DNA from: Phoronis australis | Taxonomy: Eukaryota > Animalia > Phoronida | Length of the DNA: 64,000 bases | NCBI GenBank assembly: GCA_002633005.1 | Contig: NMRA01000002.1 | Span: 1,212,077-1,276,076, forward strand | Direction: 5' to 3' | Shown here: in pieces, positions 1 to 64,000 of the stretch | Layout of the letters: the number at the start of each line of letters is the position of its first letter | How positions within the stretch are numbered: the first letter of the stretch is position 1 | Notes under the pieces: model-generated | Database searches by the model: none | Told to the model about the DNA's origin: nothing | Seen by the model: the letters and a program-made list of their open reading frames with translations, nothing else | Translations under genes and position numbers: made by a program

Positions 1-99
1 AAGTTCAAAGAAAATGTGTCGATTATTGGCCATTTGTGTCGCTTTCAGAAACGTTGGGTTGAACAATTTTGCGAGTTCAAAGAAATGTGTATATGAGTA

Positions 100-245
100 T
101 CGGCGCCGGAGTGCGGAATCACGGTAGCCGTCGGGTCGGAGCCTGGCCAGTGGAAGACAGGGGGCGCACGTCCATACTGGCCAATTGAACACAGGGGGCG
201 CACGTCCGTACTGGCCAGTTGAAGACAGGGGGCGCACGGGTAAGT
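100..245 (+). promoter_or_regulatory. CpG-rich putative non-coding first exon/promoter region of OGFOD3, with a 3x33-bp repeat and a splice donor
   Basis: Locally GC/CpG-rich. Three copies of ctggccagtkgaagacagggggcgcacg at ~143-239 end at a consensus donor G|GTAAGT (240-245). The ATG-bearing exon has its own acceptor (ctttgcag ending 1568), so an upstream UTR exon is required. Confidence 0.5.
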
Positions 246-1583
246 TCATTGGCGGAGCGGAGACGGGACTGAGATTTGAGGTTTGCGGACTTTTGTTACT
301 CCGGGCATGATTAGGAAGTTTCCGCGGGTTTTGGTCGCGAAACGAAATGTGTCGATTTCACCGTCAAAAACCGACACATTTTAAAATGCGCGTTTTCACT
401 ATACCCTATATCGTGCCACTGTTGCTACGTGCTGCCAGTGTGTTGCAGCTGCTGTGCTGTTATAAGCATCTCCAAGTCCCAAGACTCTCACACACAGGGT
501 GTCCAAAATCTGAAAATATGACCAGTATACTACACCAGAGACTTGCAAACCGTTGCACAAGTCCTAGAAAAAAAGATACTGAATACTAATTCAATCAAAG
601 TGAATTTTCCATTCATTACGTCTACGGTACATCTACAGAACCGCAGCTGGCTACATAAAACCAAACAAAAATAACCAAATCAGGTTTGCCCTAGAGCCAC
701 CATTCGCATGTGATTACTATGAACTAAGAGACAGTACCTTCAGATTATAGATATCTGGTGAAACCCGCTCAGTGATGCTGAATTGTAGCTTCCTTATTGT
801 AAGTAGTAAAAGTTTAAGAAAATTAGACACAGTTGAACAAAAAGTTGATCAAGGGGTCAACAGCAAGTATTCTGTAAGAAAAGGCTCAAAATTGGTAGTG
901 AGGCACCGGTTGATTTTATTTGAAAATATTGTCTTGCGAACCTGCTCCATGTTCACACAGTTACTTCTCGGTATCACTGAGGCGATTCCTTTAACCCTCT
1001 GTGATTCTGCTCTGCCATGGCTTGAACGGTTGTAGGTATTTCCAGCACATTTTTTGACACTCAGTCCTCTAGTAAGGTGGTCTATATAAAAAATTTGCTT
1101 TTTGGATGGACTGTGGCTACATATGTAGCGGCTGCTTTAAGTGACTAGTTTGCATAACCTTCTAATAATTATCTGGGGATTCGGGTTCTCTTTGAAGTAG
1201 ATAGTGGTATGCTGCTGCACTTCCGTTATTAAAACGAGACACTTCCATCCATTCAGCTGAGGGAACTGATGGGTATCCATGATCTTTGACAACTGAAAAT
1301 TCTTTGGTTTCTATTGCACTTGAATACAAAAAAGTCGGTTTGCCATCAGACTCCGAGTATGGCCTTCAGTGCTCTGGAAATCTGAATTCCTCATCGCAAA
1401 TATTCTCCCACATTTGTGCCTGCCTCAGAAATTTACTATAATACAGCTTGTAATTTAAGTTCGGGCTTAAAATTACTACTGCATGTGAGTACCGGTTCTT
1501 GTGTCTCTTGACTTTTCAGTATAACTACCATTCAAATATTTTAACTGCCATGAAATTCAACTTTGCAGGATGATGTGAAGAAA

Positions 1584-4500
1584 ATGGCGCCCAGACACCG
1601 ATCTAAAGCTGCACAGCAAAGCAACAGGTAAGAAATAAAAAGTAAATCAATATTGAGTTGCGGATAATTAGGCCTTCCTCAGAACGTCTGTTCTCTATAA
1701 AACCAAACACAGAAATTAGTTGTAGTGCTGAGAACTGAGAAGAACCTCTTGTAAACTACTTGCTTGAAGAGCAATTCAATTTGTAACTGGATTTTTTGTT
1801 GTAAATGAATCAGTGATCTGACTTTTTTGTCCAAAATAAAATATGAAATAGTTTTTTCACTACTAGAGTCAGGAAAACTTTTTTCAAGGAAAATCCTATT
1901 GTTGCAAGTAATAGTTGAGAATGTCTTTAAATAATAGGCATCTGGAATCAGAATTACTGTTTACTTGCAGTAAAAGTCCAGAGAAATCTGGAGGTACTAA
2001 GAAGACCATTATATCCGAGTATTCAACTGTAACAGTTGTGACTAGCATCTTTGTGGGTGCGTGCCTCAGTGCTCTGGTGTATTTTGTCGGCTGGAAGCAT
2101 GGCATACAACCATCAATGATCTCCCTGGCAACGGTTAAAGAAACAGTGGCGACATTCTCTCCTGTAACATGCTCCACGGACTACGAAAAAGAATTTTCAA
2201 AATTTCCTGGTAAGTTTTTGGAGAGGACTTGCAGTTAGTGCTAACAGGTTATTACTTAAACCAGCTACAAATGCACCTTCCATTACAGTTTGCTGCATAT
2301 CATAATGATTCAGTTTTACACATCCAGATATACATAATCGCGTGCATATAGCCATCATCTCTGTCTGGGCATCTGGCCAACCATGCATTTGGCATCCATT
2401 GCTGTATGAGATTTTGCAGATGTTTTCCCATGAAGCTGATGACATATGACTATGAGTTTTGAATCGATCCAACTAGCACTGTGTCCCCTAGAGACAATTT
2501 TACTTTTTTATGCTTGCCTCTGTATCTTCAGAGTTCCATGATGGATTTTCATAAAATTTGTTAGATAAGTGTCCGCACCACCTAGTGGCCATTTATTATT
2601 TTCAAGTCTGTTTTTGGCGTCAGCCACTCTATCCACTAAATTGTTCAAAGAACATTGGCAGGTGTTTCCCTTTTGACTAGGTGCACTACTTACGCTGATT
2701 TTCATGTGGCCAATGCTGTATCTCCTAAACTTCTTTGAGGACCTTTGTGAAATAAGACAAGTACATTCTTATAAACATGGTTACAGATGACAACTTCTTT
2801 CTTACAGATCCGACTACTGTTATTGACTCAGTCGTAATTCGTAATTGGAATTCTATTTTTCACGTTTGCCTTTGTGTCTTCGGAGTTTTTGAATGGATTT
2901 TTGTGAACTTAGTCAAATAGATTTATGTAAGGAAGATGATGAGCTCTTCCTATCTTCAGACAGATTCGACATATTCTGCACTACCTGGTGGCCACTGCTT
3001 GTACTAACAAATACCCCCAAGAAGTGTTCTTTTTGCAATACAGTTCTGGGTGCATTTCAATGCTTGCATTGCTCTTGTTGTATTGTGCGGCTAATTTCAA
3101 AGTACTGGCTTAAAATTCTTAATAAATTACTGGTCACAGTGATAGTAATTAGTTTGATAGGTTAACTTTTCAGTGCATTGACCTGATGAATAATAAAAAC
3201 TAACAGCAAAAACTACGCAACTCAAAGTAAAATTAAACATGACTCGTGTCACTGTTATGCACGGGAATATCTTATGTCTCTCTGTTTTGCAGGCCCAGTC
3301 ACATTTGTTGTTACAATTTTATTGAATTTTACAAAATATTCACAAATCGTGTCCATTCTTCTGGTATTTACCTTGCTTTAGTTTGTGTATTTTAGTGTCA
3401 CAAACAGCCAATATTTTTTACTTTTCAGACTGTGTCCCTAAACAGTGTGGGAGAGCCGTGAGGGACAGTGTTGTATCATTAGATGAGGCGGCATCTTTGC
3501 TCAAGTATTTCTTCTCTAACTTCTCACTGTTTTCTGGGGTGTGTTAAGGCAATAGAATGTTAATTCGTAGTATTCTTTGTGGCAAGGCACTTTGTTATGA
3601 AGTTCGGTTGGTGTGACAAAAAGTAGAATTTCAGTTGAAGAAGAATTAAATACTCGTCATATTGATCATGTACTTTATGGTATGAGCCTTCATACAACTA
3701 GACTGTCCTCTTATCAATTCAAGAATGTGCTGATTCAGCCTTCTAAACTGTACTTTAAAATTTCCTTGCTGGAATAGCATCATGGTCAACACCTGCTACA
3801 ATACCCATTAAAATTTCAGAATTGGTCAAAAAGGTCTTGCCTTTGGAGGCTCAAGTGGTGGGGTTAGTACACTGTTTTGATATTGTTGTTATTATAAGTT
3901 TTGATATTATTGTTAATATTTATTTTAGTAGCATAACATATAGTGTTTAAGGCTTGTAAAAGGTGCTGAGATCATGAAGGACAGTTGAGTGAATGGTGTT
4001 GTTTAATATTCCTTGAACTGTACTCTTGTTTTAACGACTCTAAACTAGTGCCCTCTATCATCTAAATTTCTCTAAGGTCATCATTCATCAGGATGTCTGA
4101 GCATCATAGACTGGTTCTTTTGTGGCAAAGTAACAAAAGCGAGATTGAATGGTCTACATTTGTGAGCTACGCGACGATGTGTTTTGATTTCACCTTAAAG
4201 TTGAGTGTTGTATTTTATAGGCTTCGAGTTTAGATCTACATTGTGGTGAGCTATAAACCGCTGACCGAGTTCACCTCAAAGTTTAGCTTTGTGTTTTGTA
4301 GGCTTCAATCTTAGATCTACATTCTGGTGCTCTATCACAGGGTGATAAGTTTGTTGACATTTACAGGTATGTTGTTAAACTTACCTGCCTTCACTGGAAG
4401 TTGAAGTGCAGTCTTCCTAATCAGTTGTGTCACTAAAAACAATTTCTTTCTTTTATCCTTGAACATACCGTCGCGTAACATTCTGAACCAAAACTTTTGT

Positions 4501-7500
4501 TAAATATATATTACTTGCAGAGAACTAAAACTCTAGTTGCGGTTCCCAATGCAATCATAAAAATTGAATTTTTACAAAGTTACTGGGGAATATTGTCTTC
4601 CCCCATTATATGTTTTTAATGTAGTGTTCTTGTTTCATAGAAATATTACACAGTTATAAGGATACAGTCATATTTCTGAAAAACAAAATGCTTAAAAATT
4701 CATTGAACTTTCCCAATTTGTACATTCAAGCTCTTTTTGTTTTGAAAAGATGCAACCAGTATTATTCTATTAACTTAGTGTTTAATAATATTTTCATTTA
4801 TGGATTATTTCAGCCTTATGAGAAAAAACGACCAGCAAATCTTCACCACAGAAGATTTCACATTGTACAGGTACTTTATTTCTGACTTTCTTTCAGCTAC
4901 ATTTCAAATGCTGTTGAGTTTTAAAGATTTTGAAACTGTTTTCGTATAAAAATCTCTTGTTGCTTTTCAACTTTTGTGTTTTCATTAGTGAATTCGCCAA
5001 GTAGGTTCCTTTGTGGTGAAGTTTTCTTGTCTGCTTTCTAATTTGTACACACGATACTGGTAACAATTTTTACTTGTTGCTAGTTAGTACCCACCATGTA
5101 GGCCATGCTTCTTACTGATTGGTAGAATTGTACTCACTCCATGATATGAATATGTAAATCTTGAACCGTCATTGATATAGGGCGCAAAATTTTTAAGTCT
5201 GGTCTGCATGCCACCTGTTGGTCACATCACGTGACCTAATGGACATTCATTCGCCATTGTTTTCATTCAGTGTCACTCTTCATAGGGCTTTCATTTTCTC
5301 ATTTGTTTTGTTTTGTAAATGCACACACTGCAACTATTTGTTATGCCAGGTAATTGAGATTAAGAGAGTTTCAACTGAAATGTCAGTTAAAAAGATGATT
5401 ATATTTTAGATTTGTCTTCCGTATTGTATAGTGACTGGATACTTTTGGATCAGAGCTAACTTTAAACTTTAAAATTTTGGATTTATTTTTTAGAAATCTA
5501 AACATTTGCATGACTTTTCTTTGAGCACCCCTTCAACATATTGAAAAGGAATTCCTTGCATAGTTTCCTAGTCGTGTTCGAAGATCACCTCCAGCATATT
5601 GAAGAGGGACTGTTTGTGTAGTACTATAGTCAAGGCACCAATCAAACCCAAAAAAAATGCCCAACTTGAATCTATCTGGACTGAGAGTTTTTATTTTAGC
5701 CCGAGCAAAGTCCTATGTAACAAAATGCCCTTTAAATGTTTTGACAGTCTCTCTTTCTCTTCCTCCTGCCATCCCCCTCCATCCTTCCNCTGCTTAATTA
5801 ACTCATCCATGGTGATTAATATGGCATTCTACCATTTTGTTGTTCCAGTGAACTCAAGAATAAGATACACAGTGCCATCTGTGAGCAGTTTAACATTCCA
5901 AAAGACAAGCTCTTTCTTACTCATCCCACGTTTTTCTCCCGCATGACTGACAAGCCAGCGAAAACTGTACATGATGAATACTGGCACAACCACATTGACA
6001 AGGTGCGTAAAGATGTTAATCTTTCGTCGTTCAACTGAAGCATTTCTGCATGCACCATTGTAATGTTGATTGAATTAACTTACGGTGATGTGGGATGTTA
6101 TTGACTAGTCTGCGTCTGATTTTTTTTACTTTTTACCAACCTGCCGTAATTGGGATCAATCACATGATCATGTCTTTTTAGTCAAATTTAGCAAAAAAGA
6201 AACATGGGTACATTGATGGCAAAACAACAGTATTTATAACATGGTCAAACTTTGTTTGATTTAAATGGTCAAGATGAGATCACAAAAACTCTGTTACAGT
6301 GTTTTAAAATATCATTTGATTGTATGGAATTTTAGATTTTTTTTTCATTACAATTATGAAAATCCTATGCTTTGATAACTTCTTGTAGAAAAGAGAAACA
6401 TTTTAAAAACAGTTTCTAACACCGTTTTGGCAAACAGTGCATAAAACACAGTAAGTGGAAGTTTCAGATCTGATCAGTCATTTCTGAAATATTCGAAAGT
6501 TAGCCAAGTTTGGACATAACCTTAATTCCAACTGACAGTTTTTGCATGTCGTTTTGAAAGAGGGTTAATTTTTTAAAGTAATAGAAAAGTGCATTGAGAA
6601 CTATGCATGGTTAGAATGGCTAAAGTATTTCATACTATTTCCAGGAGACGTACGGAACATTTGACTATACTTCTCTCCTTTACTTGTCCTCTTATGGTCA
6701 TGATTTCAATGGTGGCAGGTTTATATTTGTGGACAAAGATAGCAATACAACTGTGGAGCCCAAGTTAGGTGAGTGACTGAGTTATGATGCACTAGCTTGT
6801 CATGTTATCAATATATTGGTTATTACGATAACTCCACCAAGGTTGACTTGAACACTTTGAACTGCACAATGGAGGTTTTCAACTAATATATCTTGGTAAA
6901 CCCCTCTGTTATTTACAACCTACATAATTCACAAAGTGCATGGACTATGGATTTCTGCTCCTGGCTGAAACATCACTCTGTGAGAATGGTTGCAAGGTTG
7001 TGGCATTGAACGATATGCCTAGAAGACCCAGCTGTGCAGTTCGTTCTCATTATAGCTTTGCGAGGGGTTTGTGCAACCAGAAACGAAATCTCAAATTGTG
7101 CCACAAAAATGGTGATAACTTTTGAATTCGTAGTTGGTTTTGATGTTTTTTTCACTTTTGCAAGGTGGAAATCGGTATTTTTCCGAGATGTATGCTTTTA
7201 TCTTCAGAGCGAAAAAATTAATTTTCAGTTCCCCTACCCTAATATTAGCGCTTGCGATCATGATGTATGAAGGGCACACAAGGGCTTCTTGGAATTGGGA
7301 TTGCTGAGTTGGACTGAAAGACAAATGCACACACCATTTGAGCATCACCACATCATCTCTATATGCTATGCAGTGAAAGAATGTATACTTATCTCTCAAT
7401 TTACTTTTTGTCATAAATACCTGGCATGATGGTGGCTTTTTATCATTTGTCACTAGGGCTTTGCACATGCAAAATGACGTAGCGCGTACTACACATGCTC

Positions 7501-8249
7501 AGTAAAAGTCAAAGATCCTGGAGGAAGCTTTTTTGAAGAAATTCTTACCTCATGTGACATTTCCATCTCGAATCCTGAGTCAGAATTATAGTTCTACGTT
7601 TGTCAACTGACATCTCTGCTGCTATATGCATCAGTCGCAATTAGATGAGAAATTTATTGGCAGAAATTCCTTTAAAAAACAGGAAAAACTCGAAAAGCTT
7701 GCCTATCATTTGGGAGTTGTAAAACTGTTGTCTGATGTTAAACTGTTGTTTTCTCCCTTGAAATTTACAATCAGCTTGGTTAAGATTGGCCTAGTTCCTA
7801 AGTACACTCCCTAATCAGAACGTTCAGCTGCGGGTAAGTAAGTCACCAAAAGGTGCATTGGCAGTGGAAAGAGTTCCTAAGTTGTACTAGCAGCGTATAA
7901 CATATACCAGGTTAGGCCTTTGGCCTAGCTGCTGCTTCATTTTTCCCAATATTAAGAAAACCAACTTCTGTGTTTTGTTTCATCTGTTTTGATTTGTTTC
8001 GTTTCTGGTTTTACAAATCTTTAAGCCTTTTGGCTCTTTGATGGAGCTCAGATAGCAACCATGGACAAATTTATTCAGAAAATTTGTAAATTATGTTATT
8101 TTCTGTCTGCAGGGAGGGTGTCATTCTTCACGTCTGGTTCTGAAAATGTCCACCATGTGGAGAAAGTGAGCCAGGGTACACGATACGCCATTACAGTTTC
8201 ATTTACGTGTGACCCGCAACATGCCATCAAAGATCCTCGACTTAAGTGA
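1584..8249 (+). CDS. OGFOD3: 2-oxoglutarate/Fe(II)-dependent oxygenase domain-containing protein 3 (type II membrane prolyl-hydroxylase-like), complete, 9 coding exons
   Basis: Exons 1584-1627, 1971-2209, 3429-3504, 3820-3862, 4302-4366, 4814-4870, 5849-6002, 6645-6768, 8113-8249, all GT-AG with compatible phases. Translation: MAPRHRSK..., TM segment (VTVVTSIFVGACLSALVYFVGW), CVPKQCGRAVRD, GLAFGGSSGGASILDLHSGALS, PTFFSRM, HDEYWHNHIDK (HxD Fe ligands), TYGTFDYTSLLYLS, GRVSFFTSGSENVHHVEKV...GTRYAITVSFTC. These match the vertebrate OGFOD3 motifs as I recall them. Confidence 0.96.
4150..4330 (+). repeat. Degenerate ~80-bp tandem duplication of the OGFOD3 exon-5 acceptor and exon start
   Basis: tattttatag|GCTTCGAGTTTAGATCTACATTGTGGTGAGCTATAA (4211-4256) copies gttttgtag|GCTTCAATCTTAGATCTACATTCTGGTGCTCTATCA (4293-4337). 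A further decayed copy lies at ~4151-4210. Confidence 0.8.
5146..5245. mobile_element. Fragment of a dispersed MITE-like family (other pieces at ~12810-12870 and 13041-13200)
   Basis: 5151-5241 is close to the reverse complement of 13106-13200 (tatgtaaatct...tttttaagtytggtctgcaygccacctgttggycacatcaygtgacctaatg). Confidence 0.65.
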
Positions 8250-8645
8250 ACAAGACACTTCTTGTCAGTGTGTGGATCTGTATGAGATAGCGAATGGTCT
8301 TTTGGGAACAAATTGTTTTTAATTTCCCACCTCGGGTGTACCTAGACTTTACAGTGGTTGCTTAGTAATTTGATTGTATCAATGATCGCTTACAACTTAC
8401 AAGTGGGTAGTGGCTGACTGTTTTATTGTCTTACTAATAATTAGTGCAACTGTTACTCAACTGATCATTTTCCAAGGCTGTCTTAGGTCGAACAGTAGTG
8501 TTCACTGGCACGAGAAGCAGCACTAACCCACCATCCATCACAAAAACTAAGTTTTAGCTGAGACTAATTACCATTTATTATATTGGTTTCAAGATGTTCC
8601 TCAGTGAAATTAGTGGTTTCTGGGCTTGGAAAGAACTGACAGTAT

Positions 8646-8744
8646 CATTTGTCATGGCGACAGTTTGATTTGTCACGGCGACAGTTTGATGTGTCACAGC
8701 AATAGTTTGCTTTGTCACGGCGACAGTTTGATTTGTTACGGCGA
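8646..8744. repeat. 21-bp minisatellite, ~5 copies (tttgtcacggcgacagtttga)
   Basis: Directly visible downstream of the OGFOD3 stop codon. Confidence 0.85.
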
Positions 8745-9140
8745 ACCACTGCATGTGCCAAGCACGATCTCAAGCCACATCAAAGTGTCAGTTTATGTCT
8801 AAAAACCACTCACATCTGAGGAAACAAGTTGAAATCAGTTTTACAACGGAAAGTGATAAGTCTCTGGTGGAACACATGATTATGTCTGCTTTATCAGAAA
8901 TTTATGACAAGTGTTGGCTAAGAACTGGAACTTCATCCAACATATTTTACTTGGAACACTCCAGTCTTTCAGCTCACAGTGTTGTACAACTGGCTGTTGT
9001 CCCTGTAAGGAAGACTTCTAAAGAAAAGATTGTATAACTTTTGACATCACTGAACTTATTGATAACGTAGAAAATAAATCTGAAACTAAATAAGGCGATC
9101 CAGATCCTCCCAAGGATACTATTGTTTCACGAAATGTAGA

Positions 9141-9352
9141 ATAGGTAAATAAAACAACAAGAATGGATCAACTGAAATTTTCTGATGTAATAACGTCCTT
9201 TATCAACAGAAACAGAAATAAAGTAAAATCAAACACTATATGACAATTTTCATATAGTGTTTGATTTTACTTTATTTCTGTTTCTGTTGACAAAGGACGT
9301 TATCACATCCGAAAATTTCAATTGATCCATTCTTGTTGTTTTATTTACCTAT
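9141..9352. repeat. Near-perfect 212-bp palindrome (103-bp arms, 6-nt loop), foldback/MITE-like
   Basis: Arm 9141-9243 is the reverse complement of 9250-9352 with 4 mismatches; loop caattt at 9244-9249. Confidence 0.92.
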
Positions 9353-10624
9353 ATATATTGAACTTATTGACAACTTATTAAATAAAATTGACATTGGCAC
9401 TTTTATGTTATCAATGTCCTTGAGGAGGCACTATATGACTGAACAACAAAGTTTATAAAGGAATGTCTTGTGTTCGTTTCTTTAAGTACATCACTATACA
9501 TGGTCGTAGTACAAACTTAGTGAATGATGCGTGCAATAATGTCGCTGAGATAATAATAACTGGTCTTTGCAGGTGTCAGTCAAAAATAGGCTGTAATATT
9601 TGTCTTGTGTTGTTTGAAGTGAAAATCTTCATTGTGTCTAGTACACTGCTCGTTATTGACGGTGGTGGTTTTTCTAGAGTAAATTTCTTGTGGGAAGACA
9701 TGCAATATTTGTTAACACTGAAGTGAGGTGTTTTTAAGGAAACATTTTAATGTCACTGTATAATGCAGTTTATTGTGTTTAATAACCAGTGTTGTAATTA
9801 TGAATTACAACTTTTCTTGTATAATACAGCAGGAAGCATAGATATCTGATTATTCCCTGAAGATAGTGATGTGACCAACAATCTTTGCCAACCTTTTTGT
9901 CTGTTAAATATTCAAGTGAAGGGAAATTTATGTACATTTTTGTTCAAAAAACACAAATTTTTTGTGGACCAGACATTTTCCTGTTTAAAGTTGTTTTTGG
10001 TGCTAATGGCCTTGTTACCATGACTTGAATTTGTGAAGTCTTACTCATAAATATGTTTCAACCAACTTAATCCTTCATTTTCATTTTGTTTCACTTATGC
10101 ACATAATGCACAAATACTGTTGATAATGTGAAAGTGCTACCGCCCATAGGCTTAACATTTATATGCTAAACTTGTAATACGTATACAAAGGATTGCTGTC
10201 TCTACTTATGAATCGCATGTACAAGGAATAGTTGGTTCCACCTATAAGTGCAGCATAGGTGCATGCGCCTTTGTACAAATTTTTTAAATACATTTCAAGT
10301 ACAGTCGAACCGTACAACATACCCTGTTTAGTACTTGAGCAGCTATGTAAAATACAAACTTCCGAGTCTCAATTTTTGTAAATCAACCCTGGTTACAACG
10401 AACTATCGCTATAGCATTCCCAAAGTCCCTTAATGTAACCTAGTTCCAGGCGTATAGGCGTGAACGCGTGCACATAGTATAGTTGGCAAAAACAATATCG
10501 TTCATTCTATGCTTCAAAATTGACAACATCGGCAACAAAACCAGTTCTTTGGCAAAAAGATTGTGCTTTATTTTATAAAAGATGAATTGCAAAATTAACA
10601 AATACTCAGATACATGTCACTTCT

Positions 10625-13600
10625 TTATCTCATTATGACAACTTCATCGTGTAACTTCCTCAGTGATGACCTCAGAGGTTCTGGTGCTAGATGAAGGGGT
10701 GTTTTCTCTTCCTAAAAATGTAATACAACTGAATGCAATACTTCAGGAAACGGGACCATGAGTGACAAAACATTATGAAATGTCAGCAATTCACAATTAG
10801 CCATGTGACATTTAATCACGCTGTAAAATGATACGCAACTTGTGAACTAACCAGTCCTAGGTTTACTGGTTGGTGGAAAATTCATTTCTAGTTGTGTGTT
10901 ATTGAGTTGGTGACAGCAGTCGTGATTACTGACCATTGCAAGTATCTGAAGGGGATACTGTCATAAAAAGTAAACAAGTCCAGAAATTATCCAAAAGAAC
11001 ACTACAAAGTTAAAACCATGTGGCTGAAAAAGTTGTGTGTTTTCTTCAAAATTAAACTTGTACTCCATAAAATTTGTTGACCAAAGGCCAAGTTTTGAAT
11101 TGGATTCATTCAACTTGAAAGTTTAATTTTTTTTCTTCATGTCCAGAATAAGTCGAGTTTAGATTCCCCAGAACTGATCGTTAGCTGGCAATAAACAGTT
11201 CAGTGGTGGAAAAACAATTTTCAACTAATTTATGAGACGAAACGAGAATTTTATCATCGCTTGGACTGGATCCCTACTCAAAACTGCAGATCACAGTTCA
11301 AAATTTACTGTTGTGAACATTGGGGCATTCTAGTCAATTTTTTATGCCTACGATTCCTGGTGTAATACACAATGAACTACGCAGCAAAAGCAGCAACGGC
11401 CACAAAAAGGGAGCACAATACGTAGAATCGGTCCAAAATTGAGGTGTTGTCGTCACATCAATGTATTTGCCAAATTTCATAAAAATCCGTCTAGAAACCA
11501 GACAGATGTAGCAGCAAATGTCACAAAACTAAAATTGTCACTAGGGGACACAGTAGTAGTGAGATTCATCTAATGGTCATGGTCACCTAAAACCAGCTTA
11601 ATAAGAACACACCTGCCATATTTCATGAAGATGTTGCCAGGGGTTTTGTAGATCAGCCAGCGGATGCCAGACAGGTGGACAATTGGATAGAGATGATAAA
11701 AAGTTTTGAATACTTTTCAATGACAGCAGCAAACATGAAGCAGGTGGACTACAGCTTTTAAAGCACCGGCAAGCCCGAGGAACAGTTGTCAGAACAATAC
11801 CTTATTCTCCACGTCTAGTCTGGCGCCGTGTTCAACGAGCAGCTTGGCAACTTCTGCCCGCTCTTCTTCACAGGCCAAATGTCTGCAAAAACCATGAGAA
11901 ATAACTGACTGAGTTCAGATACCTTGAGAAAAACGGTAAGGAAAACACTTATAGCGACTATAAACTATCGTTTTCTCCACTAAGAAACATTTTTTTTTTT
12001 ATTTTCACAACTTACAGCAGTAAAATTGGTCTCTACTTGTTCCTTGTTCACATGGTTCTGGGCGTGCAAAGAACTGGTTGTCATTACTTGTGGACACTAT
12101 GCTCGATGAATAAAATGACACCATGCTCGATGAATAAAATGACACCATGCTCGATGAATAAAATGACACCATGCTCGATAAACAAAATGACACCATGCTC
12201 GATGAACAAAATGACACCATGCTCGATGAACAAAATGACACCATGCTCGATGAACAAAATGACACCATGCTCGATGAATAAAATGACACCATGCTCGATG
12301 AATAAAATGACACCATGCTCGACGAATAAAATGACACCATGCTCGACGAATAAAATGACACCATGCTCGATGCATAAAATGACATGCTGTGACGACAAGC
12401 CAACTTGCAAAGCCTGGTCTAAAGCAATATCAGATTTTAGTTAAAATATTTCAAAGTCCTGAATTCACCTCTAATTTGACTAAGGAACAAATTGAAATTG
12501 AGTTCATGATGGTAAGTGTTCTAAATCAAGTTTTTTGATGCAAAACTGCTTTAAAGTGGCCTTCCGTCTCAAAGCCAACTTTTTATTTAGACACTTGTTG
12601 TTGTGAATTTGGTATCCAATTGTTCCTAGGTCAAATGCAAGTAGACTTCTTGGCTTGGAAAGTTTGCCATTGGTTGAAACCAGGCTCTACAAGTTGGCTC
12701 GTCATTTTGTCTGCCATGCATGGTCTTGAGCAATAAGTTAAATGATTGCCTAGAAGCCATTTTTTTCTTTTTTTTTGTATGCCCAGATACCATTTTCCAC
12801 TTAAGTTAGGAACATGTTGAGATCATAGCAAATATTTTTAAGTCTGATCCGTATGCCACCTCGTGTGACTTGATGAATATAGGTCTGAACAAATTTCTGC
12901 CCCAACTAGGACTTGAACCCGAGACCTTGTGCTAATCGTGCAGACGCTTTAGTCCACTGATCCATCAGGACCACCGGTTAAGCACAGAAATCCAATCAGA
13001 CTTAGTAGTGGGCACCCTGCTCTTGAACTCCCAAGTGTAAATGAATGTGTAAATCTTAAACCAAAGTGGAAACATAGACTGCAAATAGTCTGAAAGACTT
13101 ATACTCATTAGGTCACATGATGTGGCCAACAGGTGGCGTGCAGACCAAACTTAAAAATGTTTGCAATCTATATTTCCACATTGATTTTAGATTTACATAT
13201 GCAACTGAGAATGGTTTTACACGAATAAAAAGAAAAAAATAGCCTGTGTGCTGAAACCCATGTTTTCTGTCACTTTACATAACGAAAGTTACTTCATAGA
13301 AGAGAAAAAAATGGATTGCAATGTCCATCTGAATACTGTATTTAAAAATAAAAACTTTTCATATTGTTTAAAGTCAAATGAGACACATAAACACAATCAG
13401 CATCAACGTAAGTTTGAGCACTATTATCAATAATTAAATACAACCAAACGATCAATCAATCAACAGATCCTGCATGACAGAACCAAGAGTAAAACTTTTA
13501 CTTATTTCACTCTACCATCCGATGAGACGTACAGGGGCGTGTTGCCTTCAGAATCTTGACATTGTATGTCAGCACTGTAGGACAGCAGCAGTTTGACCAT

Positions 13601-16600
13601 CTTCACGTGACCCTTGGACGCTGAGCGGTGAAGAGGGGAACTGTTCACCCAGTCACCTATGTTGGAGTCGGCACCCTTTTCTAATAACAGCTCGGCAATC
13701 TAAAAGAAGAACTCTAAAGCAGGTGGAAAGGAGTATGCAATCCTGAAATGTGACTGACGAAATTTGTATTCAACAAACATTCAACAAGACAGACTGAGCA
13801 AAGTAAGAAAATAAATGATAATAATCAGTGTCCTGACATTGATTGACAGTTTGCCCCAGTCCTCCATATTGCAACTAAATATTTAATCCTCCCACTTCTT
13901 GAATTCACATGAAATGATGAGTTGTTTATTATACAGTATACGGTGCACAGGCATTTTTCACAATTACTGCTCAACACACGAGTCACATGCGTCAGGAGCA
14001 GACTAACACAGGTTTCAGTTTGATCACTTTTATTTGTTTACTAACAGTTACGACCTTCAACGTTAGGGCAGTGACTTTGCAATACTTGGGAACATACTGG
14101 AAGATTCCAGCATATTAGTGACTGATTTAACAGAACCATGGTCTGGAATGTTTTAGAACCTTATACTTATTTATAAAATCATAGTTTAGAAAATTCTAGG
14201 ACATGCTTGAATTCGTGAAAATTTCCCAAATATGACAACAGAAGGTAAATACCCAGACTCAAGTTAGTGAGAGTTAGTTGCACAGTCGGCAATTACCGAG
14301 TCAAATAGTGAGTCAGCTAAAGTGACAGCAAGTTGTGGAAAGTGACTCACAAGTCAGGCTTTACAGGCTTGAGTATTAGAACCAGTATTACATCAGATAT
14401 TTAGGACAAGTAGATTTGTACCTTTGGCAGCAATTAAAAGTGTTTAAATCATACTGGTCTATCATCGCACCAAAAGGTATTGGCACTCGGCTGGTCAATG
14501 ACAACCTGCAGTTACACATCCACACGGGAAAACGTGACAAAATGCTTGAATAGAACATACTCCCCACTCCAATTTATGTCAACAAACATTTTTCTCACCA
14601 GAGAAGGCAATGACCATAAGGATCTGTAGACAACAAGCAGCTATGAGAACATTAAATCATTCACCTCATATCTATCCTTGGACGCAGCCTTGTGGAGTGG
14701 ACATTGGCCAGTGGAGTTGATGGTGTATGTATTATAGTCTCTGAAGCCACTCACCTCATATCTATCCTTGGATGCAGCCTTGTGAAGTGGACATTGGCCA
14801 GTGGAGTTGATGGTGTATGTACTATAGTCTCTGAAGCCACTCACCTCATATCTATCCTTGGATGCAACCTTGTGGAGTGGACATTGGCCAGTGGAGTTGA
14901 TGGTCTATGTACTATAGTCTCTGAAGCCACTCACCTCATATCTATCCTTGGATGCAGCATAGTGGAGTGGACATTGACCCGTGGAGTTGATGGCGTTCAC
15001 TTGGGCTCCTTTTGACAACAGCAATGACACCACCTCGAGACTGCCAGCAGAGGTTGATATCATCAACGGCGTCCAGTATGACTGAACAAGAAAACAGATA
15101 GAGCAATCACTGTGCTGTTGGACAGCCTTATCTACAAGAAATTGAAGTTTGCAAAGACTAGAAATGCATTGGGACTGCTGGACATCATGCTGTAACAAAC
15201 AGTTCAAAATCGTGTTTCTGTCTTGCTGTTGGTTAATGTGCTAGAACTAGGCTCTGTAAGATACACAGCTGATTGTAACGACAGCAGTCCAAGTAAACTG
15301 ACCAGATTATGGACAGAATCACTGCACAACTTTATGCTGGTATAGTTTTCCATTGTTGGCAGGAACATCACAAAAAATGAAAGCAGAGCCAAGAATGCAT
15401 TCAGCATCAGACAGACATGGATAAAGACCAGTGTCTCAGGGACAGCACCCTCACACTGTCCTCTGCGCTTCACCAGCCAGTTGATTGAGTAAAGACCGGT
15501 GACTGAGCACAGGCAGTTCAGTGAGTTCAGCCAGTTGAATGAGACCAGCCAGTAGACCGAGACCAGCCAGTTGACCGAGACCAGCCAGTTGACCGAGACC
15601 AGCCAGTTGACCGAGACCAGCCCGTTGACCGAGACCAGCCAGTTGACCGAGACCAGCCAGTTGAACAAGACCAGCCAGTTGACTGAGACCAGTCAGTTGA
15701 CAGAGGCCAGCCAGTTGACTGAGACCAGTCAGTTGACTGAGGCCACCCAGTTGACCGAGCTCAGAGTGTCGACTGACTTACATCATCTCTGGCATCCACT
15801 TGAGACTGGTGACTAAGAAGAAACTCTACACAGTCTTTGTGCTTTCCTGACGCTGCCCAGTGCAAGGGTATTCGACCAGTCTGAAAAATAAAGGAGAATG
15901 CTCACAAATCATTTTACTTGACTCAGTGGTTTGACTGGTTCCTGTAAGTGCCACCAGTGAATCATCGCTTCCAACATTGCTCTGCAGTATTAGTGGATAT
16001 CACAACAAATCAATCATCAAAGCTGGACCAGAAACAGTATTACATTCGGCAACATTGTTACCTCCTTTGAACAACATACGTACCCATACAGGCTGCACTT
16101 ATACAGCAGAACAGGTACACGAATGCTCAATCGAATAACAGATTTGATACAAATACACTCGACGAAAATGCACTTATATCCAAATTATATCAGTCCAGTG
16201 ACCAAAAATAAGACATGACCTTGGCCATAAAAATGGCAGTCAACAGATCTCCTTCAACATGTGCGCCAGTACATTGCACTGGTATAGTAGTAGTTCATAT
16301 CAAAAAAGGACAAAGTCGTTGGACTTTCTGGATTTTAGTATTTTCACTCAAAAGCTAGCATTCACTAGCTGGGAAAGGTGCCTGAGGCTTCTCAGAGGAT
16401 AATTTTTTCAATGAATGAGTGAAAAAGCCCCCCACAGTCACCCCCTTGAATTACCAATTCTTGGGACCGTTCTAGCCAAAAGTGCATGAGAAATTTTTAG
16501 GCCTGATCGGGGAAATTTCACATGTGGCACCAAAGCTGAAGAATTGAGGCCTCCGGTCGGAAAGTTGTGCATGATCAGTCACTGCGATTTGTTAATAGTA

Positions 16601-17219
16601 GTTGTTGGTTTTAATAATGTGATTAACTGGGATAATTCTTGTCCTGTTGAGTCTAAAATTAATATAAGATCGAGACAGATAAGAGAGTCTATCTGGGTTA
16701 AGAAAAGTGGCTCAGTCATAAAAGAGGACGATGGAGGGTATAAGTCGTCCAAAATTTGAAACAGCCTGATCACCAAGCCACCTAGTGCTAGGCTCGAGTC
16801 GAGAATTAGACTAAACTGTCACTAAACAGGATTCAATTCACGCAACAGGGGTAGAGATCAGTAACGCTAAGACCTCGCTAAAAAGTAAGATTACATGAGA
16901 TGTTGTAGTGTACTTTGAATTAAAACACGTGATTTTGGCTAGACTTCAGCAAGGTCCTCGTGTAGGTCCTAGTGTTACTCTATAGATAGTACTCCGCACT
17001 GTTGTTGACTCAGTCACACGAGTCACGGAGTATCGGCGCATTGACTGTGGCATATTTCTGAAAACTGAAGCTTTGAATTGGAAAACACTTTGCTACACAT
17101 CGAAGTGTTGTATTTACCTGGTCCACTTTGTGCACAAGTTGGCTGTCACTATCAATTTTGCTTTTCAATGATTGAATATTACCCTCGTACGCAAACTGTG
17201 ACACTTCATTTTCCGACAT
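10625..17219 (-). CDS. PSMD10: 26S proteasome non-ATPase regulatory subunit 10 (gankyrin), ankyrin-repeat protein, complete, 6 coding exons, 227 aa
   Basis: Exons (-) 17219-17118, 15880-15782, 15081-14935, 13699-13533, 11882-11801, 10711-10625, all GT-AG with compatible phases. Translation: MSENEVSQFAYEG...KVDQ|TGRIPLHWAASGKH...DARDD|SYWTPLMISTSAG...NSTGQCPLHYAASKDRYE|IAELLLEKGAD...SPLHRSASKGH...QDSEGNTPL|HLACEEERAEVAKLLVEHGA...ENK|EEKTPLHLA...MR*. AATAAA on the - strand at 10572-10567. Confidence 0.96.
12097..12390. repeat. 24-bp minisatellite, ~12 copies (atgctcgatgaataaaatgacacc), PSMD10 intron 4
   Basis: Highly homogeneous tandem array; it produces the spurious repetitive ORFs in the ORF track. 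Confidence 0.97.
12893..12965 (-). mobile_element. tRNA-derived SINE-like head (second copy at ~61841-61902, +)
   Basis: The - strand reads cagtggactaaagcgtctgcacgattagcacaaggtctcgGGTTCAAGTCCtagttggggcag (A/B-box-like). It matches 61841-61902 tgtggactagagcgtctgcccggttagcagaaagttctgggtttgaaccccagttggggcag. Confidence 0.65.
13041..13203. mobile_element. MITE-like element with ~45-bp imperfect inverted repeats
   Basis: atgtgtaaatcttaaaccaaagtggaaacatagactgcaaa is inverted relative to tttgcaatctatatttccacattgattttagatttacatat. Related sequence occurs at 5146-5245 and 12810-12870. Confidence 0.6.
14661..14993 (-). repeat. 90-bp tandem repeat made of the PSMD10 exon-3 3' end, splice donor and 30 nt of intron (3 extra copies)
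   Basis: Each unit reads ACC ATC AAC TCC ACT GGC CAA TGT CCA CTC CAC AAG GCT GCA TCC AAG GAT AGA TAT GAG|GTGAGT... Donors at 14934 (real), 14844, 14754 and 14664. Confidence 0.95.
15470..15775. repeat. 18-bp minisatellite (ttgaccgagaccagccag), ~13-16 copies, starting at the PSMD10 exon-2 donor
   Basis: Directly visible; it decays toward 15470 and produces spurious TETSQL/VSVNWL ORFs. Confidence 0.95.
16605..16790 (+). mobile_element. Penelope-like retroelement 3' fragment (GIY-YIG endonuclease C-terminus), antisense in PSMD10 intron 1
   Basis: Translates to NNVINWDNSCPVESKINIRSRQIRESIWVKKSGSVIKEDDGGYKSSKI*NSLI. This resembles the recalled PLE C-terminal pattern H-x-I-x-W...R-x-I-K-E-[AS]-I-W-I...N-R-D-E-G-x-Y-x-L-S-x-I-x-D-x-L. 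Confidence 0.7.
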
Positions 17220-17402
17220 GATGATGATTGGAATCATTGGCGGAAATAGATGCGCCATCTGGTGTTGGATTAGTAAGCAGACGACGGACATGAGGAGGCA
17301 CACCACAGTTACTACAGGGTTTTTTGGCTGCCGACACACACCTATAAGTGGAGACGAGTCCTTAACTCACGTCCTGATCGAGAGTCTGAAAAAAACAAAA
17401 GG

Positions 17403-17496
17403 TTTTTGGCGTTCCCAACTCAAAAGAGCTACTCATGATAACTGAAACTTTTTGGCGTTCCCAACTCAAAAGCACTACTCATGATAACTGAAACTT
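17403..17496. repeat. ~47-bp direct duplication upstream of PSMD10
   Basis: tttttggcgttcccaactcaaaag(ag/ca)ctactcatgataactgaaact occurs twice in tandem. Confidence 0.9.
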
Positions 17497-18965
17497 AATT
17501 CTGCTACAGATTTTTAATCCGGCCAATTCACATCGGGAAAAATACCGACGCACAAAAATAGAACCAAAAAAACGCCAAATTTGACAGTTTTCTCCCCAAA
17601 TTTACTACTTCCCTGCAAGTGCTAGAAAAATCTGGCAACAGATTCAGAATGCTTGTTTTCTCTAGATTCTAAAAATGTGGTCATAGTACGCCCCTTACTA
17701 GCTACTTTTTTCGCAATTTCGTTCTGTCTGACAGCCACCTGAAATCTCACCCGTTCTCTCAGTCAGCAGGCGACAAGGGTTGAAAGCAAGCGACAGCCCA
17801 CCATTTTGCATGGAAAGTGGGTCACGGCTAAAAAAAAAACTTGGCTTTTCTCATTCAAAAACACAAGTAAATCAGTTTCCTGGCAGTTTTTTCAACAAAT
17901 TCCTCAAACCAAACTTGACACATGTCCTATATTTAAATTTTAGGGACTAGCAGCCTAACTGTTCAGTGCCCCCTTTTGTCTTTCATCCTAGTCGGCAGCC
18001 TTCAAAAGGCCTAAAGTGAGCTCCCGCAGTACAAAATATTGGCACGTTCTTCGTTTTGGCTGCTAACCAATCGGAATCGGAATTTTTTAGAAACAACGGC
18101 GCGATTATTGCATGGAACCTTTTGTCAAATGAGTATCAAGCAGAGTGACTCCATATTCCAGACTATACGGGTTTTCAGAGGCCAGATATCGATCTTTCTT
18201 CTGTAATCACCAAGCTCAGACTTTTGCCCGATGGCACGACTCAAGCACCAATTATCTACCATGCTGAATGAATACATTATTGTAAACAAGCATAGACTCA
18301 AAACTGTCGTAAAGAAATAAAAACCCAGAGTAGCGTTTTTGGCTATTTTTACTGATCGTATTTCATCCGCGAAAGAATGATTCCGCATTAACCTTTCACG
18401 AAGAATTCAATTTCATAAGACAAACACGTTCAAAATTACCACTTTCTGTCCTTAACATTTCAATTTATTTCATCCAGTATTTTATTGCAGTGAAGACATC
18501 GCTATATCGCTTAATGGGAACTTAGATCAAAAATCATGATATGAAGGGCGGTCAGCGACACCGGTTTTCGCCGGTTGATGCAGAAAAGCATTGCCCAACT
18601 ACAAGATACAACGGAACGATCCGGTTTCCTTATGAAAACATCTTTCTTATTTTATCTCTCATTCCACTTTGTGGCCTCATCTGTATATATTTAGTCAAAT
18701 GATGTTTAATTTTAAATTATAATTATTGTTAATTTTACTTTATTAACATTTTTATACTTTCGTGTACTTATTTATTTGTTTTCAGAGGACCATATGGTCG
18801 ATAAAGATAGAACTTTTACAGTCTTGATCTGCCAGTTATAGACAGTGCTCATGTAACAGTGATATCTGCTATTGTGACGCATGTAACAACAAAATGTCAC
18901 ACCAGTCGATTTTAAATTACCTCTTGAAGTAAAATGTAATTCTATAAGAAAACTTTTCCTGGTCT

Positions 18966-21900
18966 ATGCAATCCAGAAATTTAAAAAGAGTTCCTCGCAC
19001 GGAATATCATAGAGTGGCGTTCGGATTTTGTAAGGTTTGGAGGAAATGCTGTCGCAAAGCACGATCCCCTGGAGAACACGAAACTGGTTCGCGCCATCCA
19101 CGTACGGCACGACATAACTCACAGGGAAATTGTCTGTCATTTGGAACCCCAGGGAGACAGAAAACAATTAAGAGAAGTAACCGGCATCCAGTAAGGAAAT
19201 TAGACGTCTTGGAAGTAAAGGTTAACAAAAATTTTCCAATTTGCGCTTATCAATCACAAGTTGGGTTGCTTTTTCCTTTGAGTACAAACCAATTTAGTTA
19301 CAATGACGACAAGATAAGAGCTGAAAAGAGGACTGGAAGATGTCGGTCAGAATCATGTCCCGCGTGTTTCACGTCACGAATACAAGTACTTGTCCAGGAC
19401 GATTGCGCCAATAATAAATGCAAACGCAACGAACAATTAAACAGCACTGGGGTAACATTTGCACTGGAGGCCGTTGGTGGCACGAGGTCATTTGTAGATC
19501 ATCTGTCCCCACTCCTCGGGTCACCACGTTACACTGCTAGATGTCAACTCTACAAAGAAGTGAAAGACGCTGTTACGCAAAAGAGCAAACGAGAAACAAG
19601 TTTTGCATCAATCTACCCACATACTATTTGTCACGTCGAGAAGAACATTTTACAGTGTTTTGGTTGGCCCGAAGGTATTGAAGAAGCTCGAGTCTTGTTG
19701 TCATGGATGGCAGACGGTCAAAGCTGCACCAACGCACAGTTCTTGGATGCCATCCTTTTTCCTTGCCAAATCCGGTGAGAATTTCAAGTCAAACAAAACA
19801 CCGAAATGTTTTAATGCTCTCTGTCGGACAGGTTTTTAACAAACTCTTTTAAAAGCTTAAAGGCAAAGGCAACCTTTTTTCATGTCATTTTTAGCAAAAA
19901 TAAGGTTCGTTGGTTATCCCAGACATATTTTACACTTAATTGTAATTTTTCGTAAGTTAATTAATTACTCGTCCTCTACTCCGGAAGTGACCTTTTGGGA
20001 GGCAAGAATTTCGCGCCAAATTGGCTCTTCGCTGAGTTTAGTGTGAGGATTTGTACTACTTCTGTTTTCGGGCTGTTTTTCTAAAATTGTCGTCACCACT
20101 TCCCATCGACGAGTTTTCTACGACAAACTAGGTTGTTAGAGAACCCAATTACGTTGGATTTAGGGATTCTTTAGTTTGTTTAGTTTGTATTAATCTGAAA
20201 ATGACTGGAGTCGGCGACCCCATCACAGTGACAGTAGTGACGTGAGTAACGGAAACATTGTTCATATAGCAGTGGTGACGAGGAATTTTTTCACGGACAG
20301 TCAGTCGGTGGGTATACTTTGTATGATTGAGCCCGAGTACAATGAGGCAGAGTATGCACAGGAACAACTGTCCCACTTGCCCCAGTGTCTCGCGACACAC
20401 TCAGTCCCACTGGATGGTGACCTGAGCACCCAAACTGCTTACATCCCGTAGTGTGACTCCCTCGCAACACACTGGCACTTTCTAAATAGCTCCAATACTT
20501 TAGACAAGTTCACAATAAACTTATCAAAGATTGGCTCACAGATCTGTTCGTTGGACGACGAACTGTCCTCTTCACTGGGTGTCGAACTGGGCCTGTCATT
20601 CACTCCAACTCAACATCGCTGCAGGGCTGCTTCTAGGCTCTGTGTTACAGCACGTACATGGCGAATCACTGCTAGTTCCCAGAATTGCACGCTCTGTACG
20701 TTCGGATCGAGGCACGGGCGACAGTAGATGAAGTGCCTCCAGTCACTGTAGTGGCCATAGCTCGCGAGGCTTCTCGCTTCAAAAACGCACTTCACGGGGG
20801 TGGCGACGGAGTACTGCCGGGAATCAACAGCTACGGTATCGCACCCTTCTTCAGGCGTTGTTTCGCAGGGACCTTCATCAATTCAGCGTACATATCCCTC
20901 TCGTAATCTGACGGCAGAAAGTGCTTGCCACACACTCGGTAACCCTCAACTGCTTTGAACATTGCGTTGACGGGTAACGCTGTGTTCTTCACACGAACGA
21001 GCCAAGTAGGCCTGCGGCGAAGTGTGTCATCCTTTGGAAAGCGATGCAAAGCCTGGTATTCCCAAAGCGCGCGTGAGACGATAATGAGTACATCCCGGTA
21101 CGCAGCAACAGTGTGGCATGTTGTCTGACTCGTAAACAAAAGCAAACGAGGTAGAACAATGACTGAATCGACAGCTCTCACAGTCATACTATATGAAAAG
21201 AAATTGGCGCGAAATTCTTCCCTCCCAAAACGTCACTTCCGGAGTAGAGCACGAGTAATTAATTAAATTCGGAAAAGCTGCAGTTAAGTGAAAAATATGT
21301 CTGGGATAACCAACCTTATCTTTGCTAAAAATGACATGGAAAAAGGTGCCTTCGCCTTTAAGGTGACTTGTGACAACACATGCAGATTACACGCTTACGT
21401 AATACAAAGCAACTATAATGATACCGTGCCCAGTGCTACATCGGATTACTCCCAGGATGATAACAAAAGTACAGCATAATAAATGCATACAGTAATGACA
21501 ATAGTAATAACAAAATATAACTCATAAGCAACCAGGCAGGACTGACGATAAGCAAAGTGATAGACACATAAAGTTGTCCGCACAATGTCTCTTCCAAGCA
21601 ACAAATAGGCATCCACAAATAATCTGACAGGTTCTTCCTCATGTAGTTCATGGATAAGTGTTACGACATGTACTCTTACAATCATATGTGCCGTGCCTTG
21701 AAATTTTATTATTACAAACAAAAGCCAATTTCCGTGAGAAAATGACTTGTGAGACATGTTTTTTAACTGAGCAATGCACCGAATGAATTGAAAAAATACC
21801 ACACTAGTGGCACGCTGAAACTTCACGTGTATGTCATGTGATCATGACATACACTACAGCATGTACGGGCTTACGTGAATAACTGTCTAATCCTTGATGG

Positions 21901-23706
21901 CCCCTACATTAAGGCTAAACTTGAAGTTTCGAAATTTTACTCCAAATATCGAGTTTTTATGTGAGTCATTACCTCGAATCTCAGAGGTCATCAAATACGA
22001 AATTGTACTATAAACTCTTAAGCATAAATCATAATGTACTCGAGCACACAATAATAAACACCCATCTTGAGTTCACACAAAAGTAAAATATGGAATGCTA
22101 AAAATGATTTTGAGCTCGATTTCGAGTACAAAGATTAGACGTTAGGCCTTGAAGTCGTTCAATGGTACATAGTCAAAAGTATACATATTACTTTTGTGTG
22201 CGAATCTTGGCCTTTCACATTGTAAAGTGTAAAGTGATATTTGTCCACCAGATTTGGTCACCCCATGTTGCTACCAGTTTGCTCCGCTCCAGTTTTCCCG
22301 GTCCTTCACCAGTTTCAAATTCCCTAGGGTGCTGCCGATCCGGCGCCTTCCCAACCCATCCTCTATGGCTACGCCACTGGTAAACCCGCACAGATCATAG
22401 CTGCTGCCAGTCTTTGAAACATACTCTTCCTATAATTACTATAAGGAACCAAAGTCCTTTTACTCACAACAAGAAAAAAAATTGGTAATAAGAGGACTAA
22501 CGAGCCTACATGTAAGCGCCATACTCCGATCCTTAGTTGCATGATCATGTCCTTCGCCAACTTCTGTATGACTGTTAAGTTATGATTATTGCATTGGCAG
22601 TATTTATGGAACCGTTACAGATTCGACAGAATGGACGGCCACTTAGTGAGCACAGGCAGCGGTTCGTGCGGCTGTGTTTACACGGGGACATTGAGAACTC
22701 TCGATGGCGTCAGCAAGAAGGTGTGTTTCAAGAAGAACAACACTAGCGACATTAGTTGGATTTGGCTTGAGTATCAATGCCTGAGAAGATTGAATGAGCT
22801 GAACATCGCTCCGTGGGTTTACGGCATTTTCGTTGATCGGCATGCCGTCAGACAGAAGTACGCTGTTGTTATGGATTTGATCGGTGACGGCGATACGTTG
22901 CGATACGTTCTGGAACGTAGTAGGAAGCGGTATCCGGTTTCTACGTGGACTTTCTTAGCGTTGGAGCTAGCATTGGCGTTGAGATGTATACATAGAGTGA
23001 AAATTTCTGTGAATGATATCAAGGCAAATAATGTGCTAGTGAAACCCTCGTCAGACGATCGGTGGTTGAAGCCATATATTATCGACTTTACGCATGCGCG
23101 TATGTGAGTACAATGAGACCATATATATTTTGGACTTTACATGTGCGTGCCGTCATTGACATAAAAAGGTATTTGAGAATATTGGCATTATCGGTAGCTC
23201 TTTCGTCAGACCAAACACAAACACAAACACAAACAAAAATAACAAAGCAAAAGATAATTAGTTTTCCGTCAGACCACATGGGACGTTCCGAACATGAAGA
23301 AGAATCACATCAGTAACATTAACAATTGCGAATTAACTTGGCACGTTGAAAGTCAGCTTGATGAAAAACGAAGCATTTAGTGTTTGCAATTGCCGCTTAA
23401 GTGTTTATTGTTTTCAGGTACAACGGAGTCGGCAGCTGTAAAACGCCTGACCAACTAATATGGGAACGCGTGGACATTTACAAGCTAGGTCGAGTTATCA
23501 CATACGTTGCTGCCAAAGCAAAAGTTACGAGCGGAAAAGGAAGACTCAAAGAATTGTCCAAGATCGGTCACTACGCCATGGGTAGTAATCCTAGAGATGT
23601 TGTGACAACTGAGTGTTTGATTGAAAGATTGCAAGAATTGACTTCGGATGTTTTTGAGAAACATAAAGCGGTTGAAGATTTACCTATATTCATACAAAAA
23701 TTGTAA
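18966..23706 (+). CDS. Atypical Ser/Thr-type protein kinase (or pseudokinase) with a ~270-aa basic, Cys-rich N-terminal extension; 3 coding exons, 526 aa
   Basis: Exons 18966-19774 (CG|GTGAGA), 22621-23103 (ttacag| ... AT|GTGAGT) and 23418-23706 (ttttcag|). Both introns are phase 2 and the total is 1581 nt = 527 codons. Kinase motifs: GSGSCGCV G-loop, VCFK, alphaC E (WLEY), IHRVKISVNDIKANNVLV, IIDFT, DIYKLG. The kinase domain is well supported; joining of the first exon is inferred from phase match and an 809-nt open frame. Confidence 0.75.
20200..20365 (+). pseudogene. Possible KolX (Kolobok accessory protein) N-terminal remnant
   Basis: Acidic SDSSD...GILCMIEPEYNEAEYAQE resembles the recalled PYxFEPEY motif of KolX/P2X7-ballast-like proteins. 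Its orientation, convergent to the transposase, fits Kolobok. It is truncated at the internal deletion. Confidence 0.45.
20365..21119 (-). pseudogene. Kolobok transposase N-terminal remnant (THAP zinc finger and following Cys region), frameshifted with stops, DDE core missing
   Basis: MPHCCCVPGC...(frameshift)LHRFPKDDTLRRRPTW...RVCGKHFLPSDYERDMYAELMKVPAKQRLKKGAIP* is a C2CH THAP with an AVPT-like box. Downstream lies DKFIVNLSKVLELFRKCQC...SLGAQVTIQWD*VC, which resembles the recalled Kolobok KFIVFxxxLxELFxxC...C..GH...W motif. Confidence 0.85.
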
Positions 23707-26700
23707 GAAGTGAACACATTCATAGCGACCTGTAAACTTAAGTAGGGCACAGCGCTGCCAGCATGCCGAGAAGTTCTCGGGGCTGGCGATAACTTTTGTT
23801 TTGAGTGAGAATATATACTGAAAACCAGAAAACATAAGTTTAGATTATACCTGTAAGTACTATTGTGTCCTTTTCATTTACATTGGTCCTTTCCTCTACA
23901 GTCAATCCTATTACCAGATTGTAATTTACTTCATGGTCACGTCGTCAGTTGACAGTAATGTTTTCATACTGTCAACTGAAGGTGAAGCGTATTTAAGACA
24001 AAAAATGGAAGGGTGATAATTATAGTATTGGGAGTGTATTTATATCCAATTTATTATTCACCGAAGTTAACTGTTTGGGTCATAGCCTGTGGACAGTCAC
24101 CAAGGCGTCCTTTCAAGGCTAGCAACAAGCACACCCGTTCACCATCATCATGTACGTGATGTGTACTTTTTTGGTCGCCGACTCCAGCCATTTCCCGTCC
24201 ACTGCAGGTCAAACAATCCCACTCAATGACTCAGTTCTAGCTCAGTCTGCGATTGTCCGAGAATACTCGTCGAATGCAAATGATTACGAGAATTTTGGGG
24301 AAAATAGTCTAAAATCAACAGATGTCCACAATGAATAGTCCCACCAACAAAGCTGACGGGGAATGCGGGACGTGAACTTCTTCTCCAGAGTGACGCGAGC
24401 TTAGTAAATTAGAACACAGGAGAATTTAATCAACCTGAAAATTTATCCAGAATAACCAACAAATCGCAATTTAACCTAAAATGACATTAAAATATCTGCC
24501 TTCCTCTTCAATTCTTTTTTTAAATTAAGTTATCAAAAGCAACACGGCCAAAACAGCATTTACATAATTGATAATTTGTGATAAAATTGTCCGCAAGATC
24601 ACTAAAACACGTGTATCATACAGAAGCATACAAGTAGTGTGTGTATGGGAGAAAAAAAGGCAATCGGAAGCTTGTCGTTAACTTGTTTTTACAAGCTTTT
24701 TGATGATGACGTCAGTGTAACTATAAAAGAGTCGGTGAGTAACCCTAGTCTCCTACACAGACCCTCGAGGTTGGTTGGGGCCTTCACAAGTTATCCGTGA
24801 CGTCATCTTGTGAGGCCCGGGAACCAGGTTATGAGTAACCCGGGAAGGGGAAAGCCGAATGTAATGTTCACGTCAAACAATAGATGGCAGGCATCTCGAC
24901 AAAGAAAACTCGCAGTCAGGTTGTGCTCTGGTGAGAAATGATAAAAATTTGTTATGCGTCGTTTTTCTGTAGCATAGAAGTTAATATGGGGAACGTGAAA
25001 TAGAGCAAACAAATAAAACAATGTTCGTCGGCACATTCGTGTATTCCCAACTTCTCACGGCATGCAATGTGTCCGACGGGCGTTATTCGACGACTGCTCT
25101 TCAGTTCAAAATTAAATTCCAAAATATTTCCTAAATTACTAACTAGCCTGTTATAAAAATCCAAAAAATAACATGATATATCACAAAGTTGGCACCGCCG
25201 AACGCTCGTATTTTGTTAACTAATAAATACGAGAACCGACCTGGGCTATCGCGAAAACTAACGTTCAGTTCTAGGCCTACATTTTGCTTCCCCAAGGCGT
25301 GTTGTAGCACAGACTGAATTTTAATTCTTTCTTATACTATACATAAGCATCGACCATGAATAATATACTGTCAGCTACTATCCTTGGATCAATTAATCTT
25401 AGGACCAAAAACATTTATATGCTTGGTGTTAATTATACTGATTCAAAGGCAAAGATATCCGACTCCGCACGGTGGCTATACTATCCCACCAAATGATGAA
25501 CGTGTGGTTCAGTTCATTGGCCGCGTTATATCCCGAGACGTGACTGACACATTGTTGGTATATACTTGTCCCTATTGTTTGCTGGCCAGACCACACTGTA
25601 CCTGACCTGGTTGGTTTTCAGATGACTATTCTTTTCACCAGTCGAAGTATTCACGAGCCTTTCGTAAACAACCACGTGACCTCTTTAATCCATCCATTCG
25701 AGATAGTGTACGCGTACTGACCGGTACAGTCGTTTTCGTCTTCCATTGATTTACGGCTCGTAAAAAGGACTAATCGATAGTAAGGTAAGATATAACGAAA
25801 TTATACTTTATTCTGATTGCTCTTCCGTCATTGAGCTGGAGATCGAGACATGTTGTTTCGCCGGACCGTGTACTAGACTAATGCTGGTCTGGCTCCATGC
25901 ACTAGCCGGACGCTTGAGGATGTAATTGTGATCACTTAGTCTACACTACATATCCTCATTTGCTTAACGTGAAAACAGAGGCAAAACCAAAACGAGTGTG
26001 TCAGTTCTCTGAAGGTGGGGGTTCACATTAGACCGTTAGATATAGACCCCGGGATACAGTCCACATGCGCCCTACCGAGACCCACCGATTCAGGCTAGAA
26101 GGTAATTTTGTTGAAAAATGCGCTAGATTATGCAAATTCCCAATCAAATAGCGCGACAGAGTAAATCTTGTCACAACATCCATCGCAAAGGACAACTTTT
26201 CAGAATAATACCACCGTGAAGAAATTTTTTTGAAAAAAATATACGCTAAAAATTCATGGCAAGTAGGAGATATTTTTGCTTCTGAGATCTGCTACACAGT
26301 TTTCTATAACAGTATGGTTGCCTCATATAGGTGGTGTCCCGCGTAATCGCAAGCAAATTGCGCAACACGCCCGACCCAGACACATACTATTATAACATAC
26401 AAGTATTCACAAGACTGGCCCGGGTGAAGGATGAATTGTGGTTTTGTTAAATTTCTATAATACTCCAGAACTCATGTACTAGATTAAAGATAATAGCGCC
26501 GGTGCGTTACGAGCAGAAGATAACCTAAAATACAACTTTAGTTTCGCAATAAACATAACTTTCAATACTAGAAATATCTTTTTTCTACCGCTAAAATCCA
26601 AATATATGCGTATTGACAGTGTTAAGGTAAAAGTTTTAAAGTCATTTCAAATATTCTCTTATTAAGCATAATGCAATTATTGTCAAGGGATGATAGATGT

Positions 26701-29700
26701 ACTGAAACACATAACCAAGCATTTTATGCGTGTGCGCAGGCACGCGTGTGTGTTGGAATAGAAGCAATTTTCGTTACAACAAAATCGTCTAACTCTGTTT
26801 CTATGACTTAATTTTGTGGGCTTTTTGCTTTCAACGTTATTTATTTTTCACTATCAAACCAAGTTGAAACATCAATATTCAGGGTCTGGATTTTAACTCG
26901 TTAAAGAAATATACATATTTCAGTGCACCAAAATTCAGGGATTGCGAATTGTTTGATTTGCGTGTAGATGAGCTTTTGTCAAAACAAATAATATTTACGA
27001 GCCAATCATTAAACTGTCGCTCAAACGTCTCATGGTCGTAATAAATAATACTGTGCTTTTCAAAATTGGCGATTTTTATCTAAACACCGCTGTCAACGCC
27101 AGATGCATGAACTTGCCGTTTGTTGTCTACCAACAGGCTCGAAACTATCCTGTTGTTTCTTGAATTATTTTGTAACTTTCGTCTGCGGGACTGCGCGTCA
27201 TCGTGGCCCACTACATTAGTCACTCCTTTGCCTGTCTAGTTTCAAGGTAGTTTTGAGTCGGTAAGGTATTTACCTTGTTGACACGCTGGTTTACTATCCC
27301 AGAAAACTAGGTTCTGGCCAAACACAATAACGTATATAGGTCACATTTCACAATCGTCCTCACGTCACTCATTGGATATAAGGGAAGGGCACGGTGGTGA
27401 CGTTTCATCACTTTTATGGGCGGAAGCTATACTCACAAGTGTTACTGTAGATTTACTGCGTTATCAACAAAAACATTTGCTCGTCAAATCACCGTAATTA
27501 TAATGGGTCGGGGTGAATAAGTCACAAAAGTTAACATGTGGATATATTGCGAAATTGTTCATGCGATGCTCAGCGCTCGGATGTTCATTTATGTTACCGA
27601 GCAACAGAAAGTCATAGAAAACGAGACAAAAGTCCACAAAAAAGGTGCAGACGCACAGTTCACAGACCTGAAGGTGGTACCCCGATTGTTTTAGTCCTCC
27701 CGCTTTTTTGTTTGCAAAAGGTCCACTTTGTCAGAAATTCGAGCCCCCCCCAATATTAAAGGTTGGGTGCGCGCATACGTTTTTCCTGAGGCGCTTTGGG
27801 AACTTAAAAACATGCTCATCCGATCTTGACAATTGTTGCCGAATGAATCGACAACTCAAGTCACAAACTGGCTCGCGATACGTACGTGGACCGCTTTCGA
27901 ATCCGCAAGTTTAGGATCGATCAACCCAAATAAACTCTGAAATGTTTTCTCGAGTCATTGATGGATTCGATGTTCCTGTTAATAACGGAACTAAATATCC
28001 TATCAGGCTAAGGGATACTACAAGTCCAATTTTGAGAGTAAAGGCCTATTTTCGTTTAATTTTAGACAGCAAAACTGGGGGAACGGCATCAAAATGTCTG
28101 TTTCCATACACGCACAAGACAACGAAAATGGCATGAAAATGTATTTCTTTTCAGTAGAATTTTCTAGAATTAGCATACGGTATAAATTCTGAAAGGGACA
28201 CGAAAGTAGTGAATTACGATTAGTCGTTCTCTCTTGCTGTGTCCCATTCAATTCTCGTGATATAACTTTGGTAAGCCGCTGCAACACAGTTACTGCTGAC
28301 CATGTAAACAACGAGAAATTTTGATGTTGTCGCCATTCACGGGGACCTTTCAATAAACGGTTGCGGCATTTATACCCGTATACGGTGTTGCCAAGTACTG
28401 TAAAATTTCGAATAAGAAACCACATGAATACATTTAAGCGTTCATGAACATACTAAATGAATGCACCAAGCTCCAAAAAAGTAGGTCCAGAAAATCGTCT
28501 TTTCCGCATTCACAGTTGTATTGCAGGTTCCGATGAAGTTGCATTACGCGTTTATCCACACGTAAGCAACGAACCTTGGTATCTATTTTGGTTTTCAATG
28601 GCATAAGCGGACGAATGCATTCATCTTTCCATTTAGCGATCTATTTAGCCGCAATCTGTTTAGTCGCGATCTATTTGGCAATGACAATTGTAAATACTGA
28701 GATGCTTTATGTTGCTGAATAAACACAAATCTTCTTGGTTCAAAACTAGGCTCTGCTTGCCGTGTAAAAATGTGCTGCGAAATCTCGATCTGTTACTGCA
28801 CCCAACGTTCCTGGAAAACGTGCGTCGATCTACGAATGTCGACGCTCCTGATTATTTTGTCCTGATACGCAGGGGTGAGTTAGAGGGGGCCAGGGCGCAG
28901 GAATAACCAGAATTTCGCTACACGCACGCCTAAAATGTAGAGGTGCATGCAGGTTCTCGAACTTTTGGGTTTGCGGACCTTAAATTACTAAAAAAAGAAA
29001 AGGTAAACAGGGTTTGTTCAAGACCTGTGCGTTGTGCATTTGCCCCCCCCGAGTCCCCTGGGTGCGCGCGTATGCTAGTCAGCAATTTGCACCCCAAACT
29101 GCAAAATGGTATCTGGGAGAATTTTAGGGGGGGGCATGGCCCCCTTGGCCCCTCCCTAAATTCGCCATGGAATTGTACTCGTTAAGTTTGTGCTTTACGT
29201 GAGGCACTTGAGTTTGTGCAAGTAGTAACATTGTTGCGTTAGCAAACAATTGAATGAGCAGATGAGCAGTAATAAACGGTTGTCACTTATGCACTATGTG
29301 TCCAAAATGCTCCTGCGTTCAAAACGGAGTTAAAAGCATGATCGCTAGGTCAAACTGCCCGAACGCCGCATGTGGATTGAATTACCAGCACTACAACACT
29401 GAACTGTGCCACCATCAGTAAAATCCGGTTCGTTAACTCTACCAGCACACAACATCGAAGTCAGTCAATCTGGAGTTCCGGCACCCACCCGCGACTCATG
29501 GTGTATTTTCTGTTTTATTCAGTGACGGTGAACTCGGAATTTTAAACCCCCAGAAGACTGGGAGAGTTGGATTTATGACTGGAAACTTGAACGAGTAAAG
29601 ATGGCGATTAGCGGCTGCTAAATCGTCTCTCGTTCTGCAACTGCTAGGTACTGGATACTGAATACAGAAAGATAGTGGTCGCTGCGCAAACAAAGGTCTG

Positions 29701-31686
29701 TGTGAGTGGAACAAAGAGGTTATCGGGAGTTGCTGGGTTATGTAACTCTACTGTGCTAATTACTTCCTCAAATTTTAATCATTTTAAAACTTGTTTGAAT
29801 AGTTATTGCCCTGCTCAAGAGAGTAAGCTTCAAGTATACAGTGTTGAGGCTACTGTTTAGCTGTTGACTCGTAGGGTCATTGCTGTGGTATAGGTAAATG
29901 ATACTATATCATTGAGAACAGGTCAAATAAACAAAAACAGACGCATGAGTGCTAAATGCGAAGAAATATGTGTAGAGGAAAGAGGATAGAATGTGTACCG
30001 TACGCACAGAGAGCGAATCGACTTGCCAGACTAAGAATTCAACTCATGGTGATTTATGTAGATCTTACTTGACCGAGTGAGAAACAACTCAATTCGTAAA
30101 AAATAACCAGTCGATGTGGAGTCAGCTTAGAAAACCAGCGTGTTCGGTACGTATTGACCAGACTTATCAGCCACAGTCGTCCGCCTGTGTAGGCTACTCG
30201 GAAAACAACGGCTATGAGATGCCTCCTGAGATATTTTAGCCGGCAGTTTACTGTGGAACTTACGGAACACAGCTGCGAGAATAACATATGTAAGCACTCT
30301 GACTAGCTCGTAAAGCGACAAGTGTTAGATGGTTTCTGGTTGGTGCTTTGTAACGTCTATTATAACAAGCTCTCGAGAGTGTTTGAAGAAAACTTTCCGT
30401 TGGCCTACTGAGGACGCAATGTACCGTGTGGTAGGCCTATACTTGTTTGCTCTGCGACAGACGCGTCGTACACTGTCATGTATTGTTTTCAAATAAACCA
30501 TAGAGGGCGAACAGCACTCCCACAAACCCGTTAGAAAAACAAGTGACATAGGTTTGTACGCAAACGACGCATGATTACTCTGCGTCGTTTGGTGATGTCT
30601 TTCTCTGGCCAAGGAAATGCTTAAAACCTATCCGAAGATGTGATTAAAACTGTTATGAAGTACCTTTCTATAAGTGTATTGAGACAAATATCCCAAAAAG
30701 CATAGACATTATTCATTAAAAGTACATGTTTTTGAAAGAATAAAGCCCATAGAATTTAACTTCTAACTCTGTACCAATCTGTCATTAATTGGGTCACGTG
30801 ACCGTGTTTTTAGTATAATGTAGCAAAGAAGAAAGGTATATTCACAGCAAAGCACCGGTGTCATTAACAATACCAAAATTCGATCAGTTTAAACATTAAA
30901 GATGAAATCTCAAAAATGCCGTTACCGTTTTCATTTCATGCAAATTTTGAGATTTCCTAAAAATCCTAAGAGTCCTATTTTTGTTGGCCCATCATGCAGA
31001 CGTGGAATGTTTATTTTAAAAACGAACCCTAATACTATTTTGGAATCTAGTGAATGAAACATGGCATCTGAAACCTTTACATTAATCCGATAAGCTGCTT
31101 CTGAAATATGATGATACGAAATTAACCAAATTTGGCCATTCTAAGGTCCTTGCATAACCTTAAAGGTGTCTGTCAAAGAAAAGCGAGATTTGAAATTTTA
31201 CTTGTAAGGGAAGCAGGTACTAAAAGCATAAACAGTTGGTTCTGATGACCGAAATTAAAAGATTATATAGTTTTCCAACTGAAAAAAACGGATGGGGCAA
31301 CATGTGGAGATAACTCTGGCCAAGATATCAATACACGCTTGTGTTGGCTTTCGAAGAAATATTTAAATTTCTATATAGCCACATGTAGGCGAGAAAGATC
31401 GATGCTGCTCAATGCTTTTGTCGATTTATTGTATACATGAAATCAGCAGGACTGTGTAGCAGTGAAGATGTTGTAGAAACAAGTTTACCAAGAATTGCGT
31501 CCCTATATAAACCGTATGGAAACGTCATAGACTTTGCCTAGATTCATACTTTTAAACACCGTTGACTTTTCACTCGATTTCTGTCGTGGACTTTAGTAGA
31601 CTTTCAAATTTCTAGTTCACCTATTTGCATGTATCCACCTTTACTTACTATGTTTTCATTTCTTTCAGTGAAAATTCAGCAAAATT

Positions 31687-34600
31687 ATGGGTTGGTTTTC
31701 CCAGCTCGGATTATTGCTGAAGAAAAACGTCATACAGAGGCTTCGACATCCGGTAAGAAAAATGTGTTGATTGTAATTCCACCCGAAACGTGCATCATAC
31801 TTAGTTGGCGGTTTGAGTTACCTCAAAAGTGCTGGAGTTTTCGCTACTATTTTTGCAGCTTGACCACTTAGTTCAAAGCATAATCATAGGCAGGAAAAGA
31901 AATCTTAATACATCTTTGCATTTATCAATTGATTAGTGAGTGAGCTTTTTGCGACGAAGGTAGTGAGAAAAAAATAACTGCTGGCGAAAATGACCTGGGG
32001 GGGCGCGCAAAATAATTTAACTTCCCTAAAACTTCACCATCCTCGTGCACCCAAACCTCAGGTTCCCCCTATCGTCACAGACATTACGCCATCCCCCCAA
32101 CCTCCAATAGGTGTTCTGTTCGGGACGGCTGATCCCGAGGAGACATCCACCAGAAACTGGCGTTTCGACAAAATTTGACGAGAAATGTGACTTTTTACAC
32201 CTGAAGACGTTACGCGCGTTACGCGTTTAGGGTGCGAATTTGATCATTAGGTGAGCATTTTTAAAGGAGATTCACTTTCTAAGGTGCCAAAAGATGTGCT
32301 GTCAAAATCAACCTCCAGGGGCATAAAGATAACATAAGAAACTCCTACCACATCCGGTGAAGACACGTTGGCATCAATACCATCACCTTGGAATTGAGTA
32401 GACGGAACATCGTTTCGAACACTTCGGTAAAAGTTTCTTCAATATCGGAGAAAGAAATTCAGCCCTAAGGCTAAGATTTTCTTTGTTATGGTCCAGTTTG
32501 GAGAAGTTCACGTTGTCAGCGAGGGCCATGCTTTGAAAATACACTTTGAAAGAATGCGGGTCCGGGGTCCTTGGTGTATTGCCTTGGGTTTTTTTTCAGA
32601 ACTCCTTTGTCGAAACACGAGTACCCGAGTTACTGGAGGGTGTCCCGAATTTCACTTACATAACTCAAAAGTCACCGAAATACCTATTTCTTAGGGTTAT
32701 TTCAGAGTCAGACTGGCAAAATTATCTTTTGCACTTTGCTGTTTAGGGGTCGGATGATAAGATATTTTACCGAGTTTCACTAGGCATCTAAGAACACTGA
32801 AGCATCATTGGTCTTTTACAAGATTAGCTTTTAATTGTCAATAACTGGTCTATGAATCAGTACATTTTTCTAAATACGTAAACATGTAAATCAGAAACCA
32901 ATGCACCCTTGCAGGTTACCAGACAAAAATAACACCAACCTATTATGCCGTCACTTGGCAACACAAAATACAAACTAAAGACACTCACAGTCATTCTTTT
33001 GCGTTAATTGCAAATTTTTGATTAATTGCGAACGTTTTTTTAAATCCATAATTAACTATAGAATTTTTAATAGGCGTTTGCCGAAGGCGTTTGATAAATG
33101 GGCGAGCCTAGGGGACGAGGCTTCCAATATGAGGTTTGGGAGCCTTCCCGCGGACGAGTATGGTAGACGGGGCTTCCCATGGGAGGTTTGGGGGCCTTCC
33201 CTTGGCTTCGCATGAAAGACGAAGCATCCCATAGGAGGTTTGGGAGGCTTTCCTCCGGGAGAGCATGGGAGACGGAGCATCATATGCAAGATTTAGTGCC
33301 ATTCCCCCAAGAAATTTTCGGAATTTATTCGTGTTCACGTGAATACTAAATTATTCCAGTGTAGCCTGTAACAGTTCATGAATTTGACTTCCACTCAAAA
33401 GTCACAGAAATCTTTATTTACGATTGCCTGTATACATGATTTGAGCACCTTAATCCGTTAGACATGTACACTGTACACGGTCAACAAAAATTCGACACAG
33501 TCTGATCGACACGTGCCAGTTTCCTACGAACAACTTCTTCGTCAACGATCAGTTGTCAAAAGCGATCTTCAAAAGAAATGTTCTTGGAATTCTTGGGAAA
33601 ACATCGATCGTTACAAACCCGTCGGGAATATTACGTTTGTGTAATTCACAAATAGTCGTCGTCAAGTTCTTCAAACTTCAATCATCAGACTGCTGTCAAT
33701 GCACCAGCACGAAGCAGGGACATAACAGAGTGCTTACGCTACATGTACGTTTATGCTCGCGTTTTAGAAACGCGAACGCAAATGTGCGAGTAACCTGAGA
33801 ACACAGGTTTACGATCGCGTGTGATTTGTATTCCATTTTTTTTTCGTCTGCATGTTCGCTACGACCGCGGTGACGCCATTATATTCTGTTCCCGGTGAAA
33901 ACCATCAATGTCTCGGGTATAAAAATTCTAAGAAATCATATCAAGAGTGATTTTGGGCAAAATAGCAGAATACACCTTTCACAAACTCTCGGTTATTCTT
34001 GTTTGCTTTGAATATTTCTACTGAATCAAAACTTTCGTCTCGTTTGCTTTATGAAATATTTGGAAATTGAATAGTTTTGGCACGAAACACGAGTAGTAGC
34101 CTACTTTTCCTGTCACCAATAACCACCTGACTACTGTGACTTTTCTGAAAAAAATCAGCAACGCGTCGAGGGTCAAAGATCATATTTCAAATGTTCAACC
34201 GATTAGGACACTGAGCTCCACCATCTCCTGGAGGGCTTAACTTTCGAAAAATTATGAAGTTGCATAGATTAACGATCTTTTACGATAAATCGACAATTAG
34301 ATACCCACAATTAAAACCCACGTTGTGCACTTTCGCAAGATCAGCTGGCTGTCTCCACGTTCTCACCGTCTGTGTGACAAAACAACGCGAAAGTGAAGGT
34401 CAACATCGTAACGCTGTAAGCAAAGATCGAATTCCGACTTCACGTATAGCCTAAGCTGTATCGTATTCACGACCGCACGCCGGCCGCACGTACGTTTGTA
34501 CGTTACACAATTTTATTGGTTCGATATTTCAAAAAGGAATTTTTAGATTTTGTCCGTACTTTGTACCGAGGGCGGGGGGGGGGGGTTTCTTACGCCTGTG

Positions 34601-37600
34601 CCGGAGGCCGCGGTTTCACTTGGCGGCCCTACACTCTTGTGATCTTAAATAATAGTTGCTGAGAATGTTCTAAATTGTGGTGAGGTAATGCATTAGACCT
34701 CGATTCGATAGACCCGCTCAGGGGCGGATGCAGGATTTTGAGTTAGAAGGGCCAGGACAGAGTTTTGGCTAGGATTTTGCCCGTCAGGCATTTGCACCCC
34801 CGAAATGCCACATGGAATCAGGGAGAATTTTAGGGGGTTGGGGGGCATGGCCCTCTTCGCTGCCCCCCCTTCTCTCCCCTAAATCCGCCACTGCCGCTGC
34901 ATCGAAGATAAAGAAATAGGCTGCTGGTAACCGTTTCAACTCTCGAAAAATGCTACAAGTATAGGACGTATACACAAAAACAAATGAGTTTTTTCGTTTA
35001 GGCAAACAGCCATTCATGTGAGATTCATTCCTTTCGCGATTCAAAGTCCTCATTCTGTTTTGCATGGAAGCGCACGTGCCTAAACTTTTCTGCATGCGCT
35101 TGTCATAAATTGTGTGTTTTTGTGTACGTTTTGTCCATACCGGGCACTTCATAAATACTTTAGATAATTGTTAGTGTTAGATTAAGTACAGGTCAACGTC
35201 TGTTTGTAAGTAATAAATCTAGTTTCATTCGATTATTTCTTTTAAAAATTCGCTCTTCAGTTTCTCTCTAATGTGATGTATGAGCATAGGTGCAAAATAT
35301 AGACCCATGAACATATAAATGCGCACAATGATGGAAAAGTGCGTCATAATTTGAATTACATGCACCATTTTGTTGACAAAGCCACTCATCTCGGTTGCTT
35401 TTCTCTCTCTCTCTCTAGGTTCTCCTCATATTTGAAGTGATCTGGCCGATAGCCATCTTTTTGGCGGTAGCGATAGTTCGACAAGGGGCTGGTCCCCAAC
35501 AAAAGCAAGAATGTAAGTCATCAATTTCATTGTCATCTGCAGGGGCATGAATCGACTCTTTCGAGTTAACCACTCTGAGTTGAACTTCGACTTGTTTTGT
35601 AACTTGTTCAATGAAAAAGAAAAAAGTCGCCATGTGAACATGTCAAATAAAACAAGTTTGTAAGCAGATTTCGACTGTTATCTTGACGAAACTGCTCTGG
35701 CTATCGACAAGAAACGATTCTTGAAAGCTCAAAAAGTAAACAAATCTGTTAATTAAACTACAGATCAACTTCTAACAGAAACGACTACAACAAACATATG
35801 ACGTCATCGTAAAGCTTGAGGATTACATAGCACATTCATATGTAACGAAAATGAATTCTAAGAAAAAAGACCATAACAATGAATTTTCAAGTTTTAACTT
35901 AGAAGCTGTAAAAAATCTTCACATTTGTATTTTATGAGATAATTTTAGATTTAATATTTGGCATGATGAATAGTGCTGTGATATATTTCCCTTATTTTCT
36001 GCCATGTTTTGAGAAATTTCGATGTTTCTATGTCTCTGGCTAAAAAGAATGCCATGGAATCTGAAATTCTAGAACGTCTTAAAGAATCTCGATAGCACTT
36101 ACTTCATTTGGTAGTAAGCCTGTCCCTTCACCTGGCTTTTAAAGCTTTAGGAGTGCCCCCGAATGAACAAACACACAGTAAATTTATACAACCTATTGCT
36201 ATTTGACATGTGACCTACATTTGCTGTGCGTATACTGTTTTTTTAATCTTGGGATCGGCTCGTTTATTTTTCCATTGTCACGGAACATTACGGTTTGAAT
36301 TTGCCATCGTATACCTCAGTAGGGATACTTCTGGCTTTCTACGAATTTCTTTGTTGCTCCTCAAACCATGTGTACTTTTTAATAGCGTCAGTTAGGGAAC
36401 AGTATAGGTTTTACGGGCGAAAATGTATTTTTGACCGGTTGCATGAAAAAGGCACTAGTAGGAACTCAACTCAGTTCCCTAAATATTTTGGTATTTGTTT
36501 CGTTCTTTACTCACAGACGTAAATACTTTTTGATCATTTTATCTTTAGTATGAATTCCTCTTTTGACTAATGGCATTTTCTAATAGTGTAGCTAAAAATT
36601 TAACCCTTAATTCAATGAAAATAACTAGGAACTTAGTTCTTTTAAAAATTTAAAAATTAAGGACCTTGCATGAAAATATCCCTATATATTTTGAATTATA
36701 TTAAGAAGTTAACGTAGAATTCACTCTCGACTTGCATCAAACCAAAAAATGACATGTTAACGATACTCAAACAGCATGAGAAAGGACAACCAGTGTTTTC
36801 GTAAGCCCACAAATATGCAGTGGATTTAGGGAACTCAGTTGAGCACACATTTGGAACTGTTTCATGCAACCGGGCACTTGAAGCTTTCAGCTTTGACCAG
36901 GGCTTTATTAAAATCCATAGCGGTTTAGTGATTTTCTTACAAATCGCCAATTCTCGTCGTTGTCTCTGCCAGTTATTCGCTCAAATCAAGACCGGTTACT
37001 TACTAACTGAATACGCGTAGAATATTGAGCTACTTTACCGACTCGAGTTTAGCTGCACTAGTGTAGCGTTTGATTTCAACCACAGGTTTTGTGCTTGGCT
37101 GGTCTCAGAAAATCAATTTTCTTGTAGAAACTTAAAACGGTAAACTGTACATACAAGAATGAGAGAAGTATCGTACAGTTCTTCGTATTGTAATGCGCGA
37201 CCTTCATGCGTAAATTTAGGACGAAACCGTGTTGTCGAATACCTGATCGGATCAACACGTCAAGGAGTATCCATTTAAATTGTTAAAAGAATAAAATTCG
37301 TGGACTTCGGAAAGGGATATCAGCTCAAAAGTGTTTAGGGGTAATACTACGGTTTCTCGTGCATTTCCGCCAGATTTTAAAGATAATCATATTGTTAACG
37401 AAAACAGTTTCTTAATTTTCCGAGGAGTTCTTTGTTGTGATTTATCTTGTGTTTCACTTCTGTAATTTTTTACATTTTCAGGCGTATACAATGCTCGAGC
37501 AATGCCGAGCGCGGGACTGGTGCCCTTTATACAAACATTTGTGTGCAACATAAACAACCAATGCAAAAATAGGACTGACCAAGTGGTTGCCGGGGCAACT

Positions 37601-40600
37601 GTCGGGGCACGGTAAGCAAACTTTCTACACAGGAATGTTGTTTTTATTCAGTAACTGAAGTAATGCTTTTACATAGGCGGCGGACAAGGGGCAGGAAGAG
37701 GGGATTAAATATCCCTAGAATAAAAAAGAATCGACATACGAAATGCTTCATGAAAATACTGAAGTATATTTGAAAACTTGTTGCAGGTTAATGAAGTAAA
37801 GAGCCAATTGTCCTCTGTAATGTTTATTGCATACTTTAGTCTATTATAGAACGATTTTGTCTCATTAAATGCTACTCACAAACTATTCACTATTTGGGAA
37901 GTTTGTGAGTGAGCTTTATTAAGACGATTTTATGAAGCGAAACGTGTATCATATTATTAAATGACTGAAATATTTAAAGCTGAATTTCGCCCTGTTTTTA
38001 AACTTGCTAAAAATGAAAATCGAATTGGGCACGGGCTAATTCTATTTCGTTTTCAGCCAGTTAAACACGAAAATCGAATTGGGTCTTTTATGAGCGTAAA
38101 AGGCCTAATATAAGATTTTCGTTTTTTTCCAAGCCCTTTTACTCACATAAAGCCAGTCTCATATTTTACCCTCTGACACAGTGCCACCTACCTGTACCTT
38201 TCGTAGCACTGTGAAAGAGTGTAATGACACTCCTTGCCCTGATCACAGGCGTCCTCAGGACGCCTGTGACCGTGATAGGGTTCTACTTCCGTTACCAACT
38301 AGAACATCGAAGTCATCAGCTACTCAAGAAAGCGTTGAGAATTTATTGAGGTTGGCCAACCCTAAAAGTGCAAATTCGAAAGTGTCGCGTGTACGCAATG
38401 TTTGTGACTTGAGTTTGTTACAGAAATTGAATAATGTCACTGCAAGGAATTTACGAGGCTGGTTTTATGAGAGCAAAAGATCCAATTCGATTTTCTCTTC
38501 TGACCAGCTAAACAGGGCGAAATGCAGTCTGTGATCGTTTTTGATATGATTAAAACGATTTGCACTGGCCTATGTGATGCTGTTGCGAAACTGACTCGCA
38601 AAAAACAGAACACACCAAAACTGTGTCACTAGCTGGCATCATAGATTATAGACAACTACAGCCGATTTCATAAAGGTGGTTTAAAGTTAAACCAGGTTTA
38701 AACTGGACTTAGACCAGGTTTAATGATAATCTGCATTTCATAAAGGTGGTTTAACTTTTAGACCAGTGGTCTTGTAAAACCTGGTTTAACTCCAGTATAG
38801 ACCTGGTCTAAGTCAGTTTTCATTTCACCAACGATGTCTATATTCTTTAGACCTGTATTAAGATCTTAAACCATGTTTAACTTTAGACTTGGTCAGACCC
38901 AGGTTTAACTGTTAAATATGTCAGACTTGCATGGTATAGGTACAACTGAATGATGGCGCGGTGTGCAATTGCGACGCAGTTTTAGAGCGAAAATGGACTA
39001 TTTTCATTATTCAGGTTTACTACGACACGAGACCAAACGTAGCAGGGGCGGATCCAGGATTTTTAAAGGAGAGGGGACGGTCAAGGACTTTTTGAAAGGG
39101 GGNCCACCTACCTGTACCTTTCGTAGCACTGTGAAAGAGTGAAATGATATTCCTTACCGTGATAGGGTTCTACTTCCGTTACCAACTAGAACATCGAAGT
39201 CATCAGCTACTCAAGAAAGCGTTGAGAATTTATTGAGGTTGGCCAACCCTAAAAGTGTAAATTCGAAAGTGTCGCGTGTATGCAATGTTTATGACTTGAG
39301 TTGTTGAATAATGTCACAGTAAGGAATTTACGAGGCTGGTTTTATGAGAGCAAAAGATCCAATTCGATTTTCTCTTCTGACCAGCTAAACAGGGCGAAAT
39401 GCAGTCTGTGATCGTTTTTGATATGTTTAAAACGATTTGCACAGGCCTATGTGATGCTGTTGCGAAACTGACTCGCAAAAAACAGAACACACCAAAACTG
39501 TGTCACTAGCTGGCATGAACACGAGTGTGACTTTGAATAAGAACTGTTTGGATGAGTCTGCGTCGATGTGTAGAAAACACAATGTCCCCTACTAGAAGGC
39601 GACGATGAGTACGCATGAAATTCAGAAGACGAAACCTCATTTCGACTCGTACGCTGCCAAACTGCGCGGGTTTAGGTTTCTAGGACAGTGCTCGATGCTT
39701 GGCCAACCCGCCAAATGCCACCAAGCGAAAATCCTAGGTCGCCATGCAAGGCCAATTGAAAATTGAAGTCGATAAAACTTAGTAGAAAACCGCGAGAAAA
39801 CCGTCGAGTCATTGTTAGTATCATTAAAAACCCCTTTTCTCGAGTAAATATACCCCATTCAATCTCTAACTCAGTTCCTTATCAACGGAGAACGCAAATG
39901 ATGCTTGGATTCATTGGTGGCGCATGTTTCTCGGCCCGATTTTTGCCGAACAATTCCGACATCCTTCTATTTACTTCCTGTTGTAAGTTAGCGCGTGTTA
40001 ACCAAAGGTGTGGAATCTAGGGAAAGTGTTATTGATTTAACGTTTGGAAGTTACCACAAATTTTGACACGAATTTCGGGTGAATTATTGTGTGACTTTGA
40101 AACTGCTGTGGCGACTTGGGAGTTTTTCTAGACCTAGTAACTAGTTCGCCTAACAAGATCAATCTAAAGTCGCATTTGGCGGGCGGTAAGCCAAATCGAG
40201 CAAGGAGACGACGGCATCTCCCCGTTTTCTAACGGATTCAATCTTTCGAACTTCTCGTTTTTGCAGATTATGTGTATATATAAACGAGAATGGTAATATT
40301 TCATAGACACCCTTAATAATCACATGAACAAGGTACAGTTTTTATTATTTGTTTATTTCATTATAAAATAACGATTGCATAATATTTGGAATAACTAGGG
40401 TCTTTTATATGTTCACATTTGTTTTTAGTGTATCAGGACTATCAGGTGTGGTGTTTTCTTTAAAATTGCAATTTATTTACAAATTGTTTTTTCTGATTAT
40501 ACTTGTACATACAGGTCTTAAGGAAGTCATTAGCTAGTGCTTGATACAAATTTAAGAATTCACATGGTTTTAATGAGACATAGCGTCTTTAAATTATGAG

Positions 40601-43600
40601 CCTACATGAAATAGAGGGTGCTTATTGCCGTCATCACTGCCTGACTATATTGGCGTCCATCCATGCAGCCACCTCTCCATTTATAATAAAATTGTCATGA
40701 ATCTTAACTTGTATTTTTTTACTTGAGATAGGACAGCACCCGTAAATGCTCGCAACAAACTAACTTGGCGAAAATTACCCATTTGCGAGCAACATGTCTG
40801 TCCGACTAAATCGCTAAAGTTATCGCCACTAAAAACTGCCGGTATTTTTGTCACTCATGTGAACTTAGTATTTTGGTAACATGATGACAAATAGAGACTG
40901 TCGTAACATTAGAAAAAGTGTCATCTGTTATTCTGAAGTGTTATTATACTGGATCATATCTACCCTTACTGGACTGTCTTGACTAGGTTGATGTCTTTTG
41001 TAGTCTCCTTCAGTGCTCTGCAAATTTAGCTCCCTGGTCAGCTAATAGAAACAGAAAACAACTTGTGACTAAAGCCTCACATATTTCAAATAGAGTGCAG
41101 ATTTGCCCTTTTGCAATTCTGTTATAAATTTCAGCACTGTTGTCATGTGCTATCCATGTATATAAGTTACCGTAATAAATAATGTCGAAATGCCAGATGA
41201 GATATACTATGGAGCAAGTGACATTTGAAATAAGGAGATGGATTTGTGGCACTTGTTGGTGCTTGGACTAACTTTTGATAATAGGTCAATGTCAAATATG
41301 TTTTCGTGTCCAGTCTCTGACATTACAAGATAATTTTTGGCCTATTCCCTAATTGATTTTTTTGTCCCTCTGTGTTCTGGTGAATACTATGCTATTGTTG
41401 TGAAATGCTGTATGAATGGTCCTTATGACTCCAGTTGGCTTTGTTGATTTTTGATTGATCATGCCTCTTCTTTGGTAGATAAAGGAAATCTTTAAACTGT
41501 TAATCAGGAATTAGTCATGATTAAAGGTATCCCATACCTGATTTTGTCGTATTGACAGATTCTAAAAACTACTTTCCCATCCATTTCTCTGAAAGAAAAT
41601 AATGATTTGTAACCTTCAACAACCCTCAAAAGTTTGGAGGAAAATTTGAAAACTCCTTTTAAAGTCTGATAAACAGCCAGGCGTGACCTGTTCGTTTTGA
41701 ACGAATTACATGGCAACTGTGGAAAAAGATCACCCACCAAGAACTAATCCGTGTCATAGAACTATGAGTTCTTAGTTCATTCCTGCCTTTAACTGAGAAG
41801 GTTGATGCCAATGGTGCATTGCAGGTGACAAAAAAGAGGATTGGTTGAAACCATCAAAACAGGGTTTAGTATCCCTTTAAACATTGAGGCTAAATTATTT
41901 GATAATTTTGCTACATATTTTACCTTATTGTTTCTGTCTAACATAATAGACTGATTATTAAAGTTATCATGCGCCGCGCATTGCTCTTATAATATAATGT
42001 GTGACTGGTTGCGCAACATGATTTACTGAACACAGAGTTAGTGCCAAGCTCAAGAGCCCAGTTGTTTTACCTCGGGTGCGCGTATTCCCAACTTATGGCT
42101 TCCTACTATTAACAGGTGTGAGGGTAGTCTTATCAGTACCTGTTAATGCTGCTAAGGAGTTCAAGGCTGTTCATGTTTGCTAATTCGTTTAGTCAACAGT
42201 TAAACAATTATGCTGTATGTTAGCATTGGTCTTTGTTTTCGGGGATTGTTTTTGTTTGACATACCCGTTGTCTGAGCACAGCTAGACCATTAATGGTAGT
42301 CTTGTTGGCATTAAGATATTATGGTATTGCACACAAGGACAGTAACTAAATGTGCCTGTGGACTTTTTAATGTGATTTTTTGTTACGAAAGTTGCATATA
42401 ATGTGTAACGGTTTGCTTAAAGGGACAAAATTTCAGTGTTTCTATTACATGCACTTCATGGATTCCCATGGTGACATTTTTGTATTAAATAGTAGAGTAT
42501 ATATTAATAATAATGATTGTGGATAAAAGGAAAACAGTACAGTTTGCAATATCTTGGCAAACGGGCAACATCCAGATATCTAGAGAACGACTGGAGGGTG
42601 GCTCTGTGTGGTTTGATTTATGACCGTAAAAATATGTCTGCTTAAGTAGGTTACCACTGGTTACTGAGTATAATGTTCCGGTCAAAAGATTCCCTATGAC
42701 ATGTTACCCACATTAAAACTGGATATCAATAATTTACAAGTGAGAGAAAATGACATAATTATATGGTGATTAGTGAATTAAAGATGTTGTTTTTAGCGAA
42801 ATTGTACGTGTTATTTTTCACAGCGTAATAAATGTCTGTATAATGCGGTTTGTTGAATGTGCGATTAATGCACGTCCTCATTCAAGTATTCAGTTTTCAC
42901 GTGAGGTGACGTCAGGTGCTGAGTGGCTCCGTAGATAAGGCGAGGGCTGTCATTACACGAAACTTGAATGAACACATGACTTGTTCAAATCCAGCCTCAG
43001 GTTCCCGCCAAAATGTTAATCAGCAGGCGTTGATTAACAAAATGGGTAAATCAGCGGTGTAATGGTCATGTCAGTTTGATTATGTGGCATAAGATAGCAT
43101 ATTGGATACCTGTTGGTATACGATTACTATTAGAGCAGCATGTGAATACTTACTTATTTACTTGAATGTATAACAGTTTATAATATATGTATAATTATGC
43201 TCCCTGAGTTACCATTCTCTTGTGTTATGTTTGGTTTCATCAAGGTAATTTAAGTTTTATTAAAACTTCTTTGATTGATTCCAGGATAGGAAAAGTCATT
43301 GATAAACTTGAGCCTGTGTTGATGTCAAAGAATACAAAAAATGTTCTTAAAAATCTTCCTGAGAACGTCAAGACAATCCAGGCCATTAACAAAGTATTGG
43401 AAAAGAAGGAGGTCCAAGATTTTATTGGTGAGCTGTTACTTAATATTATGCACTTAAAATTAATTGTTAACCTTTCAGAACTTGTCTTACTTGTGTGCTG
43501 TTCAAGGACTAAATACGTTTGAACAACTTTTTCTAAAACCAGCTGGAATTCTAACCAAGTGCTCAGTCAGCAACCTTTTTCAAGAGCAGTCTCCTGGTTT

Positions 43601-46600
43601 CAATCTTCACTCATTCTAGACCAATGTATTGTCCTGTAACAGGGCTGTACAAGGTACTTTGTATTACGGTAAAATCTCACCAATTAAGGACGCACTAAGT
43701 GGACAAGTGAAAGATATGTAACACCAAGTTAATGGCTTTCCATATTCAAGTTCTGTATCATAGACAAGCGCCACCCAGTCTATGGCTTTCCATATTTAAG
43801 TCCTGTAACATAAGCTAAAAGGGCCCAGTCTCTCAATAACTTTTTGCTCTTGCGACCTGGAGGTCAGCCATTTTGATGGTATTAAATTACTTGGGGAATA
43901 AAATTGAACTGAGTTGAGTCATCTCAGACATGCAATAGGAACAAAAGGTTTAAATTTATTTTTTTATTATTAAATTTATTATTTTTGTATAACATGAATC
44001 TCTCCTAATTCATTACTAACTTGACCAATTTTCAGCACTTCATTTGTTGTGTCAAATATTGTTTGAGACTTGACACTGACAGGTTTTCTTTTTAAGGAGT
44101 AAAAGCCATGGACAACGCTGGGAAGAATGAGTTTGTGATCTATTTTTATATCAAAATACGTCCCATGTCATACCTGTTCAGCTCGCTAAATGTCGCAAGT
44201 GTAAACAGTTATTGAAAAACTGGGATGCGTTTTGCGTACCATAGCTACAAACTGACAATGTTTTCAGAAATTGTGGGGATTCACAGCAATGTTAGAAGCC
44301 CTTTAAAAATTCGAACAGGCAATTTTGGCAATTATTTTTGTCTGACGGTGAGATTTTAGTGCAAAAACTGGCATAGAGCAACACTTAGTTTGAATGTTAA
44401 GTGTTTTTAATGATGATGTTAATAATTCTGGTTTTGTTTTTCCCTTTGTTTCATAAAAAAAAACAATATTCCAGAACACATCTATGGAATTTTAGATCTT
44501 TTCGACTCCAGCAAGCATTCACAAAATGGTTCTGTGTGTGAAAATGTTTTTTGAAGGAAGTTTTAAACCATTAATTATTTTTATTACTTACCAAACCTCC
44601 ATTTTTTCTCAATTGCTTTGCTGCAGATGCCAATATGACGCTGGGCCGTTTTTTCACCGACCCTAATGCAGTTGAAAAGTTCCTTGTGTCTGACCTCAGG
44701 GTCATGAAACGGGACGTGGTTAGATCTCTGATGGCGGCCACTGTTAATATGTCCAAGGTGAGAGGTTAGGTGGTTGTGTACACGGGGATGACGATGAGCT
44801 GAGAGGTGGGGTGGTTGCGTATGGAGATGAGGTGAGGGGTGATGAGGTTGTGTATGGGGACGAACGTGAGGTGAGGAATGACGTGGTTATGTATGGATAT
44901 GGATTGATAGATGTTTCATTTAGCCATTCATAGCGCAAACTGTCATGCATCTGTACAATTAAGTCATTCCTGCTTACTAAGTGCTGCTTCAAATGATATG
45001 ATGGGGATGAGGTGAGGGGTGGTGTGGTTGTGTACATGGATGAGGTGAGGGGTGGTGTGCCTGGTTGTGTTTAAGAATGAGGCGAGAGGTGATGTGTTCT
45101 GTATAGGACATTGCTGTGACACTTTTGTATGTCATAGGTCAGTCTTGTTTTTATGTTGGGTTTGACAGAAAAACAATTCAAGTTTTGAATTCAGGTGAGG
45201 TAACACTTTTAGTTTTACTTATGCGTACTATGTTCATGTAAGTCTCAAACTTGGTTACTATCACGTACTTGAGCCTGTAAAAGGGCGTGCTGTCTTGATC
45301 CAGTTTGCTTGATTCTAAATTGTGGTTCGTTTTCAGGTTATGGAGCTGATGGACACGCTGAGATTTAGAGAAATTGTTTGTAAGCCTGCACTGCTGGCCA
45401 GTTATTTGGTTTTCCCAGAGAAGACCAATGTTACTCTGATATCTCAGGAACTCTGCAACATTAATGACACCCTCATTCCATCTATAACCAAGACAATTCA
45501 AATGCAAATAAACATTGCTGAAATTATCAGATTGGTAGGTGTTGGTTAGTGCCCATTGTTTGTTGTTGTTAGAGGCTTGTGTTCATAGCTATTTGCCCAT
45601 TTATTAGAATAACCTGGCTAACAAACCTCCAGAAAACATTTTCTAAAATGGAATATTTTTCGAAAATTTTGTGCTTTCTATTCTTCAAGCGTTGAATTTA
45701 ATGATCGGTGGTATCTATGGAAATGAGTTGTCCGTGTTTGTATTTTTGACTTGAGTGTCTGTGACAGCTTGTAATATTTATTCTGCTTGGAAGATGATGA
45801 AGAACACGAACATAGTTGTGGTGGGATTCTGGGGACCGCTTGCAGTCATACTGCTGTTTGAGCACTCATAGTGCTATTATTATTAACTGTTGTTATTTGT
45901 ATTACTGTTATTGTTGTAACACTCTAGTGCTATTTTTACTACTAATGTTATTACTACAATAACTGATCCTCTCTTCAGGCGTCAGAGCTGAGTAATGTGT
46001 TTGGCAACTATACCTTGACTAGTCAGTTGAACGATGTAGCCACAATGGTGGACCTTCTGATGAAGTACACTCCCCTGAAGGTGGTGCTTCAACAGTTCCC
46101 GGAGCTGTCATTGCTTTCTCAGTGGTTGACAAATATTTTTGCCATCGTCACTGACTACAAACCATCGGAAAAACTGGACCTTACTTTGTAAGTGTTTCAT
46201 TGTTTGGTTTATGACCAATAGATAAAAAGACCTCTAGCATTCTTGTAATGGTGCTGCTGAACAGTTTTTGCTGGTTTTGGGCTTGGAAAACCAGGTCTTG
46301 GCAGTCTGGGCAGCTCCAATGGTCTGTTCCACAGAGCGTACAAAACCTGATGATATGCTTCAAAAACCTTGCTCAAAGCCTATTGAAACTAATTCTAAAG
46401 TCATTTTTTTCATCGTTAACGACTACCACAAGTGCAGCTGGCTAATTAAAAAACGAATAAACAATACACCAAATTAGTAGTTTTCACCCCAAAACCACCA
46501 TTTGCATGCAATTACTATGAACTGAGAGATTGTGCATTCACATTGTCAAGACTCTAGGTTACAGAAATCAGGTTAAAAATGGGTGTCCACCCGCCAGATT

Positions 46601-49600
46601 TTTCACAAATCAAAGTTTCTGAAGCGTACTTGAATTTCCTGTTAAATTTCAACTTCCTGCTTGGAAGCAGTAAAGGTTTAAGAAAAGCCACGACTGAGCA
46701 AAAAGTGGGTCAAGAGGTTAACTGGCAATCTTTCATACAAAAATCAAGCAATACCATTCGTAGCCTTCACATGCAGCACAAAGCATGCCCCAAATATTAA
46801 TGAAATTGGGGCATTAAATTCAACTGTGGCTCAAAAAAGTATTTAGTGCCACCTGATGACGCTTGATTAACAAAACATTTTGGATGCAATTATTGTTCAA
46901 TTTGAACATTTCAAGGTAAGTCTTTGCAAATGATTTACAAGCTCTTGTAATTTACCTTGGTGATAATAGGTAATGTTATTAATGAAAGTTTAAATTCATG
47001 TAAACAATGAATTTTTTTCAAACTGCACATAGTTATATTTGATGTCGACAACTGCGGACATCAGAATTAAATTAACTGGTGTGTAGTCCAGTTTGACTCG
47101 CACTCCTGTTGTTACTTTGACACGTAATACACATTTCTCTTTCTTGTACTATAGTTTATTATTTTTTAACAATGTAAAGCGCTTCTTTTTGTAAGGTGCT
47201 CTAAAGCACTGTTCATTTAATTGATATACATTATACGCGAGACATTATTACAGTTCAGGGTAACCTTTAAAGTACAAGAATGATTATTTTGAATTTGTCT
47301 TTTGAACCACTACTGAACATTGATTATCTGTTCATTTGCAGGCTGGGTAATGTGTTGGATGACCTCGACCCTCTCATTGTCAAGTGGACCAATAACAGCC
47401 AAGAATGGCAGGATATCAAAAAGACGTTCTACTATGCCAGTCAGCTGGTCACTTGGCTGACTCAGGGCATTGACTCACTGCCCCGCATGAGGCTCACATT
47501 TGGCATGCTGTTCCCAAACACTACCAGTATAAAGGAGTACATTACTAAGAGCAGTCAGGTGACCCCAGAGGTTGTAGAGGCCCTGCTGGGAGCAACTATA
47601 GACCGGGCAAAGGTAGGAATGGAATGTGAATGAGAATTGCATTGAAATAAATTGAGATTTGCTCATTTCTTAAGCTTTCATGCGATATATAAAAATTTTG
47701 TAGCTGATCTGTTTGGAGAGCACTGACTGTTTATTCATGTGATTGCAAAAAGTGACTCCCAATGGACTGGGAGTTTACTCGATGCACATGAGTTTGGTGG
47801 CTTTTCACTTCAGGTATACCTTTTATTTAATTTTTTGCCACTTGCCAATGATGATTGACAACCTCATTTCCCATTTGTTGACCTTGGAATTTTGGCGGGT
47901 GACATTTGGTCAGTTGATATTATGCTTAGCGTCAAACCCTGCTGTACCATGTATCTAACACGAACACATATTGTGTGTCTAACATGTAAACACATACTAT
48001 TGTCATGTATCTAGTGTGAAAACATATACTATATAATGTATCTAGTATGAAAACATATACTGTATCATGTATCTAGTGTGAAAACATATACTATATAATG
48101 TATCTAGTATGAAAACATATACTGTATCATGTATCTAATGTGAAAACATACTATATATTGTATCTAGTGTGGAAACATACTATATCATTTATCTAGTGTG
48201 GAAACATATACTATATAATGTATCTAGTATGAAAACATATACTGTATCATGTATCTAGTGTGAAAACATATACTATATAATGTATCTAGTATGAAAACAT
48301 ATACTGTATCATGTATCTAGTGTGAAAACATACTGTATATTGTATCTAGTGTGGAAACATACTATATCATTTATCTAGTGTGGAAACATACTATATAATG
48401 TATCTAACATGAAGACATATACTATATCTTGTGTCTAACATGTACACAATATTAGGTATATAACATGTAGACCTATACTACATTGTTTATGTAACGTTTA
48501 GAACAGCTTCTTATTTAATTTGCACTTTTCTTATCTAGTAAAGTTTTACTTTTCATGCAAAAAAATGGGAACACCTAATCAGTTTCTATGTAAAATATGA
48601 TTATAATTGGGAACACCTGTGTCAATAGGGTGATCAACCAAGGCTATGTTTGAAACTAGGTACACCAAAGACAACAGAAGCGAACATGCTAGTGCAGGTC
48701 TAGCTATATAAATATAGGTGAACCCATCATGGCGGGTTTACTTACAGGGATATGTAAATGGTGGGTCTAGATAAATTTATATTGGTGGCCCCATTGGGAT
48801 AGGTTACTCCATATTTGTATAAGTGGACCCATCATGATGGATGGGTTTACTTATATTTGTATAGTTGGCCACATTGGTCCATCATTTGGACCCACGGATG
48901 CGGGATTCACTTTTAGGGATGAGTCCAGCTATGTTTATTTAGATAACCCGCCATGGCGGGATTCATACAGGTATTCCCACGATGGGTCCATCTATATCAT
49001 CTCTAGGAAACGTGATACATGATTAAGTAATGTTTAAATCGGGTGAGATAAAACTGGATGCATGAAATTTTACAGTGTCGTGAAAACAATATGTTGGTAC
49101 TAGCACAATGAGACTATAGAGATACTCTTAACACAACAATTACTCTCAGTGCTACAACTATATTTGGCTATTGTGTTGTTTTGGCAGCTACTCTTGCATA
49201 AGCTAGTGAAATGAACTGTTTAAGCAGTTTAACTGGAAATTAGCAGTCATTTAGCATTCTCCATATTAAACTAGCTGGATTTTGAGACCTTGCCACCATG
49301 TTTATGCACAAACCTTGGTGAAAATTAAACCAGTTTGTTTGAGGCATGTAATTGCTTGTTATATGAAATAATTTAGGCCTAAAGGTGGGGCCCTTTATTA
49401 ATATAGTGGGCCTGGCGTGAAGGCAGCTGAAGAACGTAGCCTCCTATATATGACTGTCATTTTAAGTTAAAATTATTCTCTTTGAATTAGCCTTATGATA
49501 ATGAGGTAACTATGTAAGGTAGGTCATTTCAAGCTATTAATTAAGCACGACTTTTATTGCTTGGTAAAATCTGGAGTATAGTTCTTGGTGAAATAGAATT

Positions 49601-52600
49601 TCTCCAAATCTGTTGCTTCATCGTCAAATGCTTTTTGTTGATTTATTTTTTTGTTAACACACTTACATGCCGCATTTGTATCTAATCAAAGTGGAATTTA
49701 CAAATAACATGTGTCTCATTAATAGCTCAAAGACTAATGGATTTGGTTAAAATCAAAGGAAAGGTGGTGTTGTGGCGGACACTTTTAAATATTTTATTTT
49801 GCAACCCATAGCTACACTGTTCCTGGAGGGATTTTTTGCGGATGGATCATTTTACAGATTATCAGCTATGGATCATTTGTTTTCTCTAGAACTCACCTTT
49901 CTGGACTGCTATCTAATTTAGTATGTACCATGTGCAGTTCACATGTTCACAGCATATTGCTTCGTATGTACAACATTCTAGCGTATTATTCATGTAACTT
50001 CTAGTGCTGTATTGTGATGACTCCACCCTGTGAGGCGAGTTTCCAGATTTCAGTGATCGGAAACTCAGGTTAAGCCAGATCGTTATTAGTGTGACAGCGA
50101 TAGTAAGGCGAGAAAGTTGACAAACCAATGTTTACATTGTCTACGTTCTTCTAGTAAGCTCATGTAATCCGACATTTAAATAGCGTACTAGACACTAACT
50201 GATACTTAAAAATACTATTTGCAAATAACTTTTACCAAATTCCATGAAGAAGATAAGTTATTTATGAAATACAATCACCAAAAAACCTAACAAATAAAAG
50301 CAGTTGACTTTCAGAGAAATCAGACTTAGGGGTTGTTTTATATCTTTAATCAAATGTGCTGAAAAGTTAGGATCCGAGAGTGCATTCCCAGCATGGACTT
50401 ACCTCAGATGTTGATTTTGTGCAAAAGGTCAGTCGGTGTATTTTGATTGAAAAAACATTGAATCAGTAGCAGAACACCAATATAGCTTAGATACTGAAGT
50501 TTGAAGTATTCTGAATTGATATCTTAGCCACAACAATCAATTTAATACTAGAAATTCAGAGTCTACGTCCATCACGTACGTTAGTCGACTCACATTACAT
50601 TGAGTTGTGTGACAAAAATTTGTGAGAGATATATTCACCAAAAAATTAGTACGTGGTACTCTTCAAACATTCCACTAAATCATCATAAAAATTGCAACTT
50701 CATACAACTCGCAGAAAATTAACGTTAATTTTTTTTCAAAAATTCAAATTCTCTGTGTACGTAGACATGTATCTATAGAACATATAGACTTATTAATGCA
50801 ACAGCCCTAGTGGATACACGCAAATGGAACGTCATGCTCAACAAAACTTTTCTCAAGGAAAATTTTTTGCTGAGATTCTTTGATATACTTATGAACTCAA
50901 CATGAAGACACATACTATCTAAAGTGTAGGCACAGTACACTATATCAGTTATCTAATGTGTCCACTTACAAAATATGTCATATTTCTTAACTTTCAGCTT
51001 CAAGCCCTGATCGGTAAGGCACAGGCGACTAACTCTAGTTTGAAACAGCTGCTCTGTGATGGTGACCATTACAGCCAAGTGATCACACTGCTTCCAACTG
51101 CTAACGTTGTTCTCATGAAGCGTGTCCAGTCCAGTTTGTGTGCCTTCAACTTCTCTGTTCTTAGCCAAGAGATTAATGATGCTTTCAAGATTGACACCAT
51201 TGTTAAACAGGTATGTGACTAACGTATAATGGTTATAATTAGAGAGATCATGCTTAGACCAACTGTAATTGTTCATTAAGAGCTAATCGATGAACGTAGT
51301 GGACTGTAATGAATGGTGAGGCCCAAATGTTGAGTTGCAGGCCCAGTGAGTTGAGTTTGGTCCTTGTTGTCGTATTAAGGTGATCATCACAGTTAGGAAG
51401 TAGAGCAACATGTAACAGCAGTCTTTTGGTGAATGTTTTGATTTAGTTTCTTTAACTTTCTCATCTCAACCAACACAGTATGTTCAGAGTTTTGAATAAC
51501 ATCTAATATTGAGTCAGCACAGTGGTATGTTCAGTTTGATGTGACAACTAATATTGAACCAACATCGTGATATATGTTCAAATTTTTGTGTGACAACTAA
51601 TATTGAACCACAGTGATATGTTCAAAGTTTTGTGTAATAACTAATATTGAACGAATATAGTGACATGTTATGTTTTATTTGACAACTAATAGTGAACAAA
51701 CACAGTGATATGTTCAGTTTTGTCTGACAACTAATACTGAACCAACACAGTGTTATGTTTTTTGTGACAACTAATATTTAACCAACACAGTGATATGTCC
51801 AGTTTTGTGTGGCAAGTAATATTGAACCAACACAGTGAGATGTCCAAGTTTATGTGAAACAACACAGTGATCAGTTTTGGGTGACAACTAATATTGAACA
51901 AACACAATCATAATGATATATGTTCACTTTTATGTGACAATATTGAATCAACACGGTGACATGTTCAAAGTTTTATGTGACAACCACTGGTAATATTGAA
52001 CCAACACAGTGATATGTTCAGTTTTGTGTGGCAACTAATATTGAACCAACAAAGTGGTACATGCAGAACTACTATAAAATAATGTTGAAGATTGTGTCTG
52101 ATGAGATTGGGTAAACACACTGAGGTACTTTACTTCTGTTACACCTGTGGCCAGGTATGCAAACTGGCTGTACAGGGAAGGGAGTTTTGCTACTAACAAT
52201 GCGTGGTTGACAGTGCGTGAAGTGGGTTATGTGCTACTTTTAATGTGTGGTTAAAAGTTGATGAATGGTGGAGACCTTTAACTTGTGTGAAAGTGAATGT
52301 ATTCTGCATGCGTTGAATGTTGAACTTCTGACAATGCATGTTTGCTATGGCGACATAAATAATTTTAGCCTGCTCGAGACACTCCAATGAATAGAATGCA
52401 AAGGATATTAGCTACTACAAAGCTTTATGTTTTATGTCCCAGTGTTATATTAAATGTTTATCCATTTAGTAGAACAAGTTTGAATATGAAACACGCTGCT
52501 TAGCACATGTTTTGAAATATTAAAGGCCAAACATATCTTGCGTGAAAACACTTGATGAGCTCCATTGAATATACATCACCTTGTTGTCCCTTATTCTCAA

Positions 52601-55600
52601 CTGCTTTCAGATTCAGTATATTCTTGTTATGTTTACTGGTAAATTAATATGCATAATTGTTTGTTAAATGTATGATTGTATAGTTGACAAATTTTCCAGT
52701 TGATTAGTATTCAGTTAGGAGTAGTTGCGTTCACATGACTCGTATAGAGCTGTTTGTGCTGCCGTGGGTTTTCATAGTGCAGAAAAGACTGGATTTGGAG
52801 CAGATTGGCTTGTAAATTCATAGAAAATTATCAGTTAAAAATACAGTGTTGGGAAGTAAAACTCAAGTTATTGTTTCAAATGAAAAGAATGAAAGGGTCT
52901 CTTGTTTCTTAATTTTAAACCTTTTCCCTACAGCTCGCTGAATTTGACAGAAGCCAGATAGGGCAGCAGTCATTGAACTGGACAACTGTGATCAACACAG
53001 GTCAAAAGTTAATGGCGTCTGTGAGCCGGCTGCTACAGTCCTACATTGGTGATATTGGACGAGTATTGAAGGACCTTGACCTTAGGGCTGTCTGGCACAG
53101 CCTGGGTGGCCTTGTGTTGCCTGGCAACAGCACTGCTGAGGAGAGCTTGAAGTAAGTGCACTGTGGTTGAACTACTAAGTGCACTTTATGGAATTACTGA
53201 CCTCCAGTGCACAGGGCTTATTACTAGATTCACTGCTGTATTGGACCGTTGTATTTAAGCCCATGCGCCTATATGTGAACCTGTACCTATATCCAGATTT
53301 AGGCGTTTGCGCCTATGAACAAAATTCTTAACTAAAACAAAGGAGCTGCTTTTTAATTTAGCTGTTAGTGGAGCTCGACTTATTTGTTGCTAAATGGTAG
53401 GTGTTAATATATTTTCAATGCACCATCAACAATTTGAATGAAAGTTCTGTAAAACTTGTCAAATTCGGACTCGTACAAGGTGGATTAGTGCTCAAGTTGG
53501 ACAAAGTAAAGCTCTACGCATAAATTAGAGTTCTTAAGTTAGATTTTCACACAACTGGGGTAAAATGTGCGCACTAGTTAACATTAAGTCTCTCATTTTT
53601 CCCTTACCGAACATCAGTCCATTGATAGGTTTTATCTGGGCTTGTTTTGGGGCAGGTTATTTTCCTGTTGGTCAGATGTGTCATGCACAAGTCAGATAGG
53701 TGTTATAAATTTTTCTTGTTGCAAATAGTGTTACTGAATTATTTCACTTTTAGTTTAATACTGCATGGTGTCCTCAATGTTGAAGTAACAACTTGATAAT
53801 TACTTTTTGTGCTGAGGTTAGCACTATTTGCTTACTTTCAGAGTTCTTCAGCAGACACTTATAAACAGTCTGCAGTCCCTGCAGTCCGTGCTAGAGCAGC
53901 AATCTGATTGGCCAGTGACAAGACGGGTATTCATAGTTGTCGACCTCTCGTTGGATGTACTTGAGGCTTCAACCAATTATGCATCAGGTTGGTGACATTG
54001 GCAGATTTTCAAATAATGTTCTAAATGATATTTGTTAGATGACGAAGATGGTTTCACCCTTAGGGTCTTGTCTATTGTGTTAATATTCTTTGGACATTAT
54101 TATAACCAAGTGAGTGTTTGATCCAGTCCTGGACAAAAGGTTACATTATGATTGATATATCAACTCTATATTTTCAGAAGGTAAATTTGCGTACTGCACT
54201 TTGTGTCTTGTATAACAGATATCAGCTAAGAATTGCCTGGTTCTACGCCTCGCCATTGTGTTCAGTTGTATTCAATTGGGAATCGAGTATCATTGGCGAT
54301 TCTATTCTTAAACCAATCCTTGTACAACTCAATATGCTGTGCAGGTTAAGATTCATTTAGATATCGAGTTGAGATCATAAAACTGCTGTACAATTATAAA
54401 AAGATGCCTATTCAAAATATGAGTTTGGGAGGTTAGTTTCTATTTTGACCTAGCTGCAGAATGATCCTTCCTGACCCCTGTCTAGTGACTTATCTCGCTT
54501 CCCCTTCAGATCTTCATCGTTACTTCTCCATATTCCTACACAACAGTACCATCCTACAGGACATGCTGGGCGCCCTGTCTGATATGGGGCCGCGCACTGC
54601 TGCTTCCATCATCAGTGCTCTCACTGAGCCCTCTAATGTACAGGTGAGAACTAGTCAACGTATCTCAGCTAATATCTCGCAAAGATAAGGTTGATACCTT
54701 TTACTTACTCTAGAGTGCATCATACCCTTAGTATTGGATATCACTCACTGACTACTCTTGTGTGTGCCATACCAACCCTGAATTTTGTTTTACTTGACGT
54801 GTATCATTCAAAGGTCTTCAGTATTCTACGTTGTGATCCAACGTAACATGGAATTCATTTCCTATATCTTAAGTATTGAAATTTTCGATGTTTATCTCGA
54901 TTGTTTTTGTAGAAAATACTGCAAGATCCTTCGCACTTGTCAAGAATCTTCTGCGACCAAGCTCTAGTTGGTGTCTTTTTCAAACTGCCCCCTGGTGTCA
55001 ACACGAAAGATGTCAAACATCACATGTGTAACCTTGACCTTACAGCATTGACCAATGAAATTCAGAAGTTGTCTAACATGACGCAACTCATCACAGCGGT
55101 ACATCTTGATCCAATTTTCTTGTATTGATTAGCTCTGCCGGTGGTCAGTATTGACTGGTTCTGGCAATGGTCACTACTGACTAGCTCTGGCAATGGTCCT
55201 TATTGACTAACTCTGGCGATGATAAGTATTGACTATAGGTCTAACAATGATTAGTATTGACTAGCTCTGGTGATGATTAGTATTGACTAGCTCTGGTGAT
55301 GATAAGTATTGACTATAGGTCTAACAATGATTAGTATTGACTGGCTCTGGTAATGATTAGTATTGACTAGCTCTGGCAATTAGTATTGACTAGCTCTGGT
55401 GATGATTAGTATTGACTAGCTCTGGTAATGATTAGTATTGACTAGCTCTGGCAATTAGTATTGACTAGCTCTGGCAATTAGTATTGACTAGCTCTGGTGA
55501 TGATTAGTATTGACTAGCTCTGGCAATTAGTATTGACTAGCTCTGGTGATGATTAGTATTGACTAGCTCTGGTGATGATTAGTATTGACTAGCTCTGGCC

Positions 55601-58015
55601 ATGATTAGCATTGACTAGGTGTGGCCATGATTAGCATTGACTAGGTCTGGCCATGATTAATATTGACTAGCTCTGGCGATGTTCAGTGTTGACTAGTTCT
55701 GGTGATGTTCAGTGTCGACTAGTTTTGGCGATAGTTAGTACTGATTAGCTGTGGTGATGGTTAGTATTGAGTGATAGTCAAAATGTTAGCTTTTAAAATG
55801 TTTTGAAAATGTTAGAGTGTGATAACTTGCAGACTCAAAAGGAAGTGCATACCTGCAGCTCTATAGAGGTAGTGTTTGTCGTTCTGCTTATTTCAGCTAT
55901 ATTGTGCAATATGGCAATGTAAGTGGGTATTTAATTAAACGATTATAATGCCATTTCGATCGAGTACCCTGAAGGTTTAAAGTTATTGGCGAATAAGCAG
56001 GCTAGAAGTCCGATTAAATTGATTTTGTTAAATTTTACACCTCAACATGAATCATGATCTTTCCTCTGTGTAGATAAAATCCTCAAACCTGTGAGTCCTC
56101 GCATTGCTAACAATAGTCACATCAAAGTTAATCGGAGGTCCGTAGAAAAATCTCATTTGCGCTTGTTATTAGAGAAATGCAAGTACATGACTTTGTCAAT
56201 TTGGGGATTTTTGTACCTGCATGAAAGATCAAGATTGATTTTGCTGTACATGCCAAGAATTGTGCGATGACACTTTCTTACCTCAAAATCCAACTGCTGC
56301 CTCAGGTGGCTTGGTAATTGCAACATTAAACAAATGTTCTAGGTTGTAAAAGGCACGATTTCCTTGTCCAATTTTCAATAATCAAAAACCTAATCGTGTG
56401 GTTTTCACAAACTATTCAAAAATGCTATTTATAAACTTTCAAAACAAAAAGTTAAGAATACTATTGTCACTCCTAATGTGTTTATGATGGTCTCATCAAG
56501 AGACCATGAACATCAGCAGCCGGAGGCGATTGGTTTAACCATAACAACATGGTGTCTTTGATTTGAGCGAGCAAATTCTGTGGTGCGCAAACCGGTCAAG
56601 TTGACCAATCTCAACCGGTTTGAGTGTCAACGTAGGATTCTTTTCATGATGACATTACAAAATGGTTAAATTTGAATCTAGGAGCCTTATTTGCCAAACT
56701 TGAGTTCAACAACATTAACTGAGAATGCACTATTTGATCAAGTTAGGTGTTAAGTTCCAGTTTATTTCTATTTTAGGTTGAAAACCTAATGCGTGTATCA
56801 GAGGCAGGCTTCTTAGACAAATCTGAGTTGGTGTCGAGAGCAGATTTGAAGACAATCGCTCAACGCACCAGTGATGTCATCTCCAAGCTTGTCCATGTTG
56901 TGACGTCCTATGTAGATAGTTCAAAGTCTGTGGTGTGGCCAGAAGTGAACATCAAATGGAATGCAACTATCTGGCAACAAGTGTGGGAGGATATTACAAA
57001 ACAACAGACAAACGCTTTGTAAGCTTGGTCAGATCTCACGGTCCCTGCATGCTTGGTCAAATCTCACTGTCCCGATAAGCTTCGTCAGATATCACTGTCC
57101 TGCTGATTTAATTACTTTGAAAGACAAAACCATACTTCACTTGTATGGTGGCATTGTACTTCGTTCAGGTTTTATGACTAATCTTTTCCCCAAATTTAAT
57201 GAGAATTTAAATAATTATATGTTACTTCATGTAAGGTGCATGTTAAGATTACAGTGAAAGTCATGCTATCATATTGACTTCTGAGGATGTCTGCCATTGC
57301 TTGCAACTGAATTCTCAGTTAGCCTCTGTCTGCTTGCTTTAAGCAGCTATTTATTCTTACTGAACACATTTCTCAGTGGTACACATTACTCTCATGGTTG
57401 TTTTAACTGTGTGAACCACTTTTTTACACTCTCTAGCATTGGTACATATTTATAACAAGACAATACTTTAAGCAGAGTTTTCTAAATGTTCTTCAAGCAA
57501 AATTTTCTAAAGGTTTTTTTGCCTGTCTAGGACTTAACAAACAAGCTACGTGGTGTATTTATACACTTTTTGTTGCACCAGTCTGTCTACTGTTGCAGAA
57601 TGTCTAACTTGATCACAGGAGTAGGCCCTGTCCTAGAGAACAGCACCTTGTGGACGACTGTTGGACCTTATGTGAAGAGTCTAAATGCAGTGTTGGAGCA
57701 CATTAACAGACAGGTGTTGAGTCAAGGTGATTATCTTTCTAACCAATCTTTACAAGATACATCAGTTAAAGATTAGGATAACCAGGCGCATCACTTGTGT
57801 TAGCACCCGGAGACGCCCAGCTTTTGACTAGGTCAAAGGTCGTAGTCCAGCTCATGATGACCAGTCGTTGTTTGTTTAAGCATGCCATGAAGTTTTGAGG
57901 TGCGGGTGTGTTAAGAAGTATAAATAGAGCGGCTTATCAATCATTTTGTTATGGATATGAACAGACCAAAGTGTAAACTGTTGATATGTTACTCTCTGTT
58001 GAGCTGTGCTGTGGA

Positions 58016-58064
<49 letters not shown>

Positions 58065-61000
58065 TTAGGGCTATGTGAAACTTCCTTGATAATTGTCTAC
58101 TTGACATTAAAAATGCTTCTGTGAACAATTTAGGCCATTGTCATCCTTTTGGGAATTTTATTTTCAAAAAAAGCAATGTCCAAACAATGCATAAAATTAT
58201 AGCTTCATTTTCCATTTCTATCCATAAAATTTCTTTAAACCTATTATTTATGCATCGAAGGCGAATTGATTGTGATGACCTCTTTTGATTTTGGTCATGT
58301 AGGAAATCTTTATTAGTTATTCTCAGGCCTTTTGATTTTTGATGCTTTTAACAGTGTTAAACATCTATTTCATTTTAGTGGATGAGTCAGTTAACAATGA
58401 AAATTGGCACACTTGTTGAATGGTGACCGTGTGGTCGAGGGAATTCGGTGTCTCAATCTTTTGATTTCCTTTCGCACAACAGAGATATCTGCTGTCAAAT
58501 GAATACTTGGGAGGCTGTTTTAAAAAGAGAGTTTGATGGCTGATATCCCTGTTGTTTGGTGGCTGATATCTCTGTTGTTTGAGGCTGATATCCCTGTTGT
58601 TTGAGGCTGATATCCCTGTCCCTGTTTTTTGAGGCTGATATCCCTGTTGTTTGAGGCTAAACCAATAATCTTGTCCCTGAGTAATGACTGCGCAAACAAG
58701 TCTCTTGCTGTTTGTGTTTTAAAGAAATTCTTGTTCAAGGCAAAAAAATACATTTTTCACCAAAATAGTGGTCACATGATTACAAACAAATCTGTGCTGT
58801 TTTAAAGCATTAGATTTTTGAGTCATCAAGAATTCATGAATTTTTTTGTTGAAAGAACTTGACAAAGTGTGGCAGTTACCTTAACTTCACGTTGTAGTAT
58901 TGACAGTTTATGGTGTTTTATCACGGTCACATATTCAACATTTGATAACGCATGATTTACTACTTGGGGTTATCATAGCCATTACAATGGTTGTCAGCAC
59001 CTGGCCTTTGTTTTTCATTGTTTTTTCTTGAAACTAAAACCATTATGACGTATGACGTTTCCACAACCTGGTGATGGTTGGTGACAGGTGTTTATGATTG
59101 TTATTCCTGTATCTTCACTCTGCTGTTACACTGTTAGAGCATCTCAATGAAGTGGCTTGAGTATCGTAAAATGATTACTTAATTAAAATTAAAAGAATTA
59201 TTGGGTTTACTTAATTTGAAAATTGACGATATTCAAAATTTGTGAAAAGATTCTCTTGAAATTTTATCTGAACATACATCATCTAATTGTCAGACTTTCG
59301 TTTAAAAGAAAAACACTGTTGTGTTTTGCCAGCTAGTGTTTGACCTGTTAATGGGAAAAGTTTGCGGCCGTCATCAATAAATGTTTAGTTGACAAAAAAT
59401 CTATCTTTATGAGAATTGCATCAAAAACTCAGAAGAGTGGAAAATGTATGAAAGATTGTTTTCTGGGTTTGGCCTATGGTGACCTACTTTAGTCACTGGT
59501 ATAACTTTTTTCCTGAAGAATTGTGTTCGTTTTTAAATGAAATGTTAGTGCATGCTCAGTTGAGGACAGTGTATTGTGAATGCACGCTGCTTGCGTTAAC
59601 AAATGTGCAACATGAACTTTTTTTTACTTGTTGCTTATCCAGCCCCGTCCCCAATTCTGGACCAGTTAATAAAGTACCTGAAGGACTATGGCATTGATTT
59701 TATCAAGGCACTCACTCAACTTGTTCAAAGTCCTGCCAAGGTAGGTTTCATATTTCGCAATACTACACTATTTGCTTAAGGGGTGATGTTTACCCAGTCA
59801 ATAGTCTTGTCTCAGACATGCTCTTGTGCCTTTGCTTATGCATGTAGTAGATTTATGTAAGTCTTTCAGCAATGATTACATCGTGTCATTAGTTACAAGG
59901 TGTTAACTACCATGTCCAAGGGGAAGCCTTAAAATTTAAACCTGCTCTTATTTGGGCAATAGTGTGATATAACGTGCCCATATTTTGAGAACCGTTTTGA
60001 TGTACGTTATTCAGTGGAGAAAACTGGTTCTCAAAATTCGGGCTAGTTATATCAGACCACTACCCTTATTTGTGACCCTCCTTCTGATGTTTTCTGCACT
60101 GTGAAATATTTATTTTTGGTCAAGCATTATTAAAACAAATACTTACGAACAGATTCTCATATCTGGATTATGAAAAATAATTTTTCCCATCATTTGAACT
60201 TATTTCACAATTCCAACAACATAATAAACTCGGCATTAATTGAAATACAGCAGAAAAATTGTGGCACAACATTGACACTATTTTGAAGTCAAATTGTGCA
60301 CTTATGCTGACATAAGAAAATCAGTGAAGCAGGAAAAATAATTAAAAGTCAAAACATAAAGCTGACATACAACAAAATTAATCCTATTTTGAAAAGGATT
60401 TCAATCATAAATTTAGTTAAAACTGGCGTTTCACTAACCCATTTAAATTTCACATTTTCGCAAGAGATGCTTTTGTTTAGGCGTCAGTAATAAAAAAAAT
60501 AACCTGACGACCCCAAGATTTTTTTTGCAAATTTGTGTTAGGCAAAGACCAAAATACAAAACATGATTCCAAATTTTTAAAAATTGATCCACAAATTAAA
60601 ACTGTCTCAATCCCTCTTAATTGTGAAAATATGGTCTAAAATCTTAAAGGACAACATTTATTGTGCTGTTTTTTTTAAATTTCATCTGCATGAAAACCAT
60701 TGGAGTTTTACCTCTACTAAAATAAGCAATTTGTACCTTTAATGATATGGCTAAGGTTTGCAGAAGAAAACAGCAACAATTCAAGAGAAATATAATTTTT
60801 ATACCTTCTTTCAAAGCAGGTTTTTGAAAAAGCAAGTCTAGCAGTAGCGGATCCAGGATATCACAAAGGGGGGCCACATTTTGTCTGTAAACATTTGCTC
60901 AAAGCACGATTGTAGATGCGCATAGCACCGAATGGGGGGAGGTCGGGCAAACCCCCTCCCGCCCAGGAAATTTTTCTGTTTTTTCCTCTAAAAATCGAGC

Positions 61001-62909
61001 TTTTTCCTTGATTACCGAAGTATTATTGAAGAAAAAAAGGCAAAAAAGAAGAAGGTGTCAACCAGGAAAAACTGCAAGTACCACATACTAGAACTCATGA
61101 CCTAGCGGATAGAGCGCACGTGCCTTACCACTGCACCAGATACTAAGAGACTTACTTGTTTATGGTCCATAGCATTTGCTCGTGAAACTCCGTCTCTTTG
61201 TAATGCTTATTACATGTTTTATATTTTGTGCAATCAGTTCCTAACAAATTTGTTGTATTTAAGATAGTCTTCAATTGCCCAAAAGACCAAATCCGTTTTT
61301 TGTGTTGGCAATAATGACGCGATTGCTTTGGAAATCATCTTGACAGAGAGAATTATGAGTTTCTGAGTGATTCACTAAGGCTTCAATTAAAATTGACATC
61401 TTACCAGCAGCTTCTGTTTTTTCACCATCACTCAGATTCCATTTTCTTTAAAAGATGAAGTAATTTTCTTAATTGCACAGTGTAGCAGACGACGGAAACG
61501 GAGTCGTAGTGCCCAGCGCCACTGCCGGTCGCCTGAGATATCACGGGAGAGCCTAGTATACTTAGCCATAGTTCCGTTACGATTGCGCCGTGTTCCGAAT
61601 TTGACACTTGAAATTGGATCTGAGCCCCCCCAAACATTAAAACTGCACACATTAAATTAAATCTTGTTTCATCCATATAATTTTAATTACTGGGGTTAAT
61701 TAATAAACTCAACATTTCCCTACGCTCTTGCTGTTTTATTTTTTTTGCGGCAGCAAAGGGGGTGCCGGGCCCCCCCTAAATCCACCTATGTCTAGTTAGG
61801 ATCAGCAACAATTATTAGATGAGTCTACCTATGCGCCATATGTGGACTAGAGCGTCTGCCCGGTTAGCAGAAAGTTCTGGGTTTGAACCCCAGTTGGGGC
61901 AGTGATCAAATCAGACATGATGGGACCAACATATAGTGTGAATGAAGGCTAATGATTCTTGCTAATATGGTATCAATGCGATGATTTTTAACAACTCAAT
62001 TTTAAGTATTAAGTACTTGAATGCTTAAATTTTAAGTGAAAATCTTTGTTTCACCATGCAGTGCCACCTATTGATTTTAAGTTCTACATTTTAGTTAGTT
62101 GTTGGTGAAAGTAATTGTTGTCTTTTGCCTTTAGACCAAAGAACTGTTCGCCCTCACACGAGACTTCAAACTTCTCTGTGATCCGGTCAACTTCCAGCGC
62201 TTGTTCCAGCTGCCACCATCTGTCCCTGTCAGCGATGTTCTTCAGTTTGCTTGTAATCTGAATGCATCTGTCATTGTTAACGAAATTCTTACTGTTTATG
62301 ACACATCTATAGTGACTGCTGAGGTAAGTGTCATGATACTGATGGCTTAGTCCGTGATTGGTCCCTTTATTAGTGTTGGTACATGTATTGGTATTGCTCC
62401 ATGTATTACCAGTGGTCAATGTATGACCATTGGTACATATACTACCATTGGTCTATTGGTTTATATATTACTATAATTGCTCCATGTTTAAGTCTTGACA
62501 GCGAATCAACAATTTCGTTAATTTAAACGGAGGGTATTCAAACATATAGGGACATCCCACTAGTGTGTGCATGACAGACATATGTTAGTGACCTTTAGAG
62601 CCAGCAGAAGCCAATTTATACATTGTGAAACATTGAATATGAGCATACGATATTTCCCCTCAATGATTCTTTTCTATTTCAGATCATGAGATACTTCAAT
62701 CACTCGTTACCTGATGGAACTGCTCGTGACTTTGACTGGGACAGACTGGTGCATACTCTGAATCAACTTCAGTTCAAAGCACCCCTCATGCTGACCAAAA
62801 ACCCATTTAGTCTGTTTGCCACACTTATGAGTGACTACACTAAGATCAGTTCAGCAGTCGATGGATTGTTTACAGCCATGCAAAACATGAGTTGGAATGG
62901 TTTTGAGAG
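31687..62909 (+). CDS. ABC transporter subfamily A (ABCA1/2/12/13-like lipid exporter), 5' partial, with a tandemly expanded first extracellular domain; continues beyond the window
   Basis: 18 exons: 31687-31752, 35419-35512, 37482-37611, 43285-43427, 44627-44757, 45337-45534, 45979-46187, 47342-47612, 50998-51210, 52934-53151, 53842-53987, 54510-54643, 54913-55098, 56777-57018, 57599-57726, 59643-59740, 62135-62323, 62683-62909. All are GT-AG, in frame and stop-free (3023 nt, ~1007 aa). The N-terminus MGWFSQLGLLLKKNVIQRLRHP|VLLIFEVIWPIAIFLAVAIVR...EC|VYNARAMPSAGLVPFIQTFVCNINNQC is diagnostic of ABCA. Confidence 0.93.
34719..34893. mobile_element. 175-bp non-autonomous DNA element (CAGGGGCGGAT...ATCCGCCACTG) with a 5-bp TSD
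   Basis: Terminal inverted repeats; ccgct duplicated at 34714-34718 and 34894-34898. Confidence 0.75.
37980..38530. mobile_element. MITE-like element with imperfect inverted ends
   Basis: ctgaatttcgccctgttt...gaaaatcgaattggg (37980-38085) is inverted relative to gatccaattcgattttc...aaacagggcgaaatgcag (38479-38527). Confidence 0.5.
38184..39516. repeat. ~430-bp direct duplication (38184-38639 / 39104-39516) flanking an insertion and an assembly N
   Basis: The copies are near-identical with small indels; copy 2 begins immediately after the N at 39103. Confidence 0.9.
38660..38915. mobile_element. Terminal segment of a DNA transposon, PIF/Harbinger-like (inferred), with dense subterminal palindromic aaaccaggttt/agacc motifs
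   Basis: Begins gccgatttcataaaggtggtttaaagttaaaccaggtttaaactggacttagaccaggttt and contains many repeated inverted motifs. Confidence 0.5.
42915..43005 (+). mobile_element. tRNA-derived SINE-like head
   Basis: A-box-like gtggctccgtagataaggcg followed by B-box GTTCAAATCC (42983-42992); no cloverleaf. Confidence 0.5.
44758..45105 (+). repeat. Degenerate ~32-bp G-rich repeat starting at the ABCA exon-5 donor; most units contain GAG|GTGAG
   Basis: gtgagaggttaggtggttgtgtac..., gatgaggtgaggggtgatgaggttgtgtatgggg..., gatgaggtgaggggtggtgtggttgtgtac... Confidence 0.75.
47945..48480. repeat. 29-31-bp satellite with higher-order structure
   Basis: Unit ~tgtatcatgtatctagtgtgaaaacatatac; a six-unit block at 48030-48211 is repeated at 48212-48391. 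Confidence 0.95.
51465..52060. repeat. ~43-bp degenerate minisatellite (aaccaacacagtgatatgttcagttttgtgtgacaactaatattg), ~13-14 copies
   Basis: Directly visible in ABCA intron 9. Confidence 0.92.
55125..55770. repeat. 24/21-bp minisatellite (gattagtattgactagctctggtgat), >25 copies
   Basis: Begins ~27 nt after the ABCA exon-13 donor; homogeneous core with decayed edges. Confidence 0.96.
57019..57103 (+). repeat. 3x ~28-bp repeat beginning at the ABCA exon-14 donor
   Basis: gtaagcttggtcagatctcacggtccctgc / atgcttggtcaaatctcactgtcccg / ataagcttcgtcagatatcactgtcctg. Confidence 0.85.
58018..58063. repeat. (GT)n microsatellite
   Basis: About 23 GT units. Confidence 0.98.
58533..58658. repeat. 22-bp minisatellite (gaggctgatatccctgttgttt), ~5 copies
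   Basis: Directly visible. Confidence 0.92.
59954..60065. mobile_element. 112-bp hairpin MITE-like element, GGG...CCC ends, flanked by ttattt
   Basis: gggcaatagtgtgatataac...ttttgagaaccgtttt is inverted relative to aaaactggttctcaaaa...gttatatcagaccactaccc; ttattt lies on both sides. Confidence 0.6.
60842..61790. mobile_element. 949-bp non-autonomous DNA element (CAGTAGCGGATCCAG...CTAAATCCACCTATG) with a 5-bp TSD; contains a tRNA-SINE-like head at ~61080-61140 (-)
   Basis: Imperfect TIRs of the same family as 34719-34893; tctag duplicated at 60837-60841 and 61791-61795. Internal - strand ggtgcagtggtaaggcac...ggtcatgagttctagt. Confidence 0.7.
61841..61902 (+). mobile_element. tRNA-derived SINE-like head, same family as 12893-12965
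   Basis: Sequence similarity between the two copies; B-box-like ggtttgaaccc. Confidence 0.6.
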
Positions 62910-64000
62910 GTAGGTTGGTTTTTAATGTAGCAAATGTTCTCAGTATGATGAATTGACAGGAATGACAAAGGAAATTGCCTGTTGTTCCTTGTTTGTCATA
63001 GGATTAACGCAGATGTATTATGAGCTAATTGCATCTCACTACATTAAAATTGTCGATATAAGAACATGTGACATGGATTTAGCCTATTGAGTAGTCGGGG
63101 TTGACACTAGAGCCTCACAAAATCTGATTTCTTTTCGAATTTATTGAGTCCCCATGTTCATCCTGTCTGAAAATTCTTATAACAACAAAAATGCAAAAAC
63201 AACGTGAAAGAAACAAGAGGACATTGTGATATTCATGTCGTGTCAATTAGAGTAAATGAACAAATTATAAATGAACAAATATTTGTTTATCTTGTCGCAT
63301 CAGTCGAAAGGCTGGTTGGTAAAATCACTGAAAAATCTATGTTCAAGCTCATCATCCTTCCATGTTTTGTTTATCAAAACACAGTAATTTGAAATATATT
63401 TTCTAAATTATCAGGCATATAACATAATAACTCGACAGGCTTGCCAAATGACTAATATGAACCTTGTGAATTATCGTCTTGTCACTATGTGTTGATTGGT
63501 GAAGTCTTGTGTGATTGGGTTGACCAATTAAATCATCGGAATCTTCCTCTCAGTTGCATCAATCATCGGAACGGAAAAGTGTGCTTGTGAACTTGACTTA
63601 AAATTTCGGAGCTTATGAAGTTTTAAAACTCACAACAATAAGCAAGTTTTGACTTGGCTGAGGTTTGTTTTATCAGGGAATTAGATGTGTCCCTTAGAAC
63701 GCACCAGTTCACGGAAAATGGTGTCCTTTTCAATTTCATTGCATATTTCAGTGATGGGGACGTCGTTAACACCAACCCTGAGTAGTTCTTCTATTTCTGC
63801 ATACTGCACTAAAACAACAATGATTTTTCAAACCAACATTGTCATTTCTTACTTATTTTCAGCCCCATTTGCTCAAGAGCTAGAGTAACTAAAAAGATAA
63901 AATGAACTTCTTACTGCTTATTCCGTGCATAGATAAAATAATGTTGGACTTTATATGTGTATTTAGCCACATTTCTGAAAAACTAGATTTTAACTCCATA

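Follow-up and report, generated by a model that had tools for sequence, protein, structure and literature searches.

Which part of an ABCA-type transporter has been multiplied in this gene of Phoronis australis, and what might an extracellular array of such copies do? The window, that is, the whole 64,000-nucleotide stretch that was analysed, holds on its forward (+) strand 18 coding exons, rebuilt by coordinates, with 17 of 17 introns of the GT-AG type and 1007 codons in an open frame; the gene continues past the window end, and the protein read here is its N-terminal 1007 aa, comprising four modules. Exon 1 (31687..31752, 66 nt), with the ATG and the elbow helix, has the same length as human ABCA4 c.1-66; exon 2 (35419..35512, 94 nt), encoding the first transmembrane helix (TM1), corresponds to ABCA4 c.67-160, likewise of 94 nt; and exon 3 (37482..37611, 130 nt) encodes the base of the first extracellular domain (ECD1), with C54 (in a split codon), AMPSAG, C75 and C81. 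The N-terminal marks of the ABCA subfamily are present, namely the elbow helix and TM1 followed by an ECD1 base with the PSAG motif and these three cysteines, and exon 3 matches ABCA4/ABCA1/ABCA7 chains with E values of 0.0012-0.003. The only TM-like stretch in the 1007 aa lies at about aa 19-47, in agreement with the preliminary description, which had seen no TM2. ECD1 is enlarged, with more than 960 aa beyond TM1, and the best BLASTP matches of the window protein are giant ABCAs, as which the gene had been introduced; the 19 N-glycosylation sequons counted equal the earlier estimate.

Transcription was followed in three raw-read RNA runs (X1-X3) carrying the same species label and coming from a single study. 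The reads fall strand-specifically on the exons, and GT..AG joints were found at the predicted places for at least 12 of the 17 introns: 1-2, 2-3 and 3-4 for the N-terminal exons, 5-6, 6-7 and 7-8 for module 1, 9-10 and 10-11 for module 2, 13-14 and 14-15 for module 3, and 15-16 and 16-17 for module 4. Joints 4-5, 8-9, 11-12, 12-13 and 17-18 are absent among the joints listed, at low read depth. Joint 3-4, seen in X1 and X2, bears out the proposed splicing of exons 4-18 to exons 1-3. The gene is real and expressed. An artefact or a pseudogene is ruled out by the open frame, the RNA joints and the colinear homologs.

Exons 4-18 encode the four modules, all on the + strand. Module 1 (43285..46187) consists of exons 43285-43427, 44627-44757, 45337-45534 (C203/C228) and 45979-46187; module 2 (47342..53151) of 47342-47612, 50998-51210 (C434/C462) and 52934-53151; module 3 (53842..57018) of 53842-53987, 54510-54643, 54913-55098 (C665/C690) and 56777-57018; and module 4 (57599..62909), after which the gene goes on beyond the window, of 57599-57726, 59643-59740, 62135-62323 (C884/C909) and 62683-62909. 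The rebuilt exons add up to 681, 702, 708 and 642 nt, which reproduces the 227, 234, 236 and 214 codons first reported, and the claim of two cysteines per module, both in one phase 0-0 exon and spaced x24/x27/x24/x24, was confirmed. The modules are mutually homologous, since all six pairs score above shuffles (local z 5.3-12.5, at most 1 of 500 shuffles reaching the score, identity about 18-32%). As an exon group each of them begins and ends in phase 2 (2-2), its exons having phases 2-1, 1-0, 0-0 and 0-2, with the first two exons fused in module 2, which scores 98 bits against the full-module HMM, a model with the window modules in its seed. Because each unit is such a symmetric exon group, the array likely grew by intron recombination.

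The order of the modules is also conserved: window modules 1-4 match Owenia modules 1-4 (4/4), and the best match of window module 1 was module 1 in all six homologs tested, which suggests position-specific contacts rather than interchangeable beads. Two other origins were rejected, namely a polyprotein cut into single units, as there are no dibasic sites between modules, and a recent species-specific expansion, as the modules are about 20-30% identical and their order is that of Owenia.

Regarding the source of the unit, a core HMM found one match each in three fish ABCA1-like proteins (38.6, 27.1 and 23.2 bits) and reached 26.0 bits in amphioxus, the top null score being 3.8 bits across 585,455 reversed residues, and hhalign gave a probability of 96 at residues 146-249 for the module against the ABCA1-like lid region. 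With a 54-row profile of the Cys exon, the top PDB match was human ABCA4 199-255, C205/C230 falling on both cysteines, with an E value of 0.1 that is weak alone; a four-row profile of the same exon found no ABCA in the PDB. Moreover, the ABCA4 exon ends c.66/160/302/442/570/768 share their phases with window introns 1-6, and exon 6 is 198 nt long in both genes. Six of the seven introns compared agree in phase; intron 7 differs (2 versus 0 in ABCA4), and therefore no one-to-one correspondence holds for the unit's last exon. The homology first proposed with the ABCA1 lid region is thus upheld by profile matches, cysteines in register and intron phases, and on these sequence grounds the module is taken as the counterpart of the distal ECD1 unit in ABCA1/ABCA4, which comprises the lid and its flanking helices (roughly residues 100-310). 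In ABCA4 this distal region spans residues 101-300, the lid is hollow, its cavity holds lipid-like density, and the C75-C324 disulfide is resolved (PMC8501128, PMC7932691).

General searches gave no name to the unit. Pfam returned no family at cut-off on the 18 exons and none covering the modules in array-only proteins, word-indexed searches confined to 2000 aa gave no match, and the ESM Atlas offered no usable match, only unnamed clusters below 0.8. PF26955 is unlikely to be this unit, as precomputed lists also give it for ABCA3-like rows that have no modules and do not give it for Ldd rows.

Outside Phoronis, 14-27 copies of the module were found in molluscs, annelids, nemerteans, echinoderms and hemichordates, and the 606 modules collected (median period 222 aa) have retained the lid fold, the Cys pair and the pattern of hydrophobic residues. 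Among colinear homologs, P0130, P0124 and P0081, for example, have two TMDs, two NBDs and regulatory domains. In a TM2-NBD1 tree of the homologs, the invertebrate giants, ABCA12, ABCA13 and insect Ldd (lipid droplet defective, which we take to be fly CG34120) form one clade with support 100/99, standing apart from ABCA1-like and ABCA3-like proteins. In a tree of the first 265 aa, where a long-branch Trichinella outgroup row is misplaced, the window protein groups with Owenia (95/94) and, relative to the fish ABCA1-like branch, lies on the side of the giants and ABCA12/13. Judged by these groupings, the window gene belongs to the ABCA12/ABCA13/Ldd clade. The array is an old and widespread trait of the invertebrate members, not peculiar to the P. 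australis genome. Of the original idea that an ABCA1 unit was serially duplicated, the duplication and the lid homology stand, and the clade has been refined to ABCA12/ABCA13/Ldd.

How the array is placed relative to the membrane is suggested by the cysteines. The three N-terminal cysteines are conserved in every one of the 24 complete giants checked, as is a series of cysteines that follows the last detected module, and in 23 of these giants the first post-array cysteine lies at +122 to +143 from the first cysteine of the last module (ABCA4 C324 is at +119 from C205); the single exception has no detected last module. Since the array is inserted between cysteines that are disulfide-bonded in ABCA4 (C75-C324) and kept in the giants, it likely loops back to the base.

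As for the units themselves, an AlphaFold model of the four modules, built on a 25-row alignment, folded each of them (pLDDT 76, pTM 0.35). The pTM values of 0.35-0.36 come from alignments of 23-25 rows only, so that the unfixed packing may reflect thin data and not real independence. Nearly all of the 50 VIA matches listed for this model stay within one module. The predicted C-terminal half of ECD1 superposes on ABCA4/ABCA1 (Z 13.3, rmsd 6.3, 239 aligned); the ranges of the structure models aligned to ABCA chains start at residue 422 or later, within this half, and the lids in the PDB are poorly resolved. Over the 606 modules the two cysteines covary (z 6.4), and positions in the leading helices are coupled to positions in the trailing ones (z 11.9 and 4.8); the pairs 48-190 and 55-197 would fit parallel packing of these helices and seem ill suited to a simple up-and-down hairpin. 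When the four-module model was searched with Foldseek and VIA-wide, no fold stood out clearly (E not below 0.02, Z at most 5.7), which does not show that the module fold is new.

The reading we prefer, with a probability of roughly 0.45, is that the window holds the coding sequence for the N-terminal portion of a transporter of the ABCA12/ABCA13/Ldd clade, which likely exports lipid at the expense of ATP and whose tandem distal-ECD1 array likely forms a closed loop of self-contained, glycosylated, lipid-holding units, with one ordinary tunnel predicted at the base. Each unit would comprise two leading helices, a lid with its Cys pair (likely a disulfide) and trailing helices, while the remainder of the gene would encode a full ABCA like its colinear homologs. 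A disulfide of the C75-C324 type would make the array start and end at the base, the TMDs would feed one canonical tunnel built from the terminal module and the conserved C-terminal half of ECD1, and the extra lid units, as putative lipid-binding pockets, could increase capacity or hand lipid on to a lipid assembly in the lumen or outside the cell. Cleavage at a furin-type site beyond the array might finally yield two chains, still associated through TM1. Lipid export is known from relatives, glucosylceramide for ABCA12 and cholesterol/ganglioside trafficking for ABCA13, as described in passages of PMC7948424, and published passages on fly CG34120/Ldd report neuron-to-glia lipid transfer.

A possible, if doubtful, alternative is that the array serves chiefly as an extended glycosylated spacer or as a scaffold for interactions, tethering or targeting the transporter (vesicle sorting, matrix or glycan binding), and that lipid moves only through the single basal tunnel. 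Sequons at about 1.5-2.8 per 100 aa over ECD1s of 3645-5685 aa are consistent with this, a density similar to that of the fish ABCA1-like ECD1 (1.86), as are a C-type lectin domain inserted in the Saccoglossus array (E 1.9e-10), PF00059 listed for three starfish proteins, and the divergence of the vertebrate ABCA12/13 arrays past recognition, the last unit excepted. Furthermore, the ABCA13 N-terminal region is needed for vesicle localisation, for which the authors suggest protein interactions (passages of PMC7948424). Nevertheless, the fold, Cys pair and hydrophobic pattern kept throughout the 606 modules mean more constraint than a spacer needs, and solved ABCA structures show the ancestral unit to be hollow and associated with lipid.

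Rigid packing of the modules into a ring or an out-and-back double strand, their cavities joining into one ATP-fed lipid conduit that reaches far from the membrane, appears unlikely, although the period can be very regular (225 aa over many consecutive units in Ptychodera), module order is conserved, and the possible parallel helix coupling would let units stack. In a weaker model, helical-bundle matches also span residues 164-268, across a module border, and for ABCA1 and ABCA2 an exit of lipid by way of tunnel and lid has been proposed in the literature. Against this, both array ends lie beside base cysteines bonded in ABCA4, and therefore a simple end-to-end tube away from the membrane is topologically unlikely; the units fold well while pTM stays at 0.35, and the matches in the better model are confined to single modules. 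Copy number, moreover, varies freely (odd or even), foreign domains are inserted between units, and, judging from the models, each unit would be without the C-terminal-half helices that help to build the ABCA1/4 tunnel. The long continuous conduit of the preliminary description is consequently not favoured, with array ends likely pinned at the base and module packing left unfixed; instead of a single long pipe, the array likely forms a looped chain of pockets predicted to hold lipid.

The cut invoked above concerns an R-x-[KR]-R site in the C-terminal half of ECD1, after the array, a furin-type motif that lies outside the window and was read in relatives. Composition would lead one to expect 0.03-0.6 such sites per ECD1; of 39 invertebrate rows, 36 carry the motif, in either of two loops that lie about -95 and about -280 to -320 relative to TM2. 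The -95 site is shared by several Ldd proteins and by ABCA12 of turtle, toad and eel. From the ABCA4 pairings, either cut would leave the array-bearing chain without a disulfide to the rest. These points would suit an array acting as a built-in lipid acceptor, loaded by its own transporter, cut free by a convertase together with a second cleavage close to TM1, and then released as a carrier resembling a lipoprotein, but this is highly improbable, since the N-terminal piece retains TM1, no second conserved cleavage site was seen near TM1, and the window protein has no R-x-[KR]-R site (0) between modules, unlike polyproteins cut into units. In the literature consulted, mostly papers open without subscription, no description of the array or of the furin-type site was found.

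It would be a far-reaching extension, which we hold at rather long odds, that in Bilateria the ABCA12/13-type transporters share an ancestral, furin-processed ring or out-and-back filament, extracellular or lumenal, made of 14-27 lid units, with cavities joined as an ATP-fed conduit or high-capacity reservoir. It would be the outside-cell equivalent of the bridge-like lipid transfer proteins, and vertebrate ABCA12/ABCA13 would have its eroded descendants in their long N-terminal regions. In any case, the array offers a concrete structural hypothesis for the very large ECD1 of ABCA13 and ABCA12, in the former of which function depends on the N-terminal region (passages of PMC7948424). With it come about 600 natural homologs of the ABCA4/ABCA1 lid, a region described in a preprint as not resolved by cryo-EM and as harbouring numerous Stargardt variants of uncertain significance (bioRxiv 10.64898/2026.06.25.734683). 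The role of the lid in lipid handling could be tested directly on isolated modules or short arrays. From the conserved furin-type site an as yet unreported step of maturation is predicted, and within the clade fly Ldd lends itself to genetic work.

Compared with known systems, the giants share with ABCA1/ABCA4/ABCA7 (base, tunnel and lid) the N-terminal base, the cysteine set, intron phases 1-6 and the C-terminal half of ECD1; in the latter proteins the unit is present in one copy, ECD1 has about 600 aa, the lid is poorly resolved in cryo-EM maps and the tree branch is separate, and the three fish ABCA1-like rows, unlike the invertebrate giants, have no furin-type site in ECD1. Vertebrate ABCA12 and ABCA13 fall in one clade with the giants (100/99) and have ECD1 enlarged at the same place, the last unit being detectable in ABCA13 (hhalign probability 95) and ABCA12 (52). 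Chunked self-comparison also found tandem duplications inside ECD1 in ABCA12 of birds, turtle, gecko and toad, with periods of about 630, 570, 510 and 1330. Their internal ECD1, however, is not recognisable as the module (first copies score about 2, the reversed null up to 3.5), whereas in invertebrates the array has a regular build and a single Cys pair in every unit. Passages of PMC7948424 describe the ABCA13 N-terminal region without homology or conserved domains and cite its partial encoding by one 4.8-kb exon, while in the window gene each unit is made of 3-4 small exons. Insect Ldd, of the same clade, shows about 6 units at hhalign probability 78-98 and weaker ones at the expected spacing, together with the furin-type site at about -95 in several rows; its units are fewer and more diverged, and published passages treat fly Ldd as the ABCA1/ABCA7 counterpart, the repeats not being mentioned in them. 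Farther away, nematode polyprotein allergens consist of tandem lipid-handling units with separate helical pockets, and the bridge-like lipid transfer proteins VPS13/ATG2 offer a continuous lipid groove. Both are functional analogies only, with no sequence or fold link found; the ABCA array has no cleavage sites between units, is all-alpha and is attached to an ABC transporter.

The gene model of the window ABCA transporter was rebuilt from splice signals, which gave 18 exons on the + strand (31687-62909) with GT-AG introns and 1007 codons without a stop, the model reaching the window end before TM2. The protein has a single hydrophobic segment (about residues 19-47), N-terminal cysteines at 54, 75 and 81, and 19 sequons, while exons 4-18 encode units of 227, 234, 236 and 214 codons with cysteine pairs at 203/228, 434/462, 665/690 and 884/909, and the preliminary description was accurate. 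Phase-2 introns flank every unit, the exon phases inside following the order 2-1, 1-0, 0-0 (the cysteine exon) and 0-2, and unit 2 has its first two exons fused into one. All six unit pairs exceed shuffles (local z 5.3-12.5), no more than 1 in 500 of which equals the score, meaning that the supposed inter-module similarity is significant. From one study, three raw RNA runs labelled as the same species were read to 18-19% each. The reads map to the exons on a single strand and contain at least 12 of the 17 predicted joints among the joints listed, where 4-5, 8-9, 11-12, 12-13 and 17-18, all at low read depth, are absent. Joint 3-4 is included, which ties the array to TM1 and bears out the presumed splicing of exons 4-18 to exons 1-3. 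In run X2, two reads (59740 to 62681) link exon 16 to exon 18 by way of just the final few bases of exon 17, so that the cysteine exon is omitted and the frame is changed; this is probably splicing noise.

The remainder of the window holds exons of an ankyrin-repeat gene on the - strand (14905-17366; Pfam Ank E 2e-09 for 14905-15069), which appears gankyrin/PSMD10-like, and an intronless-looking protein-kinase frame (22586-23107, +; Pkinase E 1.4e-12) adjoining a THAP-domain frame (20831-21232, -; E 5e-08), the two possibly representing a mobile element. Minisatellite arrays, intronic and intergenic, lie at about 47960-48460, 51500-52050, 55130-55760 and 11950-12440, and many reads are attracted by multicopy elements at about 38150-39550 (a duplicated stretch), 43680-44350 (with inverted ends in reads) and 60000-61780.

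The core HMM of the unit found one match in each fish ABCA1-like protein (38.6, 27.1 and 23.2 bits) and one in an amphioxus ABCA (26.0 bits), against up to 3.8 bits for reversed sequences, and profile-profile comparison gave a probability of 96 at ABCA1-like residues 146-249, as expected from the proposed homology to the ABCA1 lid segment. The last unit of ABCA13 scored a probability of 95, that of ABCA12 52, and about six units of insect lipid droplet defective (Ldd, which we equate with fly CG34120) 78-98. The first units of ABCA12/13 scored about 2, within the null (up to 3.5), despite an ABCA12 cysteine pair at 186/212. In the PDB, a 54-row cysteine-exon profile ranked human ABCA4 199-255 first (E 0.1), C205 and C230 falling on the two cysteines. 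Moreover, the ABCA4 exon ends given as variant nomenclature in PMC7544654 (c.66, 160, 302, 442, 570, 768, 858) compare with 66, 160, 290, 433, 564, 762 and 971 in the window gene; six intron phases are equal, the seventh is not, and exon 6 has 198 nt in both. PMC8501128 places the distal region of ABCA4 ECD1 at residues 101-300 and lists the disulfides C54-C81, C75-C324, C370-C519 and C641-C1490; other sources describe the lid (about 138-271) as unresolved in structures (bioRxiv 10.64898/2026.06.25.734683; PMC8219669) and hollow (PMC7932691). The HMM, profile, cysteine-register and intron-phase matches, together with these limits, identify the repeat unit as the distal ECD1, comprising leading helices, lid and trailing helices.

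When 1.84 billion representatives were searched with a profile of the four window cysteine exons, 73 matches were obtained, led by a Ptychodera protein of 6292 aa in which 27 stretches matched (E 2.6e-110); others belong to scallop, crinoids, Saccoglossus, Owenia, sea cucumber, Paralvinella, limpet and mantis shrimp. A query with the ECD1 end, TMD1 and NBD1 from a complete member of the family in a sea cucumber retrieved 138 proteins of 2929-9321 aa, 120 of which were listed. The module number, left by the preliminary description to a survey of invertebrate ABCAs, was 14-23 by core HMM in 24 lophotrochozoan and echinoderm giants complete at both termini (13-22, in ECD1s 3645-5685 aa long, with the cysteine pair required); the Ptychodera model, from which the NBD is absent, gave 27. 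In the 43 invertebrate rows, 606 units recur at a median period of 222 aa; gaps shorter than 300 aa make up 489 of 563, and cysteine spacing was x24 in 217 of the 606. The window protein is colinear with a protein of the nemertean Lineus (27.7% along 967 aa, E 4e-114) and with an Owenia protein, whose units 1-4 are the best matches of window units 1-4 in the same order (4/4); in five other homologues only unit 1 was always matched, the numbering being partly shifted by undetected units. Such colinearity and ordered matches show the array to be older than these lineages, yet it is still expanding: identity within one block of Ptychodera units is 35-95%, versus about 20% elsewhere.

Individual homologues showed other features. 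C-type lectin domains occur in P0078 (660-757; the Saccoglossus copy sits between array units) and in the giants P0110, P0111 and P0113, the carriers overall being hemichordates and starfish. P0114, P0116, P0118, P0125, P0138, P0144, P0156 and other molluscan giants have one canonical Walker A, at NBD2, and a variant at NBD1, and may therefore be asymmetric ATPases. The P0086 model (Bulinus, 5259 aa) apparently joins the C-terminal region of one giant to the N-terminus of a second, the window N-terminus matching at 2712, which suggests tandem gene copies.

The three N-terminal cysteines are kept in 24/24 complete giants, and cysteines about +125, +170, +305 and +435 after the last detected unit match ABCA4 C324, C370, C519 and C641, except that an undetected last unit offsets one row and another has no final cysteine inside the bound used. 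The C-terminal half predicted for a Haliotis ECD1 (model pLDDT 60.8, pTM 0.36) superposes on ABCA4 with Z 13.3 and rmsd 6.3 over 239 residues. Both results place the array between C81 and the equivalent of C324. If a C75-C324-type disulfide forms as in ABCA4, the array would start and finish at the base, and of the extended tunnel first proposed the plain head-to-tail tube away from the membrane would be impossible, leaving a string of units, a ring or an out-and-back strand as possible geometries.

R-x-[KR]-R, the furin consensus, occurs in 36/39 invertebrate rows within the C-terminal ECD1 half. Molluscs and nemerteans have it about -95 from TM2; for echinoderms, the hemichordate and two further rows the position is about -280 to -320. 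By composition, 0.03-0.6 would be expected in an entire ECD1. Of the Ldd rows 5/9 and of the ABCA12 rows 3/12 have the -95 site, against 0/10 ABCA13 and 0/4 ABCA1-like rows, and such sites are nearly absent inside units. The Phoronis gene, whose corresponding region lies past the window end, would carry it too, and cleavage there may be expected.

Four internal Patella units (25-row alignment) were predicted with mean pLDDT 76, pTM 0.35 and an equal helix pattern per unit; Foldseek and VIA-wide gave no clear fold for this model, its weak bundle matches lying within single units (about 1-187, 213-399, 434-617 and 640-844), while in the weaker model (pLDDT 60.8, pTM 0.36) they span a unit border (164-268). 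Mean-field covariation over 606 units recovered the cysteine pair (z 6.4) and linked the long trailing helix to the second leading one (columns 48-190, z 11.9; 55-197, z 4.8), a spacing that would fit parallel helix packing and poorly fits a simple hairpin. Lipids are handled by relatives: neuronal CG34120/Ldd is required for lipid transfer to glia in the fly (bioRxiv 10.1101/2021.03.03.433580; PMC11900885), and ABCA2 is reported to have lipid density near the lid (bioRxiv 10.64898/2026.08.25.746927). The reading preferred here, with a probability of about 0.45, is that the basal part of ECD1 would be a single tunnel and the array a loop of separate, self-contained lid units, each holding lipid. 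That the array acts as a spacer or targeting scaffold, in line with the lectin domains inserted in giant ABCAs, is rather doubtful, and a continuous ring or out-and-back lipid conduit, which both ends at the base would allow, is unlikely. A shed carrier is quite improbable. Direct evidence covers the array with its splicing, its homology and its clade; lipid binding, geometry and cleavage are inferred.

In Pfam no family was found for the regular lid-unit array, and neither the array, its bilaterian spread nor the furin-type site was found described in literature listings mostly outside subscription journals, so that an earlier mention elsewhere may exist. The clade was placed with TM2-NBD1 of 46 selected rows (IQ-TREE LG+C20, near-duplicates excluded, the Lineus row 44% filled), where the 25 invertebrate giants, with insect Ldd and the spider and mantis shrimp proteins among them, join ABCA12 and ABCA13 (100/99), separate from ABCA1-like (97/89) and ABCA3-like rows. 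A second tree, built on 36 rows from the first 265 aa and with a long-branch Trichinella row misplaced relative to the outgroup, groups the window protein with Owenia (95/94), a placement pointing to an annelid. Large tandem duplications were observed in the ABCA12 ECD1 of P0147 (Bombina, 7546 aa), P0131, P0129 and P0137, with periods of about 1330 and 980, 630, 570 and 510 aa, by which the vertebrate ABCA12 ECD1 is still growing. Vertebrate ABCA12 and ABCA13, in which a large ECD1 was already known, thus share their clade with the invertebrate giants.
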